IMG/VR virus record: IMGVR_UViG_3300021962_000022
DNA from: a virus
Lineage: Duplodnaviria; Caudoviricetes
Strand: one strand, 5' to 3'
DNA: 64,000 nucleotides
Program-made: the position numbers and the translations under genes
Notes under the pieces: generated by a model
What the model saw: the letters and a program-made list of their open reading frames with translations, nothing else
Told to the model about the DNA's origin: nothing
Databases searched by the model: none
Shown here: piece after piece, positions 1 through 64,000 of the stretch
Position numbering within the stretch: the first letter of the stretch is position 1
Layout: each line of letters opens with the position of its first letter

Positions 1-26
1 ATGTTAAAAGAAAACTACCAAGTAAT

Positions 27-848
27 ATGAAAAAAATTTTAATTTCTGATTTTACAATAAAGGAAGTGCCACACGGTGGTTCTGAATGGGTAAACCAAGT
101 TTTAATTGATAAGTTTAATCTTGATTTTCAATACTCAAATCAAGTCACTTCATTTGATTATAATAATCTATACATCATATCAAATATTTCATTGATGAAT
201 CCAAATTTGGTAAGTCAAATACCTAATTTGAATTATATTATAATTGAAAACGATTACAAGATTTGTCCGAGTCGTCATCCATGGAGATATCCTGATAATA
301 TTATTCCGAATGAAGACAGAATTAATTATTCAATTTATAAGAATGCAAAGGCGGTATTCGTTCAAACAACAGACCACATGAATGTGTATTTGAAAAATGA
401 TGTGGTCGCCAATTTTATAAATTTAAATAGTTCAATATGGTCTGATAATGACTTAGAACTTTTAAGAGAATTGAATAAAAATAATTCAGTAAAGAATGAT
501 AAATACTCAGTTTACTACACCAATAATTGGATTAAAAATACACAGGGTAGTTTAAAATATTGTTCTGAAAATAAATTACCAGTTTACATTTTAAAAGAAT
601 CAAAAGATAGAGTTGAGTTTTTAACTAACCTTTCAAAATGTAAGGGTATTGTGTTTTTTCCAATTGCAAGAGAAACGTTTTGTAGGTTAGTTGTGGAATC
701 TAAATGTTTAGGTTTAGATGTAATCACAACACAAAATTATGGTGCTAGTTTAGAAGATTGGTTCCATCAATTTTCAGGTGAAGAACTTATAAATTTCTTA
801 GAATCTAACACCTCTAAGAACTTAGATATTATTTCAAATTATTTATGA
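27..848 (+). CDS. Glycosyltransferase, GT-B/GT4-like
   Basis: N-terminal HGGSE (GG-A/S-E type) loop; C-terminal E-x7-E motif (RETFCRLVVESKCLG) typical of retaining GT4 enzymes; first complete gene of the sugar operon (ATGA overlap with an upstream stop). Confidence 0.6.
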   Translation: MKKILISDFTIKEVPHGGSEWVNQVLIDKFNLDFQYSNQVTSFDYNNLYIISNISLMNPNLVSQIPNLNYIIIENDYKICPSRHPWRYPDNIIPNEDRINYSIYKNAKAVFVQTTDHMNVYLKNDVVANFINLNSSIWSDNDLELLRELNKNNSVKNDKYSVYYTNNWIKNTQGSLKYCSENKLPVYILKESKDRVEFLTNLSKCKGIVFFPIARETFCRLVVESKCLGLDVITTQNYGASLEDWFHQFSGEELINFLESNTSKNLDIISNYL

Positions 849-1837
849 TACTTTTCTGTTACGGGACTAGACCCGAATATATAAAAATTAAAAAATTAAT
901 TGAATCATGTGAAGGTGTTATACCGTATAAAGTATTGTACGTAACCCAACACAAAGACATAGTATTGGGTGATTTCGATTACAAATTAGTCATTGATGAC
1001 CTTTGTGATAATAGGTTAAACAGTATAATGGCGTCAGTCTTTTTAAACTTTAAAGAAGAATTTTTAAAAGATGTGACCCACATACTTGTTCAAGGGGATA
1101 CGGCAACCGCATTGTCACTTTCTTTAATTGGTTTACATTACAAAAAAGAAGTCATTCATTTAGAAGCTGGTCTTAGGACATATGATTACAATCATCCTTA
1201 TCCCGAAGAAATGTATCGACAACTAATAAGTCGAGTGTCAAATTATAACTTGTGTCCAACAGAAAGTAACAAACTTAATTTGGAAAATGAGAAAGTACAA
1301 GGACAAAATTTTGTAGTCGGTAACACCGTTTTAGATAATTTAGATAGAGACAATATTTCTTACGAGGATAAAGTTTTAATTACTTTACACAGACGAGAGA
1401 ATCATGAACAAATGTCCGAATGGTTTAATGAAATCAATCAACTCGCAATAGAGAATCCACAATTAGTTTTTATATTACCGATACACCCAAATCCAAATGT
1501 CCTAAAACACAAACACATACTATCACACGTTAATGTTGTTGACCCGATGAACCATGTTGATTTCATAAAGGAATTCAAATCTTCTAAAATTTTGATATCA
1601 GACAGTGGTGGGGTTCAAGAGGAAGCTGCGTTTTTAAATAAGAAAGTAATTGTCTGTCGAGAAAAAACTGAAAGACCTGAGTCAGTTGGTAAAACATCTT
1701 TTATTTGTAGAAAACCCATTGACTTAAAGGGTATTTTTTACGATATTATTAACGATTTTGACACACAGTATGAATGTCCTTATGGTGACGGTAATTCCTG
1801 TGATAAAATCGTAGAAATATTTAAAAAAATCATATGA
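845..1837 (+). CDS. wecB: UDP-N-acetylglucosamine 2-epimerase (non-hydrolysing)
   Basis: Motifs GTRPE, VQGDT, HLEAGLRT, PEE, TLHRREN, SDSGGVQEEA, RPE, YGDG in the expected order. Confidence 0.93.
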   Translation: MILFCYGTRPEYIKIKKLIESCEGVIPYKVLYVTQHKDIVLGDFDYKLVIDDLCDNRLNSIMASVFLNFKEEFLKDVTHILVQGDTATALSLSLIGLHYKKEVIHLEAGLRTYDYNHPYPEEMYRQLISRVSNYNLCPTESNKLNLENEKVQGQNFVVGNTVLDNLDRDNISYEDKVLITLHRRENHEQMSEWFNEINQLAIENPQLVFILPIHPNPNVLKHKHILSHVNVVDPMNHVDFIKEFKSSKILISDSGGVQEEAAFLNKKVIVCREKTERPESVGKTSFICRKPIDLKGIFYDIINDFDTQYECPYGDGNSCDKIVEIFKKII

Positions 1838-2562
1838 GTATAACAGTAATATTAAATGGTTATAAAAGACCTCACGTTCTTGCAAAACAATTAGAAAGTA
1901 TTAGAAATCAAAGTGTTCAACCTGAGTCAATTTTATTTTGGCAAAACTCAGGTGCCGAATTTGATTCTAATTTAACTAAGGACTTAATTCACGCGTCATC
2001 TAATCACAACTTTGGTGTTTGGGCTAGATTTGCATACGCTTTAAACGCAACAACAGAATACATTTGTGTATTTGATGATGATACCATTCCCGGTCCATTA
2101 TGGTTAGAAAATTGTTTGAATACCATGAAAATTCAAGAGGGATTATTGGGAACAATTGGTGTTAAATTTCACACAAAAAACACATATTGGCCAGCAACAA
2201 GAATTGGTTGGGATGGTCCAAATGAACAGATAGAACAAGTGGACATCGTTGGTCATTCTTGGTTTTTTAAAAGAGAATGGTTATCTATTTTTTGGAGGGA
2301 GTTACCCGAAATCAATCAAAGTAAATTGGTTGGTGAGGACATGCACTTTTCTTATACCCTACAGAAATACGCCAACATAGGTACATTCGTCCCTCCACAT
2401 CCAAAAAATAATATGGATATGTGGGGAAGCATTCCTGAACATGCTTGGAAACACGGAACCGATTCTAATGCAATTTCAGTTCACAATTCAAATATGAATT
2501 TAATGAGTGAAGTATACCGTGGTTATATCGATAAAGGTTTTAAAACCATTTTAAATCGTTAA
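1834..2562 (+). CDS. Glycosyltransferase, GT-A/GT2-like
   Basis: N-terminal SITVILNGYKR strand, YICVFDDD (DxD) motif, downstream GED motif; operon context. Confidence 0.65.
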   Translation: MSITVILNGYKRPHVLAKQLESIRNQSVQPESILFWQNSGAEFDSNLTKDLIHASSNHNFGVWARFAYALNATTEYICVFDDDTIPGPLWLENCLNTMKIQEGLLGTIGVKFHTKNTYWPATRIGWDGPNEQIEQVDIVGHSWFFKREWLSIFWRELPEINQSKLVGEDMHFSYTLQKYANIGTFVPPHPKNNMDMWGSIPEHAWKHGTDSNAISVHNSNMNLMSEVYRGYIDKGFKTILNR

Positions 2563-2567
2563 TTCAT

Positions 2568-3164
2568 ATGATTAATAAAAACGAAATAACGATTATTATA
2601 CAGGGACCATCAGTAAATGTTGGGGAATTAAGGCAACGATGGGATGGTTTTAATGTAATATGGTCAACGTGGGTTGGGGAAGAGGCAAAATACAATCAAG
2701 ATGACATTGTAATTTTCAATAATATACCATTCGATAAAGGTATCCAAAACATTGCGCTACAAAAAGAGTCAACATTAAATGGAATAAGAAAAGCAAAAGA
2801 ATTAGGTTTTAGTTGGGTTTTAAAATGGAGAAGTGATATGTTACCAAATGACTCTGAAAGTTTAATTAATTGTTTCAAAAAAGATTCAATTAACTTCTTG
2901 GCGTGGCATAATGGAGGAAAATATTTTGTTGATTACTTTGTCGGTGGTAATATCGATGACGTTTATAAAATATGGGACATTCCTCAGATATGGTCGTCCC
3001 ATTCAGAAAAAATAACAACTGATAATATTTTTTCATTAGGGTATGATAATTTTAACTTTATTGGTGATAAATTAAACACCAATAATGAAATATATTGGTC
3101 CAAATATAAAATCAATCTATCCACATATAAAGATGAGAAATGTTATACTATGGAGGTAAAATAA
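2568..3164 (+). CDS. WavE-like polysaccharide synthesis protein
   Basis: IIIQGP...VIWSTW...N-x2-LQ-x2-STLNG...VLKWRSD pattern resembles the WavE family. Confidence 0.5.
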   Translation: MINKNEITIIIQGPSVNVGELRQRWDGFNVIWSTWVGEEAKYNQDDIVIFNNIPFDKGIQNIALQKESTLNGIRKAKELGFSWVLKWRSDMLPNDSESLINCFKKDSINFLAWHNGGKYFVDYFVGGNIDDVYKIWDIPQIWSSHSEKITTDNIFSLGYDNFNFIGDKLNTNNEIYWSKYKINLSTYKDEKCYTMEVK

Positions 3165-3171
3165 TAATTAA

Positions 3172-3903
3172 ATGTACGATAATTCAAAATTTATTAATAA
3201 CGCTTTTACCGAAGACGAATATAATCTTGGGGTGTTTGTCGATTTAAATGGTAAGTGTCCTTTATGGACAAAAAAATTGATATCTAATATTAAAGATAAA
3301 ATTGATTTCAATTCCATAAACACAATATTGGATATTGGTTCAAGAGATGGGTGTCAAAGTTTAGAATTAAATCGGTGGTTTCCACATGCAAAGATTTACG
3401 CATTCGAACCCGTACCAAATAACTATGAGTTTACCGTAAAAAATGTTCAAGGTGTTGATAATATCAGAGCACTTCCATACGCAATAAATTCATTTCATGG
3501 TAAGACTAAATTTTATGAGGTATACAATGGGAACGTAGGTGCTAGTTCATTGTTAAAAACAACGAACCACTGGCGTTCATCACAATGGGCACAAAAAGAA
3601 ATTGAAGTTGAATGTATAGTCCTATCTGATTGGTTAAAAGAAAATGATGTTAACCAAGTGGATTTAATATGGATGGATGTACAAGGTGCTGAAAAAATTG
3701 TCATAGATAGTTTGGGTGATTACTTAAATGAAGTTAAAGTAATCGCAACTGAAGTCGGATTACAAGAGTTATATGTTAATTCAACTACTAAAAACGAACT
3801 TGATAAATTATTAGATGGGTTTATCGCTTTAGATGAATCACCCGAATCGTCAATGACCGAAATGGACATTATCTATATCAACAAGAAAAATGGAACAATT
3901 TAA
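3172..3903 (+). CDS. FkbM-family SAM-dependent methyltransferase
   Basis: ILDIGSRDG, IYAFEP, LIWMDVQGAE motifs. Confidence 0.88.
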   Translation: MYDNSKFINNAFTEDEYNLGVFVDLNGKCPLWTKKLISNIKDKIDFNSINTILDIGSRDGCQSLELNRWFPHAKIYAFEPVPNNYEFTVKNVQGVDNIRALPYAINSFHGKTKFYEVYNGNVGASSLLKTTNHWRSSQWAQKEIEVECIVLSDWLKENDVNQVDLIWMDVQGAEKIVIDSLGDYLNEVKVIATEVGLQELYVNSTTKNELDKLLDGFIALDESPESSMTEMDIIYINKKNGTI

Positions 3904-4609
3904 AAGTGATTTTGTAAGGTTCACCGAAAAAATAAAAAATGGTGAGAATTTTGCATACGCAAGATATGCGGATGGTGAAGTATTGTTAATGAAAGGTAAT
4001 GAGGTGGGTCAAAATACACAAGCTTTTAAAATCGATAATTGGAGTTCACCAAATCAATTAACTACCGTAGGTAATGAATTACTTGAGAGTTTATCACATA
4101 CCGAATCTAATTATTACTATGCAATTTCATCCGTATCTGACAATATTTCAGACTATAGATTTTTGACGGATAGAATTAAATCAAAAAAAGAGAATATAAC
4201 ATTCGCCAACCTATGGATAAATTCAAATTACCAGCAGATGAAAGATTTTTACATGGGGTTGGATAAGGAGTGTTTCGTTATATGTAATCATCGGGCTAAT
4301 ATCAATAATTTTCCTTTTAAAATAAAAGAATTTTTTCCATTTCCTGATAATTGTGTTGAGTTTTGGGAATCCTCAGGGTCCGACTATATGACACAAATTA
4401 ATCAAAAAATACAACAATTAAATAATGAAACTTTCTTTATATCAGCTGGACCAATTTCTGAAATAATAATACATAAACTGTACTCTTTGAACCCAAACAA
4501 TCAATATATTGATGTTGGTTCCTCAATGGATGAATTTGTCCACGGTAAAAAGACAAGACCATATATGGAACCAAATTCATTTTATTCTAAACAAATATCA
4601 GTATTCTAA
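3890..4609 (+). CDS. GT-D fold (DUF1792-like) glycosyltransferase
   Basis: ARYADGE (cf. SRFGDGE), ISAGP (cf. ALGP) and YIDVGS (cf. AIDIG) motifs in the same order as in GT-D enzymes. Confidence 0.6.
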   Translation: MEQFKSDFVRFTEKIKNGENFAYARYADGEVLLMKGNEVGQNTQAFKIDNWSSPNQLTTVGNELLESLSHTESNYYYAISSVSDNISDYRFLTDRIKSKKENITFANLWINSNYQQMKDFYMGLDKECFVICNHRANINNFPFKIKEFFPFPDNCVEFWESSGSDYMTQINQKIQQLNNETFFISAGPISEIIIHKLYSLNPNNQYIDVGSSMDEFVHGKKTRPYMEPNSFYSKQISVF

Positions 4610-5286
4610 TGATTAATATTGTATACACAAATAGTAAATGTCAAGATGTTTTTAATATTTTTAAATCACAGCACGACACATACTCAAAATTACCACTTTT
4701 TGTAATATCCGATAATGGTGGGGATTTTACTTATAGAAACGAAGACCCATATTACAAACATTGGTTAGATGCATTAAAATTGGTGAATGATGATTTTTTC
4801 ATTTACAACCAAGAGGATTTCATTCTTTATGATTCAGTAAATCATGATATTTTAAATAGATTAGAAAACTTTTTAATAGAAAATCCTGAATATTCATTTG
4901 TTAGATTAATTAAAAGTGGTCAAAATTTATCAAGAGAAGAATTGGTTGAAGACATATACCCGATTGGTGACGATTCTTTTCCACTTTATTCGATGCAGGC
5001 AACAATTTGGAATAAAAATAAATTTATCGAACTGTATGAAAATACTAAACAAGAAAAGTGGTTTGAGTCTCAATCATATGAAGATGCGTGTAAAAAATTA
5101 AATATAAGAGGCGTTTATTATTACAATGGTGAACCAAAAAGAGGTGGTCATCATGACTCATCAATTTATCCTTATATCGCAACCGCGGTTGTAAAAGGTA
5201 AATGGAATTTAAGTGAGTATAAAAATGAATTATTACCTCTACTTAACGAACATAATATAGTTATAGAAAATAGAGGTATATTTTAA
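4609..5286 (+). CDS. Putative glycosyltransferase-like protein
   Basis: FFIYNQEDFIL acidic motif after a beta strand, MQATIWNK; translationally coupled within the sugar operon. Confidence 0.4.
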   Translation: MINIVYTNSKCQDVFNIFKSQHDTYSKLPLFVISDNGGDFTYRNEDPYYKHWLDALKLVNDDFFIYNQEDFILYDSVNHDILNRLENFLIENPEYSFVRLIKSGQNLSREELVEDIYPIGDDSFPLYSMQATIWNKNKFIELYENTKQEKWFESQSYEDACKKLNIRGVYYYNGEPKRGGHHDSSIYPYIATAVVKGKWNLSEYKNELLPLLNEHNIVIENRGIF

Positions 5287-5287
5287 T

Positions 5288-5899
5288 ATGTTACTTGATT
5301 TAATTAGTCTATCAAAAAAATACAACATGAATATTAGTGGCATTATTCACATAGGTGCCCATTTCGGTGAAGAACATTCAACTTATAAGAGTTTAGGTGT
5401 AAACAATATTGTTTATTTTGAACCGGTTAAAAAAACATTTGATGTTTTAAATGAAAGAGTAACGGATGCAAAATTATATAATTACGCTTTAGGTAATGAA
5501 AATAAAATGATTGAAATGTATATTGAAGATAACGATACATATGGGTGCTCTTCAATACTTCAACCAAGTTCAAATTATGCAAACATCGCTTTTAGTCCAA
5601 ATGAATTAGTTGAAATGAAACGATTAGATGATTTTAATTTTAATGGTTTTAATCTATTAAATATAGATGTCCAAGGTTACGAATATGAAGTTTTAAAAGG
5701 TGCTGAAAAAACATTAGAAAATGTAGATTTTATTTTATGTGAAATAAATCGAGATACCCCAAATAAACAACTAGATTATATCGGCTCAAAAACGATAGAT
5801 AAAATAATAGAACTATTAACACCTTACGGTTTCAAATTGAGTGAAGAAAATTGGGCTGGAATATCGTGGGGTGATGGTTTTTTTGTAAAACAAAAATGA
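5288..5899 (+). CDS. FkbM-family SAM-dependent methyltransferase
   Basis: IIHIGAHFGEE, VYFEP, LLNIDVQGYEYEVLKGA motifs. Confidence 0.88.
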   Translation: MLLDLISLSKKYNMNISGIIHIGAHFGEEHSTYKSLGVNNIVYFEPVKKTFDVLNERVTDAKLYNYALGNENKMIEMYIEDNDTYGCSSILQPSSNYANIAFSPNELVEMKRLDDFNFNGFNLLNIDVQGYEYEVLKGAEKTLENVDFILCEINRDTPNKQLDYIGSKTIDKIIELLTPYGFKLSEENWAGISWGDGFFVKQK

Positions 5900-6573
5900 T
5901 TGTAGGTAAAGGGTTAATATCATCCGGGTTTCAGTCATCAAAAAATGACTATACCAATTACATCATATTTGCATCAGGAGTTTCGAATTCAAAAGAAACG
6001 AATGATAGTGAATATAATCGTGAAAAAGAACTGATATTAAAAACCATAAATGAAAACAAACAATTAAAAATAATTTATTTTAGTAGTGTTTTAGTTGAAA
6101 CAACCAAAAATAAGTACTATCAAAACAAATTAGATATTGAAAATCTAATCAAAACTAATTCAGATAACTATATTATTTTTAGAATTCCTCAGGTTATTGG
6201 ATACAATGGAAATCCTAAAAATTTGTTCAATTTTATAAAAAATTCTATAGTAAACGAAACCGAAATAACAATCGATAAAAACATAGAAAGGTCTCTATTA
6301 GATATTGATTATTTGGTAGATATTGTTGATTACTGTAAAGATAAAGTATCTTGCGAGATACTGACAATTTCAGGTGTAAAAAAAATAAAAGTATTTACTT
6401 TATGTAATCTAATTGGTAAAATTTTAAATAAAAAACCTATTTTAAAAATAGTCGATGATGTCGAATATAAAAATTGGTTTACCAAAAACTCTAAGATTAT
6501 TAATCAATCAATAATCAATATCAATAAACTAACTTATTATGAAACTCTTCTAAAAAAATATATTTCTCAATGA
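5896..6573 (+). CDS. NAD-dependent epimerase/dehydratase-like protein (short)
   Basis: MIVGKGLIS Rossmann-like start, FASGVSNS, YFSS, Y-x3-K (YYQNK), IFRIPQVIG. Confidence 0.6.
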   Translation: MIVGKGLISSGFQSSKNDYTNYIIFASGVSNSKETNDSEYNREKELILKTINENKQLKIIYFSSVLVETTKNKYYQNKLDIENLIKTNSDNYIIFRIPQVIGYNGNPKNLFNFIKNSIVNETEITIDKNIERSLLDIDYLVDIVDYCKDKVSCEILTISGVKKIKVFTLCNLIGKILNKKPILKIVDDVEYKNWFTKNSKIINQSIININKLTYYETLLKKYISQ

Positions 6574-7337
6574 AAGTTATAACTTTAACATTCGCCTATG
6601 ATATAAGCAAATTATTTGAAATTGGTAGATTTTGGGCCAAAGATGTTTATATCGATAAAGATTTTATATCTGATTATTCTGCCGCATCTTATGCTACTTT
6701 TTTACATACAAATCCGGATTTACAACTTCATTTATATACCGATGACATTGATTTAATTAGAGAAAAATTAAACCAATACAATGTAAATTTAAAAAATGTT
6801 GTTTATCATGATTATTCTGAAAAATTAAAATCATATGAAGGTAAATTAAAATATAGTTTTGATATTTTACATGATTTTATTATTGAGCAGAGAAGTAATA
6901 GTGAATACACGGTTAAAATTGATTGTGATTTATCATTTCGTAACAAGATACCAATGATGGATAATACAAGTAAAGATATTTTAGTTTGGAAATATGAAAG
7001 AATGTTATTTAACGGTGACCCTAGAATGGGTGAAATTAAATCATCAACGTTAAGTGTTGGTAACATTAATTATAAAATATTTAATGTTGGCTTATTGGGG
7101 ATACCACCAACATTTGAAATCGATGAATTGGATGGTGTGTATCGAAAAATGTCCGACGTTAATATTATGGATGTTTCAGATATAAAAGTAAATTCTTGGC
7201 ATTGTGCTGAACAAACATCTAAAAATTGGATTTTTCATAAATACAATTACAATGTCATTGAATCATATAACTTTGTTAATCATCATTTTGAAACCAAAAA
7301 AAAATGTATCGATGACGCCAAATATTTATTAAAATGA
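6570..7337 (+). CDS. Putative glycosyltransferase (GT-A, DxD)
   Basis: LHLYTD, VKIDCDL DxD motif, FNVG and AEQ motifs reminiscent of GT8-like enzymes. Confidence 0.45.
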   Translation: MKVITLTFAYDISKLFEIGRFWAKDVYIDKDFISDYSAASYATFLHTNPDLQLHLYTDDIDLIREKLNQYNVNLKNVVYHDYSEKLKSYEGKLKYSFDILHDFIIEQRSNSEYTVKIDCDLSFRNKIPMMDNTSKDILVWKYERMLFNGDPRMGEIKSSTLSVGNINYKIFNVGLLGIPPTFEIDELDGVYRKMSDVNIMDVSDIKVNSWHCAEQTSKNWIFHKYNYNVIESYNFVNHHFETKKKCIDDAKYLLK

Positions 7338-8152
7338 TTACAATAATAACTACAGGTAGAGATGATGATTACGGACATGGATTTTTAGATAGACTGTATT
7401 CGTCAATAAAAAATAATATAGAAATACTGCACAGTTACAGTATCGAATACGAATATATTATTTGTGAATGGAATCCGGTAAAAGAACCCCTTTTGTACCA
7501 CGAAAAATTTAAAGAATTATTTGAAAAATATAATTTAAGAGAAGTAATAATTACAAATAGTGTTGTCGAAGAAGAACGGTTAAATCATAATATTTTTTAT
7601 GAATATTTTGCAAAAAACGTCGGTGTTAGAAACGCCAAATATGAAAATATATTAATAATTAATTCAGATATTGTTATTCCTTCAGAATCCTTTTCAATTA
7701 TCATCGATAACATTAAAAATGGTTTAGAAAAAGATAAATTTTATAGATTAGAGTTCAGAGAACAAATAGATAATGATTTTAATTTTATTAAGATAGAATC
7801 TGTTTATCACCCGTCTAATCCTGATTCAGTAATATGTGGATATTGTTCTGGTGATTTTTTACTAACAAATAAAAATAGCTTTGTTGAATTTGGGATGGGA
7901 TATGACGAAACAAATTTTGCTCATAGAACCATTTCACAAACAGGTATGGATGGTGAAATATTATGGAATATGTACAATAATGGTATGAGAATAAAATTAA
8001 TTCCGACTAAGTATATGCACATAAATCACGGTAAACCTAACCCATATGATAATTACTATAATGATAAAGGATATATAAATAAGAGTAATTGGGGGTTTAT
8101 TGATTATGAACATGATGAAGTTTCAAATAAATTAATGATTATAAAAAAATGA
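7334..8152 (+). CDS. Glycosyltransferase, GT2-like
   Basis: IIITTGRDDDY start, YIICEW, KNVGVRNA, ILIINSDIV, GDF and DGE motifs. Confidence 0.6.
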   Translation: MITIITTGRDDDYGHGFLDRLYSSIKNNIEILHSYSIEYEYIICEWNPVKEPLLYHEKFKELFEKYNLREVIITNSVVEEERLNHNIFYEYFAKNVGVRNAKYENILIINSDIVIPSESFSIIIDNIKNGLEKDKFYRLEFREQIDNDFNFIKIESVYHPSNPDSVICGYCSGDFLLTNKNSFVEFGMGYDETNFAHRTISQTGMDGEILWNMYNNGMRIKLIPTKYMHINHGKPNPYDNYYNDKGYINKSNWGFIDYEHDEVSNKLMIIKK

Positions 8153-9078
8153 AAAAATTTATAGTAACAACAACAATTAATAAACCTACCGTAGCGACCT
8201 TAAAATTTGCGGAAATATCAGACAGAGATAATTGGACTTTTGTAATTGTAGGTGACACAAAGACCCCACATGATGAGTATGAGAAATTAGTTTCATCACA
8301 TAAAAATGTTGTTTATTTATCACCAAATCAACAAGAGAAGTTGTATCCCGAAATCAGTAAATTAATTGGTTGGGGTACAATACAAAGGAGAAACATTGGG
8401 TTTATTTATTCATACCACAACGGCGCAGACATTATGTCGACCATAGATGATGACAACATACCATATGATAATTGGGGTCAAAATAATGTGGGTAAGGAAA
8501 TTGAAGTTGACCTTTATGAACCCCAATTAAATGTATTTGACCCATTGTCAATTACCCGAGATAACTATCTGTGGCATCGAGGTTACCCAATCGAATACTT
8601 ACAAAAAAGATTTCAAGTTGAGTACAAGGGTAAAATAAAAAGAAAAGTATTGGTTCAAGCGGATTTGTGGGATGGTGACCCTGATATTGATGCATTAGCA
8701 AGACTAACATATAAACCAATCGTTAAATATTCTGACGTGGTTCACCCATATTGTTCGAATAAAATATCACCATTTAATTCTCAAAATACGTTTCTTGATA
8801 GGTCTGTGATTCCCGTTTATTCGGTTTTACCATTTATTGGTAGAATGGATGATATTTGGGGGGCTTACATACTCCAACACTATTTTCCCAATTCTGTGAT
8901 TTATTCACCCGCCAGTGTTTATCAAGACAGAAATTCTCAGGATTTAATTACCAACTTAGAAAAAGAAATCATTGGGTATAGAGATACTTTAAACCTGATT
9001 AATAATTTAGAGAATTTTGAAAAAATAATACCAAAAGAGACACTTAATTTTTATAATTTATACAAAAAACAATTTTAA
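8149..9078 (+). CDS. STELLO / reversibly glycosylated polypeptide (GT75-like) protein
   Basis: IVTTTIN.PT, VGDTKTP, RRNIGF, STIDDDN, HRGYP, LWDGDPDIDA, PFNSQNT, GRMDDIW correspond to STELLO and RGP/UDP-Ara mutase motifs. Confidence 0.65.
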   Translation: MKKFIVTTTINKPTVATLKFAEISDRDNWTFVIVGDTKTPHDEYEKLVSSHKNVVYLSPNQQEKLYPEISKLIGWGTIQRRNIGFIYSYHNGADIMSTIDDDNIPYDNWGQNNVGKEIEVDLYEPQLNVFDPLSITRDNYLWHRGYPIEYLQKRFQVEYKGKIKRKVLVQADLWDGDPDIDALARLTYKPIVKYSDVVHPYCSNKISPFNSQNTFLDRSVIPVYSVLPFIGRMDDIWGAYILQHYFPNSVIYSPASVYQDRNSQDLITNLEKEIIGYRDTLNLINNLENFEKIIPKETLNFYNLYKKQF

Positions 9079-10080
9079 ATGAAAAAAGTATTAGTACTAG
9101 GAGGTGGAGGTTTTATTGGTGGTCACCTTGCAAAAAGATTAAAGAATGAAGGAAACTATGTTAGAGTAGTTGACATAAAAAGACACGAATACTTTGACGA
9201 GAAGGACTTTTGTGATGAATTCATAGTTGGAGACCTAAGAGACCCTAAAGTTGTCTCAGAATCAATTGATGAGGGTATGGATGAAGTTTATCAACTTGCT
9301 GCTGACATGGGTGGTGCTGGGTATATTTTTACCGGTGATAATGACGCGAATGTGATGCACAACTCATCGTTAATTAATTTAAATGTTGTCCATGAGTGTG
9401 CTAAGAAAAATGTAAAGAAAGTTTTTTACTCATCATCGGCATGTATGTACCCCGAACACAACCAACTTGACCCTGATAACCCAAATTGTGAAGAATCTTC
9501 GGCTTATCCCGCGAATCCCGATTCGGAATATGGATGGGAAAAATTGTTCTCTGAAAGGTTGTTTTTAGCGTTTAATAGGAACTATGGATTGGATGTCCGT
9601 ATTGGTAGATTCCACAATATCTTTGGTCCTTATGGTACTTGGAAAGGTGGTAAGGAGAAAGCACCAGCAGCAATGTGTAGGAAAGTTTCCGAAATGTTGG
9701 ATGGTGGTGAAATTGAAGTGTGGGGTGACGGTCAACAAACTCGTTCATTTTTATATGTTGACGAATGTGTTGAAGCGGTGCTAAGACTAATGAATCAAAA
9801 TGAATTTTTAGGACCTGTTAATATTGGTTCGGAAGAAAAGATTACCATAAATGATTTAGCACAAATGGCAATAGATATCTCAGGAAAAGAGATTTATATA
9901 AGAAACATTGGTGGGGAAGAATTTAAGGAAAAGTATGGTTACAAATGTCCTGTCGGTGTACGTGGACGAAACTCAGATAACAAACTTTATTTAGAAAAAA
10001 TAGGATGGGTTGTTAATGAACCATTATACAATGGTATGGTAAAAACCTACGAATGGATTCAAACAATGGTTGAGAAATAA
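9079..10080 (+). CDS. GDP-mannose 3,5-epimerase-like SDR epimerase
   Basis: GGGGFIGGH, LAADMGG, SSSAC(M)YPE with catalytic Cys, YGWEK (YxxxK), RFHNIFGP, GGKEKAPAAMCRK, GVRGRNSDN: the diagnostic GME motif set. Confidence 0.88.
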   Translation: MKKVLVLGGGGFIGGHLAKRLKNEGNYVRVVDIKRHEYFDEKDFCDEFIVGDLRDPKVVSESIDEGMDEVYQLAADMGGAGYIFTGDNDANVMHNSSLINLNVVHECAKKNVKKVFYSSSACMYPEHNQLDPDNPNCEESSAYPANPDSEYGWEKLFSERLFLAFNRNYGLDVRIGRFHNIFGPYGTWKGGKEKAPAAMCRKVSEMLDGGEIEVWGDGQQTRSFLYVDECVEAVLRLMNQNEFLGPVNIGSEEKITINDLAQMAIDISGKEIYIRNIGGEEFKEKYGYKCPVGVRGRNSDNKLYLEKIGWVVNEPLYNGMVKTYEWIQTMVEK

Positions 10081-10112
10081 AAAAGGGGGTTATTGACCCC
10101 CTTCTTCTTTTT
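10081..10112. terminator. Bidirectional intrinsic terminator between convergent operons
   Basis: AAGGGGGT-tattg-ACCCCCTT hairpin (10083-10103) with an A-run upstream and a T-rich run downstream. Confidence 0.8.
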
Positions 10113-10383
10113 GAATGTATTTTAATATTATCTCCACCGCTTCGTTATCATCTTTGAAATCTTTCTGTGGTGCGAAAAAAGGTCCCTTACCAGTATCATC
10201 TTTTTTAATGTAGAAAGCCGGAAGATACTCGTTACCTGTTTGGTCGATAACTTTATTCCATAATTCTTTATTTTTACCAACCTCAACTTCTCTATATGGT
10301 AGTGATTCTTTTTGTAATCTTTCTTTGAGGTTCTTACAACTACCACATCCCTCTAATGTAAACAATAATAATTCGTTTGCCAT
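10090..10383 (-). CDS. Glutaredoxin-like protein
   Basis: FTLEGCGSC CxxC motif, YLP, 97 aa. Confidence 0.8.
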   Translation of the reverse strand: MANELLLFTLEGCGSCKNLKERLQKESLPYREVEVGKNKELWNKVIDQTGNEYLPAFYIKKDDTGKGPFFAPQKDFKDDNEAVEIILKYIQKEEGGQ

Positions 10384-10384
10384 A

Positions 10385-10690
10385 TTATAAAGAATTTAAT
10401 GTTTCCTTGTAAAAAGAATCAGGTCTGACACCTGAAGTTCTCGATACTTCGTTATCCCCATTAAAAATTATCACTGTGGGTACAGAACGAACACCATATT
10501 CTTGTGAACCTTGTTGGTTCGAATCAACGTCAACTTTGACAAATTTAACGTCAGGGTACTCGTGTTGTAAAAGTTCTAATCTTGGTAATAACATTTTACA
10601 TGGTCCACACCAAGACGCGTAAAAATCGGCAAGTACTTTCTCACCATTTTGTTTCATTTCATTTAATTTTTCTACTGTAATTAATTCCAT
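10385..10690 (-). CDS. trxA: Thioredoxin
   Basis: DFYASWCGPCK active site, VKVDVD, VRSVPT. Confidence 0.93.
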   Translation of the reverse strand: MELITVEKLNEMKQNGEKVLADFYASWCGPCKMLLPRLELLQHEYPDVKFVKVDVDSNQQGSQEYGVRSVPTVIIFNGDNEVSRTSGVRPDSFYKETLNSL

Positions 10691-10694
10691 TTTT

Positions 10695-11771
10695 TTAATT
10701 GTTTTTAAATCCTATTTGTGTTTTATTTTCAACTCGAGCTAAATCCTCGTCGATATGATAAATATCTGCAAGACTTGTCGGTTTGTCAACTGTTTTTGTT
10801 TTACCTAAGTGTTTTAATAGTTTGTTTGAATTCTCAACACTAAGTGGTGTGAATTTATGTTCACAGATTAACCTACCTTTCCTTAAAAGTGCCTTATCAA
10901 TTTTCTCTTTTTTCATATTGAACGTGGCAACAATTTGAATGTTTAGACAGTCACCTAAAATTCCATCGGTTATGTTTAATATATTTGATACACCAGCGGA
11001 AGAACCGTTTATCTCTCTGTCAGAAATTACTTTTTCGGCGTCCTCAATAATTAAAATGGAATTTTTATGTTCCATTAAAAATGGTATAATTGAGGGTTCT
11101 GATAAAGATTCCGCCATAGAAGGTGGTATGAACAAAATCTCTTTTTCTTTTATTAGTCTTGTGAGGTATTTTATATAGGATGTTTTTCCTGTACCTGGGT
11201 CTCCGTGAAAAAGAATAATACCTTTATCATTCATGTTGTTCAATCTTTTAACTATGGTTTCGTGAATTTTAGAAAATTCTTGACCATAATTTAATTCCAC
11301 ATCAACATCAGGTACGTTCAGTTCATAATCTTCAGTGTCCATGTGACCATGCTCGGACTTAACCAAACTAATACCACTTTTCTTCAAAACCACTTCAAAC
11401 TCCGATATTTTTTGTACATCAAAATTTGATTCAAAACTACCGTTTATGAGTGTATAATAACATTCGATTTCGAAAAGTAAGGTGTCTTTTTCGTATTTTG
11501 ATTTTAACAATACTCCGGTTTTATTCTTATCATTGAATAAAAGAGTCTCAGTATTTAATTTTTGTGCTCTTCTTCTGTTTACCGTATTTACTTCGGTCAA
11601 TAGTGTAAAGCCATTTGATATCAAATATTCTTTGATATCAAGTTTATAGGTCTTCTCCATCTTATATAATGAAGGTATTTCATCAAACATGTGTAAAAAC
11701 AATTGATGAACTGGCATGTCATTACCATAAGAGGTTTCATAAATAAAATAATTTTCTGGCGTCTTTCTCAT
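10695..11771 (-). CDS. AAA+ ATPase (BCS1-like)
   Basis: Walker A GDPGTGKT, Walker B LIIEDAE, ILNITDG, ATFN, DKALLRKGR (arginine finger region). Confidence 0.88.
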   Translation of the reverse strand: MRKTPENYFIYETSYGNDMPVHQLFLHMFDEIPSLYKMEKTYKLDIKEYLISNGFTLLTEVNTVNRRRAQKLNTETLLFNDKNKTGVLLKSKYEKDTLLFEIECYYTLINGSFESNFDVQKISEFEVVLKKSGISLVKSEHGHMDTEDYELNVPDVDVELNYGQEFSKIHETIVKRLNNMNDKGIILFHGDPGTGKTSYIKYLTRLIKEKEILFIPPSMAESLSEPSIIPFLMEHKNSILIIEDAEKVISDREINGSSAGVSNILNITDGILGDCLNIQIVATFNMKKEKIDKALLRKGRLICEHKFTPLSVENSNKLLKHLGKTKTVDKPTSLADIYHIDEDLARVENKTQIGFKNN

Positions 11772-12061
11772 TTCTTAAATATAAATTTCAAATCAGTTGA
11801 TTCATAAAAATAAATTCCCTCGTACTCACTATCCTCAACTTTTTTGAAAATCATCAGTGATATTCTTAAAAACTCAAGTTGTTCTTGTGTTAATTGTGGT
11901 TCCCCCATTTTTCTAAAATTGTTTTCCGCAACTTTTAAAATACCACTATAAAATTCATCTTCATTTAATTCAGACAAAAAGTATTTTCTGGCATCTTCAT
12001 TATTTTGAAAATAATTTTTTATTGTTTGCAAATATATTAAACTTTCAGGGGAAAATTCCAT
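11768..12061 (-). CDS. Hypothetical protein
   Basis: 97-aa ORF coupled to both neighbours. Confidence 0.6.
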   Translation of the reverse strand: MEFSPESLIYLQTIKNYFQNNEDARKYFLSELNEDEFYSGILKVAENNFRKMGEPQLTQEQLEFLRISLMIFKKVEDSEYEGIYFYESTDLKFIFKK

Positions 12062-12063
12062 TT

Positions 12064-12954
12064 TTAATAATTCATAATCAGTAATTCAATACCCTCATTT
12101 TGAGTTCCGTCTTTCTTCGCAGCTGCGGCCTTTTTAAATGTTTCTTTGGCCCATTTAAAACCAGTTGGTTCAAACATCAATAACTGTCCGTTTTTACCGA
12201 CCCCAACCCCATTTTCGGGAAACCATTCGTGTAGTTGTTTAAACTCGTAATATGATAAACTAAACTTACCTTGTATACCTTTAAGAGTGTTTGCTAATCT
12301 TTCGTGGTCGTTACTATCAAAATCGTGATTGGAGTAATAGTTTTCTGTTTTCCAATATGGTGGGTCCATATAAAAATAAGTTTTCGGTGAGTCATATTTC
12401 TCAACGACTTTTTGGAAATCCATATTTTCTACAAATGTGATTCTATCTAAATGTGCCCTATATTCAGGATGTTTTAATTTATCCATGAATATGAGGACCT
12501 TACATCTATACTTACCCTTGTAATCGGTGTAACTAGATGTTTCGGGTTTTGAACCTGAGAATACTTGGGTTAATACATAAACATACTTAGCAGCAACATC
12601 AAAATTTGGTTCGTCACCAATGACAAGTTCATTATCAAAGACTTCTTTTTGATAAGTTCGAAACATTTGTTCATACTCAGGTGGTGTGTCTTCAACCCCC
12701 AATTGTTGACAAGGGTATTTTGATAACTCTTCCCACAACCTATCATAGTGTTTTGCACATTTAAAAAGATTTGCGTTCAAACGATTAAAGTCATTATAAA
12801 CCACGGTTTTAAGATTAGGGTACTTTTTAAGGTCCATATTAAAAAAGACCCAGAACATACCCGAAAACCCCTCTACGTAGGTTTCAATGTCGTTAGGTAT
12901 GAATGGAACAATCCATTTACCAATTCTAGCTTTTCCTCCGATGTATGATATCAT
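12064..12954 (-). CDS. DNA adenine methyltransferase (Dam/D12 class); target unknown
   Basis: YIGGK, YVEGFSG, VYNDFN, FYMDPPY motifs. Confidence 0.9.
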   Translation of the reverse strand: MISYIGGKARIGKWIVPFIPNDIETYVEGFSGMFWVFFNMDLKKYPNLKTVVYNDFNRLNANLFKCAKHYDRLWEELSKYPCQQLGVEDTPPEYEQMFRTYQKEVFDNELVIGDEPNFDVAAKYVYVLTQVFSGSKPETSSYTDYKGKYRCKVLIFMDKLKHPEYRAHLDRITFVENMDFQKVVEKYDSPKTYFYMDPPYWKTENYYSNHDFDSNDHERLANTLKGIQGKFSLSYYEFKQLHEWFPENGVGVGKNGQLLMFEPTGFKWAKETFKKAAAAKKDGTQNEGIELLIMNY

Positions 12955-13040
12955 TTATTGTTTTAAATTTTGCGTTATTCTTCCTCTAACTATAAAAATA
13001 TAAGAAACTTTTTTTGAAAATGGAAATCTGGCTCAAACTT

Positions 13041-13208
13041 TTATTTTACCGGTTCAGATTTGGTTTTACCACCCTTCTGTCTTTTTCTTCTTGCGGCACA
13101 GTGTGCTTTTTGAGAAAAACCTTTTGGGTTACTACAATCAATGGTCTTCTTATATTTCATTGACCATTTTTCCACCACTAAGTCTTCCAATAATTCCATT
13201 AATTTCAT
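13041..13208 (-). CDS. 55-aa basic Cys-containing phage protein, missing from the ORF track
   Basis: Manual translation MKLMELLEDLVVEKWSMKYKKTIDCSNPKGFSQKAHCAARRKRQKGGKTKSEPVK*; the KWS..YK..IDC.NPKGFSQ.AHC motif is a small-protein motif I recognise from large phages. Confidence 0.75.
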   Translation of the reverse strand: MKLMELLEDLVVEKWSMKYKKTIDCSNPKGFSQKAHCAARRKRQKGGKTKSEPVK

Positions 13209-13245
13209 ATTGATAAATACTTATTTATTACTTATTTTTTATATT

Positions 13246-13410
13246 ATGGGATGTTCAAGTTGTAAACAAAAGAAAGAAACAGTGGCACCAACAAAGGAGT
13301 CGTTGGAGAGATTGGCGCAGAAAACTGAGAAGGTTGTATATTGGTCATTTGTTGTGTGGAGTGTCTTCGCTGTTTATGGTATATACAGTTTCATTAAACT
13401 CTTTCTATGA
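13246..13410 (+). CDS. Small membrane protein (54 aa, MGCSSC start, C-terminal TM helix)
   Basis: Start moved from 13141 to ATG 13246 because the longer ORF overlaps the 55-aa gene on the other strand; hydrophobic C-terminus. Confidence 0.6.
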   Translation: MGCSSCKQKKETVAPTKESLERLAQKTEKVVYWSFVVWSVFAVYGIYSFIKLFL

Positions 13411-14045
13411 AGAATGGGAAATATTTTATAGTTCTTTTTTGTAATAAAAAAAGAGTCAAGATTTTATACAGGTGTCAGAAAAAGGCAACTGTGTACGATT
13501 ATTGGCATGAATATAAAACAGAAAAGAAACCAAGGTTTGTTAAAACACAAAACAGAAAAAGAAACAATGAGGTTGTTTACGAGTTGGCGTTAATTTTCCC
13601 AAATAATAGGTGGGCAACAAAGACTTTTGTAAAAGATAGTTTAGGTCGTTTGATTGAGGCCAAATACGAGGATGATAAATTCAGGATAAAAGAAATAATT
13701 CCGTATTGGAAAGAGGAACTAATATACGACCTACAGAAAAAGACAAGAGTTCGTTATCATGAAATATTGGAACAAATAATGTCTATAAATGAGATTGGTC
13801 AAATATTCACATTGAACAATAAATTATTTGTTCAAAACGACGACAATATACTTTTGTTTGGAAATAAAAATATACGTGATTCAAAAAGACTGTTTGAATT
13901 AATCAGAGAAGATGTTCTGAGAAAGAAGAAGGGTAATTTTATTTTTGTGAAGGATGTGTCAACAGCTCAAAGAAAAATACTTTATCAATTACTTGAATCG
14001 AAAGGGTTTAAAAAATCAGAATTGTTTAGGCACTATTCTTATTAA
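13407..14045 (+). CDS. Hypothetical basic protein
   Basis: 212-aa ORF with ATGA overlap to the previous gene. Confidence 0.65.
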   Translation: MKNGKYFIVLFCNKKRVKILYRCQKKATVYDYWHEYKTEKKPRFVKTQNRKRNNEVVYELALIFPNNRWATKTFVKDSLGRLIEAKYEDDKFRIKEIIPYWKEELIYDLQKKTRVRYHEILEQIMSINEIGQIFTLNNKLFVQNDDNILLFGNKNIRDSKRLFELIREDVLRKKKGNFIFVKDVSTAQRKILYQLLESKGFKKSELFRHYSY

Positions 14046-14265
14046 AGATAATGTCCACTTCCCCAATCTTTATTGTAAAAGTTTTATCGGGTTTTGACAT
14101 CCTACCATTTTGTTTTCTTGATATGTAATCAAAGGTTTCAAAAAAGGCATCCTTATTCAACTCAAAAACTAACGTATTTGATGTTGCATCCAAATTCATT
14201 TTTTCAATTAAATCGGATATAATGGCTAATTGATTTATTAAATCACCCTTTTTTTCCATATCCAA
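14026..14265 (-). CDS. Hypothetical protein
   Basis: 79-aa ORF in a tightly packed minus-strand run. Confidence 0.6.
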   Translation of the reverse strand: MDMEKKGDLINQLAIISDLIEKMNLDATSNTLVFELNKDAFFETFDYISRKQNGRMSKPDKTFTIKIGEVDIIFNKNSA

Positions 14266-14449
14266 AAATTATCGATAACTTTTTAAAAAATGTAAGTTTT
14301 TCTTTTTTTGGGGCTTCAAACATTTTGGTTTTATCCAACTTTTTGATTTCCTCAATCATTTGATTCTTGTGGGACTGTATCTCCTTGGAGTCCTTCTCCG
14401 ATTCTCTCTTCAACCAATCTAATCCCTGTTGTATTCTCTTGTTTTGCAT
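14243..14449 (-). CDS. Hypothetical protein
   Basis: 68-aa charged ORF overlapping both neighbours. Confidence 0.5.
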   Translation of the reverse strand: MQNKRIQQGLDWLKRESEKDSKEIQSHKNQMIEEIKKLDKTKMFEAPKKEKLTFFKKLSIIFGYGKKG

Positions 14450-14807
14450 CCTTAATAAATGATATATCTTTTAACTTATCAAGTGACTGGTGTTGAAACA
14501 ATACTTCCAACTCTTTAATTTTTTGTTGTAGTAGTTTTTGTTTCTCCTCCATTTCTTTATTCGTTGTGATTATTTCTTTAGCGCAAGAAAAAACTACATC
14601 GTATCCATCTGCAGTTGCGTTACTTATCAAAGAAACTAAAGTGAACTTCTCATTCTTGTCTTGTACTTTGTATTTAATGGATTTATATAACGAAATAATT
14701 GACTCGATTTTCCAAGTTGCAGGAAGTTTAATGTCTAAACTTACGTTATTATCTATTTCCCTTAAGGAAAAAAAATACGGTCTTAGATGTCTTATATTAT
14801 CAAACAT
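14352..14807 (-). CDS. Hypothetical protein (coiled-coil C-terminus)
   Basis: 151-aa ORF. Confidence 0.6.
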   Translation of the reverse strand: MFDNIRHLRPYFFSLREIDNNVSLDIKLPATWKIESIISLYKSIKYKVQDKNEKFTLVSLISNATADGYDVVFSCAKEIITTNKEMEEKQKLLQQKIKELEVLFQHQSLDKLKDISFIKDAKQENTTGIRLVEERIGEGLQGDTVPQESND

Positions 14808-14991
14808 TTGGCCACCTGATTATGAATGTTATTATATATGATATTGATAGATAAAGAAAAGTCTTATCTACCTGTGAAAGTTGCATTATAGATGGTTCAT
14901 CAGAGAATAGTTTAATCACAAACTCTGAAACAAATCTAAGTAAGTATACTATACTTAAAACCATTAAAAATACTAAAATATTAAGCATCAT
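14800..14991 (-). CDS. Small two-TM membrane protein
   Basis: 63 aa with two hydrophobic segments. Confidence 0.55.
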   Translation of the reverse strand: MMLNILVFLMVLSIVYLLRFVSEFVIKLFSDEPSIMQLSQVDKTFLYLSISYIITFIIRWPNV

Positions 14992-15163
14992 GTTTTTTTA
15001 TTTCTTGTAAAAGTTCTTTTCTGTAAAGAGGAATGAGCTCCTTTATTTCTTGAGCATATTTTCTTGCTCTAATAGATGCACTCCTGTTACCTTTTTCGAA
15101 AACTTTAGTAGTGTCAACAGACATTCTTTCTACCAAGTCTTTGATTTTTTTAAGTGTGTCCAT
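14981..15163 (-). CDS. Histone H1-like protein, Hc1 family
   Basis: KGNRSASIRARKYAQEIKEL...YRKEL matches the GNKAAGxRARK core of short Hc1-type proteins; has its own upstream promoter motif. Confidence 0.7.
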   Translation of the reverse strand: MDTLKKIKDLVERMSVDTTKVFEKGNRSASIRARKYAQEIKELIPLYRKELLQEIKKHDA

Positions 15164-15198
15164 TTTTCCGATTTTATATATAGTATACGGAAAATAAA

Positions 15199-15663
15199 CT
15201 ACTTTTTCAAGTTTTGTTCGAATAATTTATAAATTTCAGTTAGGATGTCTAATTCAGACCTTGACTTACGATATCTGAAATCAAATAATTTGTAAAAATA
15301 TTCAGATATTCTTGTTTCTTTTTCTTCGAATTTCACAAAATAATATGCCTCAAAGAAAAAGTTCCACATGTACTCATAGTGGGTACCCTTCTCCTTGAAG
15401 AATATTTTTTCTTTATCAAAATTTGTGATTATTCTATTCCAACACCAATTAAAGTGATTTCTTTGGTCCAATTCGTCATAAAGAACGTCGGCACCCAAAA
15501 AGGTATCATCAACTAAATTGTATAAAGAGGATAAGAAATCATAAAATAATATAATCTTATCTCTGTTGATGTTGTAGGTTCTATACCAAATGTCTATTTG
15601 ATGTCTATATTTTTCAGATATATCTGACTCAATATATTCTTCTCTATTTTCCATAATCCTCAT
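15199..15663 (-). CDS. Hypothetical protein
   Basis: 154-aa aromatic-rich ORF with an upstream promoter motif. Confidence 0.65.
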   Translation of the reverse strand: MRIMENREEYIESDISEKYRHQIDIWYRTYNINRDKIILFYDFLSSLYNLVDDTFLGADVLYDELDQRNHFNWCWNRIITNFDKEKIFFKEKGTHYEYMWNFFFEAYYFVKFEEKETRISEYFYKLFDFRYRKSRSELDILTEIYKLFEQNLKK

Positions 15664-15705
15664 TAATTATAATATAAGGATAAAAGAAAATAAAAAAAAG
15701 AAAAA

Positions 15706-17031
15706 TTACTGAGTACTTTCGTCGTATCCTATGATTTTTTTCATTCTCGAGATTTCCTCATTCACAATTGAAGTCATAGTGGTTTTAGATTCGTTCACCG
15801 TTTTAACTTTTAATGGTTGAACTCCTCTTGCTCCGTAGAATGCTTCAGGTGTGTCTTTCTCTTTTTGTTTTTTTCTTCCAGCCGATTTACTTAAATTCTC
15901 TCCCGTTTTTGTTTTAATTACATTTGCAGCATCTTGAGAGTTACCCATAGTTGGGTCACCTTCTAATGCCATTTTTAATCTTTTCTTAAATCCTTCAGAT
16001 GGTTCAAAATCGTAATCTAAATCCAATAATGTACCACCTTTCATGTTATCGTCAATATATTCTTCTTCCTCTTTATTTGGGTTCACAGCCATCTTATCAC
16101 CCTTACTAATTTGATTAGGGAATTTTGGATTGTCATTACCATCAAAAGAAGATGCTTTTTTCAATTTATCTTTAACTAATTTCATTGCGTCATCACCATC
16201 TTTTTTAGTACCACTTTGAGCTTTTTTGGTAACTTCTATACCTGGTATTGCCTCACTCAAATTTTTCTTAGAGTTCACAACCATTTTTTTAATCAATGAA
16301 ACTAATTCATTTTCATTAAGTCTAAGAACTGGTTTTTTAGATTCATACATACCTGTTCCACATTCGTTACACATACCTTCTTCATTCATTGGTGAACCAC
16401 ATTCATTACATGTTTTCATTTCACCCTCATTAGTGTCAATATCTTTGGTTAGAGTCACTTTGTGCATTTTACCACTTCCTTTTGGGAATTCAAACTCTTT
16501 TTTACCAGCATCTTTGGCTTTATCGGCCGCTAATATGAAAGCGTTAGATTCTTCGATATCGGAATCCTCTTCCATGTAACCTTGACCACACTCCTCACAA
16601 GAACCTTCCATTTCTTCAAGTTCTGACCATGATTCGTCAACATTATATTTTTTACCGTTAAATTTAAATTCTTTTAAACCTTTATCTTTAGCGGATAAAA
16701 TGGCCTCTGCCATACCTGATACTGTAGTTTTTTTCATTTTGTTTGTTTCTTTGTTTTTTTCTAATTCTTCACCCATTTGGTCTAATTTATCAATCATTTC
16801 ATTTGGTGAACCATATTTTACTTTTTCGATGATAAACTCCTTTTTAGGGTGTTTCTTCTTATAAATATCCAAATGTTTCATTGCAATCTCCTCGGATTCG
16901 AATGATTCAACAGGTTCTCCTTCACAAGTGATTTGGAACATCTCTTTAGAATCCTTATTCTCATTAATGATGGCTCTTTTAACCTCATTAAATAATGATT
17001 CTTCTATTATATTGGATATATTCATTTTCAT
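15706..17031 (-). CDS. Putative head/internal virion protein with CxECG knuckles
   Basis: Highly charged 441 aa; CEECG, CNECG x2; KEFEFPKGSGK motif; preceded by the TATTTAT motif. Confidence 0.45.
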   Translation of the reverse strand: MKMNISNIIEESLFNEVKRAIINENKDSKEMFQITCEGEPVESFESEEIAMKHLDIYKKKHPKKEFIIEKVKYGSPNEMIDKLDQMGEELEKNKETNKMKKTTVSGMAEAILSAKDKGLKEFKFNGKKYNVDESWSELEEMEGSCEECGQGYMEEDSDIEESNAFILAADKAKDAGKKEFEFPKGSGKMHKVTLTKDIDTNEGEMKTCNECGSPMNEEGMCNECGTGMYESKKPVLRLNENELVSLIKKMVVNSKKNLSEAIPGIEVTKKAQSGTKKDGDDAMKLVKDKLKKASSFDGNDNPKFPNQISKGDKMAVNPNKEEEEYIDDNMKGGTLLDLDYDFEPSEGFKKRLKMALEGDPTMGNSQDAANVIKTKTGENLSKSAGRKKQKEKDTPEAFYGARGVQPLKVKTVNESKTTMTSIVNEEISRMKKIIGYDESTQ

Positions 17032-17724
17032 TTACTTAATAAATATCTTATTTATTTCATTTATTACTAATTTTTCTACCTCAGAGTATGGTAAACCTAA
17101 TTTATTAGATACTTTTTTAACTGATTCTTTTAATTCCTCGGATTCAAAAAAATCTAAACTCTTGATATCCCCTTGATTACAATATGGGTATCTTTTACAT
17201 TTCTCTTTTACTTTAACATACACTCCACCAGGACCACCCCATTTAGGGAAATTTTTGTCCTTAACGGCGCGGCTTTTTAAAATACTTTTAGGTCCATTAA
17301 TTTTCAATGGATTTGACCTACCCGAACTAAATGAAACATCGTATTGTCCTGAAGAGCTAGCGTCGGTAATTTCACTTAAATCACCCTCAAAATTGTGTAT
17401 TTTATTGATTTTTCTTTTTACGATTGGCCCACTACTAAATGCACCCTCAAAAGAACCTGATGCTCCCGCATCCATAGCTTCTTTAGTTTCAATTTGTTTT
17501 AATTTAATATAGTAATTTGGGTCCTCACTTAGATGGTCCATAGCTATTTCTTTAGCCATTAACTCATTATTGGTGTGTTCCTTCTCTACTTTAATTCCTT
17601 TATCTAATTGTTTTTTTAAGAACTTAACCATATCCTCGATATGGTAATATCCTTTCTTATCATGTTTTTTTGCAATGTCTTCTAAGGACATTTTATCCGA
17701 TATTCCACCTTTTAGTTTTTCCAT
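17032..17724 (-). CDS. DUF5661-like phage protein
   Basis: KGIKVEKEHT...AKEIAMDHLSEDPNYYIKL motif; start moved to ATG 17724 (TAATG overlap with the upstream stop). Confidence 0.6.
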   Translation of the reverse strand: MEKLKGGISDKMSLEDIAKKHDKKGYYHIEDMVKFLKKQLDKGIKVEKEHTNNELMAKEIAMDHLSEDPNYYIKLKQIETKEAMDAGASGSFEGAFSSGPIVKRKINKIHNFEGDLSEITDASSSGQYDVSFSSGRSNPLKINGPKSILKSRAVKDKNFPKWGGPGGVYVKVKEKCKRYPYCNQGDIKSLDFFESEELKESVKKVSNKLGLPYSEVEKLVINEINKIFIK

Positions 17725-17963
17725 TATCTCACACTTTTTAGTGGGGTTTCCCAAAAAGATTTACGTTGCCATAGAGTTTTAAATAACTCAACAACAACCT
17801 TTGATGATAGGTCAACTATTCTTTCATCTACTGACCTAGCACCAATTTCTTTTTGTATTATTTTCATAACAATATTATGTGCTTGAGTGGTTTCAAGAAA
17901 GTCTTTCATTTCCTTTCTCGCGATTTTCTCAATTTCTTTTATGTCAGTATTTGATAAAGCCAT
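17724..17963 (-). CDS. Hypothetical protein
   Basis: 79 aa, translationally coupled. Confidence 0.6.
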   Translation of the reverse strand: MALSNTDIKEIEKIARKEMKDFLETTQAHNIVMKIIQKEIGARSVDERIVDLSSKVVVELFKTLWQRKSFWETPLKSVR

Positions 17964-18508
17964 TATGCACTCATTCTATCTCTAATTAATGGCTCCATAG
18001 CCGTGATGAAAGTAGGTTCAAATTTTCTAAGTTTTTCCAACATATCCATTGTTTCATCATCAAGAAGTAACATATCACCATTTAGATATAAACCACTTCC
18101 CTCACCTGAAATTAATACAAAATTTATTTCTAAATCCGGTATCTCACCATCGAATCTGATTTCAGTTTCTGTTATGGTAATCCCTGGTTTCAAATTTGCA
18201 ATTTGTGAAACTTGTTGTCTAAAAGAATCAACTATTTGTGAAATACTTGTTTTTTCTTCTTGTTTCAGTTGGGTATCTTCTTTGTCCGTAGATAATAATT
18301 TTACGTCCACATCATTTACGACCTCAATATTGTCATATTGTTTCTTTTCCGCGGAATTGTCAACACTTTGTGTGTTATCAGTCGGTTGTTGAACCTCCTC
18401 TGTTTCTTCGGTAAGTGATTTTTTAGCGTATACCGTTTCATTAAGAGACCTTAATGTTTTCAACATACCTTTTATATCATCGTACCCTGTATTTTTACTA
18501 TTGTTCAT
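17963..18508 (-). CDS. Hypothetical acidic protein
   Basis: 181 aa, translationally coupled. Confidence 0.6.
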   Translation of the reverse strand: MNNSKNTGYDDIKGMLKTLRSLNETVYAKKSLTEETEEVQQPTDNTQSVDNSAEKKQYDNIEVVNDVDVKLLSTDKEDTQLKQEEKTSISQIVDSFRQQVSQIANLKPGITITETEIRFDGEIPDLEINFVLISGEGSGLYLNGDMLLLDDETMDMLEKLRKFEPTFITAMEPLIRDRMSA

Positions 18509-19103
18509 TTTTAAAAATTAGTCTAAAATTAAATGATGGGTTTATATCTGTATAAATATTTGAGAAATTGGATTTACACACAACACCATTAAATTTAATA
18601 GCACTTTCTAAATATCCCTGAGAGGGTACAATTTGTTTTGGGATGTTATGTAAATCACAAATGTGTTCACATAGTTTGGATATTACCGATACTTGGTCAT
18701 CGTTATACTTGTCCCAGAAATAGTAGTTTCTCCAATTTCTAAAGAACGGTTCGCAACGATATGGGTCACCAATCCAATTGTGCATGAAACCGGTAACCGT
18801 GTTTTTATTCAACCAACCAAGATTTTCGACCGCAATCTTTATGAATTGCTTATCGATATATGGTTCGTCAAATGTATTTGAATAATAATTGGTGTCAAAA
18901 AGTTGGTAGACTGTACCTAACTTAGTTACAATAAAATGTGGAATTTCATCATACTTACCACATTTGCGGTATTTTAGTTTATTGATGAAATCGTCGGTTC
19001 TTCTACTTGTATCGTAAAGTAATATTTGACTTTTTTTCGTTTTCCGACGAACAACATTTAGAGTTTTACTATCTAAACCTTCTACGTTGTGTATTTCCAA
19101 CAT
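18498..19103 (-). CDS. Amidase_2-fold (N-acetylmuramoyl-L-alanine amidase-like) protein, apparently lacking Zn-binding histidines
   Basis: PHFIVTKLGTVYQL, IAVEN, YNDDQ...LCEHI, TDINPSF fit Amidase_2, but the expected HxT is YDT and the second His position is K. Confidence 0.7.
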   Translation of the reverse strand: MLEIHNVEGLDSKTLNVVRRKTKKSQILLYDTSRRTDDFINKLKYRKCGKYDEIPHFIVTKLGTVYQLFDTNYYSNTFDEPYIDKQFIKIAVENLGWLNKNTVTGFMHNWIGDPYRCEPFFRNWRNYYFWDKYNDDQVSVISKLCEHICDLHNIPKQIVPSQGYLESAIKFNGVVCKSNFSNIYTDINPSFNFRLIFKNEQ

Positions 19104-19217
19104 TTCTAGTTAACTTTTTACTGATAACAGAAGAAATGTCGTTGTCTTCTGTATTATTTATTTCCGAATTGTCCGAACCATAGTTTTCCAACGAGTCCAC
19201 CTCTGGTTGGAATTCTT

Positions 19218-20411
19218 CTAATTTTTTTTTTCTTCCTCATTGGGAAGTTCTTCTATTGGTTCGTCAATAACTTGTAGTTCTTCCACAACTTGTGGTTCAT
19301 CGATAACAGGTTCTTCGTTGTGTAAAGATATCTCTTCAGTGTATTCTTGTACCTCCGTTGGTGTTACAATTGTTTCTTCAACAATATGTTCTTCCTCAAC
19401 AACTTGAATTTCTTCTATTGGTTGCTGTGGTTCAACAACTTGTGGTTCTTCAATGACTTCAGGTTCATTGACCACTAACACCTGCTCAGGTTGTGGTTCT
19501 TCTATAACTTGTAGTTCATCAATAACAGGTTGTGGTTCTTCGATAATTTGAGGTTCCTCTATTACTTGTGGCTCTTCAACAATCTGTGGTTCTTCGATAA
19601 TTTGAGGTTCCTCTATTACTTGTGGCTCTTCAACAATCTGTGGTTCTTCAACGGGTTGAGGTTCCTCTATTACTTGTGGTTTTGAATCGTTATTTATTAA
19701 ATGGTCCTCAATCAAAAAAACATCATCAATTTCATTTTTATCCTCTTCTTCAGTAATTTCAGGTTCATTATCTTTAGGTTGTATATTTCTGTTAAGGTAC
19801 TTCTCAAGTAAATCTAAATCTTCCTGTTTTAATCTCACTCGAGAAACTTCACCCACAATATCTTTAGCGTCTACAACCGGTGTTTCTTCACCAACGGGTT
19901 CGGGAGATTCTTTCACCACAGGTATTTCCCCTACATTAGTGTTTTTTTCAGTCTGTGTGAATTTCACTAACATGTGTAAGAATGAAAGCGATATAATTGG
20001 TAACATACCTCCAGCGAAAAACGCTAAGAATCTCTTATGACCAACCATATCTGCAGGGTCAACACCAATGTATTCTAAGAGTGGTGAAACTAACTCAACC
20101 CAAGAGATAAACGCTTGACTTGTTATGTCTATATAAGAATACGCAAAATAAATGTTACCAATAAATTGAATCAAGGTAACAATACCAAATGGGAAGTAAA
20201 CTTTTTTTCCCATATCGGCAGAAATGGCAGCAAGTGCCGATAATGCGGCAATCTCAATACCGATTGAAAGGTAAATTGCCCAACTCAATGGGTTTGAAAT
20301 ACCATACCATTTAGTTACGTGTGAAATTGAAACTAATGCAACAGTTACAATCGGAATTAAAAACGCAGATATTATTAATGTTTTATAATTTTTACTGAAC
20401 CAATTTTTCAT
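19218..20411 (-). CDS. Multi-pass membrane protein with acidic (IEEPQV) low-complexity tail; possible -1 frameshift extension to 19069
   Basis: About 4 hydrophobic segments in the first 150 aa; EEPQ(V/I) repeats at 19430-19680; ends in an A10 run. Confidence 0.75.
   Translation of the reverse strand: MKNWFSKNYKTLIISAFLIPIVTVALVSISHVTKWYGISNPLSWAIYLSIGIEIAALSALAAISADMGKKVYFPFGIVTLIQFIGNIYFAYSYIDITSQAFISWVELVSPLLEYIGVDPADMVGHKRFLAFFAGGMLPIISLSFLHMLVKFTQTEKNTNVGEIPVVKESPEPVGEETPVVDAKDIVGEVSRVRLKQEDLDLLEKYLNRNIQPKDNEPEITEEEDKNEIDDVFLIEDHLINNDSKPQVIEEPQPVEEPQIVEEPQVIEEPQIIEEPQIVEEPQVIEEPQIIEEPQPVIDELQVIEEPQPEQVLVVNEPEVIEEPQVVEPQQPIEEIQVVEEEHIVEETIVTPTEVQEYTEEISLHNEEPVIDEPQVVEELQVIDEPIEELPNEEEKKN
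19222..19231 (-). other. A10 slippery run, candidate recoding site
   Basis: GAA AAA AAA AAT TAG in frame 0; the -1 frame stays open for 50 codons to TAG at 19069-19071. Confidence 0.55.
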
Positions 20412-20695
20412 TTAATACTATTTTCCAACTTTGTTATTTCATTGTCAATTTGTGTTTGACGAGTTACGTCTAATATTTTTCTATCAGTCGCTTGAATCAT
20501 TCTTTTTTCAGATTTCAATCCTTCAATTCTCAATCTAACATCCATTTCTTCTTTTGTGTAAGTTGAGTCTTTGATTGATTCAATTTCTTTTCTCATTTTT
20601 GAGAGTTCTCTTCCGTCACCGCAACTTTTGAATAAACCTAAAAGTGCAATAACTAAAACGATAATTGTGAAATTTTTTTGAATAAAATTTTTCAT
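20408..20695 (-). CDS. Putative lipoprotein / membrane-anchored coiled-coil protein
   Basis: Basic N-terminus, hydrophobic stretch, LFKS-C lipobox-like site; preceded by the TATTTAT motif. Confidence 0.55.
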   Translation of the reverse strand: MKNFIQKNFTIIVLVIALLGLFKSCGDGRELSKMRKEIESIKDSTYTKEEMDVRLRIEGLKSEKRMIQATDRKILDVTRQTQIDNEITKLENSIK

Positions 20696-20708
20696 GTCTT
20701 TTTTTTAT

Positions 20709-21521
20709 TTATAAATAGTTTAATAATCCGTAACTGTCGTTACGCAATTTCTTTAAAGCCTTATCACGTAGTTGTCTAATCCTCTCTTTAGTACAACCAA
20801 ACTCATCACCTAAATCCTCCAAGTTCATCTCAATACCATTTAACCCGTAAGATTTTTCAATAATTACTTTTTCCCTGTCATCTAATATCGACAACATCAT
20901 TGATACTCTTTTCTTGATTTCCTCAGCTGTGTTTAAGATATCTTCAGGGTTATCAGCGTTTACATTTATGATTGTGTCAATAAGTTGGTCTCCTTCTTCA
21001 TTAATCTCATCATTAAGGTTTACACAGTGAGGTAGAACAATTTCTGAACCATTGTCTTCATAGTTGATGAAGAATTGGTCGTCAGCAATTATTTGTTCAT
21101 TTTTTCTCCTCTTTTGATTTTCCTGAATGATGTTAGATGGTAAACGTATCATCCTTGAATTTTCATTCAATGATGCCATGATAGATTGTTTTACCCACCA
21201 AACAGCATAAGAAATAAATTTGTACCCACTGTTTGGGTCAAATCTTTCGGCTGCACGAATAAGTCCGATGTTACCCTCTGAAATCAAGTCAATCAAATCC
21301 ATACCATTATTTTGATAGGACTTAGCGACAGTGATTACGAAACGTAGATTTCCAACTACGAGTTCGTTAAGTAAATCTTCTTTTTGTTTCTTCGGGAGAT
21401 TCTTATTTTTTAGCTGTTCAAAGATTTCATCCTGTCTTTGGTGGGTGATTACCTTTATTTTGCGGATGTCCTTGATGTAGTTCTGAATTTCTTCAGTGTT
21501 GATTAGTAATGTTTTGGCCAT
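20709..21521 (-). CDS. Sigma-70 family RNA polymerase sigma factor (RpoD/RpoS-like, regions 1.2-4)
   Basis: NLRFVITVAKSY, DLISEGNIGLIRAAERFD, FISYAVWW, IRLP, region 4.2 TKERIRQ. Confidence 0.93.
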   Translation of the reverse strand: MAKTLLINTEEIQNYIKDIRKIKVITHQRQDEIFEQLKNKNLPKKQKEDLLNELVVGNLRFVITVAKSYQNNGMDLIDLISEGNIGLIRAAERFDPNSGYKFISYAVWWVKQSIMASLNENSRMIRLPSNIIQENQKRRKNEQIIADDQFFINYEDNGSEIVLPHCVNLNDEINEEGDQLIDTIINVNADNPEDILNTAEEIKKRVSMMLSILDDREKVIIEKSYGLNGIEMNLEDLGDEFGCTKERIRQLRDKALKKLRNDSYGLLNYL

Positions 21522-21565
21522 GAATGTTCGGTTTGTTGTTCATGGGTAAAAATAAGGAAAAAATT

Positions 21566-22027
21566 TCAATTTTCAAAGCTATCCAAAAACTTTTTTTCGT
21601 CAGGTGTTAAACTTTCCAATCCTTGTTGTTCTATTTTTTCTAAAATATTGTCGAGGTCCATGGTTTCATCGGGCTCCCCGTTTTTACCCTTCTTTTCGTA
21701 TTCTAATCTTAGAGAACTGTGTTCCTCACTTGGTTTGAACATGAAGTCCTTCATCTGTATTGGTAGATTTGCGCTGTATATACTTTCTCTTTCAAAAAGG
21801 AAATAAAATTTTACATCCTCCATAGAAATGATATTGTGCAATTCTTCAGAAAGTTCTTTTCTTGTAGATTCAGATTCAAATATAACAATTATACTTTTAG
21901 ATGTATCTTCAATCACAAACCTAACCTTTGAAACCTTGGGGCTAACACCAAGAACTTCCAAACAAAAAAATTCAATGTCTTCGTGGTCTTCGAAATTGGC
22001 AAATAAAAATAAAAGATATGTCTTCAT
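21566..22027 (-). CDS. Hypothetical protein
   Basis: 153 aa; C-terminal LDNILEKIEQQGLESLTPDEKKFL helix pair. Confidence 0.6.
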   Translation of the reverse strand: MKTYLLFLFANFEDHEDIEFFCLEVLGVSPKVSKVRFVIEDTSKSIIVIFESESTRKELSEELHNIISMEDVKFYFLFERESIYSANLPIQMKDFMFKPSEEHSSLRLEYEKKGKNGEPDETMDLDNILEKIEQQGLESLTPDEKKFLDSFEN

Positions 22028-22036
22028 TAAATAAAA

Positions 22037-22465
22037 TTACTGTATTAGTAAAAATACGGATAATATCGCAATTAGTCCACCCCCTACGAAATTTTTAAAC
22101 TTGTTTTTTACCTTTTCTTTCTTGAGTTGTGTTTCCAAGTTTTTAGTGTGGTTTTCTAAGACCTGATATTTCTCATCTTGGGATTTAATTATCGTCAAGT
22201 AATTTTCTTCTTTCTTTTGCATTGTAACAATTACACTGTCCTTCAAAGAAACTTTTTCTTCTAACTTGATGATTTGTTCGTTCGTTAATTTAAGTTCTGC
22301 CATTGCAGAATCTCCCTTTAATAAATCTTTAGCAATAGATTTAAATGTTGAAACCGGTAAACATTTTACAGGTTCAGGAGTATTATTCTTTTTACTTGTA
22401 TCTGTCTGAGAAAAAGCTATCAAGCTCTGGCTCAGTAAAATTAGAAACACGATTAATTTTTTCAT
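22037..22465 (-). CDS. Exported coiled-coil protein with signal peptide and C-terminal membrane anchor
   Basis: MKKLIVFLILLSQSLIAFS signal peptide; heptad-rich middle; hydrophobic C-terminus. Confidence 0.6.
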   Translation of the reverse strand: MKKLIVFLILLSQSLIAFSQTDTSKKNNTPEPVKCLPVSTFKSIAKDLLKGDSAMAELKLTNEQIIKLEEKVSLKDSVIVTMQKKEENYLTIIKSQDEKYQVLENHTKNLETQLKKEKVKNKFKNFVGGGLIAILSVFLLIQ

Positions 22466-22784
22466 GATATATTTCTTTAACGATTGTCTTTTGATTTTTT
22501 ATTTTATCGATGCCATTATCCACCTCAATGATTTCCTTATTCAAGTCATCTATTTTGTCATCTAATAATTCTTGTTCCTTATACATCGTATTGATAACAA
22601 CATTCAATGAATCAATCTTAGCCCTATCTTCGGGTGACATCCCAACTTTTGGTGTTAGAATAAACATCATCCAATATAGAATGAAAAGACCGAATAAAAA
22701 TCCAAAAATAATTTTATAATTTGTTTTTACAAATTCAACAATCTTATTACTATTTTCTTTTGCGTTTATAAGTCTTTGGTCCAT
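22392..22784 (-). CDS. N-terminally anchored coiled-coil membrane protein
   Basis: TM segment at aa ~25-45, then coiled coil; overlaps the next gene by 74 nt; preceded by TATTTAT. Confidence 0.6.
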   Translation of the reverse strand: MDQRLINAKENSNKIVEFVKTNYKIIFGFLFGLFILYWMMFILTPKVGMSPEDRAKIDSLNVVINTMYKEQELLDDKIDDLNKEIIEVDNGIDKIKNQKTIVKEIYHEKINRVSNFTEPELDSFFSDRYK

Positions 22785-22805
22785 ATAAATAAATATAGGT
22801 ATTCA

Positions 22806-23480
22806 TTATTTTTTCTTTCTGATTATTTCGTCGATAATCCCATAATTTAGGGCATCTTCAGATGATAACCATAAATCTCTCGAAGCATCTTCCATAACAA
22901 CTTCAGATGGTTTGTTACAGTATTCACCCAATAAGTCAAACAACAATTTATTCAATTTCTCCCATTCTTTCATATTGATTTTAGCGTCCTGAATGTTACC
23001 TTCGAATCCACCTGATGACTGATGTAACATTGTTCTACTAAATCTAAGTGAACATCTTTTTCCCTTGGTACCCGCACCAAGAAGAACAGAACCCATAGAA
23101 GCTGCCATACCTGTATTAATGGTTCTTATGTCTGAGTTTATGTAATCCATTACGTCAACCATAGATAGTCCACTCTTAACCGAACCACCTGGACTATCAA
23201 TGTGCATCGTGATATCTGTATTGTCGAGACTGTCTAAAAACATGAGTTGAGCTTGAACCACGGTAGACATGTTGTCATTTACCACACCAGCAACCCATAT
23301 AATCCTTTCCATCATCAATCGAGAAAAAACGTCCATGACCGTAACGTTCATTTGTCTTTCTTCTAAGATGTATGGAGTTAGACTATCCTCAACTTGTTTG
23401 TTGTAGTGGTGTAAATTCAACCCACTAATACCTTTGTCCTTCGCGAACAAACCAAAATCTTTATATAATTTAGAGCTCAT
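22806..23480 (-). CDS. clpP: ATP-dependent Clp protease proteolytic subunit
   Basis: VFSRLMMERII, IDSPGGSV, GMAASMG (catalytic Ser), MLHQ (catalytic His). Confidence 0.93.
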   Translation of the reverse strand: MSSKLYKDFGLFAKDKGISGLNLHHYNKQVEDSLTPYILEERQMNVTVMDVFSRLMMERIIWVAGVVNDNMSTVVQAQLMFLDSLDNTDITMHIDSPGGSVKSGLSMVDVMDYINSDIRTINTGMAASMGSVLLGAGTKGKRCSLRFSRTMLHQSSGGFEGNIQDAKINMKEWEKLNKLLFDLLGEYCNKPSEVVMEDASRDLWLSSEDALNYGIIDEIIRKKK

Positions 23481-23518
23481 ATTGTTAATTTGTTTAAATC
23501 TAAGAAATAAAATTGATA

Positions 23519-25864
23519 TTACGAAATTTTAGGTGTGACAAAATCCACAGAACTTATGTTGTTCTCTTTTTTAACCATAACCAAGTTATCAGACCAGTTT
23601 CTGATTAAAGGGTTGTGTGATATTACAAAAATGTGTTCGAAGTAGTCTTTGATTTTCTTAAAGAATTCACCAACCATTTCTAAATTTTCATCAGCAATTT
23701 TACCAAATACCTCATCCATCACAACGATGTTTGGTTTAGGTAATGATGATATTTTAGTAAGTACACTTCTCAAAGCCAAAGACGATATAGTTCTTTCATA
23801 TCCTGAACCCGAAGCGAGAGGTTTAACTACCCTTGTTTCCGTGTCAATCATAATGAACTCAACTTCATTCCTTTCATTTATATTAAGTTCTAAGATGAAA
23901 TGACAACTATCCACCAACAACCTATATAACTCTTGATTTATTAATGGTACCATGTTTTTCAAAATAACTTTTGAGATACCGTTTTTACCAAAAACTGTTA
24001 GGTATACCTTAAAAATAGATTGTGTTTCGTTTTCAACCTTTATCTTGCGAATCAACTCTTTGTTTGTTTCAATTTTTTCTAAGAGTGTTTGGTTTTGATT
24101 TTTCAAACGCTCCACACCACTTGAAAAAGTTCTGATGTTAGCGTTTAAGGTCTCAATTTGCGACCTTAAACCAATTAACTCTCCATCTATTTTTTGGTTC
24201 TCATCTAACTTTTGTTTGTTGCGGTCAAAATTATCAAGTTTGACTTGTAACTTATCGATTTCCAACGTTTTTTGTTCTGACTCTAAATCGTATTTAGTTT
24301 TACGAAGTTTGTTTTTTTCGTATTCGTCAAATTCTTTCTTTAGATTGGAGTATACTTTCTCAGATTCAGTTAAATCATCGTATTTTTTTCTATTTGCAAT
24401 CTGAATATCTTTAATAGACGTAACTAAATCTTTTAATTTTTGAATCTCACCGCTGTGGTCAACGTCCTCTAATGCTCTGTTACAAGTTGGACATATTTGA
24501 CCATCCTCCAATTGTTTAATTAACTTCTCGTTTCTCTCAATTGATTCCGCGTTAACCCTACCTTCAACAATAAAACCATTCATTTCGTCCTTTAATGTTT
24601 GGTGTTCATCCTCTAAATAATATTTGGATGGTTCTTTAACATCAACCGACTTTGAGTTTTCAATTGCAAGTTGCTTTTGTTTATTTAACTTGTCAATATC
24701 ATATTTTATTTGGTCGACATTGGTTCGTATTAAATCTTGGTCAATGTCCGTATTTCTTTTTGATAACAATTCATCTCTTTTATTTTCGGAAGCCTTTAAG
24801 GTAGTTTGTGATTTTTGTGTTTCACTTTCCAATCTCAATATTTCCAATTTGTTTTCCTCAATACCCTCTTGAAACGAAGTATTTTCAGTCTCTAAATCAT
24901 TTATATTATATTGATTTGAAATTAATTTTTTACTCCATTCACTCTGAATTGTTTTACAAATTTCTTCCTTCTCTTTTAGAATTTCTAATCCTAAAAATTT
25001 CGTTAGTATTAATCCTCGAGCCGTTGGTTTAGATTCAATTAATTCTTCTAAATTATAGCCGGTTGTAAGGATAGTAGAAAGGAAATCTTCCTCAGTTCCG
25101 ATTGCCTTAGTTATGAAATCTTCGGTCTCTCTACGTTGTTCACCCGTTAGGTTTTCAACGGTACCGTCTTGATTTACTTTGTAAAATTCTAATTTATTGG
25201 TGACATTATAGTCCCCACTTTTTGTCTTTTTACGAAAACTTGACCTTTCAATTACATACTCCTCATTATCGATTGTAATGTAACCCTTAACCCTAACCTC
25301 GTCATTATCACTAAATCTGTTGAATATCTCTGAATTGGTTTTAGTTTTTGTTGTTTTATTGAAAAACAAATACATCATTAAATCAACTGTAGCTGTTGAC
25401 TTACCACCAAAATTTTTGGGTGTTGATTCTACAACAGTAATGCCGGGTAAATTAGTAAAATCAATTTCATTATTTTCACCGTAGGAAAGAAAATTAGAAA
25501 ATTCAACCTTTTTAATGTACCATTTGGTGTATTTTATTCTGTCTCCATTTTTACGTATAAATTCTTCATTTACTTTGTTGTCGAGATTATACAGTCTATC
25601 CAAAGAAACGTTGATTTCATTTTCCTCAACGAAATCCTTCATTAATGTTTTTTGGTATTGGAAATCAGATATGTTCTCGGTTATATCTAACGACGCCAGT
25701 TTGGTTTGGTCCTCGTTTGTGATAACCTTGGTAATGAGTTGAACATACTTTGTATTATATTTTTTTTGGAAATATGACTTAACTCTGTTTAATTTTTCAG
25801 GTGTAAAATTTTCATGAGTATCCTGCCATGTTACTTTGATGTACGGATTTTTAAAGTCCGTCAT
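23519..25864 (-). CDS. SbcC/Rad50 (T4 gp46-like) ATPase with N-terminal extension
   Basis: FSNFLSYG, Walker A NFGGKST, long coiled coil with CPTC zinc hook, ASGSGYE signature, MDEVFG, VISH; start set at ATG 25864 (ATGA overlap). Confidence 0.9.
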   Translation of the reverse strand: MTDFKNPYIKVTWQDTHENFTPEKLNRVKSYFQKKYNTKYVQLITKVITNEDQTKLASLDITENISDFQYQKTLMKDFVEENEINVSLDRLYNLDNKVNEEFIRKNGDRIKYTKWYIKKVEFSNFLSYGENNEIDFTNLPGITVVESTPKNFGGKSTATVDLMMYLFFNKTTKTKTNSEIFNRFSDNDEVRVKGYITIDNEEYVIERSSFRKKTKSGDYNVTNKLEFYKVNQDGTVENLTGEQRRETEDFITKAIGTEEDFLSTILTTGYNLEELIESKPTARGLILTKFLGLEILKEKEEICKTIQSEWSKKLISNQYNINDLETENTSFQEGIEENKLEILRLESETQKSQTTLKASENKRDELLSKRNTDIDQDLIRTNVDQIKYDIDKLNKQKQLAIENSKSVDVKEPSKYYLEDEHQTLKDEMNGFIVEGRVNAESIERNEKLIKQLEDGQICPTCNRALEDVDHSGEIQKLKDLVTSIKDIQIANRKKYDDLTESEKVYSNLKKEFDEYEKNKLRKTKYDLESEQKTLEIDKLQVKLDNFDRNKQKLDENQKIDGELIGLRSQIETLNANIRTFSSGVERLKNQNQTLLEKIETNKELIRKIKVENETQSIFKVYLTVFGKNGISKVILKNMVPLINQELYRLLVDSCHFILELNINERNEVEFIMIDTETRVVKPLASGSGYERTISSLALRSVLTKISSLPKPNIVVMDEVFGKIADENLEMVGEFFKKIKDYFEHIFVISHNPLIRNWSDNLVMVKKENNISSVDFVTPKIS

Positions 25865-26367
25865 TTTTTTCTTTGTAGTATCCATTTGTTGTTCTTTAGA
25901 TTATAGGTTTGAACGTGTTCTTTTCTAAATGACATCCACTTCTCAATCTCCTCACTATTGTTTGGTTTAAATTCTGTGAAAAGTATTTTGTTTTTATTCT
26001 TTATTGATGTTGGTTTTATTAGTATAACTTGAGTGAAGTCCCTATTTGTCCTAAGAAACCAATGTTTGTTTTTGTTAGGTACCAGTGAATCTCCAACTTT
26101 ATCATACCAATATTTTGATTTACGTATTGGTATGTTAACAGTCCTAAACTCTTCCCCACTTATAAAAGAATACTCATTTTCCCAAAAATCACCAATCCAA
26201 CCACCTCTTTCCAATTCTACACCAAATGAATTATCATCGATGCAAATTAAATCAATTGCTCTCAAATTTGGATGTGATTCGAATAAAATGTTAAAAACTT
26301 CTTTTATAAAAATCTTCGCAAAGTTTCTTACTTCGGTGTCATCGAAATTTCTTTTTATATAACCCAT
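25861..26367 (-). CDS. Hypothetical basic protein, possibly a PD-(D/E)XK-type nuclease
   Basis: IDLICID...GVELE acidic pattern; weak resemblance only. Confidence 0.4.
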   Translation of the reverse strand: MGYIKRNFDDTEVRNFAKIFIKEVFNILFESHPNLRAIDLICIDDNSFGVELERGGWIGDFWENEYSFISGEEFRTVNIPIRKSKYWYDKVGDSLVPNKNKHWFLRTNRDFTQVILIKPTSIKNKNKILFTEFKPNNSEEIEKWMSFRKEHVQTYNLKNNKWILQRKK

Positions 26368-26395
26368 TTAAAATTTTTGAACTACCCATACGGGT

Positions 26396-26740
26396 TTATT
26401 TGTTGAATCTATTCTCTTCGAAAAATTCAACTATAGAGTTTATTGCCCAAACACTTCCGGCAGTAAACATACCGTCAAAAAATATTGATGGTAACCAATG
26501 CATTCCGAATTGTGATGTCAATCCACCAATACAGATTGAAAAGAAAAATCCAACCCATGTCGATGTACACAACATGCAACTTATTAATCCTGAAATAAAT
26601 TTTCCTAATCCTTGAAAAGGGGCGAAATCATTTTGTCCCCAACGGTGAATGGAATCTCTGACCGAATCAAAAATTGAACCGTAAACAATAATTGTGCTCA
26701 TTCCATAAGCAGCCATAATCCAAATAAAAACGTTTGTCAT
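26396..26740 (-). CDS. DUF1360-like membrane protein
   Basis: LISCMLCTSTWVG CxxC-x3-W motif between hydrophobic helices. Confidence 0.6.
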   Translation of the reverse strand: MTNVFIWIMAAYGMSTIIVYGSIFDSVRDSIHRWGQNDFAPFQGLGKFISGLISCMLCTSTWVGFFFSICIGGLTSQFGMHWLPSIFFDGMFTAGSVWAINSIVEFFEENRFNK

Positions 26741-26788
26741 TTGTTAATGTATTTTATAAAATATAGGAAAAAAAAATCAATAAAAAAA

Positions 26789-27361
26789 TTATTCATCATA
26801 TAAAGACGACAAGTTACTATCTTTCATTAGTTTGCCCTTTTTACCTAAACCTTCAAGCGATTTTGTAATCGTATTTAGTTCGTCTTTTAATTTTTGGTTT
26901 TCTTCTTTTAATTGAGTAATCTCATCATCTTTAATTTTTAGGTCTTTTTGGAAAATATTTTCCATTTCTTGGGTTTTAGTGGAAAATTTTCTCTTTTCCT
27001 CCTCAAATTCTTGTTTTTGCTGGAAAATTTTTTGCTCGGTCTCCTCTTCATTGGTTATGTATACAACCTTTTCAACCGGCACTTCTTTAATTACCTCAAC
27101 AACTTTTTCAATCGGTACTTCTTTGATTACCTCAACCACTTTCTCCACGATTGTCTCAACAGGAATCTCTTTGATTATTTCTTTCTCAATTATCCTTTCT
27201 CTACTGTTAAAACCAGGAGGTGATTCTCCATATTTTGTGATATTAAATCCCGTCCCAAAAACTTTTTTTGCAAATTTTTCGGTGTCGGTTATTTTGTTTA
27301 ATTCACAATATCTTATGAATTCATCATCTAATGTTAAGTAGTTTTTCTGACTCATTTTCAA
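26789..27361 (-). CDS. Coiled-coil protein with EKVVEVIKEVP repeats
   Basis: Tandem (V/I)EKVVEVIKEVP units at ~27050-27190. Confidence 0.65.
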   Translation of the reverse strand: MKMSQKNYLTLDDEFIRYCELNKITDTEKFAKKVFGTGFNITKYGESPPGFNSRERIIEKEIIKEIPVETIVEKVVEVIKEVPIEKVVEVIKEVPVEKVVYITNEEETEQKIFQQKQEFEEEKRKFSTKTQEMENIFQKDLKIKDDEITQLKEENQKLKDELNTITKSLEGLGKKGKLMKDSNLSSLYDE

Positions 27362-28130
27362 TGTCTAATATATCAGATATGGAGAAGTGTAAAAATGGTT
27401 GTTCATTCTCTATATCGTAAGTATGGTACTCATTATTCTCGACATCGTAAATACCATATCCGTGGTAATTAATTGTCTCACCAAAATTTTGTTGAATTAA
27501 CGAACCAATCATCACCGCCTTTCCTCCATTTGGTAACTCAAACATTTGTCTTTTATGAATATCTCCACAGAGTAGAAGGTCCAACCCAACGAAATTTAAA
27601 GGTGAGTATGCGTTCTCAAATTCAAATCCCAAATCGGTTGATAAACCTTGTATTGGTCCATGGAATAACCCCACCTGTAATTTGTTTTCATCCCTTTCAA
27701 AATCCGGTTTTTGATTGTGTTGATACAAAGAGTAAACTACCCAATTAATGTTATCATCCTCATATACACCCGAGTTTTTATAGTATCTAATGTTATCACT
27801 ATCCAACATCTCAACGATTGGGGTGATACTGTCTAAACGACTTACATTATTTTCTAAGAAATCGTGATTACCGGGGATTAAAATAACAGGTCCTAACTTT
27901 TCATTAAGTTGGGTTAAGAACCATGATGTTAACATCATTTGTTCATTTGAAATATTAATTTTTTGATGTGCAATATCACCTGTAATTACAACTCTAACCT
28001 CATTATAGTCATAATCACCAATTCTCTCTTTAACATCATCAATAAACAATTTGAATTGTCTTTTGTACATGTCATGTAACTGAAAAGTTCTGATATGTAA
28101 ATCAGATACGTGTATAATCTTCTTTATCAT
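27324..28130 (-). CDS. SbcD/Mre11 (T4 gp47-like) metallophosphoesterase
   Basis: DLH, GDIAH, GNHD, FHG, GDIH motifs. Confidence 0.9.
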   Translation of the reverse strand: MIKKIIHVSDLHIRTFQLHDMYKRQFKLFIDDVKERIGDYDYNEVRVVITGDIAHQKINISNEQMMLTSWFLTQLNEKLGPVILIPGNHDFLENNVSRLDSITPIVEMLDSDNIRYYKNSGVYEDDNINWVVYSLYQHNQKPDFERDENKLQVGLFHGPIQGLSTDLGFEFENAYSPLNFVGLDLLLCGDIHKRQMFELPNGGKAVMIGSLIQQNFGETINYHGYGIYDVENNEYHTYDIENEQPFLHFSISDILDIENESEKLLNIR

Positions 28131-28981
28131 TTTAAATATTTTTTAACGTCCATTTGTAAAATTGAATTGGTCATGTCAGGTGGTACTTTATACTCGGTAA
28201 ATGTACCATTATCCTTCAAATGTGTAATAACACACCCAAGTAACTTAACATCAGAAAATTTACTACCCTCTAACATCTTTAATAGTAGTTTACCATACAA
28301 TGGTAACTGTATGAAATAATGACTTAAAGCAGTGTCATAATAATTTTCAAACGGATGTAACATTTTTGATGTGTATGAGTGGATTTGAAAACTTTTTTCT
28401 TGGTTTGTCTTCCAATCTGTAACCACTATACCAAAACCATTTTTCATTTTATTCATCATCAACCACATTTTATCTGGTTGACCAACAAAACCTAAAAGTG
28501 GGTCCCCTAAAACCATCTCAGTATCTAATAAAACAGCACCTCTTTCGTGCATCAAGTCAATGAACTCATTACCCGCGGAAATCATATTGTCACCACGAGA
28601 AATTTGTTCATCATCACACTCAAAAATTGGTTGTCTAATCTCTTTGTAGTTCCCATACTTGTCAACCAAATCACTTTCCAACATGTAGTGAACTCTACTA
28701 CCTAAGTTGGTGGAGTAATCTCCCGCCATTTTCCATTTTTCCAATAATAATTTGGTCTCATGTTCATCACCACCAGTCATCTGAGACGCTTTCGTCTCAG
28801 CATCAAATGGGATATAAAAGTTTTTAATCACTTTAGACACGGACGGAAAGTTGTTTCGTAATTTTCCATCAGAATCTCTCATAAAATAAATGTGTTCGTC
28901 TTCATAGAACGTTAATTCTAATTCTTTTTTTCTTTGTTCAACACATTCTCTAATTTCTTGTGCAATTTCTGTTAAATTCAT
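28127..28981 (-). CDS. PD-(D/E)XK exonuclease (RecB/Cas4-like superfamily)
   Basis: PSVSKV, GSRVH, GQPD, DWKT, YFIQLPLY motifs. Confidence 0.8.
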   Translation of the reverse strand: MNLTEIAQEIRECVEQRKKELELTFYEDEHIYFMRDSDGKLRNNFPSVSKVIKNFYIPFDAETKASQMTGGDEHETKLLLEKWKMAGDYSTNLGSRVHYMLESDLVDKYGNYKEIRQPIFECDDEQISRGDNMISAGNEFIDLMHERGAVLLDTEMVLGDPLLGFVGQPDKMWLMMNKMKNGFGIVVTDWKTNQEKSFQIHSYTSKMLHPFENYYDTALSHYFIQLPLYGKLLLKMLEGSKFSDVKLLGCVITHLKDNGTFTEYKVPPDMTNSILQMDVKKYLK

Positions 28982-28982
28982 T

Positions 28983-29921
28983 CTAATCTAATTTAAATTC
29001 TTGATATACTTCTAAATTACCTTGTAAATCTGCGATGTCCTTGTCCTTTGGAAGTTTGACAATATTGACCCGACCTAATAGTTTACCACAATTAAGTCGA
29101 TGGTATAGTTTTTCGGCGTCATCCCACGCATCACCATCCAAAACGATTGTTAGTTCACACCTTAAGTCATAAATTTTGTTGAAAAGTAAATCACTTATGT
29201 ATTTACCTAACATTGGTATTGAGTTATCTAAAAATATTGAGTCAAAAGCACCCTCTACTAAATAAATTTTCTTACTCCAATCAATCAAACTCTCATTAAA
29301 AATTATGGTCTCTTTTTGAATATCGGGATTTTTATATTTTAACTTGGTTTTGGATAAAAATGAACGAGCGACAAAATAATTGATTTGTCTCCATTCATTG
29401 TAAGAAGGAATAATAATTCTATTTTCATACGGTCCACTAAACGCAAATCCTATGTTGTATTTTCTTATAATTTTATCGGTAACATTCCGTTTTTTAAGAT
29501 AATACATCGCTTGTCTATATTGGGGGAGTAGTTTTACACCTTCACTCACATTGTTCAGTGGAATAAATTCCTTTGGTAACTCAACTTGTTTGTATTGTTT
29601 GACGGCTAACTCAACCTCATCAGGTTTTAAGAGTTCGTATCTTTTCAAGTGTTTCTCGTTTCCATACTTTTTTATCAGTTTGTAAACCGACCCGTGTGTG
29701 TTGTACATTTCTGAACAAGACCAACACTTATAAACCAACATCTTATAATTGATTTCTAAATTACCTTTACCATCACCGTGGTCTAATCCCTTAATTTCGT
29801 AGGAACATACGGGACAATCAAAAGCCAATTGACCTTTGTAATCATTGTGCATTCTACAATCACCAAGAATATCTTCGAGGATGTCTATTATAGGTTTATA
29901 TTCTACAGCAAGTGATGACAT
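28983..29921 (-). CDS. DNA primase (Zn finger + TOPRIM)
   Basis: CPVC...CWSC zinc finger, RIIIP, KYKNP, VEGAFD, LDGD; start moved to ATG 29921 because the upstream extension runs through a terminator hairpin. Confidence 0.88.
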   Translation of the reverse strand: MSSLAVEYKPIIDILEDILGDCRMHNDYKGQLAFDCPVCSYEIKGLDHGDGKGNLEINYKMLVYKCWSCSEMYNTHGSVYKLIKKYGNEKHLKRYELLKPDEVELAVKQYKQVELPKEFIPLNNVSEGVKLLPQYRQAMYYLKKRNVTDKIIRKYNIGFAFSGPYENRIIIPSYNEWRQINYFVARSFLSKTKLKYKNPDIQKETIIFNESLIDWSKKIYLVEGAFDSIFLDNSIPMLGKYISDLLFNKIYDLRCELTIVLDGDAWDDAEKLYHRLNCGKLLGRVNIVKLPKDKDIADLQGNLEVYQEFKLD

Positions 29922-29926
29922 AGATA

Positions 29927-29955
29927 AAGTATACGAAATAAAAGTTAAAAAAACA
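29927..29955 (-). promoter_or_regulatory. Sigma70-like promoter of primase
   Basis: TTGTTT-N17-TATACT on the minus strand, ending 7 nt before the ATG. Confidence 0.6.
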
Positions 29956-29964
29956 AAATGGCAT

Positions 29965-30002
29965 AAAAAAGGTGGGGGTTGTACACCATAACCACCCACC
30001 TT
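29965..30002 (-). terminator. Intrinsic terminator
   Basis: Minus strand AAGGTGGG-T-GGTT..loop..AACC-CCCACCTT followed by a T-run. Confidence 0.75.
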
Positions 30003-30055
30003 ATGTCAGAATACAAATGCTATTTTGACACTACTATTTATTGAATGAAATTCTT
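29965..30055 (-). ncRNA. Candidate ~90-nt structured small RNA between ruvC and primase
   Basis: Own promoter motif (TATACT at 30062-30067), internal hairpin TGTCA-A-AATA-gcatttg-TATT-C-TGACA (30004-30030), terminator; no plausible ORF. Confidence 0.45.
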
Positions 30056-30091
30056 ATTCAAAGTATAAGAAAACTTTTTTAAAAAACAAAA

Positions 30092-30700
30092 TCAACTCTT
30101 TTGATTTTCGTTTTGCATGTTGACAAAACCAATTACCGCGGTTGCGGCATCACTCATGTCATAATTTTCTTTTTTCAATTGTCCATTTTTACCATACAAC
30201 CATTTAACTTCGGGACATACCGTGTTTACGTTCTCCCAAATTATATGTTTTTTGTCGATGTCTTTTGGTAATCCACCAAAGAGTACATTTTTACCTTTGT
30301 CGTTTTTACCAACTAAACTTGGAAAAGCGTACTTCCTGGCATTGTATGTACTAATAAATGTTGGTACAAGACCCAAAATCTCATAACAAGATTTTAAAAT
30401 CATTGTATTGTACCTTAATAAGGTACCAACGGTGTAAATGTTATTTGAATTTAGAAGTGGTTCTTCGATAACTACTCTAGTGATACCCACGTCTTTGTAA
30501 TCCTCTAAGTGTTTTTTGAAGGCCTCGGCTTTCTTCAAGAGTTCTTCAATTTTATCCTCAGGTTGTGGTTTTATTTTAGGTGAGAAATGTGTCAATTCTA
30601 AAAGTTTAGAAGAATTAACATCAAAAAGCGCCCATCCGATGGTCTTAGTTGAAATGTCTAACCCCAAAATTTTGGGTGCATTCTTAAATTTTGTACTCAT
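30092..30700 (-). CDS. Holliday junction resolvase, RuvC-like
   Basis: ILGLDISTKTIGW, VVIEEP, DMSDA acidic catalytic residues. Confidence 0.85.
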   Translation of the reverse strand: MSTKFKNAPKILGLDISTKTIGWALFDVNSSKLLELTHFSPKIKPQPEDKIEELLKKAEAFKKHLEDYKDVGITRVVIEEPLLNSNNIYTVGTLLRYNTMILKSCYEILGLVPTFISTYNARKYAFPSLVGKNDKGKNVLFGGLPKDIDKKHIIWENVNTVCPEVKWLYGKNGQLKKENYDMSDAATAVIGFVNMQNENQKS

Positions 30701-30739
30701 ATAAAAATATATACGAGATATTCTTTGAATTGTAAAGCC

Positions 30740-32890
30740 TTAAAAATCTATTTTGACTGCAAACACTTGAGTTCCGCTTCTTTTTACAGGATTTGCGGTT
30801 TTACCAATAGCAAGAACTTCTTTATTCTCATTCAATAAAGCTACCTCGGTAATTCTCTTATCTTGTCCTGTGGTATATGTAGGGTTCTGTGTCACATTAA
30901 ATTGACTAGCCGGTAAGTTGACCAAGAAATTCATTTTTTCAATGTCCATGGCTCTAACTAATTTAATACTACCAGGGAATGGTTGTTCGTCACCAAACTG
31001 TGGTGATGTCGATGGTTGGTTTGGAATATCTCCGATATATGATTCTAAGTCAAATATTGTAGTATCATTATCGTACATGTCAAATGTCACTTGGAAAGAA
31101 TAATCAACCAAATTTGATGGGTTAATTATGTTACCTACAGTGTGATTAGGTATGTACGATGTCATGTTCAATAACTTCCATAGATTTGGTTCAGGTAAAT
31201 CTCCGTAATTGGTTATTTGTATTAATAATTGAAATTGATTTGCAATGAATCCATTACTAAAATTACAAGTACTACCTGTTACCATGTTACCAAAATATCC
31301 GTTGGCGAACTTAACATAAAGTTGACACGGTGTTGTAAAGTAGGTACTACCTGTTGTTGTTTCAAATTTGGTGTAGTAGTTACATGGTAATCCATTCATT
31401 TGAGTACCACCCGTATAGTTTAACATATATGTTAACCATATTGTCTGTTCTGTTGAACCACTGTAAAATGACTGTGCTGCGGGTAAATCACTCGGTAATA
31501 GATTAATTTTAGGTGATGGTAAGGTATATTTTCTATTTGATTTATAGTCCATTACTGCAACCAATTCTTGGTCGTCGATTACGATTGTTTTATTGTTTAC
31601 AAATACTTTACCAACGTTATTACCAAATTCGTCTAATAGATATCTAAACTTCACCTTTTGGTATGCGTTTTTCTTTGAACTAACAAAATAATCAACGGTA
31701 TCCATGGTAAGTAACGCACCAATGGTTGTACCTGTGTTTCTATGATATTGTATAAATGGAATATAAACTTCGAAGTACTCTAAATCAGTAATTGAGTTAC
31801 CAAGAGAGTCTTCTAATAACGCTTGTGATTCCACGTTATTTGTACTCAAATAATCATCGTATTTATAAAACCTTTCGGGGTCATTCTTCAAATCACCTAA
31901 CTCAGAATAGTGAATCACGGCGATACATCTTTGTTCCTCAGGTGTAACATTAATTAATTCGTTGTATGAATTACGATAAGCCGTGGGGTTATCAATTGTG
32001 GTACCCGTACTTGTTGTAAACGTTTGACCACTTGATGTAGTATAACCTAAAAATTGTTTAGTTGAAACGTGTTTATTTGAAGTAAATCCGGTTATGTTCT
32101 CATCTAAACCGTTAACATCAAACCCTATTGGTTTCATCCCCCAAACCACATTCATTGTCCATGAATTCAATTGTTGTGATGGGTCGATTTCCGCTGCTTG
32201 ACAATTTGGATTGTATGTAACAGATACGGGATATTCATTTTCACATGAATTACATACTACTTGAGCGGGACCTGTACATCCTGAAAAATTTGGTGTATTT
32301 CTATCTAAATAAAGTGTGTTACCAGTAACACCTGTAATTTTATAAACTAAACTATTTGTTTCACCTGTAATTACAGGGTGATTAGGGTCGTTACCACAAA
32401 AAGTACCAAAAACTATTGTAATAAATTCACAATCATTAAAACTTGAACCTGTCAATACTGTGACACTATTGTCGCCCGTCATCGCAGATAATGATATTTG
32501 TTGTGTTTCACACTCGACAGTGGTTCCTTCACAAACACTACCATCATATTCAATATATTCAGTAACAAATCCAGCGGGACCCATTACGTTTCTTAAAGTG
32601 TCTGTTGTTGATGATTGAATTGGAATACCGTAAACAGTAGAACCTGTGTTACTACTATCCAATTTGTATGGATATTTTATACCACCCTCTCTATCAAATG
32701 GTGCAAATACCATTTGGAATGGTTGTGAATCTAATCCTGTGAAATTGTCAAAAGGTGATGTGTAATCAAATTCAGAATCCCCAATTTGGAAATAGGCAAT
32801 ATTAAAACTACCCTTGGCGATAGAATTTCTACCCTTTTGGGTTATTCTAACCGATAAAAATTCCGAATTGTTATTACTTAAAAAGCTCAT
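30740..32890 (-). CDS. Virion structural protein (baseplate/tail-associated)
   Basis: C-terminal ITEVALLNENKEVLAIGK...P..R motif seen in tail/baseplate proteins; beta-rich; preceded by TATTTAT. Confidence 0.55.
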   Translation of the reverse strand: MSFLSNNNSEFLSVRITQKGRNSIAKGSFNIAYFQIGDSEFDYTSPFDNFTGLDSQPFQMVFAPFDREGGIKYPYKLDSSNTGSTVYGIPIQSSTTDTLRNVMGPAGFVTEYIEYDGSVCEGTTVECETQQISLSAMTGDNSVTVLTGSSFNDCEFITIVFGTFCGNDPNHPVITGETNSLVYKITGVTGNTLYLDRNTPNFSGCTGPAQVVCNSCENEYPVSVTYNPNCQAAEIDPSQQLNSWTMNVVWGMKPIGFDVNGLDENITGFTSNKHVSTKQFLGYTTSSGQTFTTSTGTTIDNPTAYRNSYNELINVTPEEQRCIAVIHYSELGDLKNDPERFYKYDDYLSTNNVESQALLEDSLGNSITDLEYFEVYIPFIQYHRNTGTTIGALLTMDTVDYFVSSKKNAYQKVKFRYLLDEFGNNVGKVFVNNKTIVIDDQELVAVMDYKSNRKYTLPSPKINLLPSDLPAAQSFYSGSTEQTIWLTYMLNYTGGTQMNGLPCNYYTKFETTTGSTYFTTPCQLYVKFANGYFGNMVTGSTCNFSNGFIANQFQLLIQITNYGDLPEPNLWKLLNMTSYIPNHTVGNIINPSNLVDYSFQVTFDMYDNDTTIFDLESYIGDIPNQPSTSPQFGDEQPFPGSIKLVRAMDIEKMNFLVNLPASQFNVTQNPTYTTGQDKRITEVALLNENKEVLAIGKTANPVKRSGTQVFAVKIDF

Positions 32891-32925
32891 AGTTTATATT
32901 ATAAATATTTTATTAACATTTTTTA

Positions 32926-35214
32926 TTAAGGACAACTACCATAAGTTATTGTGTAATCAGCAATCCCTGGTGGTGGTGTTGATGCGTCCGCCCATTGAAC
33001 CGAGGTTATCGTACCACAAACACACCCACTATTACCTTGTACTATGTTTAAAGTTGTTGGTGAACCATTACAATCCGTATAGAAAACTCTTATAGTTGAA
33101 GAACCATTTGGGTTACCGGATGTAATATTATTTACACCGTTACATTCACACGGTGGAGTTGAACTTGGGGTGGGTGTAACCGTTCTTGTTGGTGTAACAG
33201 AACTTGTTGGTGTAACTGATGAGGTTATAGATGGGGTTACGGAACTTGTTATGGTTACAGTTGGAGTTATAGTTGGGGTTACACTCGGAGATACTCCCAT
33301 TGTTGAAGATGGTGTAACAGAATTAGTAGGTGTGGCTGTAATAGATGGAGTCACCGATGGAGTTGCACCCATTGTTGAAGATGGTGTTAACGAAGGTGTT
33401 CTTGACGGTGTAATTGTAATAGACGGTGTGACAGAAGGAGTTACGCTCGGAGTTGGGGTTGGGCTACCCGGAACACTTTCGCAACATTCATCTAAATTTA
33501 TTCTAAACACTTGTTCACAACATCCCTCACAGACTAATCTCACATACATTTCCATCAATGTCGCCGTTATACCTGTAATTTCACAAACATCACCTGTGGT
33601 CATTCCTGTACATGATGTAACTCCTGTTATGTTGGTAGAAGTCAATCCTGTATAGACCGAACAATTAGTATAATTTGAACCCGAATTAAATGATATTTTG
33701 ATTGCCTTCGGCGTTACCGTATCATTCACACAAGGACTTCCACTTGTTGATGACGGTGTTGGGGTAATTGTAACAGTTGGGGTGATGGATGGGGTGATTG
33801 TAACCGAAGGTGTTACAGAACTAGTGACAGATGGTGTAACACTTGGAGTCGTATTTGATGTTTGTGATGGAGTTGGGGTTAGTGAAGATGTTGGTGTAAC
33901 GCTCGGTGTAACACTTGGGGTTGTGTTTGATGTAACCGAAGGTGTAACAGTTGAAGTGATAGATGGTGTGACTGAATTTGTTGGTGTGACACTTGGGGTA
34001 ACTGATGAACTAACCGAAGGTGTTGTCGAATTTGTTGGTGTAACACTTGGGGTAACTGATGAACTAACCGAAGGTGTTGTCGAATTTGTTGGTGTAACAC
34101 TTGGGGTAGTGGATGGTGTGACTGAATTTGTTGGTGTGACACTTGGGGTAACTGATGAACTAACCGAAGGTGTTGTCGAATTTGTTGGTGTAACACTTGG
34201 GGTAGTGGATGGTGTGACACTTGGAGTTGGACTAGCCGATATTGAATCACAATTTTGATTGTCCGCACATCCACCATTCGCATAAACAAAAATATCTGAT
34301 GGGTCACTGAATGTAATTGTTTGGTTATCAAAACACACACACTGATATACAGTACCCAATGGTGGTATAACACCTGAAGTTTGAAATAGGTTATAACAAT
34401 CGGTGTATGAATATGTAACAGTATTACCGTTTAGACTTACAATTTGTTTACATACACAGTCAGTACACAAAACTTGGGGTGATGGGGTAGGTGTGGGTGT
34501 TTTTGTTGGTGTAACAGAACTTGTAACCGAAGGTGTTACAGAACTAGTGACAGATGGTGTAACACTTGGAGTCGTATTTGATGTTTGTGATGGGGTTGGT
34601 GACGGGGTTGAGGTAACTGACGGTGTGACGGTGGGTGTTGGTGAGACAAACGACGAATCACAACATAGTGTATTTGAAAATACACTACTAGTTGTTACCG
34701 AACTTTGGATACCACCAATTAAAATATATAGGTTGGCACTACCTGTTAAATCCCTATTACAATTGTAACTGCTATAGGTACCGGCTGTGGAAATACTTTC
34801 ATCAAGGAAAGTTCCCGACGGACATCCATAATAAGTTAAATGTACGGCATCATCATCCGAATCATTAATATCTTGTTGACCAATGATTAAATCAAAAAAT
34901 GTACAATTACATTGTGGAGTTGCGGATGGTGTAGGTGTGGGACTTGTTTCTGGAAAACAGTTCTCAGTTGATGTTACTTGACCCGGCGGTGTTCCGTTAA
35001 CAATAAAAACCGTATTTGGATTTCCCGAAACAACTATGAACCAACCGAGATTCACAGGATTGGTACATGAACTATCTGTATAAATTATGTCCCCAACACT
35101 TAAATTACCACTGGCATTAACATCATCATAATAAAAGATATCTTGAGCGGGAGTGGCACAAACGGCGTTTTTACTAACAAAACTATATTTTAAAACTATG
35201 GCGGTACAGGACAT
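32926..35214 (-). CDS. Thr/Pro/Ser-repeat virion protein with Cys-rich modules
   Basis: Four TPS(V/T) linkers separating small Cys-containing domains. Confidence 0.7.
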   Translation of the reverse strand: MSCTAIVLKYSFVSKNAVCATPAQDIFYYDDVNASGNLSVGDIIYTDSSCTNPVNLGWFIVVSGNPNTVFIVNGTPPGQVTSTENCFPETSPTPTPSATPQCNCTFFDLIIGQQDINDSDDDAVHLTYYGCPSGTFLDESISTAGTYSSYNCNRDLTGSANLYILIGGIQSSVTTSSVFSNTLCCDSSFVSPTPTVTPSVTSTPSPTPSQTSNTTPSVTPSVTSSVTPSVTSSVTPTKTPTPTPSPQVLCTDCVCKQIVSLNGNTVTYSYTDCYNLFQTSGVIPPLGTVYQCVCFDNQTITFSDPSDIFVYANGGCADNQNCDSISASPTPSVTPSTTPSVTPTNSTTPSVSSSVTPSVTPTNSVTPSTTPSVTPTNSTTPSVSSSVTPSVTPTNSTTPSVSSSVTPSVTPTNSVTPSITSTVTPSVTSNTTPSVTPSVTPTSSLTPTPSQTSNTTPSVTPSVTSSVTPSVTITPSITPTVTITPTPSSTSGSPCVNDTVTPKAIKISFNSGSNYTNCSVYTGLTSTNITGVTSCTGMTTGDVCEITGITATLMEMYVRLVCEGCCEQVFRINLDECCESVPGSPTPTPSVTPSVTPSITITPSRTPSLTPSSTMGATPSVTPSITATPTNSVTPSSTMGVSPSVTPTITPTVTITSSVTPSITSSVTPTSSVTPTRTVTPTPSSTPPCECNGVNNITSGNPNGSSTIRVFYTDCNGSPTTLNIVQGNSGCVCGTITSVQWADASTPPPGIADYTITYGSCP

Positions 35215-35225
35215 ATCTTATATCA

Positions 35226-35576
35226 TTAATTTAATTGTACAACATTAACCCCAAAAGAACATGGATAGTAACAATCACTACATCTCAAATCGACGAGAGC
35301 TAATTGATAACCTCCTTGTAATTTTGTTGCGGGTTGTGGTACTGAGCTTATGTGTCCGTCACAGTGTTCTACAAATACGAACATTTGTGGAATCGTACTT
35401 AATAGATTTATATTAAATGTATATCCTGAGGATAATGAAATTAAACTTATGTTACCATTGAGATATCCAGCATCATCAATATTGTGAGTTAACCCCGTGT
35501 AGATATAGTATCCACTACAAGGAGTTTGACCTGAAAAATTTGATATTGTTATTTGATACTGTTTTAATGATGGCAT
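35226..35576 (-). CDS. Small structural protein
   Basis: 116 aa, Cys-containing, preceded by TATTTAT. Confidence 0.55.
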   Translation of the reverse strand: MPSLKQYQITISNFSGQTPCSGYYIYTGLTHNIDDAGYLNGNISLISLSSGYTFNINLLSTIPQMFVFVEHCDGHISSVPQPATKLQGGYQLALVDLRCSDCYYPCSFGVNVVQLN

Positions 35577-35618
35577 ATTTCATAAATATAAAAAATCATA
35601 TTTTATAATAAAGTATTT

Positions 35619-36326
35619 TTAACAACCCATTCCCTCAGTGTAAGGATTACCGTCCACTATACCACTCGTAGCGTAGTAAACAGAACCACCATATTTGAAG
35701 TATCCATTATATGGTGTTGTTAAACTTTGGTTAGTATAAATGGCGCCCGAAACTGATGGGAATTCACCAACCGAACAACTAGTGTATACCGTTATTAATC
35801 CACCAGAACATGTTATTACACCCGGACAAGAACATTGTTGTATTGACCAAGAATTAAATAAACATGATGGTGTTGGGGTTGGGGTTAAAGTTCTTGTTGG
35901 TGTTGGGGTTGGGGTTAAAGTTCTTGTTGGTGTTGGGGTTGGTGTTGGTGTTTTTGATGGTGTAGGAGATGGTGGTGGTGGTGTTGCACTCGGTGTAACA
36001 GATGGGGTCACACTTGGTGTCGGACTTGGACTAACACAAACTGTTTGTACATCGAAACACATTGTGTCATAACATGGGAATGCTTTACTATCGTGAGTAT
36101 AGATATTTTTAATAATATATCTTCCCGTAGTTTCATCAGTCATTTTAATCCAATATTGGGTATCAAAAGACAAACCACTAATCGTTATATTATTTACAGT
36201 TAATCCTGTGTTTAATAAAGTGAAAGACGAATCAATAGTTTCAGGATACGGCGATTCACCAGATTTATATCGAATGGAAAAACTACCGTCCGAAACAATG
36301 TTATATATTTTTACATTTAATCCCAT
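35619..36326 (-). CDS. Structural protein with TPTP linker
   Basis: N-terminal beta domain (FN3-like spacing: [11 protein letters not shown]), TPTPTRTL repeats, C-terminal Cys/Tyr module. Confidence 0.6.
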
Positions 36327-36328
36327 TA

Positions 36329-38155
36329 TTATGTCGTTACATCAGAAGTTATATAAATTATTAATGATGTTGTACTGTTAGGTATCAAATATGTATCATT
36401 TATTGAACCTGTACCACAACTTGATTCGGTGTTTGTTTGAACTGTAACTCCGTTTCTAACTATAGAATATCCAACGACGCTACATCCATAACCTAAAGCG
36501 GTACAACCTGAAGTTATACCTAAAGCATCCATACTTAAATCAATTAAATCGCCAACATGTGCTGTTGTTGTACCACTATATGTACTAACAGGGAATGGTG
36601 TGTTCCAAGTATAAAAAGTAGTTCCATTTTTTTGAATATTACCAAAAGTTCTTGAACATGAATTCAATTTTTGATGTTGGTAAATCAAGGATATTGTAAT
36701 TGAACTTGGGGTTGGTGATGGTGTAATAGATATCGATGGTGTTCGTGTGATAGATGGTGTAACAGAAGTAGTTGGTGTAACCGATTGTGTAACGTTTGGT
36801 AAAGATGAACTTGGTGTTGGTGTGATAGATGGTGTTCTTGTGGGTGTTGATGAACGTGTGGGTGTAATTGATGGTGTTATGGTTGGTGTTTTTGTTGGAG
36901 TTGGGGTCTTGGTTACGGTTGGTGTTGGTGTTTTTGATGGTGTAGGAGATGGTGATGGTTGAGGTATCGGAGTTGCAACAAGATATTCAACCGAATTAGT
37001 ACACGAACCAACACTTTGTATCGTTCCGCCTGTTATTGAGTAACAAACCAATGTGGTATAACCTGATATTAATTGAGTATTTGTTACACCAGTTGCAATT
37101 GTAACAATTGTTCCACCTGTTGTGGTTCCCGAAATGTTATATGGTCCCGCTTGATTTAAAAAATAAATTTCTTGTAATGTGAATGTATATTGTGTACATC
37201 CACTTGGTATTGTTGATGGGGACGGGGTTACTGACATTGTTGGAGTCAGTGAAGGTGTAATCGAACTTGTTGGAGTAACACTTGGGGTTACTGAACTTGT
37301 TGGTGTCACAGTTGGTGTAACCGATGGTGTTGAACCCATGGTTGATGAGGGTGTGGGCGTAATTGATGGTGTTATGGTTGGTGTTTTTGTTGGAGTTGGG
37401 GTCTTGGTTACGGTTGGTGTTGGTGTTTTTGATGGTGTAGCCGTAACACTTGGTGTGGATGTCATTGTAGGTGTTACTGTTGGTGTAACACTTGGACACA
37501 CCGGAGAACAAATTTGACCTGAAAAAATCGCAATACCACTATATGGGTATGCTGTATTAACACAGACACCTGATGGGAATAATGAACCACTTTGATATGT
37601 TCCACAACAATCGGTATAATACCAAGATGGACCATCTGTAACACCCGATATACAAACAGGTGTTGGTGTTGGGGTTATAGATGGTGTTGGTGTAGGTGTC
37701 GGACTTGGTCCCGCTTGACAAGTGGGGCAATCAAGATGAAATAACCCGTTATTTTTTAATGTTTGAACGGTAAATGCGGGAATTGTATTTCCCGTACCCG
37801 CGGTATAAACAGGTGTGAATGTGTGACACTCTTCAGAATAGGATATTGTTGCACCTGTGGTATAAAAATATTCATAAATTTCTGAGTTGGGGAAAGAAAA
37901 TTGTTGGTCAGCACCCATCGGGTCACAATTGTCAAAATCCCAAGTATTGTATGTACTATTACATTGACTACATCCTGTATATCCTGAAAAAATAACAATA
38001 CCAGTAGGTCCTGCTCCAACATTACCTGTGGATTCCCAACATTGGTAATCCGCAAAAATGGTGTGTCCCGATAAAACAACACTATCGTTAACTATAAAGT
38101 CTTGATAAGTCGAAGGATTTGAACAAAGTTGGAAGGTTATTATTTGAACAGCCAT
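36329..38155 (-). CDS. Thr/Pro/Ser-repeat virion protein with Cys-rich modules
   Basis: Two tandem N-terminal C...CxxC modules, three TP-rich linkers, beta-rich C-terminal domain; preceded by TATTTAT. Confidence 0.7.
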
Positions 38156-38199
38156 TTATTAATTTTCTATCTATAAATACTTAAACCATTATTTTATTT

Positions 38200-41100
38200 T
38201 TAACAAACTTCTTCACAACCACAACCGTGTGCCCCACCACAACAAGTTACACCATAAGAGAAACCTGACGTACCACCTAAATTAGGTATTGTATACCATA
38301 CACCTCTGTCGAATACCGCTAAGTACATTACTCTACTTATACATCTACTTTCAGTTGTTGCTGTGGTGTATAATCGTTGAAAGAATTGACCATCACAACA
38401 TTGATAATACATATAAACTTGACCATAATCTGTAATGTCTCGGTCAGTAATATTAATCTCCGTACACTTACAATCACACGCACCTATGACCGATACTGAA
38501 CCAGTCCACGGAAATCCGCCGACGTTAGGTGCTCCACAAGCGCATAAAACTAATTCGTGATTTCCACCATTTGCCTCCCAATAAGCGGGGTCAGACAATG
38601 TTTGGGCATTACCCTGACAATCTGTGTAACTAACAAAGTTCCAATTGTTTAATTGAGTTACTAACCATTCACGACAATCACATGGTGGTGTTGATGAAGG
38701 TGTTGGGGTTGGAGTTGGTGATACACCCGCAGCAGCAGGGGAACTTGATGGTGTTACAGAAGGGGTAACAGATGGAGTTAAAGATGGTGTAACCGAAGGT
38801 GTTGGTGTTCTACTTGGTGTAACAGATGGAGTTAAAGATGGTGTAACACTAGCGGTTCTCGATGGTGTAACCGAACTTGTTGGTGTAACGCTCGGGGTTA
38901 CTGATGGTGTAACTGAAGGTGTAACTGATGGAGTTACGCTGGCAGTTCTTGAAGGGGTAACAGATGGTGTTGGTGGTGGGGATGCTCCCGCTGTTCTACT
39001 TGGTGTAACACTAGCGGTTCTTGATGGAGTTAAAGATGGTGTAACCGAAGGTGTTGGTGTAACACTTGGTGTTCTTGACGGTGTAACACTTGGTGTTATC
39101 GATGGTGTAACACTAGCGGTTCTCGATGGTGTAACGGATGGACAATTTTGAAACGTTTCAAGAATACATTCTTCACAACTACCATAACTTGATGTATATA
39201 TCGGGCCGGTATTTGGTCCAAAGTCATCAAATCTTGCACATAATTGGGCTGATTGTATATAAAACACCGTTCCAATTGCCGTACCAATTGGTACTCTACC
39301 TTGATAAATTGTTGTATCACCAGCACAACATGAAGTAAACACCGCACCTATGTACTGTGGACTTGGTGATGGTGTTACAGAAGACGTTGGTGTTAATGAA
39401 GGTGTAATAGATGGTGTTACTGAACTACTTGGTGTAACTGAAGGTGTAACGGAAGGTGTAACGCTCGATGTTGGTGTCACAGAAGGTGTAACGCTCCGTG
39501 TTGGGTCTGGTGTTCTTGATGGTGTAGGAGTAACAGAAGGTGTAACGCTCGATGTTGGTGTCACAGAAGGTGTAACGCTCCGTGTTGGGTCTGGTGTTAC
39601 TGAACTACTTGGTGTAACTGAAGGTGTTGTACTTGGTGTAATTGAAGGTGTTACAGAACTACTTGGAGTTACAGATGGTGTTCTTGAAGGGGTGATAGAT
39701 GGTGTAACAGATGATGTTGCGGTTACTGATGGTGTTGTACTTGGTGTAATTGAAGGTGTTACAGAACTACTTGGAGTTACTGATGGTGTTGTACTTGGTG
39801 TAATTGAAGGTGTTACAGAACTACTTGGAGTTACAGATGGTGTTGTACTTGGTGTGATAGACGCGGTAACACTTGATGTTGGTGTTAACGACGGAGTGAT
39901 AGAAGGTGTTACAGATGGAGTTCTTGAAGGGGTCAAAGAAGGTGTTCTTGACGGAGTTGCAGTTACTGAACTTGTTGGGGTTGGTGATGGTGTTGGACAG
40001 GTAAATACCGCGTTACAACTTGCACAATCAGCGAATTTTGAACTAGCCAATGTATAGAAAGGATATGCACCATTTGCAATTAAAACAAATGATTGATAAC
40101 ATGTCCCTCCAAATGGATAAATTCCAGGGTTACCAGTTATGTAGTTAAAATCACCCTGTGTCATGTTGATGTTGTAAATATTGTTATCACAACAACTCTG
40201 TGTTTGTACCGACACAATTACAGTTGATGGTGTTACTGTAGGTGTAACTGATGGAGTCACAGAACTACTTGGGGTTACCGAAGGTGTTACAGAAGGTGTA
40301 ACGCTCGATGTTGGTGTTACTGTAGGTGTAACTGATGGAGTCACAGAACTTGTAGGGGTTACGGATGATGTAACGGAAGGTGTAATGCTCGATGTTGGTG
40401 TCACAGAAGGTGTAACGCTCCGTGTTGGGTCTGGTGTTCTTGATGGTGTAGGAGTAACAGAAGGTGTAACGCTCGATGTTGGTGTCACAGAAGGTGTCAC
40501 TGATGGTGTTACACTTGGTGTGACAGAACTTGTTGGGGTAACTGATGAGGTAACCGACGGAGTCACTGAGCTTGTTACCGATGGTGTAACTGAAGGTGTT
40601 ACACTTGGAGTTACTGAAGAAGTAACAGATGGTGTAACGGAACTTGTTGGTGTTACTGATGGTGTTACTGAACTTGTAACCGAAGGTGTTACAGAACTAG
40701 TTGGGGTGACTGAAGGTGTTAGTGATGGGGTAACTGATGCGGTTCTACTTGGTGTAACTGATGGTGTAACAGATGATGTTGGTTCTGGTGTTCTTGATGG
40801 TGTAACAGATGATGTTGGAGTTACAGAAGGTGTTGTACTTGGTGTGATAGAAGGTGTTACGGATGATGTTGCTGTCACTGATGGAGTTACAGAAGGTGTC
40901 ACGGATGGTGTAACAGATGATGTTGGAGTTACAGAAGGTGTTGTACTTGGTGTGATAGAAGGTGTTACGGAACTTGATGGTGTAACGGAAGGTGTTAATG
41001 ATGGTGTAACTGACGGTGTAACACTTGAAGTTGCTGTCACTGATGGAGTTACAGAAGGTGTCACCGATGGAGTAACAGATGATGTTGGTGTTACGGATGG

Positions 41101-44100
41101 TGTTCTACTTGGTGTAATTGACGGAGTTACAGAACTACTTGGAGTTACAGAAGGAGTAACCGATGAAGTGATACTCGGAGTTACTGAAGACGATGGTGTT
41201 ATTGAAGGTGTTGTACTTGGTGTGATAGAAGGTGTTACGGAACTTGATGGTGTAACGGAAGGTGTTAATGATGGTGTAACTGACGGTGTAACACTTGAAG
41301 TTGGTGTAATTGACGGGGTTACCGATGGAGTTACCGATGGGGTAACACTTGATGTCGGTGTAACACTTGGTGTCCTACTTGGTGTAACTGATGGTGTCAC
41401 AGATGAAGTTGCAGTTACTGAAGGTGTTGTACTTGGTGTGATAGAAGCCGTCACAGATGGTGTTACAGAACTACTTGGAGTTACAGAAGGTGTTGTACTT
41501 GGTGTTATTGAAGAAGTTACCGACGGAGTTACAGAACTACTTGGGGTAACTGAAGGTGTTCTCGATGAAGTGACAGAAGGTGTTACAGAAGATGTTGGTG
41601 TAACAGAAGGTGTTACAGAAGGAGTCACGGATGGTGTAACCGAACTACTTGGAGTTACTGATGGTGTTGTACTTGGTGTAAGTGATGGGGTAACAGAACT
41701 TGTAGGAGTAACCGAACTAGTAACACTTGGTGTGAGAGATGGTGTAACCGAACTACTTGGTGTAACTGAAGGTGTTGTACTTGGTGTAAGTGATGGAGTA
41801 ACTGAGCTACTTGGGGTTACAGAAGGAGTAACACTTGGTGTAACTGAGCTCGTAACACTTGGAGTAACTGATGGTGTAACACTTGGTGTAACTGAGCTCG
41901 TAACACTTGGAGTAACTGATGGTGTAACGGAACTACTTGGTGTAACCGAAGGAGTAACAGAACTTGTTACAGAAGGAGTAACAGATGATGTTGCAGTTAC
42001 TGAAGGGGTTACTGAAGGTGTAACTGAAGGTGTTACCGAACTTGTTGCAGTTACCGAAGGGGTTCTTGACGGGGTGACACTCGGTGTAACACTAGAAGTA
42101 GGTGTAACAGATGGAGTAACGGATGGTGTTACTGAACTTGTTATGGATGGTGTTACCGAACTAGTAACTGAAGGAGTAACTGATGGAGTCACACTTGGAG
42201 TTACGGATGATGTTGGTGTTACAGATGATGTCACCGAAGGGGTTATACTCGGTGTAACCGAACTAGTAGGTGTAACGGATGGAGTTACTGATGGTGTAAG
42301 TGATGGTGTAACGGAACTAGTAGATGTTACAGAAGGGGTTACTGATGGTGTAAGTGATGGTGTAACGGAACTAGTAGATGTTACAGAGGGGGTTACTGAA
42401 CTTGTAACACTTGGAGTAACTGAAGACGTTGGTGTTACCGAAGGTGTTACCGAAGGTGTAACCGATGGGGTTACTGAAGAAGTTGGTGTTACTGACGGTG
42501 TTACCGAAGGAGTTACAGAACTTGTTACCGAAGGTGTAACGGAAGGTGTTAAAGATGGTGTTATACTTGGTGTTACTGAAGGTGTTACGGAACTACTTGG
42601 TGTAACACTTGGCGTTCTTGAAGGAGTAACACTTGGTGTAACTGAACTTGTTGGCGTAACTGAACTTGTAACTGACGGGGTTATTGAAGAAGTAACACTT
42701 GGAGTTACGGAACTAGTAACAGATGGAGTGACACTTGGTGTTATAGATGGTGTAACAGAACTTGTGGGTGTTACTGATGGTGTAAGTGATGGAGTAACAG
42801 AAGGTGTTACTGACGATGTCGCGGTTACGGATGGGGTAACAGATGGTGTAAGTGATGGTGTTACCGAACTTGTTGGAGTAACAGATGGTGTAACGGATGG
42901 TGTAACAGAACTAGTAACTGATGGAGTAACCGAACTTGTTACTGAAGGAGTTACACTTGGAGTAATCGATGGAGTTACTGAAGATGTTGGAGTTACAGAA
43001 GGTGTTGTACTTGGTGTAATTGATGGGGTTACAGATGACGTTGCGGTTACGGATGGGGTAACAGATGGTGTAAGTGATGGTGTTACACTTGATGTTACTG
43101 ATGGAGTAACACTTGGTGTTCTTGATGGTGTTATAGATGGTGTAACTGAACTTGTCGGTGTAACTGAACTTGTAACAGATGGTGTGACAGATGGTGTTAC
43201 CGAACTAGTTGCAGTAACCGAAGGAGTAACCGAAGGGGTAACCGACGGAGTAACGGAACTTGTTGGAGTTATAGATGGTGTAACGGAACTAGTAACCGAT
43301 GGAGTTACACTTGATGTTACCGATGGGGTTACACTTGGTGTTACAGAACTTGTTACCGATGGTGTTACTGAACTTGTAACCGAAGGTGTAACAGAACTTG
43401 TAACTGACGGAGTAACAGAAGGTGTTACTGAACTAGTAGGTGTCACTGATGGAGTCACACTTGGTGTTACACTTGGAGTAACAGACGAAGTTGGTGTCAC
43501 AGATGGAGTAACCGATGGTGTTACTGAACTAGTAACCGATGGTGTAACAGACGATGTCACTGATGGAGTCACACTTGGTGTTACACTTGGAGTAACAGAC
43601 GAAGTTGGTGTCACAGATGGAGTAACCGATGGGGTTATACTTGGTGTTACCGAACTTGTTGGAGTTATAGATGGTGTAACGGAACTAGTAACCGATGGAG
43701 TTACACTTGATGTTACCGATGGGGTTACACTTGGTGTTCTTGACGGTGTTATAGATGGTGTCACGCTCGAAGTTGGTGTAACAGATGGAGTTACAGAACT
43801 TGTTACCGAAGGTGTTACAGATGATGTTGGTGTTACTGATGGTGTTACGGAACTTGTAACCGATGGAGTTACAGACGAAGTAACGGATGGAGTCACTGAC
43901 GGAGTAACCGATGGTGTAACCGAACTTGTTGCGGTAACACTTGGTGTCACACTTGAAGTAACGGATGGAGTCACTGAACTTGTTGGTGTTACCGATGGTG
44001 TTACTGATGGAGTTACGCTTGATGTCACTGAAGGTGTTACCGATGGGGTAACTGAAGGTGTTCTTGATGGTGTAACTGATGGTGTTACCGAACTTGTTGG

Positions 44101-47100
44101 AGTAACTGATGAGGTAACTGATGGAGTCACTGAAGAAGTGACCGATGGGGTAATGGATGATGTTGGAGTAACAGATGGTGTAACTGATGGTGTTAGTGAT
44201 GGGGTTACTGAAGACGTTGGGGTTACAGATGGTGTAACACTCGGAGTTATGGAACTCGTTACTGACGGAGTCACTGAACTTGTTACCGACGGTGTTATTG
44301 ATGGTGTTGCCGATGGAGTAACAGAACTTGTCGGAGTTACTGAAGGAGTTACTGATGGTGTTACCGAACTTGTTACGGATGGAGTTACCGAACTTGTAAC
44401 AGACGGAGTAACTGACGATGTCACAGATGGCGTAACACTTGATGTTGGAGTTACTGATGGTGTTACCGAACTAGTAACAGATGGTGTAACTGAACTTGTA
44501 ACAGAAGGAGTAACTGAAGGTGTTCTTGACGGTGTTACAGATGGTGTAACTGATGATGTCGGGGTAACTGATGGAGTTACAGAACTAGTAACCGATGGAG
44601 TTACTGAAGATGTTGGAGTAACAGATGGTGTTACACTTGGTGTTACTGACGCGGTTACTGATGGAGTTACAGATGATGTAACTGATGGGGTAACCGAACT
44701 TGTTACCGAGGGTGTTACTGACGAAGTTGGTGTTACTGACGGAGTTACTGATGGTGTTATACTTGGAGTAACAGAACTTGTTGGGGTTACCGAAGCCGTA
44801 ACAGAAGGTGTTACTGAACTTGTTACCGAAGGTGTTACGGATGATGTTACAGATGGCGTTCTACTTGGTGTAATAGATGGTGTTACGGAACTAGTTGGGG
44901 TAACTGAAGGAGTTACGGATGGGGTAACAGAACTTGTCACCGAAGGTGTTACAGATGGTGTTACGGATGGAGTAACCGATGGTGTAACTGATGGTGTAAC
45001 AGACGAAGTTGGTGTCACAGAAGGTGTAACCGATGGAGTGACACTTGACGTTACTGACGGAGTCACTGAACTTGTTACCGACGGTGTTATTGATGGTGTA
45101 ATAGATGGTGTTACTGAACTAGTTGGGGTAACTGAAGGAGTCACGGATGGGGTTACAGAACTAGTGACAGATGGTGTTACTGAAGGGGTTACAGACGGAG
45201 TAACTGACGAGGTTACAGAAGGGGTTACACTTGATGTTGGAGTAACTGAAGCGGTAACTGACGGTGTTACGGATGGGGTAACAGAACTTGTTACCGAAGG
45301 TGTTACAGATGGTGTAACAGAAGGTGTTACAGAAGATGTTGGTGTAACAGATGGTGTTACTGAAGGTGTTACCGACGGTGTTACAGAACTAGTTGGTGTT
45401 ACTGATGGAGTTACTGAAGGTGTAACGGAACTAGTGACAGATGGTGTTACTGAAGGTGTTACTGATGCGGTTACCGATGGAGTAACTGAAGAAGTTGGTG
45501 TAATCGATGGTGTCACAGACGAAGTTACAGAAGGTGTAACAGAACTTGTTGGCGTTACACTCGGAGTTACTGATGGTGTTATCGAAGGTGTTACTGATGA
45601 TGTAACAGATGGAGTTATACTTGGTGTAACTGAACTTGTAACACTTGGAGTCACAGAACTTGTAGGGGTTACGGATGATGTAACGGAAGGTGTAACCGAT
45701 GGGGTAACTGATGATGTCACCGACGGAGTGATAGACGGAGTCACACTTGATGTCACCGATGGTGTAACTGAACTGGTGGGTGTTACTGACGGTGTAATCG
45801 ATGGTGTAACGGAAGGTGTTATAGAACTAGTTACTGAAGGTGTTACAGAAGGTGTTCTACTTGGTGTTACTGATGGAGTAACGGAACTTGTAGGAGTTAC
45901 CGACGAAGTAACAGAAGGAGTTACTGAACTTGTAACTGATGGAGTTACAGAAGGGGTTAAAGATGGTGTTACAGAACTAGTGACTGACGGTGTTACCGAT
46001 GAAGTTGGTGTTACCGAAGGTGTGACAGATGGAGTAACAGATGATGTCACGGATGGCGTAACGCTTGGGGTAACACTAGGTGTGACTGAAGGTGTTACGG
46101 ATGGGGTTACTGAACTTGTTGGTGTTACAGAAGGTGTGACAGATGGAGTAACAGATGGTGTAACCGATGATGTTACCGATGGAGTAACCGATGGAGTGAC
46201 AGAACTAGTGACTGATGGTGTTACACTCGAAGTAGGTGTTACCGATGGAGTAACTGATGGTGTAACTGAACTTGTAACGGAAGGTGTTACTGAAGGTGTA
46301 AGTGATGGGGTGACTGATGACGTAACTGAAGGAGTCACTGATGATGTTGGGGTAACAGATGATGTTACTGAAGGTGTTACAGAAGGAGTTATCGATGATG
46401 TAACCGATGGTGTTACCGAACTAGTAACAGAAGGGGTTACACTTGGTGTTACTGATGATGTCGGTGTAACACTTGGTGTTCTACTTGGGGTAACTGATGG
46501 AGTTACAGAACTTGTAGGTGTTACTGACGGTGTTAATGATGGCGTAACTGAACTTGTAACAGAAGGTGTAACAGATGGTGTTACCGAACTAGTAACTGAT
46601 GGAGTTACACTTGGAGTTACAGATGATGTGGGTGTTACAGAACTTGTAACCGATGGAGTTACAGAACTAGTGACTGACGGAGTAACCGATGGAGTAACGG
46701 ATGGTGTAACTGAACTCGTAACCGAAGGGGTCACTGAAGAAGTTGGGGTAACAGAGGGTGTTCTACTTGGGGTGATGGATGGGGTGATGGATGACGTAAC
46801 TGAGGGAGTGACACTCGGAGTAACCGATGAAGTCACTGAAGGTGTAACACTCGAAGTAGGTGTCACTGATGGTGTAACCGATGGTGTAACTGATGAAGTA
46901 GGTGTCACTGATGGTGTAACCGATGGTGTAACTGATGAAGTAGGTGTCACTGATGGTGTAACCGATGGTGTAACACTCGAAGTAGGTGTCACTGATGGTG
47001 TAACCGATGGTGTAACACTCGAAGTAGGTGTCACTGATGGTGTAACCGATGGTGTAACTGATGAAGTAGGTGTAACCGATGAAGTCACTGAAGGTGTAAC

Positions 47101-50100
47101 ACTCGAAGTAGGTGTCACTGATGGTGTCACTGATGGTGTAACCGATGGTGTAACTGATGAAGTAGGTGTAACCGATGAGGTAACTGACGGTGTAACAGAA
47201 CTAGTGACCGATGGAGTTACAGAACTTGTTACCGAAGGTGTAATCGAAGGAGTTACCGACGGTGTCACAGACGAAGTTGGTGTTACAGACGGAGTTACAC
47301 TTGGTGTTACAGACGGAGTTACAGACGAAGTTGGTGTTACAGACGGAGTTACACTTGGTGTTACAGACGGAGTTACACTCGATGTTACAGATGGAGTAAC
47401 AGATGGAGTGACAGAACTAGTAACTGATGGAGTCACACTCGATGTTGGGGTAACTGAAGGAGTCACGGATGGGGTAACAGAACTTGTTACCGAAGGTGTT
47501 ACTGACGAAGTTGGTGTTACGGATGGAGTTACCGAAGGGGTAACAGAACTTGTTACCGATGGTGTTACAGAACTAGTAACTGAAGGTGTTAATGATGGTG
47601 TTATTGATGGTGTAACTGATGGAGTGACGCTCGAAGTAGGGGTTACTGATGAGGTGACAGAAGGTGTTACCGAACTAGTAACTGATGGTGTAACTGATGG
47701 GGTTACTGAAGGTGTTACAGAACTAGTAACCGATGGTGTCACACTTGATGTTGGAGTTACTGATGGTGTTGTACTTGGTGTAAGTGATGGGGTTACCGAT
47801 GATGTAGGTGTTACTGAAGGTGTTACCGATGGAGTAACACTTGAAGTAACTGACGGTGTAACGGATGGTGTTACACTTGGGGTAACACTCGATGTTACAG
47901 ATGGGGTCACAGAACTAGTTGGTGTAACAGACGATGTAACCGACGGGGTTATAGAAGGTGTAACTGATGGGGTTACAGAACTAGTAACTGATGGGGTTAC
48001 AGAACTTGTTACACTTGGTGTTACTGATGAGGTTGGAGTCACCGACGGAGTAACCGAAGGAGTAATCGAAGGTGTTACTGAACTAGTTGGTGTGACAGAA
48101 GATGTAACTGATGGTGTAACAGAGGGTGTAACTGATGATGTTGGGGTTACTGATGAAGTTACCGATGGGGTAACAGAACTTGTTACTGAAGGAGTAACCG
48201 AAGAAGTTGGTGTTACGGATGGGGTGACCGAACTAGTGACAGAAGGTGTTACCGATGGAGTGACACTTGAAGTAACTGACGGTGTAACTGAACTACTTGG
48301 GGTAACACTTGGGGTTACTGATGAAGTTACCGATGGTGTAACACTCGATGTCGGAGTTACTGATGGAGTAACAGAACTTGTTACTGACGGAGTTACTGAT
48401 GGTGTAACAGAAGGAGTAACACTCGGAGTTACAGATGATGTAACAGATGGTGTTACTGAACTTGTAGGGGTTACTGAAGGTGTTAGTGAAGCGGTTACCG
48501 ATGGGGTAACTGAACTTGTTGGTGTTACCGATGCGGTAACGGAAGGTGTGATAGATGGAGTAACACTTGGTGTCACCGATGAGGTTACGGATGGGGTAAC
48601 TGATGGTGTTCTACTCGGTGTTACTGACGGTGTAACAGATGATGTTGGTGTTACGGATGGTGTTACACTTGGGGTTACAGATGGTGTTACCGAACTAGTT
48701 GCAGTAACCGAAGGAGTAACTGAAGGTGTTACCGAAGGTGTGACAGAACTTGTAGGAGTAACCGATGAGGTAACAGATGGGGTCACTGATGAAGTTACTG
48801 ATGGAGTAACGCTCGATGTTGGTGTTACTGAAGATGTTACACTTGGTGTTAAGGATGGTGTGACTGATGATGTTACTGAAGGAGTTACTGATGGTGTTAT
48901 ACTTGGGGTTACAGATGATGTAACGGAAGGTGTTACTGACGATGTTGGGGTTACGCTCGGAGTTACGGATGCGGTAATAGATGGTGTTACAGAACTAGTG
49001 ACAGATGGTGTAACACTTGGTGTAACCGATGAGGTAACAGATGGGGTAACTGAACTACTTGGTGTAACGCTTGGTGTCCTCGATGGGGTAATTGATGGTG
49101 TAACAGATGAAGTTGGTGTAACTGACGGAGTAATCGAACTTGTTACAGATGGAGTTATTGAACTTGTTACAGATGGAGTTACAGAACTTGTTACCGAAGG
49201 TGTTAATGATGGTGTTACGGAACTAGTTGGTGTTACTGATGGTGTAAGTGATGGTGTGACAGATGGTGTGATAGATGGTGTAACCGAATTAGTGACTGAT
49301 GGTGTAACGGATGGTGTTACGGAACTCGAAACTGAAGGTGTTAATGATGGTGTAACTGAAGGTGTTAATGACGCGGTTACGGACGGTGTTAAACTTGGTG
49401 TTACTGAAGGTGTTGGTGTACTTGTTGGCGTTGGTGATGGTAACATCGTATAATCAATGTCACATGAAGGTGCTGGTGTAGGGGTTACTGATGGTGTTAA
49501 AGACGGAGTAACCGATGGAGTTACAGAACTAGTTGGTGTAACGCTTGGTGTGACAGATGGAGTTACTGATGGGGTGACAGAACTAGTAATAGAAGGTGTT
49601 ACCGATGAGGTTACACTTGGTGTTACTGAACTTGTAGGTGTAATTGATGGTGTAACGGAACTAGTGACCGAAGGTGTAACCGATGGTGTAACGGAACTAG
49701 TTGGGGTGACTGACGGAGTTCTACTTGGTGTTAGTGATGGTGTAATAGAAGGAGTTACACTTGGAGTAACTGAACTTGTTGGAGTAACACTCGGGGTTAC
49801 AGATGATGTAACAGAAGGTGTTACTGAACTTGTGACAGAGGGTGTTACTGATGGGGTAACAGATGGTGTTACACTTGGTGTTACTGAACTTGTAGGGGTT
49901 ACTGATGGTGTTCTAGATGTCGTAACGGAAGGGGTTACGGAACTAGTTGGTGTTACGGAACTAGTAACAGATGGTGTAACCGACGGCGTTACTGAACTAG
50001 TAACTGACGGAGTAACACTTGGGGTTTCACTTGGAGTAACCGAAGGTGTTTCACTTGGTGTTATCGACGGTGTAACCGAACTAGTAGGTGTAACCGAAGG

Positions 50101-53100
50101 TGTTTCACTTGGAGTGATTGACGGTGTTACAGAACTAGTTAGAGTAATGGAAGGTGTTATACTTGGGGTTACCGATGATGTTACTGAGGGAGTTATAGAT
50201 GGGGTTATACTCGGTGTAACCGATGCGGTGACAGATGGTGTAACTGAACTCGTGGGTGTAACTGATGGAGTTACCGATGCGGTGACAGATGGTGTAACTG
50301 AACTAGTAACACTTGGAGTAACGGATGCTGTAACTGAAGGTGTTATACTTGGTGTAACAGAACTAGTTGGGGTTACAGATGGAGTTTCACTTGGTGTTAT
50401 CGACGGTGTTATACTTGGTGTAACAGACGCAGTAACTGATGGAGTTATACTTGGTGTAACAGACGCAGTAACAGATGGTGTTACCGAACTAGTGGGTGTA
50501 ACCGAAGGTGTTTCACTTGGAGTTATACTTGGTGTAACAGAACTAGTGACTGATGGTGTAACACTTGCGGTAACGGAAGGTGTCACTGATGGTGTAACCG
50601 ATGCGGTAACTGATGGTGTTATACTTGGTGTAACGGAACTAGTAACAGATGGTGTCACCGAAGGTGTAACAGATGATGTCGGTGTAACACTTGGTGTTTC
50701 ACTTGGAGTTATACTTGGTGTAACTGATGATGTCGGTGTAACACTTGGTGTTTCACTTGGAGTTATACTTGGTGTAACTGACGGAGTAACACTTGATGTT
50801 GGAGTTACAGATGGGGTTATACTTGGAGTTACCGATGCAGTAACCGACGGTGTAACCGAACTAGTTGGTGTAACAGATGGAGTTTCACTTGGTGTGATAC
50901 TTGGTGTAACGGAACTAGTAACAGATGGGGTTATACTTGGAGTTACCGATGCAGTAACCGACGGTGTTACTGAACTAGTTGGGGTTACAGATGGAGTTTC
51001 ACTTGGTGTTATCGACGGTGTTACGGAACTGGTTGGTGTAACTGAACTAGTAACACTAGGTGTTATACTTGGTGTAACTGAACTAGTAGGTGTAACACTT
51101 GGTGTAACGCTTGGTGTTACGGATGAAGTAACCGAAGGTGTAACTGAACTAGTCGGTGTAACACTTGGTGTTTCACTAGGTGTAACCGATGCGGTAACAG
51201 ATGGTGTTACTGAACTAGTAGGTGTAACACTTGGTGTTTCACTTGGTGTGATTGATGGTGTTATACTTGGTGTAACGGATGATGTTGGGGTTACAGATGG
51301 AGTTTCACTTGGAGTTATACTTGGAGTAACCGACGGTGTAACTGAACTAGTTGGTGTAACAGATGGAGTTTCACTTGGTGTGATACTTGGAGTTATACTT
51401 GGAGTAACTGATGATGTTGGTGTGATAGATGGTGTAACTGAACTAGTAACTGATGGAGTTACAGAACTTGTTGGGGTTATAGACGGAGTTTCACTAGGAG
51501 TGATTGACGGTGTTATACTTGGTGTAACTGATGAAGTAACAGATGGGGTTACTGATGGTGTTACTGAACTAGTGACACTTGGAGTAACTGAACTAGAGGG
51601 TGTAACCGAAGGTGTTGCACTTGGTGTTATACTTGGTGTAACTGATGATGTTGGTGTGACTGATGGAGTTACAGAACTAGTAACTGACGGAGTAACACTT
51701 GATGTTGGTGTAACACTTGGTGTTTCACTTGGAGTGATTGATGGTGTTATACTTGGTGTAACGGAACTAGTAACACTAGGTGTTATACTTGGTGTAACTG
51801 AACTAGTAACAGATGGTGTTACCGATGGTGTTTCACTTGGTGTTATACTTGGTGTAGCAGATGGTGTTACTGAACTAGTAGGTGTAACACTTGGTGTTTC
51901 ACTTGGTGTAACGGAACTAGTAACAGATGGTGTTATTGAAGGAGTTACAGAACTAGTGACTGATGGAGTTACTGAACTTGTCACACTTGGTGTAAGTGAT
52001 GGGGTAACAGAACTTGTTGGAGTTACGGAAGGTGTGATTGATGGTGTAACTGAAGGTGTTCTTGAGGGTGTTAAACTTGGTGTTACAGATGAACTTACAG
52101 ATGGAGTAACCGAACTTGTAACCGAAGGGGTTACGGAACTAGTTGGTGTTACGGAACTAGTAACAGATGGTGTTATTGAAGGAGTTACGGAAGGTGTTAA
52201 TGATGGTGTTACAGATGATGTTACAGAAGGGGTTACCGAAGGTGTTACAGAAGGTGTAACTGATGACGTTGGTGTTACGGAACTAGTAATCGATGGGGTT
52301 ACACTTGAAGTAACAGATGGTGTAACTGAACTAGTAACTGAAGGTGTTAATGATGGTGTTCTTGATGGTGTAACAGAAGGAGTTACGGATGAGGTTGGTG
52401 TAACCGATGAGGTAACCGATGGTGTAACCGAACTAGTAACTGAAGGGGTTACCGAGCTCGTTACTGATGGAGTAACACTTGAAGTTACAGAAGGAGTTAC
52501 GGAAGGTGTTATACTCGAGGTTGGGGTTACTGACGGTGTCAATGATGGTGTAACGGAACTAGTGACCGAAGGTGTAACCGATGGTGTAACTGATGGAGTG
52601 ACACTTGGTGTAATCGATGGGGTAACAGATGATGTTGGGGTGACTGACGGTGTTATACTTGGTGTAATTGATGGGGTTACCGATGATGTAGGTGTTACTG
52701 AAGGTGTTACCGATGGAGTGACACTTGAAGTAACTGACGGTGTAACGGATGGTGTTACACTTGGAGTCAATGAACTTGTAACTGATGGTGTTACAGATGA
52801 TGTCGGAGTTACTGATGGAGTAACAGAGGGTGTAACAGAACTAGTAACTGATGGTGTTACTGATGGTGTTAGTGATGGTGTAACTGAACTTGTAACAGAA
52901 GGTGTTACCGATGGTGTAACTGAACTAGTGACCGAAGGTGTAACCGATGGAGTTACAGACGAAGTTGGGGTTACACTTGGTGTGATTGACGGGGTAACCG
53001 AAGGGGTTACAGAACTAGTAACACTTGGAGTTACGGAACTGGTAACAGATGGTGTTACCGATGGAGTTACAGATGATGTTGGTGTTACTGAAGGGGTTAC

Positions 53101-54195
53101 TGAACTTGTTATCGATGGTGTTAATGATGGGGTTACTGAACTTGTTGGTGTTACAGAGCTTGTAACTGACGGTGTAACACTTGAAGTAATTGATGGTGTA
53201 ACACTCGGAGTTACGGAACTTGTTGGAGTTACAGATGGTGTGACTGATGGTGTGATAGATGGTGTAACCGAACTAGTAGGTGTAACTGATGGAGTTACTG
53301 AAGCGGTTATAGATGGAGTCACTGAACTCGTAACAGATGGTGTAACGGAACTTGTTGGGGTTATAGATGGTGTTAAAGACGGAGTAACCGATGGTGTAAC
53401 TGATGGAGTTACTGAACTTGTTGGTGTAACAGAACTAGTAACAGATGGTGTTACTGAAGAAGTTGGTGTAACAGATGTGGTAACCGATGGTGTTACTGAA
53501 GGTGTAACCGACGAAGTTGGTGTTACAGACGGAGTCTCACTTGGAGTTAACGACGGTGTTAAACTTGGTGTTACTGAAGAAGTTGGTGTAACAGATGTGG
53601 TAACCGATGGTGTGATAGAAGGAGTAACTGATGGTGTAACACTTGGAGTAACTGAACTTGTTGGTGTTACACTTGGAGTCTCTGAAGGTGTAATAGATGG
53701 AGTTACAGAGCTAGTGGGTGTGATTGATGGTGTAATCGAGCTAGTTGGAGTTACAGAAGGTGTAACTGATGGTGTAACATCTGGTGTTCTTGTTGGTGTA
53801 ACCGATGGGGTTGGGGTAATTGAACTCGTTGGAGTAACTGATGGAGTCACTGATGGAGTTGAAGTTACTGATGGGGTTGTTGTGACAGTTGGTGTTACTG
53901 AAGGTGTGGTTGTGACAGTTGGTGTAACAGGAGGTGTACTTTGTGGTGTTGGCGTTAAACTTGGTGTAACAGAAGGTGTAATTGAAGGTGTTGGGGATGG
54001 ACAATTAATTGCCGCGTAACATGTTTTGTCATGCGATGGAAAATAAACTGAATAGGTTCCTAAGTAATAAGTTGTGTCGTAATAATACGGCATCACAACA
54101 GTACCTAAATTAATGGTACCGCCAGTACAGGGATAAAATGTGATAACACCAATTTCACCATCAAAATTACCTGTGTTTATCTTTATTAATGCCAT
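38200..54195 (-). CDS. Giant 5331-aa mucin-like Thr-Pro-Ser-Val repeat protein
   Basis: Uninterrupted 16-kb ORF with non-repetitive N- and C-terminal domains, internal Cys modules, and a consensus promoter upstream. Confidence 0.85.
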   Translation of the reverse strand: MALIKINTGNFDGEIGVITFYPCTGGTINLGTVVMPYYYDTTYYLGTYSVYFPSHDKTCYAAINCPSPTPSITPSVTPSLTPTPQSTPPVTPTVTTTPSVTPTVTTTPSVTSTPSVTPSVTPTSSITPTPSVTPTRTPDVTPSVTPSVTPTSSITPSITPTSSVTPSITPSETPSVTPTSSVTPSVTPSVTPSITPSVTTSVTPTSSVTPSLTPSLTPSETPSVTPTSSVTPSVTPSVTTSVTPTSSVTPSVTSSVTPTSSVTPSVTPSVTPSLTPSITPTSSVTPSVTSSVTPSITASVTPSVTPTSSVTPSITPSVTPSVTPTSSVTPSVTPSITSSVTPSVTSSVTPTSSVTPSLTPSITSSVTPSVTPTSSVTPSVTPSVTSSVTPSVTSSVTPSVTPSITPSVTPTSSVTPSVTPSVTSSVTPSVTPSVTSSVTPSLTPSVTPSVTSSVTPSVTPSVTPTSSVTPSVTSSLTPSVTPSVTPSVTSSVTPSVTPSVTPTSSVTPSITPSITPSVTPTSSVTPSITPSVTPSVTPSVTPSVTSSVTPSLTPSVTPTSSITPSVTPSVTSSVTPSVTSSVTPSVTSSVTPSVTSSVTPTSSVTPSVTPSRTPSLTPSVTSSVTPSVTSSVTPSITSSVTPTSSVTPSVTPSVTPSVTSSVTPSLTPSVTPSITPSVTSSVTPTSSVTPSVTSSVTPSVSSSVTPSLTPSRTPSVTPSITPSVTPTSSVTPSLTPSVTSSVTPSVTSSVTPSITPSVTSSVTPSETPSVTPTSSVTPSATPSITPSETPSVTPSVTSSVTPSITPSVTSSVTPSITPSITPSETPSVTPTSSVTPSVTSSVTPSVTPTSSVTPSITPSATPSVTPSSSVTPSVTSSVTPSVTPSVTSSVTPSITPSITPSETPSITPTSSVTPSVTSSVTPSITPTSSVTPSITPSITPSETPSVTPTSSVTPSVTPSITPSETPSVTPTSSVTPSITPSITPSETPSVTPTSSVTPSVTASVTPSETPSVTPTSSVTPSVTSSVTPSVTPSVTPTSSVTPSITPSVTSSVTPTSSVTPSITPSETPSVTPTSSVTPSVTASVTPSITPSVTSSVTPSITPSETPSVTPTSSVTPSVTASVTPSITPSVTPTSSVTPSVTPSITPSETPSVTPTSSVTPSITPSETPSVTPTSSVTPSVTPSVTSSVTPSITPSVTASVTPSVTPSVTASVTPSVTSSVTPSITPSETPSVTPTSSVTPSVTASVTPSITPSVTASVTPSITPSITPSETPSVTPTSSVTPSITPSVTASVTPSVTSSVTPSVTASVTPSVTPTSSVTPSVTASVTPSITPSITPSVTSSVTPSITPSITLTSSVTPSITPSETPSVTPTSSVTPSITPSETPSVTPSETPSVTPSVTSSVTPSVTPSVTSSVTPTSSVTPSVTTSRTPSVTPTSSVTPSVTPSVTPSVTPSVTSSVTPSVTSSVTPSVTPTSSVTPSVTPSITPSLTPSRTPSVTPTSSVTPSVTPSVTSSVTPSITPTSSVTPSVTSSVTPSITSSVTPSVTPSVTPSVTPTSSVTPSVTPSLTPSVTPTPAPSCDIDYTMLPSPTPTSTPTPSVTPSLTPSVTASLTPSVTPSLTPSVSSSVTPSVTPSVTNSVTPSITPSVTPSLTPSVTPTSSVTPSLTPSVTSSVTPSVTSSITPSVTSSITPSVTPTSSVTPSITPSRTPSVTPSSSVTPSVTSSVTPSVTPSVTSSVTPSITASVTPSVTPTSSVTPSVTSSVTPSITPSVTPSVTSSVTPSLTPSVTSSVTPTSSVTPSVTSSVTPSVTSSVTPTSSVTPSVTPSVTPSVTATSSVTPSVTPSVTPSVTPTSSVTPSVTPSRTPSVTPSVTSSVTPSVTPSITPSVTASVTPTSSVTPSVTASLTPSVTPTSSVTPSVTSSVTPSVTPSVTPSVTPSVTSSVTPSVTPTSSVTPSVTSSVTPSVTPSSSVTPSVTSSVTPSVTPSVTSSVTPSVTPTSSVTPSVTSSVTPSVTSSVTPTSSVTPSVTPSVTSSVTPTSSVTPSITPSVTPSVTPTSSVTPSVTSSVTPSVTSSVTPSVTPSITPSVTSSVTPTSSVTPSVTSSVTPSVTPSVTPSVTSSVTPSVTPSVTPTSSVTPSLTPSTTPSVTPTSSVTPSVTSSVTPSVTPSVTPSVTSSVTPSVTSSVTPTSSVTPSVTPSITPSLTPSVTSSVTPSVTSSVTPSVTPSVTPTSSVTPSVTSSVTPSVTPSVTPTSSVTPSVTSSVTPSVTPSVTSSVTPSVTPSVTPSVTPTSSVTPSVTPSVTPSVTPTSSVTPSVTPSITPSVTSSVTPSVTSSVTPSVTSSVTPTSSVTPSVTPSVTPSVTPTSSVTPSVTSSVTPTSSVTPSVTPSVTPTSSVTPSVTPSVTPTSSVTPSVTPSVTPTSSVTPSVTPSVTPTSSVTPSVTPSVTPTSSVTPSVTSSVTPSVTPSVTSSITPSITPSRTPSVTPTSSVTPSVTSSVTPSVTPSVTPSVTSSVTPSVTSSVTPTSSVTPSVTPSVTSSVTPSVTPSVTSSVTPSLTPSVTPTSSVTPSVTPSRTPSVTPTSSVTPSVTPSVTSSVTPSVTSSITPSVTPSVTSSVTPTSSVTPSVTSSVTPSLTPSVTPSVTSSVTPSVTPSVTPTSSVTPSVTSSVTPSVTPSVTSSVTPSVTPSVTPSVTPTSSVTPSVTPSVTPSVTPSVTPSVTSSVTPSVTPSVTPTSSVTPSVTSSVTPSLTPSVTPSVTSSVTPSVTSSVTPTSSVTPSVTPSRTPSVTPSVTSSITPSVTPSITPSVTPTSSVTPSVTSSVTPSITPSVTSSVTPSVTPSVTSSVTPTSSVTPSVTSSVTPSITPSVTSSVTPSITPSVTPSVTPTSSVTPSVTSSVTPSITPTSSVTPSVTASVTPSVTPSVTSSVTPSVTPSVTPTSSVTPSVTPSVTPSVTPTSSVTPSVTPSVTPSVTSSVTPSVTPSVTASVTPTSSVTPSVTSSVTPSVTPSVTPSVTSSVTPSVTPSVTPTSSVTPSITPSITPSVTSSVTPSVTSSVTPSVTPSVTPTSSVTPSVTPSVTPSVTPSVTPSVTSSVTPSVTPSVTPTSSVTPSITPSRTPSVTSSVTPSVTSSVTPSVTASVTPTSSVTPSITPSVTPSVTPTSSVTPSVTSSVTPSVTSSVTPSVTASVTPSVTPSVTPTSSVTPSVTSSVTPSVTPTSSVTPSVTPSRTPSVTPSVTSSVTPSVTSSVTPSVTPTSSVTPSVTSSVTPSVTSSVTPSVTSSVTPSVTPSVTPTSSVTPSATPSITPSVTSSVTPSVTSSITPSVTPSVTPTSSVTPSLTPSVTPSVTPTSSITPSVTSSVTPSVTSSVTPTSSVTPSVTPSRTPSVTPSVTPSVTSSVTPSVTPSVTPTSSVTPSVTSSVTPSVTATSSVTPSVTPSVTPSVTSSVTPSVTSSVTPSVTPTSSVTPSVTSSVTPSVTPTSSVTPSITPSRTPSVTPSVTSSVTPSVTSSVTPSITPTSSVTPSITPSVTPSVTPTSSVTPSVTPSVTPSVTSSVTPSVTSSVTPSVTPSVTPTSSVTPSVTPSVTPSVTPTSSVTPSVTPSVTSSVTPSVTSSVTPSVTSSVTPSVTPSVTSSVTPSVTSSVTPSITPTSSVTPSVTPSVTPSVTATSSVTPSVTPSVTSSVTPTSSVTPSITPSRTPSVTPSVTSSVTPSLTPSVTPSVTATSSVTPSITPSTTPSVTPTSSVTPSITPSVTPSVTSSVTPSVTSSVTPSVTPSVTPTSSVTPSLTPSVTPSVTATSSVTPSVTPSLTPSVTPTSSVTPSITPSVTPSVTSSVTPSVTSSITPSVTSSVTPTSSVTPSVTPSRTPSVTPSSSVTPSVTPSITPSLTPSVTPSVTSSVTPSVTPSVTPTSSVTPSVTPSVTPSVTPTSSVTPSVTSSVTPSVTSTSSVTPSLTPSVTPSVTSTSSVTPSLTPSVTPSVTPTSSVTPSITPSVTSSVTPTSSVTPSVTPSVTPSVTSSVTPSITSSVTPSVTPSVTPTSSVTPSVTPSRTPSVTATSSVTPSVTPSVTPSVTATSSVTPSVTSSVTPSVTPSSSVTPSVTPSVTSSVTPSVTPSVTPSVTSSVTPSVTPSVTPSSSVTPSLTPSTTPSVTPSSSVTPSLTPSVTSSVTPTSSVTPSLTPSTTPSVTPSSSVTPSVTPSVTPSVTPTSSVTPSVTSSRTPSVTPSSSVTPSVTSSITPSTTPSVTPSSSVTPSVTASITPSTTPSVTATSSVTPSVTPSRTPSVTPTSSVTPSVTPSVTPSITPTSSVTPSVTPSLTPSVTPSSSVTPSITPSTTPSITPSSSVTPSITSSVTPSVTPSSSVTPSITPSRTPSVTPTSSVTPSVTPSVTPSVTATSSVTPSVTPSLTPSVTPSSSVTPSITPSTTPSVTPTSSVTPSVTPSVTPSVTATSSVTPSITPSTTPSVTPTSSVTPSRTPEPTSSVTPSVTPSRTASVTPSLTPSVTPTSSVTPSVTSSVTPSVTPTSSVTPSVTSSVTPSVTPSVTPSVTSSVTPSVTSSVTPTSSVTPSVTPSVTPSVTPTSSVTPSVTPTPSRTPDPTRSVTPSVTPTSSITPSVTSSVTPTSSVTPSVTPTVTPTSSVTPSVTPSVTPSSSVTPSVTPTVTPSTVIVSVQTQSCCDNNIYNINMTQGDFNYITGNPGIYPFGGTCYQSFVLIANGAYPFYTLASSKFADCASCNAVFTCPTPSPTPTSSVTATPSRTPSLTPSRTPSVTPSITPSLTPTSSVTASITPSTTPSVTPSSSVTPSITPSTTPSVTPSSSVTPSITPSTTPSVTATSSVTPSITPSRTPSVTPSSSVTPSITPSTTPSVTPSSSVTPDPTRSVTPSVTPTSSVTPSVTPTPSRTPDPTRSVTPSVTPTSSVTPSVTPSVTPSSSVTPSITPSLTPTSSVTPSPSPQYIGAVFTSCCAGDTTIYQGRVPIGTAIGTVFYIQSAQLCARFDDFGPNTGPIYTSSYGSCEECILETFQNCPSVTPSRTASVTPSITPSVTPSRTPSVTPTPSVTPSLTPSRTASVTPSRTAGASPPPTPSVTPSRTASVTPSVTPSVTPSVTPSVTPTSSVTPSRTASVTPSLTPSVTPSRTPTPSVTPSLTPSVTPSVTPSSSPAAAGVSPTPTPTPSSTPPCDCREWLVTQLNNWNFVSYTDCQGNAQTLSDPAYWEANGGNHELVLCACGAPNVGGFPWTGSVSVIGACDCKCTEINITDRDITDYGQVYMYYQCCDGQFFQRLYTTATTESRCISRVMYLAVFDRGVWYTIPNLGGTSGFSYGVTCCGGAHGCGCEEVC
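38690..54000 (-). repeat. Degenerate 12/18-nt coding tandem repeat (TPSV/TSSV/TPSI/TPTSSV)
   Basis: Plus strand reads as variants of gatggtgtaac(a/t/c/g); wobble positions vary; interrupted at ~49440-49480, ~40000-40225 and ~39140-39350. Confidence 0.95.
46853..47062. repeat. Five near-perfect 42-nt tandem copies inside the giant gene
   Basis: gaagtaggtgtcactgatggtgtaaccgatggtgtaac(tgat/actc) at 46853, 46895, 46937, 46979, 47021. Confidence 0.9.
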
Positions 54196-54235
54196 TTAAA
54201 TCTACAGTCTTATCTATATCTATTTTTATTATAAA

Positions 54236-54264
54236 AATATACTCAATTTTTAGGGGTTTGTCAA
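54236..54264 (-). promoter_or_regulatory. Consensus sigma70 promoter of the giant repeat gene
   Basis: Minus strand TTGACA (54264-54259), 17-nt spacer, TATATT (54241-54236). Confidence 0.7.
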
Positions 54265-54288
54265 CGTCTATTTTTATTGTTTTTATCA

Positions 54289-57200
54289 TTAGCAATCAAA
54301 AATGGAACTACTTAATTCTACATTGGTTGGTTCTGTAGAACAATAATTGGCGTCGATATAATATTGACCGAGATTAAATCCGATGTTTGGATGTTTATTG
54401 TATTTGTGTTTCATTAGGATTTGTTCGTCCGTATTTCCGTTGAAAACGACAACAAATTCATCTGTTAGTGGTGTGTTGTTTAATTCGAAATTTAAATTAA
54501 AGTACAATCCTGATTCACAGTAATTTAAATCTACATCAATAACTTCTATTATGTCACCATATTGGTTTATTAAATAATCTCCATGATTATATAATTCTTT
54601 AGGGTGGTCACAACAAGGTTCTATAAAATCCGTTGGTTTCTTTTGTAATTCTTCAGGGAAACGGTCATCAAAGAAATAGGTACTATTTGTTGGTGTACCA
54701 AAATCTTCAACTATTCTGTTTGTATAGACTCTTAATTGTGTTGTCGGTAAAACTTCAAAAACTTCATAAGTGTTATTTAAAGTCAATCCGGTAATAATAC
54801 TTTTTTTAACTGAAGCCAAACATTCGATATCGGTAATTTCAAGTTTTTGGTAATTAAATGTGAAAGAGTAACCCGAAACAGGTCCGTTTACAATCTGTTG
54901 GTTTGTGTATCCTGAACATGGTTTATATGATGCAGATAAAACGAATTCACCAACATTTAAATCACACACATTTTTCTCTACAATAGAACCATTACCTATG
55001 TATGTTTGAACATTCGCTTCTGTGGTTTGATTATTAATGGTTAATCCACTATTAACCGCTAAAACTATGGAATCACATTTTAAACCGTAATTGAAAATTG
55101 ATTTATATTCAACTTTAGGTTGTATTGTGTAACCCGTGTAGTTATCACAATATGTTGCGCCTGAAATAACAGAAATCGGGTTTGATATTGACCCTTGATA
55201 ACCAACAATATTGAATAATTCTACGTGACTTTTACCATTAGGTGTTGGACATGGGTCGTGTTCTATCTTTCCTTGTAGTCCATCAATTTTAAAGTTAACT
55301 TCCTTATTTGCTGCGTCAACAATATTAAAATTAATTACGTCATTTTCAGATACACCTGTTAGTTTGTACACACAATCACTAACTTTTTCAATGTGTACGT
55401 CCGCATTCTCATTTGTTCCACTTACACAGTTAGCGTAAATGTGGAATGGCCATGTAGAACCTTGTTGTACACCTGTTTTATATCCAATAACCTCGAAAAA
55501 TACGTCACTTACTAATGTACATCCACTAGGTGTGTCACAAAAAGCTTCATTATCGGTGTAAACTTTAACACTGATACCGTTTGTGTTTTTAGTTACGTTA
55601 TAATCGGCTTCAAATCGATAATCAAAATAATCAGTAACGGAACATTCATTTGGACCTAATTTTACAGATGAAAATTTAACCTTTTCAACGTCATTTTCGT
55701 CAATAAATGTTTGGTATTTTATTAAAGGTATTGTCTCAGAAAAATAAGTTTGTCCTGTGGTTCCCGTAAACGCAGAATATGGTACATAACCAGCACTATT
55801 TCTTGTTATAGTGATGTCTGATATTAATTCAGATAATGCGTTTAACCATAAACTTTTGATTTGAGTAACATTAGGTTCAAGATAGGTTTTGTAATCACAA
55901 ATTAGAGATAAATTAACTGTGTCTCCACTTGTTACACCACTTGTACAACCTGTAAATGGTTGTGGGTCGAATAATTTAGCACTGTTAGAGGTGTTACTTG
56001 TTCCACTTAAGATTACATACATTGAAGATGTTAATCCAGTGTAGTCTGCACCGCCGTAAATTGTCCCATCTATTTCAATAATAGGGTAGTAGGTTACTCC
56101 AGTTAAGTTTATTAGCCCTCTAAAATTATTTTCTTCACCTAAAATATTTTCTAAATCCTCTTCAATAATAGTTTCAAAGTCAGGATAAAGTTCTTCAATA
56201 AATTCTAATGGTTGACAATCGTATCTATATTGATATTTTGGTCTACCGAATATATTATTTTCAATTAAATTACCACCTGTCCATAAAGTCGTTGATGGTA
56301 CTAATTGTTCAACTAATTGTGGCCAATAAGGTGATAATTTGTTTACAAATTCAATAACATTTATTTGATTATAAGGGGTAAAACCTGTGGTTTGTGAGAT
56401 ATAATCTTGAAAAACATCTTCTAATTGTATGTAATTCTTTTTGTATCGAATTTTATTTGAATTTGTTACAAGACCATGGATAAATGTGTCTAAAAATTCC
56501 GCAAATGTTTTACCTGTTTGTGGTAATAAAGTATTTGAACCGAAACTTATTAATAATTCCCTACTTTGTCTATAGATATCGTAGTCAATACCTCTTGCTG
56601 GTGATATGTATATACCAATATTTTTTCTATTTAAGATTAATAGATAATCATCCTCAATCGGTTTACCGTTACCATTATCAATATCGGGAACTAACTCATA
56701 TCCTGTATCTAATCCAGGTAGTGTTCGGTACAGATTAAAATAATCTTCACCATATGTGTAACCCTTGTTTTTTGTTTTAATTGATTTTGTTGTTCCCGTT
56801 AATGTTGAATTTTCAGAATCCAAAACAAGGGGAGAACGATGTGATAAAGTGATATCGTACCAACCAGAACCTTTTTCAAAAAATATTCCTTCGGTTGCAT
56901 TAAACGCTCTTCTTGGTAAACCTGTTAATTCATCAACAGGGTAACCATCTCTATCAAAAGTTGTTGACGCGGAGTATGTAACATTGGTATATGTGTAACC
57001 TGTTGTATCAAAAGTTGCGTATGAATACGTTTTGTTACCTTGAATCGCGTCATATATGTCTTGTTGTAAATCAAAACTAGCAGGGATTGATGTTACTTTA
57101 TAAACGTATTCATCAATTCTAATTAAAGGTTCGGGCGCTCCTAAGAATTTTAAAAAGAAATCAATAGAAGACCTAGTACCTTTTGATTTATAAATGTGAG

Positions 57201-58530
57201 CTAAGTTTATTAATAATCTTCTATAAAATTCATATTCGGCTTCAACTAAATTTGTACCTGTAGATACTCCGTTGTAATTTGAATCTAATCTTGAATATAG
57301 AACATCATTCAAACTATTTTCGTCAAATAAATTTAGTGTTGATAATCCTAAATTCTCTGCTAAATTCTTTAAAAGTACATCTGGTAAATTATTGATGCCG
57401 TCATAACTAACATTTCTCATGTAAGCTATGTTGTCAATATATTTTTTTACACTATCAAAACTTTGTCCATATAATTGGAAAACACTTTCGGCTCTTTTGT
57501 CCTCGGTGTCAAATTCAAATAACTGAGGTGCTGCCAAAAATCTAACCATTAAATTAGATTTATAACCATCTATTTCATCCGCAATATCTTTTAAGTGGTT
57601 CACATAGATGTCATAATCAAATCCTGTGATTTGTATATTATAACCATCACTTGAAATCGGCCACGTTAAAACAACATCAACCAAGGACGTTTTTGTATTG
57701 TCTTGGGTGTCTCTTGGAACTTTAAATGTTGAGGTGTAAATTGGATTTGTATCTCTATTTAAAAGAGATTCCTCTAAATCATCTAAACCTTGGAAGAATT
57801 CTTCCACTAAACCGTCATTGGGTCTTATTAAAAGATTACTTGAATAAGTTGAACCCGTGAACGGTTTACCATATACCCTTAATAAAATTTTATTATCCGT
57901 GTTTGGTTCGGTGTATTCTAAAATAGGGTATGGTGTGTTGTCTGTAACAACAACATATTTTGTGTAAGAAGAGTAAAAATTTCTTAATTCATTTTCGGTC
58001 TCTGGTTTAATTACCGAATTCGGTTCAACAAAAACTAATTCAAATGGATTAAAGATTTTACTTCTCTCAATATAAAAAGTTGTGGTATTGGTACTATCGT
58101 TATATGTAATTCCACTCGCACTAAAATTCGATACACCTATTGGACTATCTGCCAATATGGAAATAGCACCGGGGAATTTATTAATAATTTTAGTTAATGA
58201 AACTAAGATTCTACTTCTTAAAGAACCAAATAATGATTTATCAGCATATTTTTTATTTCCCTTAAATCTTACCTCATCCGTTCTTTTTTTTCTTGGAGTT
58301 GGGGATGTTGTTTGTATGCCCTCAACCTCTTTTAAAGTATCTAAAGTTAAAAATTGAGAAAATGGATTAGATGTAAAATTCTTAGAATCTTTGTCAGGAA
58401 TAGACTTGTCGAGCGCAAATACGGTGTTGGTTAGAGCGGACGACCCATCGGTTATCTGTCTACCAACTAAGAAATCACTAAATGTTTCCGCCCCGCTTGA
58501 CGCTTGACTTGGTACTTTCCTTTTTGCCAT
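54289..58530 (-). CDS. Large baseplate/tail structural protein
   Basis: LPDVLLKNLAENLG and KSKGTRSSIDFFLKFLG motifs resemble baseplate wedge/P2-I-type segments; structural context. Confidence 0.6.
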   Translation of the reverse strand: MAKRKVPSQASSGAETFSDFLVGRQITDGSSALTNTVFALDKSIPDKDSKNFTSNPFSQFLTLDTLKEVEGIQTTSPTPRKKRTDEVRFKGNKKYADKSLFGSLRSRILVSLTKIINKFPGAISILADSPIGVSNFSASGITYNDSTNTTTFYIERSKIFNPFELVFVEPNSVIKPETENELRNFYSSYTKYVVVTDNTPYPILEYTEPNTDNKILLRVYGKPFTGSTYSSNLLIRPNDGLVEEFFQGLDDLEESLLNRDTNPIYTSTFKVPRDTQDNTKTSLVDVVLTWPISSDGYNIQITGFDYDIYVNHLKDIADEIDGYKSNLMVRFLAAPQLFEFDTEDKRAESVFQLYGQSFDSVKKYIDNIAYMRNVSYDGINNLPDVLLKNLAENLGLSTLNLFDENSLNDVLYSRLDSNYNGVSTGTNLVEAEYEFYRRLLINLAHIYKSKGTRSSIDFFLKFLGAPEPLIRIDEYVYKVTSIPASFDLQQDIYDAIQGNKTYSYATFDTTGYTYTNVTYSASTTFDRDGYPVDELTGLPRRAFNATEGIFFEKGSGWYDITLSHRSPLVLDSENSTLTGTTKSIKTKNKGYTYGEDYFNLYRTLPGLDTGYELVPDIDNGNGKPIEDDYLLILNRKNIGIYISPARGIDYDIYRQSRELLISFGSNTLLPQTGKTFAEFLDTFIHGLVTNSNKIRYKKNYIQLEDVFQDYISQTTGFTPYNQINVIEFVNKLSPYWPQLVEQLVPSTTLWTGGNLIENNIFGRPKYQYRYDCQPLEFIEELYPDFETIIEEDLENILGEENNFRGLINLTGVTYYPIIEIDGTIYGGADYTGLTSSMYVILSGTSNTSNSAKLFDPQPFTGCTSGVTSGDTVNLSLICDYKTYLEPNVTQIKSLWLNALSELISDITITRNSAGYVPYSAFTGTTGQTYFSETIPLIKYQTFIDENDVEKVKFSSVKLGPNECSVTDYFDYRFEADYNVTKNTNGISVKVYTDNEAFCDTPSGCTLVSDVFFEVIGYKTGVQQGSTWPFHIYANCVSGTNENADVHIEKVSDCVYKLTGVSENDVINFNIVDAANKEVNFKIDGLQGKIEHDPCPTPNGKSHVELFNIVGYQGSISNPISVISGATYCDNYTGYTIQPKVEYKSIFNYGLKCDSIVLAVNSGLTINNQTTEANVQTYIGNGSIVEKNVCDLNVGEFVLSASYKPCSGYTNQQIVNGPVSGYSFTFNYQKLEITDIECLASVKKSIITGLTLNNTYEVFEVLPTTQLRVYTNRIVEDFGTPTNSTYFFDDRFPEELQKKPTDFIEPCCDHPKELYNHGDYLINQYGDIIEVIDVDLNYCESGLYFNLNFELNNTPLTDEFVVVFNGNTDEQILMKHKYNKHPNIGFNLGQYYIDANYCSTEPTNVELSSSIFDC

Positions 58531-59447
58531 TATTCTGTTATAGTATCAAAGTTTAAGGTTTCATCTACATCATTTCTTTCTTCACGAATCTCATATAATG
58601 TCTCATTAAATTCGTCTTTAACTTCGTAAAGATTGTATTGTCTATAGATATTATTGTTGTTGTCATAAATGGTATAGATACCTTGTGAAACCGCCTTACT
58701 TTGATTACCATACAGAGCGTGTGCCAGTGTTGAAGCGTCGTGTTCAACCATTTCAATCTCTATCGTGGTTGGATTTAAATATGTGTTTGTTAAAATGATT
58801 TTTTGTGATGGTACACCAATAAATGGTACTGTATTTGGCTTGTTAGTGGGGGCTGAAGATGGTGTTACCGTTAGGAACATTAAATTCGTTGCTTGTTCAC
58901 TATATTGATATCTAATCGCTTTTTGTGACGTACTTGTTAAATTTGAAACGATTGGTGTACAGTAGAAAGATGATGTAACAATTCTATAAAAATTTGGTAT
59001 TTTTTTATTGTCAGAAGAATTGATGTATTCTATTCTATATCCGACTAATCCTTGTGGTGTAAATTTGTTTCTATCGTCAGCAGGGACGTTTGATAAATCG
59101 ATAACCAAACCTCTAACTGAGGGTAATGATGCTAAAATTCCACAATCAGTAATACTTGTTCTTATCTGTTTTGGTCGAATGTGTAAAGTATAAACACCTA
59201 AATCAGCAAAATCATCTGCGGTTAGTTTTAAATTATACAACCCACCTAAAATTTCGACATTTGGTGCTGAGGTGTCTTCCGTAGTATCTGAATTATGATA
59301 CACGGGTGTTAATACCTCAACTGAACTTAATTTTTTAAGTGTAACAGTTGACGTGCTATTTCTATCCGAAACATAGTGAAAATAAATTTCAACATCTTCC
59401 GGCGATACATCTGATGGTCTAATTATACCGTAACTACCTACTGCCAT
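58530..59447 (-). CDS. Putative structural protein
   Basis: 305 aa, preceded by TATTTAT, coupled to the downstream gene. Confidence 0.55.
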   Translation of the reverse strand: MAVGSYGIIRPSDVSPEDVEIYFHYVSDRNSTSTVTLKKLSSVEVLTPVYHNSDTTEDTSAPNVEILGGLYNLKLTADDFADLGVYTLHIRPKQIRTSITDCGILASLPSVRGLVIDLSNVPADDRNKFTPQGLVGYRIEYINSSDNKKIPNFYRIVTSSFYCTPIVSNLTSTSQKAIRYQYSEQATNLMFLTVTPSSAPTNKPNTVPFIGVPSQKIILTNTYLNPTTIEIEMVEHDASTLAHALYGNQSKAVSQGIYTIYDNNNNIYRQYNLYEVKDEFNETLYEIREERNDVDETLNFDTITE

Positions 59448-59471
59448 GTTTTTTAATAATAAATATAAAAT

Positions 59472-60638
59472 TTATTGTTTTCTAATATTAAAATATCCAT
59501 TTCCGTAAATTGATAATTCTCCTGTGTTATCAATTTCGGATAATCGTAATGTTTTTTCCATAACTCCTTGTTTACCTCTCTCTACGAAAATATCCGAATA
59601 AATTACCGGTTCGTCAATGAATCCTAAGAAATGTTCGTTCCTTGTAATAACTTTATTTATCACCTCTTCTTTAGTGAAACCTGAAGTTGTACCTGTAATT
59701 GTTGTAATTCCATCCGCAAAATCTTGATAATATAAATTGTCAATGGTGTAGGCACTGTACGAAACACCGTTTGTGACACCAGTGGTGACACCTGAGTAGG
59801 TGTTTGTACCATATAATTTTAATTCACTGATTTTACTCTTACCTATAGCAGCATATGTAAATGTGGTGTAACCTGTATTCAAACCTGAGTAATCCAAATC
59901 ATTTAGATAATTTTGTGTTTGACCTGTAATATTTGTATAAGGTATTGTGAATCCTGAGAAAGTTCCAAGTGGATTACTTACAGTGGTGTTGGATGGTACT
60001 TGTACCTTTTTCTTTGTTTCAAACTGACTCCAAGGAGTGTTGATTGATATTGATATCGTCGTCTCACCTGTTGATGAGTAAGTTTTTGACGCGGTGATAC
60101 CTGTTGTTGATAAAATACTTGTTGTGCCATCACCCCAATCCACAGTAAAGTCAATAAAGTGTATTTCGGAAACTTTAGTTGTGTCCACGGTATTGTAAAC
60201 TTGAACTGTGTTACCTGTTTGTGTATAAGAAAAATTACATATCTGTTCAACTTGTTCTAAGTTACCGTCAAATCCAACCATAACACCCATTTCATCAATG
60301 TGAGTTTCCAAGAATATTGGTAACATATGTTCACCATATGCCTCACCTTTGGTGATGTTTTCCCAAGCGTACAATTCAAGGCTTAAATCACATCCCTCAT
60401 CACCGTAAGAAGTTGTTGCAATACTATTACCTGTCCAAACATAGTACCCCGAAGAGACTGTTCCGCCGGTTACGTTATAAACAACAAATCCATCTAATGG
60501 GTCTAAATACTGTGATTCTGACCATGATATTAAACTACCCAAACTATTGTACCAATACGGTCCATCGTTTGAATACAATTTAACATTAGGAATATTCTTC
60601 CTAAGTATCTCGTATTTTGTGGGTGATTTAATATCCAT
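59472..60638 (-). CDS. Putative structural protein with PKD-like domain
   Basis: FTVDWGDGT...KTYSSTG.TTISIS PKD-type motif. Confidence 0.6.
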   Translation of the reverse strand: MDIKSPTKYEILRKNIPNVKLYSNDGPYWYNSLGSLISWSESQYLDPLDGFVVYNVTGGTVSSGYYVWTGNSIATTSYGDEGCDLSLELYAWENITKGEAYGEHMLPIFLETHIDEMGVMVGFDGNLEQVEQICNFSYTQTGNTVQVYNTVDTTKVSEIHFIDFTVDWGDGTTSILSTTGITASKTYSSTGETTISISINTPWSQFETKKKVQVPSNTTVSNPLGTFSGFTIPYTNITGQTQNYLNDLDYSGLNTGYTTFTYAAIGKSKISELKLYGTNTYSGVTTGVTNGVSYSAYTIDNLYYQDFADGITTITGTTSGFTKEEVINKVITRNEHFLGFIDEPVIYSDIFVERGKQGVMEKTLRLSEIDNTGELSIYGNGYFNIRKQ

Positions 60639-61468
60639 TATTGTTTTCTCTCATAAAAATTTATTGGTGCGGATGTGGTTCCTTTTCTCGTACCTAATGA
60701 ACCATTATATGCGTAAACGATATAAGAATAATCCGTCCTATCTATAATTACTTTATAATAAACATCTTCTTCTTCAACGTAAGGTGTCGTCGCGTTTACC
60801 GTTTTTGATTTATTAACAAAATCTATAACACTACCGTCTTTCGCATTGTAATATTTGGCGGTCATATAGAATGTGTTACCTGTGATATTGGTTTCACTAA
60901 ATGGTGAATCATCAGCAAACCAAAAAAAGTACATATTTTCTGTATTTCTATAATTTGAACCAGTAAAAACTGGTACGTAGATAAAATCATTTAATGGTAG
61001 TGTTGCACCTGATGGAGTACCTGTATAATATATTCTTTCACCTAAGGGTAGTGATAAATTTTTCGCAAAAACTAACCTTCTGTTTGTTTGGTTTGGTGAT
61101 TGGTCATTGTTTGTTTTATAAAATTCTAATCTGAAAAAACTTTCTGTTGATTGTTTTAACATTTTTGAATTTTCTTCCATGGTAATTGATACATCTTCAT
61201 AATTTTGAGAGTAGTTACCAAGACTGTTTAAAAAATAAAAGTTATACCATATATCAGTTTGTTGATATGGAGTACCATAGGGTGGCATTTGTTCATACGA
61301 GGAATGTATATATCTTACGGTCTCGTAATTTTCTGTTGGGTTGATTATTTCATAAAGAATTTCTTGCTCCATTTCTTGGGCATTATCTGTCCATCCTAAA
61401 TCAGTTTTAAACATCTGATTTGAAGAAATTAAAATGGATTGGTCGTTATTTTTAGCAAGAATTTTCAT
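60638..61468 (-). CDS. Putative structural protein
   Basis: 276 aa, aromatic/beta-rich, coupled. Confidence 0.5.
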   Translation of the reverse strand: MKILAKNNDQSILISSNQMFKTDLGWTDNAQEMEQEILYEIINPTENYETVRYIHSSYEQMPPYGTPYQQTDIWYNFYFLNSLGNYSQNYEDVSITMEENSKMLKQSTESFFRLEFYKTNNDQSPNQTNRRLVFAKNLSLPLGERIYYTGTPSGATLPLNDFIYVPVFTGSNYRNTENMYFFWFADDSPFSETNITGNTFYMTAKYYNAKDGSVIDFVNKSKTVNATTPYVEEEDVYYKVIIDRTDYSYIVYAYNGSLGTRKGTTSAPINFYERKQ

Positions 61469-61469
61469 A

Positions 61470-63230
61470 TTAACATTTAAACTTATTTACATTTTTAACC
61501 GCGTCTTGTTTATTTGTGTAAATGTTTTCATTTCGTAAATAGAAATTGATGTCACTTTTTACATAATGAATATTGTTTATGAATGGATAGTTTGTCCCAA
61601 AACCCTCTGGGTCTATAAATCCATGGTCATATAAATCTCTCCATTTCCAAAGAGCTTCGTCTTCCATATATTTCGCATTCTGTGGTAATCCATAAACTTG
61701 GTTTGTTTTGGATGTTTCTATATAAGGGGAAAGTTGTCTTAATTTTACTCTGTGGTGTGGTTGATAAAACAACCCATACATGTTTGTAATTGAACCACCC
61801 GAAAAAGTACTTGTTGTACCTGTTTGTCCATAATCAAAAACAAAAAGTGGGTTTGAAAATCTATGATATGCCTCACTTATTATTCTCTCTTGTAATTCTG
61901 TACGATTATACTCAACAAACGCCCCGTGTAAAACAGTGTTCAATGGTAAGTCTGTTCCTGATACAAAATTGTATGTTGTGGCACTAATTGTTCTACTAAA
62001 TCCACTAGTTGTTATGGATGTTTCAGTTGAACCCGTTCCATTAAAATGTTTATCAACCCAAGTATTGTGAAAATTAAATTTCCACCCAACTTTTGGTGGG
62101 TATTGAAAATATCCATTTCTGTTAGCTAATATGACTGTTACATACAAATCTGTTGGTAGGTAACCTAAATTGTTTGTTAATCCTGTTAAAATAAATGGTT
62201 CTTTAAAATCATAAATTAAAGATTCCATCATGTTCCTCTCAACTAAAACGTCTGAAACTCCGGCACTATTTTCTAACAATAATTTTCTTTCGTTTTCCCA
62301 AATTGATGATTCAAATCCAATCTTATCTAAGATATAATCTTCTCTTTCTGTAAGTGTTTTATGTTTATGAACGTAGTAACTCGATGTTGAACCTGTGATG
62401 TTATTCCTATCAAGACATCTTTTACCAAAAACAACAGTCGATAGTGTTGTTCCCGATGGTAATTCGGATTTTGATATTTCTAAAACATATTTTTCAGAAT
62501 CATATATTGAATCCCCAACACTTATAATACTAAATGTTCTACCTGTAACATTTACGGTATTGTTGAAACTTCCACCACTAAGTGTAATGAATTCACCTGA
62601 TGACATTCCATGTTCAACGGGACTAGTAAATTTATAAGAATTAGGTAAACTTTCGACTCTAAATGGTATACCGTCACCAGCAGTAAAACTAAATGAAGTC
62701 CCACCACTTAAAGTATATTTCATTGGATAGGTACTGTCCTGACCATACACATAGGATAAATAAACATTCCAATTGTGGTAAGGAGCATCTATACTTGTTA
62801 TCGTGACATGTTCAGTTTCACCAGAATAAGTTATAACGGGTGTGTATGTTGTTAAAGATGATACCGTTTGTATGGTGTTCACTTGTCTGAATACATCTTT
62901 TCTTAGGAACGCAAATTCTTGATAAGGTAAAAACCCATCAAAATTATTATTACTACCATCTCCAACTAAATAAAGTCTCTTTAAAAGTGGGTTATATTCA
63001 GATGACCCACTATAAAGATTCCTAAAGACCATTTTTAATTTACCATGTATCTTATAATTGGTGCTCTCGTTCCTTTCTTTATTGAATAATTCGGCATTAT
63101 TTAAGATTATCGTTCTATCACCTTCTCTTAAAAGATTTTCGGTTTCCTCTAATCCAACTCGAATCGTTTGGTCTTCATTAATTGAGCCAAAAAACTTTTT
63201 AGATGGTAATATGATTCTTTTTTTATCCAT
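61470..63230 (-). CDS. Putative structural protein
   Basis: 586 aa, beta-rich, coupled. Confidence 0.5.
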   Translation of the reverse strand: MDKKRIILPSKKFFGSINEDQTIRVGLEETENLLREGDRTIILNNAELFNKERNESTNYKIHGKLKMVFRNLYSGSSEYNPLLKRLYLVGDGSNNNFDGFLPYQEFAFLRKDVFRQVNTIQTVSSLTTYTPVITYSGETEHVTITSIDAPYHNWNVYLSYVYGQDSTYPMKYTLSGGTSFSFTAGDGIPFRVESLPNSYKFTSPVEHGMSSGEFITLSGGSFNNTVNVTGRTFSIISVGDSIYDSEKYVLEISKSELPSGTTLSTVVFGKRCLDRNNITGSTSSYYVHKHKTLTEREDYILDKIGFESSIWENERKLLLENSAGVSDVLVERNMMESLIYDFKEPFILTGLTNNLGYLPTDLYVTVILANRNGYFQYPPKVGWKFNFHNTWVDKHFNGTGSTETSITTSGFSRTISATTYNFVSGTDLPLNTVLHGAFVEYNRTELQERIISEAYHRFSNPLFVFDYGQTGTTSTFSGGSITNMYGLFYQPHHRVKLRQLSPYIETSKTNQVYGLPQNAKYMEDEALWKWRDLYDHGFIDPEGFGTNYPFINNIHYVKSDINFYLRNENIYTNKQDAVKNVNKFKC

Positions 63231-64000
63231 TATTCTTGAGTCGGGAATGCACCTTTCGGTCCAAATAATTTTATGAATTTATCAATAGCAGTTGCTCCCG
63301 GTCTTAATCCAAAATAGAATAAGAATGGTGTGGAAAGAATTTGTTTAGTACCTGTATAGTTTACGTCTGTTGGTTTTAATATAAAATCAACATCGAAATT
63401 CCAAGGTTTTGATTCCCAACCACCTAATTCACCTACTCTAATCCATAAAGTACCACCTAATGGAGTCGCGGTGGTTCCTGATGTAATATGTAAAACGGTA
63501 AAACCTTCTTCTTGATTATTATAGTTCAAGTGAACGTCCGTGGTATCTTCTACATCAAATGAACCATCATTAACATCCGCACCTGCAATTGTAAATGTGT
63601 TACCCGAATAATCTTTAGTCATTGGGAACAACAAGTAATTATAAGTGGTATCACCAGTGAATGCATAGTTATATGTCATCCCTTGTAATCTTTGAGAAAC
63701 CACTGTTGAGTAATCCCATGATTGACCATATCCTTCACCAAATCCTTGACCTTTTTTGTCCCAATAAAAGAATGGAACTATTTGAGAAGATTCTGTTAAT
63801 CTACCTGGTTCATTTAAACAAACTCTTACTCTATAACCTTCATCATCAAAAACAAAATTTATCGGCATCGGTCCATTTGCAGAACCTGATTGTGATTTGA
63901 ATAGTTGTTGATAATCATCGGGGTCTAATATTGTTGGACTGTATTGACCGTAATATCTATTTTGTAAATCAAATTCTTCAATACCAACTTCGTTATTAAT
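63230..64000 (-). CDS. Putative structural protein, 5' end beyond the window edge
   Basis: The frame of the 212-aa ORF stays open for 44 more codons to position 64000 (INNEVGIEEFDLQNRYYGQ...). Confidence 0.6.
   Translation of the reverse strand: MNNEVGIEEFDLQNRYYGQYSPTILDPDDYQQLFKSQSGSANGPMPINFVFDDEGYRVRVCLNEPGRLTESSQIVPFFYWDKKGQGFGEGYGQSWDYSTVVSQRLQGMTYNYAFTGDTTYNYLLFPMTKDYSGNTFTIAGADVNDGSFDVEDTTDVHLNYNNQEEGFTVLHITSGTTATPLGGTLWIRVGELGGWESKPWNFDVDFILKPTDVNYTGTKQILSTPFLFYFGLRPGATAIDKFIKLFGPKGAFPTQE

Follow-up and report, generated by a model that had tools for sequence, protein, structure and literature searches.

A T4-like freshwater jumbo myophage with a genome of ~290 kb carries, at the end of its baseplate/fibre gene module, the gene of a giant protein of 5,331 residues, which we consider, at about even chances, to be a tethered adhesin with a hyper-expanded linker, accompanied by a separate, swappable glycan operon that would most likely target virion-exposed proteins. 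The window, that is, the whole stretch of 64,000 nucleotides analysed here, had been described in a first-pass annotation as holding a 13-gene glycan operon at 27-10080 and four Ser/Thr/Pro-repeat proteins within 32926-54195, the largest of 5331 aa, and both were found again in the same places. The operon consists of 13 co-directional ORFs on the + strand, mostly overlapping and including recognisable glycan enzymes, and it lies 23-28 kb from the linker proteins, which are on the opposite strand, with replication genes in between. No look-alike stretches turned up in the other genomes scanned.

The phage of the window occurs in the metagenomes of at least 14 studies, and more than 200 related IMG/VR contigs keep the glycan operon together with the four S/T/P-linker proteins. 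G001 is a 43-kb fragment, 99% identical, whose overlap with the window starts at base 498 and which stops short of window 54200-64000; whole-genome features were taken from G002, a colinear relative (89% identity, 92% complete) that stands in for the window phage. G002 has the T4-like gp23-type capsid, tail sheath and gp25 baseplate-wedge genes (PF07068 5e-65, PF04984 1e-12 and PF04965 7e-15, all above cut-off), and a single strand carries the gp23-like capsid gene (31 kb), the sheath (67 kb), gp25 (92.5 kb), the homologues of window 63868-54289 and then a 5,472-aa giant, with replication genes beyond it. Among GenBank phages, searched by megablast and by tblastn with structural genes, no close relative was found, only distant SbcC matches. 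Moraphages have heat-shock (DnaK/DnaJ) genes in all members and are separate from the T4 group (PMC12619734); moraphage identity found no support for the window phage, the 92% complete G002 having no HSP70 match but a gp23-type capsid gene. The complete 269-kb genome G003, with one Cys-module match, proved to be merely distant kin and was left out of the co-occurrence test.

Table 1. Features of the window, with positions, strand and supporting matches.
Feature	Position	Strand	Remarks
GT-B-fold glycosyltransferase, compact, 273 aa	27..848	+	AF2 pLDDT 92; Foldseek
WecB-type UDP-GlcNAc 2-epimerase	845..1837	+	PF02350 3.5e-58; TIGR00236 212 bits, above cut-off
GT2 glycosyltransferase	1834..2562	+	PF00535 1.2e-07, above cut-off
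Possible WavE-like glycan enzyme (weak)	2568..3164	+	PF07507 E 0.001, below cut-off
FkbM-family methyltransferase 1	3172..3903	+	PF05050 6e-17
GT-D (DUF1792) glycosyltransferase	3890..4609	+	Homologues at 57-62% identity have PF08759
TIGR04440-like (weak)	4609..5286	+	
FkbM methyltransferase 2	5288..5899	+	PF05050 7.1e-20
Cap5F/RmlD-like (weak)	5896..6573	+	
Relative of PDB entries deposited as 'Transglycosylse'	8149..9078	+	7XPR/7YUA, E 2.6e-15
SDR nucleotide-sugar epimerase/reductase, GDP-fucose-synthase-like	9079..10080	+	PF01370 8e-47; best NCBIfam GDPFucSynFcl 6e-31, below cut-off
At least 5 Cys modules on TPSV linkers, 762 aa	32926..35214	-	Weak phrog_15511 match
N-terminal beta domain, PT linker, Cys module, 235 aa	35619..36326	-	Homologue in L003
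Cys modules on PT linkers, 608 aa	36329..38155	-	N-terminal 215 aa kept at 47-79% in 18 viral contigs
Giant linker protein, 5,331 aa	38200..54195	-	
Distal end of giant	38203..40230	-	Cys module A1, linker, Cys module A2, linker, C-terminal domain
C-terminal domain, 165 aa, two-lobed, all-beta	38203..38697	-	AF2 pLDDT 89.6
Cys module A2	39121..39369	-	
Cys module A1	39985..40230	-	
TPSV linker, 4,589 residues	40231..53997	-	14-aa conserved landmark at 49432-49473
N-terminal conserved domain, 66 aa, putative virion anchor	53998..54195	-	80-91% identity among relatives with wholly different repeat
Promoter-like region before giant gene, TTGACA-N17-TATATT	54196..54288	-	Predicted from the DNA
Six conserved structural-module genes (212, 586, 276, 388, 305, 1,413 aa)	54289..63868	-	Directly upstream of giant

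The giant, to our knowledge among the longest phage proteins, consists of 29% S, 26% T, 18% P and 17% V, and 46% of its positions have S/T at both i and i+2. Its 4,589-residue linker, the exact repeat length of which depends on the metagenome assembly (the short-read contigs of one DNA run hold many alternative joins within the repeat), is composed of 31% S, 27% T, 19% P and 19% V with ~1% charged residues, and its repeat unit is the Pro-containing SVTP/TPSV, the relatives having TPTN or TPTI with 0-8% Ser. All synonymous codons are in use along the linker, and its DNA repeats, whose periods are multiples of 6, match one another at only 65-98%, for the most part at 65-88%. The 16-kb open frame is beyond chance, and the N-terminal domain, the landmark (APSCDIDY, kept in L003 and G006) and the C-terminal domains are kept in independent assemblies; therefore, the gene is real. 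It is also under constraint, in view of the degenerate DNA repeats with mixed synonymous codons and of one population variant, a 12-nt insertion in frame. Contigs from RNA libraries map to the 5' end and repeats of the giant, which is a weak hint of expression since such libraries can hold DNA. The long + strand ORFs at 40181-49453 and 49457-54019 were discarded as antisense by-products of the repeat. Public gene calls split the giant genes and annotate antisense 'GVTDGVT' ORFs, and therefore such proteins are systematically missed; full-length giants, sought through the N-terminal domain in a set of 5.8 billion proteins, gave no match, probably because gene callers fragment these genes. Across relatives, the same gene forms a length series of 325 and 329 aa (G004), 2,737 (G009), 2,940 (G010), at least 4,688 (G011), 5,331 (window) and 5,472 (G002).

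Both ends of the giant are formed by small domains. The N-terminus (MALIKINTGNFDGE) contains no hydrophobic segment (maximum 19-residue Kyte-Doolittle score 1.17), and paralogues of the N-terminal 66-aa domain, at 38-48% identity, begin other linker proteins; a complex prediction with three copies of this domain scored 0.00 and carries no weight either way. The C-terminus, a Cys-rich domain ending in GCGCEEVC, has no LPXTG. The C-terminal domain had just 20 matches among 1.84 billion representatives, and none in IMG/VR when searched with the back-translated domain; as for its fold, Foldseek against PDB and BFVD returned nothing at E <= 0.001, the VIA wide search reached a best Z of 3.9, to C2/jelly-roll-like generic beta sandwiches, and the Atlas gave, as its best match, a viral cluster without a name (TM 0.53). 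The Cys modules matched no known binding domain. An F5/8-type-C-like domain (E 3e-5, below cut-off) forms the C-terminal end of paralogues that share the N-terminal domain, and the giant of L003 has a DUF642 domain, above cut-off.

The gene neighbourhood points to a structural setting. The six upstream genes are colinear in all relatives and come in G002 after the gp25 baseplate-wedge gene, whose strand they share; searches of Pfam, PHROGs, PDB sequences and the ESM Atlas gave nothing usable for them and no known baseplate/fibre family. The homologue of the 1,413-aa protein in more distant relatives has its own C-terminal PT linker and modules. In L002 and G002, the gene of the 608-aa protein is the next one downstream of the giant, and six of the ~309 G002 genes encode PT linkers, every one within structural regions. 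The giant closes the baseplate/fibre gene module.

The operon, for its part, appears from its sequences to encode soluble enzymes only: none of the 13 products has a clear TM segment, a single borderline stretch being that of the 7334-8152 product, and no flippase, polymerase or initiating phosphoglycosyltransferase was matched in Pfam or NCBIfam searches of the operon products. The earlier GT4 and GT-D calls hold at the level of fold or family. The 27-848 product, kept at 63-87% in 290 database proteins, has a GT-B fold with Foldseek probability 1.00 in PDB for MGD1, BshA, HepE and OtsA, TarM and SdgB (rank 29) also being listed; its best matches include GT4 enzymes, and it matches GT4, GT5, GT20 and GT28 enzymes about equally well, with a weak Pfam Glycos_transf_1 match (E 0.057) not above cut-off. 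Being only 273 aa long, it appears to lack a GtfA-type DUF1975 insertion, and no GtfB-like partner was identified. The 3890-4609 product gave no match in a direct Pfam scan, PF08759 being seen via its homologues; the top PDB match of its family profile is 4PFX/4PHR, the S. parasanguinis DUF1792 protein, at a weak E of 0.039, with an alignment that spans the (F/Y)(G/A)DGE motif (YARYADGE vs VRFGDGE) in the metal-binding DxE motif region. The two FkbM domains indicate a predicted capacity for O-methylation. The 6570-7337 and 7334-8152 products had no match, and the biology behind PDB 7XPR/7YUA was not found in the literature. Three additional genes extend the operon upstream in G002, of which two are GT2-type, the upstream genes there including Glyco_tranf_2_5; therefore, the window truncates the operon.

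This operon sits in a slot where relatives exchange whole cassettes. Beside the homologue of 10385-10690, the G009 slot holds a quite different cassette, with a CmcI-like methyltransferase, GT2, PhyH, a GH130-like protein (below cut-off), an acetyltransferase, WbqC, DegT and a double GT2. In a comparison of the window with G002, some operon members are 42-59% identical or absent, including three genes of window 4609-9078 without a counterpart in G002, vs 80-98% identity in the flanks. Cassette type does not follow repeat wording: G010 and G002 have a common cassette (86% nt), yet their wording differs, TPSV vs TPTN. The suggestion that operon and giant would occur together in relatives stands in part, since every related contig spanning both regions has a soluble glycan pathway and hydroxyl-rich linker proteins, but in G004 and G007, which keep the glycan machinery, the syntenic position holds no giant, the G004 counterparts having 325 and 329 aa.

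According to the explanation we favour, the giant and its three smaller neighbours would form the host-distal end of the baseplate/fibre module, all on a common plan: a small conserved N-terminal domain as putative virion anchor, an uncharged Pro/Thr/Ser/Val linker, and small Cys-rich beta modules, in place of which paralogues carry discoidin- and DUF642-type domains, both of them presumed ligand binders. We infer both the virion location of the giant and its role as an adhesin. With its linker grown to ~4,600 residues and a contour length of roughly 1.4-1.6 µm, the end modules could search a large volume around the virion. Selection would act on the physical character of the linker (alternating hydroxyls, regular prolines, no charge) rather than on its sequence, and therefore its length and wording would drift freely. 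The operon enzymes would make nucleotide sugars, transfer several of them and O-methylate them, all in the cytoplasm; their likeliest targets would be virion-exposed proteins, among which the PT linkers are the best candidate acceptors, and glycosylation of the linkers by the operon is plausible. Counting against the favoured explanation are the many cysteines, unusual for a cytoplasm-made protein, the Cys modules and the six upstream genes, which match no known binding domain and no known baseplate/fibre family, respectively, the failure of the cassette to co-vary with the wording, the persistence of glycan machinery in relatives that lack the giant, the dependence of the repeat length on metagenome assembly, and the location of the two loci, apart and on opposite strands.

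The first-pass annotation had instead proposed a dedicated system similar to that of the streptococcal serine-rich repeat proteins (SRRPs), in which a GT4-type enzyme primes the Ser/Thr of the giant and GT-D and other enzymes extend the chains to give an O-glycosylated, O-methylated filament. GT-B (GT4-like) and GT-D enzymes are indeed both encoded, and this part of the analogy stands; with soluble enzymes and a giant devoid of a signal peptide, both would be cytoplasmic; operon and giant are both hypervariable in an otherwise conserved genome; and SdgB, a Ser-Asp-repeat glycosyltransferase, is among the GT-B matches. What fell away are the signal peptide, LPXTG, accessory Sec and an (S-x)n array of SRRP systems; no SecA2, SecY2 or Asp1-3 Pfam families were present among the window proteins scanned. 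A GtfA/GtfB pair with the DUF1975 insertion appears to be missing as well, and the 27-848 product fits many GT-B families about equally. Dedication of the operon to the giant is contradicted by G004 and G007, with glycan genes and no giant, and by G010 and G002, with one cassette and two wordings, and we therefore regard a co-evolved SRRP-like system as unlikely.

Somewhat less improbable, though still doubtful, is that the two loci are unrelated, the operon modifying proteins of the capsid or tail, the envelope of the infected host or the DNA of the phage, and the PT linkers being bare spacers. The distance between the loci, their opposite strands and the replication genes in between would fit, as would the independence of cassette type and repeat wording. 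However, Gtr-type seroconversion and Wzx/Wzy-type export are disfavoured by the lack of membrane components in the operon; known DNA glycosylation needs far fewer than 13 genes with sugar O-methylation, and here there are at least 13 that include it; PT linkers are classical sites of bacterial O-glycosylation; and both features are present in all clade members seen. Also in favour of unrelated loci, large phages commonly carry glycan operons for which no target is known, as in another aquatic jumbo lineage with four core GT orthogroups (PMC12619734). Very improbable, in our judgement, is a giant that is no part of the virion, either a gel, decoy or shield released at lysis or a runaway repeat expansion with little function: a predicted promoter of its own, strong, sigma70-like and different from those of the adjacent genes, its extreme length variation, suggestive of a weak length constraint, and the absence of homology to known structural proteins among the matches found would agree with this. 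Against it, several independent lineages have preserved an open frame of 8-16 kb although the DNA repeats are degenerate, both terminal domains are conserved, indel variants do not shift the frame, and the gene comes last in the baseplate module, whose strand it shares.

Under the tethered-adhesin explanation, one gene spanning ~325-5,472 aa with interchangeable wording amounts to a natural experiment on tether length vs phage adsorption in dilute environments. Should the linkers be glycosylated by the operon, virus-encoded protein glycosylation would reach aquatic T4-like phages, beyond giant eukaryotic viruses and mycobacteriophages, and the operon would be a source of soluble enzymes of bacterial type for O-glycosylation and sugar methylation, together with an acceptor that is simple and repetitive. 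It is tempting, albeit rather speculative, to extend this to the whole clade as micrometre-contour, O-glycosylated and O-methylated 'fishing-line' adhesins with a 15-fold range of tether length and a sugar coat swapped by cassette, where length and glycan would jointly determine the capture radius, how stiff the tether is and how well it withstands proteases or grazers; if true, these would be a phage counterpart of mucins and a novel way to seek hosts in dilute water.

Several known systems resemble parts of this arrangement. The streptococcal and staphylococcal SRRP adhesins (Fap1, GspB, PsrP, SraP) and the giant are all multi-thousand-residue proteins with a hydroxyl-rich repeat and small non-repeat domains, and SRRP systems and the window phage both have cytoplasmic soluble glycosyltransferases including a GT-D/DUF1792 member and a GT-B enzyme. 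In contrast to the (S-x)n repeat and the SRR1 - binding region - SRR2 order of SRRPs, the giant repeat is a Pro-rich (18%) tetrapeptide linker with non-repeat domains at both ends, these being unrelated Cys-rich beta modules, and the setting is a phage fibre module rather than a bacterial surface; the likeness is best read as analogy, not family membership. In bacterial glycoside hydrolases and cellulosomal proteins, PT linkers typically measure 20-100 residues and often carry O-glycans, adopt an extended form and resist proteases. They share with the giant linker the uncharged Pro/Thr/Ser composition and the joining of small independent modules, whereas the latter has 4,589 residues and belongs to a phage structural module. 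Phage phiCbK reportedly bears a filament of ~200 nm on its head. That head filament is long and flexible and is considered to favour a first encounter with the host (PMC3556154), and the likeness is in this general form, the giant being a putative virion appendage.

Descriptions of PT-repeat giants in phages were not found in literature searches. The tape measure of Thermus phage P23-45, with 5,002 residues, was called giant by its authors (PMC10770324) and is exceeded by the 5,331 aa of the window and the 5,472 aa of G002; it is a helical tape measure fused to RNA polymerase, whereas the giant is a linker protein of low complexity, encoded outside the tail-tube genes. Virion glycosylation is known in mycobacteriophages (Che8, Corndog, Myrna; Freeman et al. 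2023, as cited in PMC12619734), where phage-encoded glycosyltransferases reportedly decorate virion proteins made in the cytoplasm, as the candidate system here would; the acceptors there are reportedly short C-terminal stretches of capsid or tail-tube subunits served by few GT genes, in contrast to 13-16 genes and thousands of candidate linker residues. In Megavirinae, clade-specific glycan gene clusters glycosylate the capsid fibrils (PMC10117803); these giant viruses infect eukaryotes, their fibril proteins are not PT-repeat giants, and their glycan attachment is chemically proven, whereas that of the linkers here is a prediction. The Megavirinae clusters and the window operon are nevertheless alike in part, both combining clustered genes for nucleotide-sugar synthesis with several glycosyltransferases, all virus-encoded and without host secretory machinery, and both varying in content from one lineage to another.

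The 5,331-aa giant (38200-54195, minus strand) is best read as belonging to a hyper-expanded family of fibre-module adhesins built on uncharged Pro/Thr/Ser/Val (PT) linkers, given its position in the module, its conserved N-terminal domain with a variable rest, the drift of its length and repeat wording, and the restriction of such linkers to structural regions. In G002, a 288-kb IMG/VR contig colinear with the window and 92% complete, one strand carries the capsid, sheath and gp25 genes, six homologues of window 63868-54289, the giant and Cys-module genes, followed by replication genes, and the giant stands at the close of the baseplate/fibre module. The presence in G002 of a gp23-type capsid gene, a tail sheath and a gp25 baseplate wedge also makes this, judged by gene content, a T4-like contractile-tailed jumbo phage. 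Among GenBank phages no close relative was found; a 43-kb IMG/VR fragment is 99% identical to the window, the 1,413-aa protein encoded by one of the six conserved genes upstream of the giant has homologues on more than 200 IMG/VR contigs (47-100% identity), and window DNA was found again in metagenomes from at least 14 studies, mostly freshwater. The window, with about 31% G+C outside the repeat and 42-46% inside it, also encodes its own sigma-70-type factor (20709-21521), a ClpP protease (22806-23480), an SbcC/SbcD-like pair with three small genes between its members (23519-28130), a DnaG-type primase and a Dam methylase. Membership of the moraphages, a group named recently (PMC12619734), is probably excluded, because no HSP70 gene was found in G002 at its 92% completeness.

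In phage receptor-binding proteins the N-terminus is usually conserved and the distal binder variable. Among the relatives, the giant's N-terminal domain is 80-91% identical, and everything behind it changes. The syntenic gene encodes 325 and 329 aa in G004, 2,737 in G009 and 2,940 in G010; it reaches at least 4,688 aa in G011, 5,331 aa in the window and 5,472 aa in G002. In other relatives it is the 1,413-aa protein that bears the PT linker and modules. The wording of the repeat is TPSV in the window, G010 and G011, TPTN in G002 and locus L064 (Ser 0-2%), and TPT(I/V) in loci L058 and L051, with alternating hydroxyls, regular Pro and a charge of about 2% kept throughout. PT linkers occur in 6 of about 309 G002 genes, every one in structural regions. 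Paralogues of the N-terminal domain elsewhere in the structural region carry a short TPSV linker and then an F5/8-type-C-like (discoidin) domain; those of G002 (52194-53120; L118:12194-13117) and G006 (56865-58613; L160:16865-18613) are encoded in the stretch from capsid to sheath gene and may represent another, second type of tethered carbohydrate-binding protein. In locus L003 (3065-3637), a DUF642 domain, a carbohydrate-binding-type jelly roll, is inserted in the middle of the repeat array of an orthologous giant. The module-on-linker design crosses phage lineages, since PT-linker proteins, two FkbM genes and a type-B Cys module match also occur, at 163-172 kb and 223-224 kb, in G003, a complete 269-kb IMG/VR phage only distantly related to this clade.

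Features of the giant protein (residues) and of the glycan operon (window positions)
Feature	Position	Description
Giant N-terminal domain	residues 1-66	globular
Giant linker	residues 67-4655	31% S, 27% T, 19% P, 19% V, charged about 1%
Landmark APSCDIDYTMLPSP	residues 1575-1588	14 residues; sole break in linker
Module A1	residues 4656-4737	Cys-containing, about 80 aa
Module A2	residues 4943-5025	Cys-containing, about 80 aa
C-terminal domain	residues 5167-5331	Cys-rich
Compact GT-B enzyme	27-848	AF2 model pLDDT 92
GT-D/DUF1792 enzyme	3890-4609	PF08759 on homologues at about 60% identity
'Transglycosylse' relative	8149-9078	E 2.6e-15 to PDB 7XPR/7XPU/7YUA, known only by that deposition title

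Over its whole length, Ser and Thr together make up 54% of the giant, with Pro at 18% and Val at 17%. Its DNA repeats are degenerate (65-98% match, mostly 65-88%), with periods in multiples of six and all synonymous codons in use, and the repeat thus looks like an old array maintained by protein-level selection and not a recent slippage product. One freshwater DNA run (X5) shows an in-frame 12-nt insertion, GAAGGTGTTACA, at 52237 at about half depth, together with many alternative joins inside the repeat, which fit either polymorphism in length or ambiguity in assembly. With 20 matches in 1.84 billion representative proteins, the C-terminal domain is rare, and it is confidently predicted to fold as two small all-beta lobes (pLDDT 89.6, 20-sequence alignment); no convincing solved or viral structural relative of it was found. 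The antisense strand of the repeat is open for thousands of codons (GVTDGVT...; 40181-49453 and 49457-54019, plus strand). Such giants are under-reported in databases, because public gene calls, as in the L002 and L003 gene tables, choose antisense frames and shorten the true gene (e.g., the "396-aa" P0006). Before the gene (54196-54288) lies a near-consensus promoter, TTGACA-N17-TATATT, with the direct repeat TCTATTTTTATT on either side; upstream of the neighbouring structural genes, A/T-rich motifs resembling TATAAATA take the place of such a promoter. Three metatranscriptome libraries, from three studies, contain short contigs that align with 44806-45054, 48942-49091 and 54169-54462 at 0-2 mismatches, falling on the repeats and the 5' end of the giant; since DNA carry-over is possible in these libraries, they are a weak hint of transcription.

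In the proposed tethered adhesin, the N-terminal domain would anchor the protein on the virion, the linker would serve as an extended, uncharged and probably protease-resistant tether, and the small modules at the far end would bind. If the linker behaves as PPII-like and mucin-like polymers do, a rise of 0.31-0.36 nm per residue over its 4,589 residues would give a contour length of about 1.4-1.6 um. Coiled at random, it would reach much less far, from tens to about 100-150 nm according to its stiffness, which glycosylation would raise.

The first-pass annotation had proposed, as a candidate system, that the giant has a dedicated glycosylation operon of the kind that serves the serine-rich repeat glycoproteins (SRRPs) of streptococci. 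Its observations were confirmed, with the four Ser/Thr/Pro-rich proteins at their reported places within 32926-54195 and 13 co-directional ORFs filling 27-10080, and its interpretation is supported in part. The operon includes a WecB epimerase, a GT2, two FkbM methyltransferases and an SDR epimerase/reductase. The GT-D call is borne out by the family profile as well, whose top PDB match is the DUF1792 structures 4PFX/4PHR, aligned over the GDGE motif. The GT4 call holds as to the GT-B fold (Foldseek probability 1.00 for MGD1, BshA, HepE and OtsA, with TarM and SdgB also among the matches), and the GtfA-type insertion appears to be absent. Clear transmembrane segments are lacking in all 13 products, one of them being a borderline case, and Pfam and NCBIfam searches of them gave no flippase, polymerase or initiating phosphoglycosyltransferase. 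The slot is fixed beside the 10385-10690 homologue and its contents are exchanged between relatives. Between the window and G002, identity is 77-89% for some members and only 42-59% for others, three have no counterpart, and the flanks stand at 80-98%; G002 has three further genes upstream, two of them GT2-type. G009 holds another cassette in the same slot, with a CmcI-like methyltransferase, GT2, PhyH dioxygenase, acetyltransferase, WbqC, DegT, a double GT2 and, scoring under Pfam's cut-off, a GH130-like protein; a Glyco_tranf_2_5 gene keeps the first position in both G002 and G009, at only 32% identity between them. G004 has an FkbM/HtrL/GT7-type operon at another genome position, and G007 (L145, 10640-17518) a single 2,292-aa ORF with a Pfam FkbM methyltransferase domain and, judged by eye, further methyltransferase-like, GT2-like and GT-B-like segments, which looks like a fused form of the operon.

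In a phage that is lytic and T4-like, soluble enzymes with no export machinery suggest that the acceptor is cytoplasmic, and the PT linkers are the obvious candidates. PT linkers and glycan genes are found together in all clade members seen, and this co-occurrence therefore cannot separate a dedicated from an unrelated operon. Dedication to the giant is weakened, because glycan genes persist in G004 and G007, where the syntenic position holds no giant, and because the cassette common to G010 and G002 (86% nt) goes with a different repeat wording in each. We regard the operon as a separate, cassette-type set whose likeliest targets include the PT linkers as putative acceptors.

With SRRP systems the phage shares soluble GT-B and GT-D enzymes and a very long hydroxyl-rich protein, whereas it has no signal peptide, LPXTG, accessory Sec or (S-x)n repeats and appears to lack a GtfA-type insertion. 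The resemblance is functional at most. The G007 ORF is reminiscent of the chlorovirus glycosyltransferases, which are also multi-domain, and the exchange of cassettes resembles the glycan clusters of Megavirinae fibrils, which are clade-specific (PMC10117803).

Follow-up and report, generated by a model that had tools for sequence, protein, structure and literature searches.

A conserved run of ten adenines at the end of a phage membrane-protein gene is a frame-switch site that most likely acts by RNA polymerase slippage

The DNA analysed here, referred to as the window, is a stretch of 64,000 nucleotides from a virus of the Caudoviricetes (IMG/VR record IMGVR_UViG_3300021962_000022). At the locus of interest a gene for a membrane protein is followed on the minus strand by a gene for a protein with an amidase fold, and a run of adenines at the end of the first gene is the point at which three reading frames meet. 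The features of the locus, in 5' to 3' order along the minus strand, are:

19218..20411, minus strand: zero-frame ORF of the membrane protein, 397 aa (sequence and ORF list)
19232..19247, minus strand: small RNA hairpin, CUUCC (19247-19243), loop CAAUGA, GGAAG (19236-19232) (fold)
19222..19231, minus strand: A10 run, the proposed slip site and meeting point of three frames (sequence; conserved in relatives)
19069..19221, minus strand: -1-frame extension, 50 codons and a stop (peptide conservation, codon-position changes)
19154..19222, minus strand: +1-frame tail, 22 codons and a stop, IRRIPTRGGLVGKLWFGQFGNK, candidate third C-terminus (motif, pN/pS)
18498..19103, minus strand: Amidase_2/PGRP-fold protein, 201 aa (Pfam PF01510, fold search)

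The N-terminal part of the 397-aa protein (about residues 1-160) is a membrane domain of four helices, which come out as four long helices in the structure model, and the C-terminal region is acidic and of low complexity with EEPQ-type repeats. The ORF ends with the codons GAA AAA AAA AAT TAG, so that the C-terminus EEEKKN lies directly past the A-run; this ending had been described in the initial annotation and is confirmed in the sequence, the run being exactly ten nucleotides long. Across 22 relatives the membrane domain has a mean column identity of 82% with about 85 invariant residues. No match to the protein was found in Pfam, NCBIfam or the PDB and nothing useful in PHROGs, a Foldseek search with the N-terminal model gave no match, and the clusters that contain the protein in the Atlas are virus-only and unnamed. 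In the phage GenBank collection the stretch has no DNA match, and the one protein match is distant (31%) and comes from an uncultured phage lacking annotation; a cultured relative is thus lacking. The stretch is contained in 14 DNA sequencing runs, and the gene family spans a large lineage of uncultured freshwater phages with contigs of up to about 335 kb. Protein identity of the 36 distinct relatives is 52-94%. In the phylogenetic tree the run is present in every row of a long-form clade (40 rows, SH-aLRT 100%) and never in the sister short-form clade.

Within the 64-kb window the A10 run at 19222-19231 is the only homopolymer run of at least ten nucleotides. All 36 distinct related loci have a run at exactly the same junction, A10 in 32 and A11 in 4, and the run is the sole invariant block in a 24-locus alignment. 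Among the relatives it sits in two codon phases. At this junction it is never shorter than ten and shows a sharp peak at ten. The membrane gene in the related loci (70 kb) contains 10 runs of A8, 5 of A9, 37 of A10 and 4 of A11, compared with 101 of A8, 20 of A9, 2 of A10 and none longer in the flanking DNA (395 kb), where both A10 runs are ordinary in-frame lysine runs. The run length at the junction is far beyond chance. At the window locus a TGA four codons ahead of the run's end closes the -1 frame, and the zero frame stops one codon past the run; among the relatives these distances are 2-4 codons upstream and 0-4 codons downstream, respectively. Because the -1 frame is closed upstream and the zero frame is closed downstream, the shift must happen within the run. 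We conclude that frame switching at the A10 run is conserved and deliberate, giving a short protein and at least one tailed version, and the number of tailed versions besides the short protein is probably two. A programmed frameshift or slippage, as initially proposed for this gene, is supported by the conserved run, offset and extension, with the evidence leaning to slippage, and homologues with a stop 0-4 codons past the poly-A run and a conserved -1 frame were found in 36 distinct loci.

One more A would join the two frames, and the arrangement could in principle be produced by a one-base miscall that splits a single ORF or by a fresh pseudogene with a relic frame. Such an artefact or decay is extremely improbable: 36 distinct sequences from dozens of metagenomes have the same out-of-frame arrangement, and the extension is open and, judged by its substitutions, under purifying selection over deep divergence. 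In sister loci A10 stands in frame, which means that there is no systematic miscall of A11 as A10. The assembly error that had been named as a possible cause is rejected on the grounds of the 36 distinct relatives and of repeated independent assemblies with A10.

Identical genotypes were assembled 13, 5, 4 and 4 times with A10 every time, and a pattern permitting A9-A13, run against metagenome contigs, matched 10 contigs, all of them with A10. The run length is constant in DNA. This constancy bears on phase variation, in which run length would change during replication and the population would mix genomes for the short and the long protein. Homopolymer runs this long are mutable, and in-frame and out-of-frame states were swapped at least twice in the history of the family; in the loci L008, L020 and L026/27 the A10 run is in frame and the same tail is the ordinary C-terminus of the membrane protein. 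However, rare DNA variants could not hold the -1 and +1 frames under selection if the dominant genome never expresses them. A fused A11-type protein with this tail is also absent among the longer proteins of a 15-billion-protein collection, which is weak evidence. We regard phase variation as very unlikely and infer that the run-length heterogeneity arises in RNA. Contigs from three metatranscriptome sets on the region end at 19242 and 19259 and a further fragment covers 19002-19141, none of them crossing the run.

Past the run, the -1 frame is open from 19221 to 19072 and ends with a stop at 19071..19069. It encodes 50 aa and contains no ATG, in agreement with the initial annotation. An acidic linker is followed by an SSVISKK segment and by the Arg-rich tip RNVGNTQRRRFR, which is conserved in 30 sequences, so the acidic composition and the Arg-rich tip ascribed to the extension both hold and the tip is kept in relatives. 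Among these relatives the -1 frame remains open for 114-417 nt past the run. In the extension the changes at codon positions 1/2/3 amount to 72/63/183 and pN/pS is 0.38 (Fisher p 7e-20). On this pattern of substitutions, the -1 frame genuinely codes for protein and is under purifying selection. Access to it requires either an mRNA in which the run has gained one A (or lost two) or a ribosome that slips by -1, and the predicted junction peptides are EEKKK-LEEF and EEKKK-LEEFQPEVDSLENYGSDNSEINNTEDNDISSVISK.

The +1 tail lies over the beginning of the -1 extension and would be reached if the mRNA had lost one A (or gained two), with EEKK-IRRIPTR as the predicted junction peptide. Its GKLWFG motif is kept across loci with synonymous Leu and Phe codons, and the +1 ORF exceeds the codon-shuffle expectation in length in most lineages. 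For the segment in which the two frames overlap, pN/pS is 0.48 in the +1 frame (Fisher p 3e-7) and 0.83 in the -1 frame. The +1 frame thus appears to be under purifying selection, less strongly indicated than for the -1 frame, and its coding signature suggests a third isoform. The tail is not universal: a stop cuts the frame short after 2-3 codons in L014 and L022, and in L026/27 this happens after 1-3 codons. Two isoforms, with and without a basic C-terminus, had been expected for this gene: the coding -1 frame stands, while the count is likely too low, since a third tail in the +1 frame is probably made.

Both downstream frames might be regarded as separate small genes with their own starts instead of extensions. 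In the window the +1 frame contains ATG AGG AAG, its ATG lying four codons ahead of the run, an NTG occurs at that place in many loci, and the ORF list includes a 43-aa ORF in the -1 frame that begins with GTG at 19200. The NTG in the +1 frame, however, is a by-product of GAT/GAG-GAA codons, and this frame is without any start codon in 12 loci, some of which share the conserved WFG motif. From its upstream stop to the run the -1 frame is essentially startless, the sole exception being a distant TTG in a single locus, and its tail is the in-frame C-terminus in L008, L020 and L026/27. We therefore consider separate genes to be highly improbable. The idea of a suppressor tRNA was dropped, as the window contains no tRNA genes.

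Directly upstream of the run the transcript is predicted to form a hairpin of 5 bp (-4.8 kcal/mol at the window locus), the 3' arm of which ends at the base before the run; among 34 loci this arm lies 0-1 nt from the run in most. The constrained hairpin energy of -5.57 kcal/mol compares with -1.91 elsewhere in the gene (Wilcoxon 2e-7) and -2.04 in shuffled sequences (Wilcoxon 2e-9). The hairpin is at or below -4 kcal/mol in 30 of 39 loci and absent in about a quarter. Its stem sequences vary among clades while the pairing is retained, and a single subclade, a small sample, shows two compensatory pairs. RNAalifold on 24 loci (12 nt upstream of the run and the downstream sequence) gave 0 conserved pairs and no conserved downstream structure, and the fold of the region around the run was not significant (z -1.36). 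Shine-Dalgarno-like motifs precede 2 of 51 genes, and such sites are not used by the phage. Every locus offers A_AAA_AAA as an in-phase heptamer, whichever of the two codon phases the run has; because any A10 contains this heptamer, it does not discriminate between mechanisms.

With an mRNA that is uniformly A10, the ribosome could act at the same site by a -1 frameshift on A_AAA_AAA, by a "shifty stop" or by sliding on poly-A. The heptamer is available in phase at every locus, the zero-frame stop 0-1 codon past the run in most loci could stimulate a slip, and E. coli ribosomes have been documented to slide on iterated AAA codons (PMC4363877). Seven A's would suffice for this, yet the run never falls below ten and peaks at ten. 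There is no conserved downstream structure and Shine-Dalgarno-like elements are unused, whereas the conserved context is a 5' hairpin, which is known to stimulate polymerase slippage and not ribosomal slippage. Moreover, the stop is 1-4 codons off in phase-2 loci, and coding signatures in both the -1 and the +1 frame fit insertions and deletions in RNA more easily. In our view, a ribosomal mechanism is rather unlikely.

Due to the run of at least ten A's, the 5' hairpin, the lack of a downstream stimulator and the coding signatures of both alternative frames, we favor slippage of RNA polymerase. We propose a programmed slip site at the A10 run, where polymerase slippage most likely gives three products via mixed mRNAs. 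The host RNA polymerase, steered by the phage's own sigma factor, would stutter on the ten template T's, and the nascent hairpin forming right behind the run would aid this stuttering. The resulting mixture of mRNAs with 9, 10, 11 or more A's would yield three products by ordinary translation. The A10 mRNA would encode the 397-aa short form with its stop one codon past the run, and the A11 (or A8) mRNA a form of ~447 aa with a 50-residue tail ending SSVISKK...RNVGNTQRRRFR. From the A9 (or A12) mRNA, a form with a basic and aromatic tail of 22 residues would probably be made.

The protein encoded downstream matches Amidase_2 in Pfam (PF01510, E 7.7e-7), and a Foldseek search with its model (pLDDT 76.6) gave AmiD, AmpDh2, PlyL and PGRPs with E 2e-5 and weaker; sequence and profile searches of the PDB with this protein gave nothing. 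Its first zinc-ligand position is Y-D in the long-form clade and C-H in the short-form clade. The amidase-like gene always adjoins the membrane gene and is overlapped by the C-terminal codons of the latter, the overlap being 32-38 nt long in nearly every long-form locus (an exception is L025) and about 8 nt in short forms. At the window locus its ATG lies at 19103, and the gene shares its first 35 nt with the end of the -1 extension. Neighboring genes in the window are separated by gaps of 0-40 nt, and the 114-nt "gap" before the amidase gene therefore stands out; that the -1 extension fills this gap and overlaps the amidase start had been noted from the outset and proved correct. No promoter or terminator was found on the coding strand in the 114-nt gap, where the only "terminator-like" match comes from the opposite strand and is the hairpin's complement. 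The pair of membrane and amidase-like genes belongs to a conserved block in which a sigma factor comes first, beside recombination and replication genes. In comparison to holin-endolysin lysis cassettes, the adjacency of a membrane gene and an amidase_2 fold is present, whereas the Y-D at the first zinc-ligand position and the setting of the pair depart from such a cassette, and the conservation of the membrane domain is far above that usual for holins.

Modeling of a complex between the -1 tail and the amidase-fold protein gave an ipSAE of 0.69 (0.69, 0.01 and 0.73 in the individual runs, so that one of three failed), compared with 0.00 for the best control. In the calibration of the tool, 58 of 80 solved complexes and 2 of 110 mismatched pairs attained the ipSAE mark. 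Contact agreement between docking runs was at least 18%, with a partner pLDDT of only 33-44 and low confidence for the tail's own fold. The modeled interface comprises tail residues 28-35 and 37. The -1 tail is thus predicted to dock onto the neighboring amidase-fold protein and looks like a docking peptide in this model, not just a "basic tip".

As the stop of the -1 form lies 35 nt inside the partner gene, production of the partner may depend on that of the long form through coupling. Isoform ratios, a tethering role and a coupling role are what we infer beyond the slip itself. More tentatively, and as a possibility rather than a probability, we suggest that a dual-coded segment is read in all three frames from a single slip site and that stuttering sets the stoichiometry of a membrane-tethered complex. 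The A9, A10 and A11 mRNAs would then give basic-aromatic-tailed, tail-less and docking-tailed membrane proteins, respectively. With the stop of the docking tail located within the partner gene, joint production of tail and partner would be confined to the A11 mRNAs. Lineages with the run in frame would have inverted the isoform ratio and kept the run.

Programmed polymerase slippage is well documented for a handful of bacterial genes and for RNA viruses. In dnaX of Thermus thermophilus, slippage on a run of nine leads to mixed mRNAs and to tau and gamma. Similar to what we propose here, full-length and truncated products result and both alternative frames are entered; however, the alternative frames of T. 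thermophilus dnaX merely terminate, whereas those of the phage each appear to encode a conserved tail. Paramyxovirus P/V/W and potyvirus P3N-PIPO arise by polymerase stuttering at a short run and likewise combine a shared N-terminus with C-termini from two or three frames. These are RNA viruses with their own RNA-dependent polymerases, while the DNA phage presumably uses a bacterial multisubunit polymerase. E. coli dnaX and lambda G/GT, which give two products in a set ratio by -1 ribosomal frameshift, resemble the phage site in having a slippery A-rich heptamer near the end of the ORF. They need seven slippery bases plus a Shine-Dalgarno-like element and/or a downstream hairpin, whereas at the phage site neither stimulator is present or conserved.

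Precedents of the A9-A11 class are spa13/spa32 of Shigella flexneri and tssM1 of Citrobacter rodentium, the latter with mRNAs containing 10-15 A's (PMC4256274). As in the phage, the membrane-protein genes tssM1 (an inner-membrane protein) and tssM of Yersinia pseudotuberculosis stop just past 10-11 A's, and neither Shine-Dalgarno sites nor downstream structure is involved in tssM1 (PMC4256274). Extra A's in the tssM1 mRNA restore the frame and give two variants with and without a C-terminal partner-binding part, as proposed here (PMC4256274). In contrast to the phage gene, tssM1 is a bacterial secretion gene, for which run-length heterogeneity in RNA was measured (PMC4256274); the phage site differs from it by the 5' hairpin, the probable third frame, the overlap with the partner gene and the conservation across a viral clade. 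In PMC5009743, spa13/spa32 (and mxiE) of S. flexneri are described with a C-terminal extension that overlaps the start of the next gene, as in the phage. According to the same paper, slippage affects expression of the next gene, the coupling was shown by experiment, and the genes are part of a type III secretion operon whose T/A runs measure about 9. The coupling in the phage, in contrast, is suggested by the conserved overlap of 8-38 nt. For IS630 of Roseiflexus, a nascent hairpin directly 5' of the motif promotes realignment, forward realignment included (Penno et al. 2015, PMC4413344, as summarized in PMC5009743), and the phage hairpin has the same position relative to its slip motif. Forward realignment of this type is a one-base deletion, which at the phage site would lead into the +1 frame. 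As summarized there, the IS630 motif is U5C5 and wholly hairpin-dependent, whereas the phage A10 should slip alone and its hairpin is small and not universal.

We found no published description of this slip site or of slippage in any bacteriophage gene family; new here are the +1-frame coding signature and the docking model of the -1 tail on the amidase-fold neighbor. Gene callers split or truncate the gene everywhere, and therefore the long isoform, a possible third isoform and the link to the partner are invisible in annotations. The natural variants of the family, with the run out of frame in two phases or in frame and with or without the hairpin, could serve as a mutational series. If the reading with three frames is true, the locus would be a compact prokaryotic counterpart of paramyxovirus P/V/W and a clear case of stoichiometry control through transcript heterogeneity.

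The gene of the 397-aa membrane protein ends directly after a run of ten A's (A10), which is the sole homopolymer of at least ten nucleotides in the 64-kb window. The features concerned are the following.

20411..19218, minus strand: 397-aa membrane protein ORF, 3' end GAA AAA AAA AAT TAG
19932-20411, minus strand: four-helix membrane domain, 72-94% identity among relatives (alignment A5)
19231..19222, minus strand: A run of exactly ten A's
19071..19069, minus strand: stop of the -1 frame, which is open for 50 codons past the run and has an upstream TGA 4 codons before the run end
19103, minus strand: start ATG of the 201-aa partner gene, with a Pfam Amidase_2 match
18498-19103, minus strand: amidase-fold partner (alignment A2)

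The -1 extension contains no ATG and overlaps the partner ATG by 35 nt. Intergenic gaps elsewhere in the window measure 0-40 nt, compared with 114 nt after the membrane gene, and on the coding strand of this gap no promoter-like or terminator-like signals were found. The initial annotation had described the junction in this way (397-aa end, 50-codon -1 frame without ATG, 114-nt gap, overlap with the amidase gene), and its description is correct as written.

Two IMG/VR scans yielded 108 related loci, which after collapsing identical sequences fell into three groups. In the split group (36 distinct loci) the run is A10 in 32, including the window, and A11 in 4; it lies 0-4 codons from the zero-frame stop in 36 of 36, and the -1 frame is open for 114-417 nt from the run. 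The homologues do share a stop beside the A run together with an open -1 frame, where the initial annotation had sought support for a -1 shift. Two codon phases of the run are seen, GAA AAA AAA AAN and TTA AAA AAA AAA; the A11 loci stem from a T-to-A change after the run and likewise require a -1 shift. The -1 frame stops 32-38 nt into the amidase-like gene in every split locus but the outlier L025 (4941-5222; A11), where a -1 frame with an LYWE..NPNQ motif ends 21 nt before the amidase-like start; the gap of 233 nt is no multiple of 3, and this locus may have gained a further indel or lost part of its tail. The in-frame group (4 distinct loci: L008, L020, L026/27) encodes the same tail in the zero frame and retains A10 runs, and the short-form group (16 loci, 237-306 aa) lacks the run. 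In a tree inferred jointly from the membrane domain and the amidase-like protein, every member of the long-form clade (40 rows, 100% SH-aLRT support) carries the run and no member of the short-form clade (13 rows) does; the in-frame state is nested among split loci with at least two origins. L008 (4794, 5353) and L020 (4767, 5046) each have two A10 runs within the membrane gene, and slippage at either would shorten the protein; past the second of these runs in L008, the tail read in the alternative frame is similar to the +1 tail found in another locus, L029.

A one-base homopolymer assembly error, the alternative allowed by the initial annotation, is contradicted by repeat assemblies, in-frame sisters and run lengths. 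Independent assemblies of identical genotypes (13, 5, 4 and 4 copies) gave A10 every time, and a pattern permitting A9-A13 matched A10 in 10 of 10 JGI metagenome contigs. A systematic miscall of A11 as A10 is excluded because some sister loci carry A10 in frame. The flanks (395 kb) contain 101 A8, 20 A9, 2 A10 and no longer runs; the gene region (70 kb) contains 10 A8, 5 A9, 37 A10 and 4 A11, a sharp A10 peak that only selection explains. DNA-level switching was rejected, the repeat assemblies and metagenome contigs being uniformly A10.

In the stretch from the +1-frame stop to the amidase-like start, -1-frame codon positions 1/2/3 show 72/63/183 column changes, and pN/pS over ten roughly independent pairs is 0.38 in the -1 frame versus 0.95 and 1.16 in the others (Fisher 7e-20). 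The tip K..xRNVxN(T/S)(Q/R)RRxxR is present in 30 of 30 aligned sequences (alignment A3), and the motif (D/E)LYWE..NPNQ(V/I)IYDLENN..IIP in many loci, not in the window. Judged from its substitution pattern, the -1 frame is protein-coding.

Directly 3' of the run, the pattern differs: the counts are 46/74/49, and the excess sits at the second codon position of the -1 frame, equivalent to the third of the +1 frame. For pN/pS, the +1 frame here gives 0.48 (Fisher 3e-7), the -1 frame 0.83 and the zero frame 0.98. The +1 signal arises because GKLWFG is kept through synonymous Leu (CTA, CTT, CTC, TTA) and Phe (TTC, TTT) codons, changes that are non-conservative in the -1 frame. The +1 ORF spans 17-38 codons in most lineages versus a codon-shuffle median of 3-11, and stops just upstream of the conserved -1 motifs. 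Its tail is of the type ..RRVP..GxxGK(L/R)WFG..WG in the window's clade and ..NPN(V/I/L)RI(N/D)R(F/L) in other loci (alignment A4). No start codon occurs in this frame in 12 loci, so that there it is reachable solely via the run. The frame is not universal: it is shut after 2-3 codons in L014 and L022, and both alternative frames are shut after 1-3 codons in L026/27.

In most loci a stem-loop ends on the base that immediately precedes the run. Forcing that base to pair gives a mean energy of -5.57 kcal/mol, compared with -1.91 elsewhere in the gene (Wilcoxon 2e-7) and -2.04 for shuffled sequences (Wilcoxon 2e-9), and the energy is -4 or lower in 30 of 39 loci. The stem is CUUCC/GGAAG in the window and CAUCAUC/GAUGAUG, CAUCUUC/GAAGAUG, CAUCAUU/AAUGAUG or CUUUAUCUG/CAGAUGAAG in other clades, with pairing kept; compensatory pairs number two, from one subclade and a small sample. 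The hairpin is absent in the in-frame loci L008 and L026. Its complement (19232-19247, plus strand) scores as terminator-like, which is probably incidental, as the genes here all lie on the minus strand. In Roseiflexus IS630, according to PMC5009743, polymerase slippage is stimulated by a hairpin that forms in the nascent RNA immediately 5' of the slip motif and favours forward realignment, which yields a deletion; a deletion at A10 would supply the +1 frame. Stretches of 9-11 A's yield mRNAs of mixed length in Thermus dnaX, in Shigella spa13 (PMC5009743) and in Citrobacter tssM1, whose A11 template was measured to give mRNAs with 10-15 A's (PMC4256274). Owing to the IS630-like hairpin, these precedents, the lack of conserved downstream structure and the scarcity of Shine-Dalgarno motifs, we favour polymerase slippage at A10, a mechanism of known kind with tssM1 as the closest case. 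Metatranscriptome contigs aligned to the region end at 19242 and 19259, before the run is reached. Less probably, the ribosome itself shifts at this run, by a -1 slip or by sliding on poly-A (PMC4363877); an alignment of relatives revealed no conserved structure downstream of the run, and RNA folds of the window around it were without significance. Our literature search returned no paper on such slippage in this gene family or any phage gene, and no cultured relative was found among phage GenBank sequences. A Shine-Dalgarno-like motif precedes just 2 of 51 ORFs in the window and A/T-rich sequence precedes starts, which fits a Bacteroidota-type host or Shine-Dalgarno-independent initiation.

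The four-helix domain, with 82% column identity and ~85 invariant residues, is far more conserved than every neighbouring gene (identity drops to 45% for the sigma factor and to 35% for the amidase-like protein), and searches of Pfam, NCBIfam, PDB and named Atlas clusters gave no match. Such conservation suggests that its function is under strong constraint and may involve contact with a conserved membrane machine of the host. From the positive-inside rule we infer that the acidic tail is cytoplasmic; the partner, without signal peptide, would be cytoplasmic too. The acidic tail contains tandem EEPQ(V/I)(V/I)-type repeats (19400-19700, minus strand) whose copy number varies between near-identical phages: the protein has 397 aa here and 381 aa in L001, which is 94% identical.

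In 56 of 56 distinct loci the partner lies next to the membrane gene, and in nearly all, L025 excepted, the final membrane-protein codons overlap the partner start. They belong to a syntenic nine-gene block (153-aa protein, sigma factor, 95-aa protein, membrane gene, amidase-like gene, then 181-, 79-, 240- and 441-aa proteins). The 95-aa protein (20408-20695, minus strand) combines a membrane helix at its N-terminus with a coiled coil, and its gene shares an ATGA overlap with the membrane gene start. It was detected by tblastn in 43 of 56 loci and could be a third module member. In a fold search the partner model matched AmiD, AmpDh2, PlyL and PGRPs. Its first zinc-ligand position reads L-Y-D-T in the long-form clade and C-H-T-S in the short-form clade, and its second-His position is K/R throughout; its role may be that of a PGRP-like binding protein without catalytic activity. 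A holin-endolysin pair is a possible but weak reading, against which stand the sigma-factor and replication gene context, the excessive conservation of the membrane domain and a first zinc-ligand position that is not His in the long-form clade.

A complex model of the 50-residue -1 tail with the partner reached an ipSAE of 0.69 (runs 0.69, 0.01, 0.73; best control 0.00), a mark that 58 of 80 solved complexes attained in calibration, as did 2 of 110 mismatched pairs; docking runs share at least 18% of contacts, at a partner pLDDT of only 33-44. Predicted contacts join tail residues 28-35 and 37 (DISSVISK.L) to partner residues 78-83, 164-169 and 180-183. The model lends support to a putative binding of the partner by the -1 tail; we propose that the long isoform alone tethers the partner to the membrane. 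As the long-form stop falls inside the partner's coding sequence, one mRNA subset may give rise to both tail and partner, a coupling demonstrated, according to PMC5009743, in spa13/spa32 and proposed here for this phage family.

Follow-up and report, generated by a model that had tools for sequence, protein, structure and literature searches.

Phage fibers and receptor-binding proteins usually show a conserved N-terminal end and a variable C-terminal end. In protists (Dictyostelium, Trypanosoma), polypeptide alpha-GlcNAc-transferases of the GT60 family act on mucin-like Thr/Ser domains. The Caulobacter phage phiCbK bears a head filament of ∼200 nm that has been proposed to make the first contact with the host and to speed adsorption; its candidate protein, gp76, a low-complexity protein of 2,799 aa with a lectin domain, was not detected in virions, and its role is still that of a candidate (PMC3556154). 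Mycobacteriophage virions are shielded by glycosylation, according to a citation in a second study (Freeman et al. 2023, cited in PMC12619734), and in large aquatic Bacteroidota phages a tape-measure gene could not be found (PMC12619734).

The protein described here is encoded in the window, a stretch of 64,000 nucleotides from a phage of the Caudoviricetes (IMG/VR record IMGVR_UViG_3300021962_000022). No published description of a phage protein of this build was found.

Architecture of the giant protein

The giant gene was found to run from an ATG start to its stop codon without a single internal stop, which confirmed the 5,331-aa open reading frame proposed in a preliminary description of this DNA. 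The order of parts given there (N-terminal domain, repeats, a short interruption, two Cys modules, and two C-terminal modules) was also borne out (Table 1), and the 12-aa interruption, which had been placed at about 49440 to 49480, corresponds to the island PAPSCDIDYTML. The encoded protein has a mass of ∼519 kDa and consists of 28.6% Ser, 25.7% Thr, 18.1% Pro, and 17.3% Val (sum, 89.6%), with 2,892 Ser/Thr residues and 32 cysteines in all. Its linkers, of degenerate S-V-T-P/S sequence, total 4,941 residues, and S-[VIL]-T-[PSA] units make up 86% of the two main arrays (aa 75 to 4656). Lys and Arg are nearly absent from the linkers. By Kyte-Doolittle hydropathy, neither a signal-peptide-like hydrophobic run at the N terminus nor a transmembrane-like segment was detected (top 19-residue mean, 1.17), in agreement with the preliminary description and with what is expected of virion proteins. 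The gene preceding the giant gene closes with three successive stops (TAA TGA TAA), and therefore there is no read-through fusion between the two.

Table 1. Features of the giant gene and its neighbors in the window
Feature	Coordinates	Strand	Extent or basis
Giant gene, whole	38200..54195	-	5,331 codons + stop
N-terminal domain, aa 1-66, 3 Cys; proposed virion anchor	53998..54195	-	Identity, AlphaFold2
Linker array 1, aa 67-1573, degenerate S-[VIL]-T-[PSA] tetrapeptides	49477..53997	-	
Island PAPSCDIDYTML, 12 aa, aa 1574-1585, single Cys	49441..49476	-	
Linker array 2, aa 1586-4656	40228..49440	-	
Cys module A, aa 4657-4733, 6 Cys	39997..40227	-	
Linker array 3, aa 4734-4945	39361..39996	-	
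Cys module B, aa 4946-5019, 6 Cys	39139..39360	-	
Linker array 4, aa 5020-5170	38686..39138	-	
C-terminal domain, aa 5171-5331, 161 aa, 16 Cys, YQCCDG motif; proposed distal binding domain	38203..38685	-	
Intergenic region upstream of giant gene	54196..54288	-	
P0005, 1,413 aa, conserved protein of the proposed structural block, upstream neighbor	54289..58530	-	
Three downstream genes, 608, 235, and 762 aa, same beads-on-a-string build as giant protein	32926..38155	-	

The N-terminal domain is 77 to 99% identical over 14 lineage variants, with 35 invariant columns. Its AlphaFold2 model is a small six-strand beta-sandwich (pLDDT 71), for which the fold search gave generic Ig/FN3-like matches only (best VIA Z, 6.0) and nothing significant was found in PDB, BFVD, or AFDB clusters. 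The island forms the core of an invariant motif, TPAPSCDIDYT-x-[LI]-PSPTP, which is present once and without variation in all lineages examined but L021, at a variable distance from the N terminus.

Modules A and B and the modules of the orthologues were grouped into one family by BLAST clustering. No module of the giant protein had a Pfam or PHROG match; matches to phrog_15511 fell on the linkers only and were rejected as low complexity, not homology. The C-terminal domain is 30 to 43% identical among lineages, with 11 invariant Cys in an 18-sequence alignment, and retrieved only 20 matches at E ≤ 1e-3 among 1.84 billion representatives. It was modeled by AlphaFold2 as an all-beta structure of two lobes (pLDDT 89, pTM 0.83), with no significant structural match in PDB, BFVD, or AFDB clusters; the best VIA matches (Z 4.2), to PA-IIL lectin and C2 domains, were below the noise level. 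The best Atlas rows in the fold searches were unnamed phage clusters, and no match with a known binding function was obtained for either the N- or the C-domain model. The 32 cysteines would require oxidation after lysis, or metal binding; an Erv1/ALR-type sulfhydryl oxidase was not found in a 92%-complete relative, G002.

Between the window and strain G001, the closest IMG/VR contig, identity is 98% up to about 34.5 kb and 86% or less beyond that point. In G001, module B is swapped for a different double module between flanks that are 98% identical, and the tip domains of the two are about 40% identical. In runs X4 and X9, ∼17 differences were counted in 170 nt of the tip domain, and 3 in 1,259 nt of the N-end together with P0005; the tip domain is a SNP hotspot in these runs.

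Genomic context

The gene is carried by a T4-type jumbo phage with a genome of about 300 kb. The phage was detected in 20 public runs from 12 studies and represents a widespread, cosmopolitan freshwater lineage. No cultured relative was found, and in the phage GenBank collection there was no DNA match for 19 to 32 kb and no tblastn match for P0005. In G002, genes for the Gp23 capsid protein, the tail sheath, and Baseplate_J were located at 31, 67, and 94 kb, respectively, which supports the phage origin assumed in the preliminary description. Baseplate_J (PF04865, over the cut-off) is followed by six same-strand genes and then by the giant gene, a position that points to the end of the baseplate gene block. 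None of the six matches a named structural family. Searches of PHROG, Pfam, and Atlas features gave no names for the neighbors of the giant gene, and a PDB sequence search with three of them returned nothing. As no named structural family occurs among the neighbors or modules, the argument for a structural block is one of synteny.

P0005 is 67 to 89% identical across lineages. In more distant relatives, its homologues have PT linkers of their own that end in adhesin-type modules, namely, a DUF5122 beta-propeller (E 8e-74) and DUF285/BspA-type repeats (E 1e-60), which lends support to the giant protein being a virion tether. On the downstream side, the 762-aa protein has modules in common with the C-terminal domain of the giant protein. 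The sequence ATAGATA[GT]A precedes both the giant gene and the next one but was rejected as a shared promoter motif: the two matches were not above chance (25/100 shuffles), and none lies upstream of the capsid gene.

Candidate glycosylation genes

G002 carries a tandem pair of GT60-family genes (PF11397, E 3e-72 and 7e-48) within a sugar-nucleotide and methyltransferase operon that has no acceptor-like gene alongside. They lie about 141 kb from the giant gene, and the pair was seen in this relative and not in the DNA of the window. A glycan operon conserved in relatives is located at 27-10080 of the window; in a relative without the giant gene (G007, only 41% complete), no epimerase match was obtained. 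The most obvious, putative Thr/Ser-Pro acceptor in the G002 genome is the giant protein. O-glycosylation of the linkers appears probable, with the GT60 pair and the glycan operon as candidate enzymes only.

A proposed virion tether

The giant protein is best read as a tether that is anchored in the virion, is probably O-glycosylated, and bears binding modules of a variable kind; this reading is given a little more than an even chance of being correct. As a virion appendage made of a single polypeptide, it would be fastened to the particle by the conserved 66-aa N-terminal domain, probably at the periphery of the baseplate. A second docking or cross-linking point is probably provided by the island, which is invariant and amphipathic and has a lone Cys. 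About 4,900 S-V-T-P/S residues would form an extended, flexible, protease-poor spacer, probably O-glycosylated, at the far end of which the Cys-rich beta-sandwich modules would bind a target that varies and that lies either on the surface of the host or in its surroundings. With such a long line, a big particle that diffuses slowly would capture dilute planktonic hosts over a wider radius, and exchange of modules would retune its specificity. Virion location, glycosylation, binding, and the role of the island are what we infer. The identities of the N-terminal domain, P0005, and the C-terminal domain together show a fiber-like polarity that supports the tether. Speaking against it are the N- and C-domain models, which gave no match of known binding function, the oxidation or metal binding that the cysteines would need, the location of the GT60 genes in a relative, and the two orthologues of half the length. 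The strongest functional clues, namely, the baseplate-block position, the conserved N terminus versus the hypervariable C-terminal modules, and the invariant island, had been missed in the preliminary description.

An unlikely reading is a passive virion coat, in which a hydrated, glycosylated polymer brush on the capsid or tail would protect against proteases, grazers, aggregation, or traps on the host surface, or would stick generically to polysaccharide particles, with no specific host-recognition line. The composition and the number of Ser/Thr residues would suit a glycocalyx, the lineage has GT60 and glycan operons, and glycosylation that shields the virion is known in mycobacteriophages, as cited (Freeman et al. 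2023, cited in PMC12619734). However, a brush has no need of hypervariable, swapped Cys-rich tip modules, and the giant gene belongs to the baseplate block and not to that of the head genes.

Disordered low-complexity proteins are able to form condensates, and the giant protein might accordingly be a non-virion protein of the infected cell, either an intracellular scaffold or condensate-forming protein or a conditioner of the surroundings released at lysis. The lack of a structural-family match for the protein or its immediate neighbors is compatible with such a role. It is nevertheless improbable, given that the gene is syntenic with baseplate genes, that its conservation is polar as in fibers, and that in relatives the same linkers carry adhesin-type modules. 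Cys-rich beta-sandwich modules are typical of extracellular proteins.

Authenticity and variation of the length

Assembly inflation had been named in the preliminary description as one way in which its account could fail. A wrong length, with the array inflated, collapsed, or chimeric from short-read metagenome assembly and the true gene much shorter or split, would be in keeping with the break within the array of the closest IMG/VR contig and with the many related contigs that stop at or within the giant gene. It is very unlikely on the evidence obtained. There is no exact DNA repeat of at least 120 bp inside the open reading frame. Logan contigs from runs X1 and X3 cover all 30 bins of the gene with zero mismatches and at single-copy depth (per contig, gene versus flanks, 37 to 47 versus 41 to 53 in X1 and 9 to 16 versus 12 to 15 in X3), although these contigs, built at k=31, do not prove the order of segments between repeats of 31 to 119 bp. 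One of these two runs may be the sample from which the window was assembled. As independent evidence, the first 9.9 kb of a 5,472-aa orthologue is base-identical in 12 IMG/VR assemblies, and complete open reading frames were found in three contigs for the 5,472-aa form and in one more for a 4,989-aa form. The giant length is not an assembly artifact.

The open frame by itself is weak evidence. The antisense frame is likewise open, over 3,091 codons, and was open in 100/100 synonymous reshuffles of the sense codons; the absence of stops is thus partly due to the restricted codon set. Plus-strand open reading frames at 40181-49453 and 49457-54019 were rejected as genes, being a mechanical by-product of the sense codon set. 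The codon usage of the giant gene is the phage's own, its 690 SVTP units are encoded by 125 different 12-mers (synonymous scrambling), and strains differ by in-frame indels only, of 3, 6, 12, and 24 nt; from these properties, the gene is native and constrained. Genes for tRNAs reading TCA, ACA, CCA, and GTA in G002 were rejected as specific support, being part of a near-complete set of 23. The giant gene is real, intact, and conserved, giant in several lineages, conserved at its N-end, and hypervariable at its C-end.

Complete orthologues in relatives measure 5,472, 4,989, 2,940, and 2,737 aa, so that the length polymorphism sought by the preliminary description does occur, and linker array 1 ranges from about 245 to 1,507 aa among orthologues. 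In three lineages, the main linkers total 4,578, 4,712, and 4,430 aa, with a different division around the island and almost no common 31-mers between the arrays (G002 contains 0.1% of the words of the window gene). The earlier claim that the intact frame implies selection on length therefore holds in part. Near-equal linker totals in lineages with unlike arrays, in-frame indels, and scrambled units speak for it, whereas the orthologues of 2,940 and 2,737 aa speak against a fixed length, and the open frame is partly a codon-set effect. Selection for a very long, not a fixed, length is partly supported by these sequences, and extreme length would not seem indispensable, since two orthologues are only half as long. 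Similarly, the span of over a micrometer claimed for the extended protein is correct as a contour length (∼1.5 µm for the 4,941 linker residues) but not as reach, for which a worm-like-chain estimate gives a root-mean-square of roughly 40 to 150 nm, depending on stiffness.

It is scarcely credible that the protein is a tail tape measure, the gene for which was not found in large aquatic Bacteroidota phages, maybe another lineage (PMC12619734), or that the region is a noncoding repeat with a chance open frame of the kind that low-complexity DNA keeps open unaided, as tape measures are helical and conserved in length whereas the giant protein is 90% S/T/P/V with 18% Pro, swapped tips, and a two-fold length range (orthologues of 2,737 to 5,472 aa), and as folded, conserved domains at both ends in one frame, in-frame indels, and synonymous scrambling show that the region is protein-coding.

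Implications

It is possible, though doubtful, that the tether represents a new class of appendage: an O-glycosylated single-chain line of micrometer contour, with an anchor domain, an island at which it is pinned or cross-linked, exchangeable disulfide-rich tips, and a linker total selected near ∼4,500 residues in several lineages. If the giant protein is on the particle, the host-recognition organ of a phage would take a new form, a polymer instead of a rigid fiber. This polymer, mucin-like, mostly disordered, and of half a megadalton, would take up 5% of the genome. By enlarging the capture radius, it would help to explain in physical terms how rare planktonic hosts are found by large phages that diffuse slowly. 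Mucin-type architecture, perhaps together with mucin-type glycosylation, would then have evolved naturally in a virus of bacteria. Proteomics, antibodies, and cryo-ET could be aimed precisely at the conserved N-terminal domain and the invariant island. Such genes break short-read assemblies, as is seen from the many related contigs with an end at the giant gene, and are therefore probably under-counted in viral catalogs.

Relation to known systems

The two strong PF11397 homologues of G002 liken the system to the protist GT60 enzymes, with the difference that putative enzyme and putative acceptor in G002 are ∼141 kb apart. In the mycobacteriophage system as cited, the glycosyltransferases are encoded by the phage and act in the cytoplasm on its own virion proteins; they modify short tails at the C termini of capsid and tail-tube subunits, whereas the giant protein would be a mega-protein dedicated to the purpose (Freeman et al. 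2023, cited in PMC12619734).

A published functional precedent for the tether is gp76 of phiCbK, which, like the giant protein, is very large, low in complexity, and flexible. It is encoded by a structural-module gene, carries a lectin-type domain, and grew by tandem duplication; it differs in being Gly/Ala-rich, half the size, encoded near head genes, and from a siphophage (PMC3556154). It also lacks Cys-rich modules and sequence similarity to the giant protein.

The serine-rich repeat adhesins (Fap1, GspB, SraP) combine a binding region with a stalk of thousands of glycosylated hydroxy-amino-acid repeat residues, to which the sugars are added in the cytoplasm. They depend on a signal peptide, an accessory Sec system, and an LPXTG anchor, whereas the giant protein has no hydrophobic N terminus and no C-terminal anchor and its neighboring genes include no Sec components. 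Their repeats are [S-x] dipeptides and their binding region is near the N terminus, in contrast to the giant protein.

The term mucin-like, used in the preliminary description, is fair for the architecture. As in animal mucins, long Pro/Thr/Ser-rich tandem-repeat arrays of thousands of residues are interspersed with small Cys-rich modules and bounded by Cys-rich ends, the total is ∼5,000 aa, and the repeats are degenerate and length polymorphic. Unlike mucins, the giant protein lacks a signal peptide and a secretory pathway and has Val as its fourth dominant residue, and no vWD, CysD, or cystine-knot homology was found (no Pfam match in any part). The resemblance is at most convergence, and glycosylation is putative here.

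No similarity to any fiber family was found in Pfam or PHROG, and the folds gave only weak, generic beta-sandwich matches. The T4 fibers (gp34-37, gp12) are nonetheless alike in that the gene follows baseplate genes, the N-end is conserved, and the C-end is variable; the giant gene lies within the tail/baseplate morphogenesis block in G002, and its modules are swapped between near-identical strains. Canonical fibers are rigid trimeric beta-structures of about 70 to 150 nm, whereas the shaft of the giant protein is low in complexity, probably disordered, and ten times longer in contour.

Architecture and coding strand of the giant gene

Ser, Thr, Pro and Val accounted for 89.6% of the residues of the giant protein. 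In the two main arrays, 86% of the sequence consisted of the linker unit, the tetrapeptide S-[VIL]-T-[PSA], broken every few units by a TS insertion. None of the 19-residue windows of the protein was sufficiently hydrophobic for a membrane span, and its N-terminus had no signal-like appearance, in agreement with the preliminary description, whose layout of N-domain, repeats, 12-residue non-repeat interruption (the island) and Cys modules was matched domain by domain. Within the island, hydrophobic residues (C, I, Y, M) alternate with polar ones (D, D, T), resembling an edge beta-strand, and its Cys is the only unpaired one outside the 3-Cys N-domain. The gene upstream ends in three successive stop codons (TAA TGA TAA). 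The sequence ATAGATA[GT]A lies about 20 to 30 nt 5' of two start codons, that of the giant gene and that of the next gene; as a joint upstream motif, two matches are within chance.

Features of the window and of related contigs
Feature	Location	Strand	Size	Remark
Giant ORF	window 38200-54195	minus	5,331 codons	ATG start, no interruption
N-domain			66 aa	3 Cys
First linker array			1,507 aa	
Island PAPSCDIDYTML	window 49441-49476	minus	12 aa	
Second linker array			3,071 aa	
Cys module A			77 aa	six Cys
Linker between modules A and B			212 aa	
Cys module B			74 aa	six Cys
Linker between module B and C-terminal domain			151 aa	
C-terminal domain (tip)			161 aa	16 Cys
Antisense ORFs, rejected	window 40181-49453; 49457-54019	plus	3,090; 1,520 codons	GVTD/GVTE-like translation
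Glycan operon	window 27-10080	plus		opens window, tightly packed
TAA TGA TAA	window 54283-54291	minus		
ATAGATA[GT]A	window 38166-38174; 54215-54223	minus		
tRNA genes	G002 0.6-5.5 kb (L104:573-5473)		23 genes	nearly all amino acids
T4-type capsid gene	G002 31 kb			
Tail sheath gene	G002 67 kb			
Baseplate_J	G002 94 kb			
Giant gene	G002 107.9-124.4 kb			
GT60 operon	G002 265.4-274.9 kb (L115:9376-18899)			
Orthologue	G002, G005, G006		5,472 aa	three long contigs
Orthologue	G004		4,989 aa	
Orthologue	L021		2,940 aa	
Orthologue	L028		2,737 aa	
PT-linker-extended P0005 homologues	L058:9998-18682, L030:9983-15340, L033:9983-15382, L075:7025-12943, L082:7525-13728			
CDFDVD-type mini-motif	L075:11552-12100, L081:6776-7500, L082:12055-12820			C-D-F-D-V-D-L-T-I-I or DCLFDVDVDV; resembles single island SCDIDYTML

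The same DNA also holds two plus-strand ORFs, which gene callers may annotate. When the synonymous codons of the minus-strand protein were reshuffled 100 times and antisense openness was scored each time, the antisense frame was open for ∼3,088 codons in 100/100 reshuffles. Its openness therefore follows mechanically from the codon set of the sense strand, and the two ORFs were rejected as genes. Their breaks coincide exactly with non-repeat parts; the minus-strand frame reads through conserved, folded domains in the same orientation as every neighboring gene.

Length of the gene and selection on it

The array DNA was degenerate, with 60 to 88% matches in the Tandem Repeats Finder rows, and no exact repeats of ≥120 bp were found within the giant ORF. 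Logan contigs from four public sequencing runs were compared over window 37.5-54.9 kb. In two runs (X1 and X3), 30/30 bins were covered, and the contigs listed showed zero mismatches, except one in a flank contig. Per-contig depth was 37 to 47 over the array versus 41 to 53 in single-copy flanks for X1 and 9 to 16 versus 12 to 15 for X3; the window may derive from the sample of one of these two runs. Since the pieces were mostly unique and at single-copy depth, the array is not much shorter than assembled and does not consist of concatenated strain variants. In 12 separate IMG/VR assemblies, the gene for the 5,472-aa orthologue was also free of differences over its initial 9.9 kb. Orthologues were taken as complete ORFs directly downstream of a homologue of P0005, the 1,413-aa structural-block protein, and ranged from 2,737 to 5,472 aa; length polymorphism among relatives, proposed earlier as a check, was thus observed. 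The length of the giant gene is very probably real, and the ORF as first described was confirmed by layout, composition, contig tiling and complete orthologues. Segment order between repeats of 31 to 119 bp is the putative one of the short-read assembly.

Together, the two main arrays amount to 4,578 aa in the window, 4,712 aa in G002 (a 288-kb, 92% complete relative) and 4,430 aa in the related contig G004, split around the island as 1,507/3,071, 687/4,025 and 1,170/3,260, respectively. Just 0.1% of the 31-mers of the window gene are present in G002. The near-equal totals despite different splits and so few common 31-mers hint at stabilizing selection on total linker length, with only five data points, of which L028 (1,954 aa) and L021 (2,516 aa, island absent) are half as long. 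Selection on length had been claimed previously; the very long state is maintained, but no exact length is, given the two half-length orthologues.

Conservation and variation

P0005 was 67 to 89% identical among lineages with the giant gene, and the N-domain was 77 to 99% identical across lineages, with 35 invariant columns. Around the island, the motif TPAPSCDIDYT-x-[LI]-PSPTP was single copy and invariant in all lineages but one, at about 310 to 1,577 residues from the N-terminus. The C-terminal domain was 30 to 43% identical, with 11 Cys and a YQCCDG motif invariant, and the Cys modules varied in type and number among orthologues. Between-strain indels listed all add up to multiples of three. 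Exact SVTP units number 690 and use 125 different 12-mers, with the phage's own codon preferences; with units so varied synonymously, the peptide has therefore been retained under DNA drift.

The nearest record, G001, is a 43-kb contig (14% complete by CheckV) that stops within the repeat array. It was 98% identical over window 498-34,542; beyond ∼34.5 kb, identity was 86 to 95%, with replaced segments. Module B was exchanged for another, double module, and the tip domain was ∼40% identical. Differences were dense in the tip domain in runs X4 and X9 (∼17 over 170 nt) and sparse around the N-end (3 over 1,259 nt). The replaced segments of G001 include ∼190 N-terminal aa of a downstream 762-aa protein, and the entire beads-on-a-string cluster (window 34500-40000, against L010) forms a variable island.

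Genomic context and related tethered modules

Phage replication genes in the window encode SbcCD, primase, exonuclease, a sigma factor and a RuvC-like resolvase. In G002, whose P0005 is 89% identical to that of the window, Baseplate_J and six same-strand genes (1,380, 602, about 276, 392, 307 and 1,419 aa) precede the giant gene, which therefore closes the baseplate block. The G002 tRNAs include Ser(UGA), Thr(UGU), Pro(UGG) and Val(UAC), readers of the commonest linker codons. Words of window 50.0-58.5 kb were present in 20 runs from 12 studies, mostly freshwater.

Three downstream genes (608, 235 and 762 aa) have the build of the giant protein, and the 762-aa product has modules in common with its C-terminal domain. 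In more distant relatives, a separate giant gene is absent and the P0005 homologue itself extends into PT linkers bearing DUF5122 beta-propeller, DUF285/BspA-type repeat and small Cys end modules; it works as a modular fiber platform. By eye, FN3-like and vWA-like parts were also seen on these linkers. An island-like CDFDVD-type mini-motif occurs there in 6 to 8 copies between PT linkers. From these homologues and the downstream genes, PT-tethered putative binding modules are a general device of the structural block, of which the giant gene is the extreme form.

Candidate glycosylation genes

The glycan operon of the window encodes a UDP-GlcNAc 2-epimerase, a GT2 glycosyltransferase, two FkbM methyltransferases, an NAD-dependent epimerase/dehydratase and several family-less proteins. 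It is conserved in four related contigs, where the UDP-GlcNAc 2-epimerase has 83% identity, at an equal relative distance from the giant gene. A second sugar operon in G002, remote from the fiber genes, contains a tandem pair of GT60-family genes (PF11397, E = 3e-72 and 7e-48), after which come genes for a HAD/nucleotidyl-transferase protein, a TylF-type O-methyltransferase and a separate nucleotidyl-transferase, and also a RuBisCO-like protein (PF00016, E = 1e-31) and then a further methyltransferase. No Ser/Thr/Pro-rich gene adjoins the GT60 pair. GT60 enzymes initiate mucin-type O-GlcNAc chains on Thr/Ser in protists. By analogy with this role, the GT60 genes, known from the relative G002, make O-glycosylation of the linkers plausible.

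Predicted folds

The C-terminal domain was modeled as two all-beta lobes (pLDDT 89, pTM 0.83), with no significant match in PDB, BFVD, AFDB clusters or an exhaustive VIA search (best Z 4.2, under noise level); the best Atlas rows were unnamed phage clusters. In a search of 1.84 billion representatives, its sequence family numbered only 20 members at E ≤ 1e-3, the true members being mostly short fragments. The N-domain model, a small Ig-like sandwich of moderate confidence (pLDDT 71), gave generic matches only.

Proposed function and comparison with known systems

The giant protein may be a virion-anchored tether, whose N-domain would dock on the particle, whose linker arrays would supply flexibility and reach and whose tip modules would bind; the island could, at a guess, be a docking or disulfide site. 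The computed contour length of ∼1.5 µm (4,941 linker residues × 0.31 nm) upholds the earlier figure of over a micrometer if extended, but the estimated worm-like-chain root-mean-square reach is only ∼40 to 150 nm at persistence lengths of 0.5 to 7.5 nm. The interpretation in the preliminary description is partly supported: the mucin-like architecture and the phage origin stand, and selection on length holds for the very long state, not for an exact length. The giant gene is best placed as a novel variation on phage adhesion fibers, with mucin-like architecture and a function that we infer.

Literature searches did not turn up any phage mega-protein of mucin-like type, which is not proof of absence. 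A recent report on large aquatic phages, which are predicted to infect Bacteroidota and carry glycosyltransferases as core genes, describes no such protein (PMC12619734), and contact rate has been discussed for a giant eukaryotic virus with a 2.3-µm tail (PMC12338748). The closest published analogue is gp76 of phiCbK, a candidate protein of the 200-nm head filament by which the host is first contacted (PMC3556154); it is Gly-rich and 2,799 aa long, whereas the giant protein is rich in Ser, Thr, Pro and Val and has 5,331 aa.
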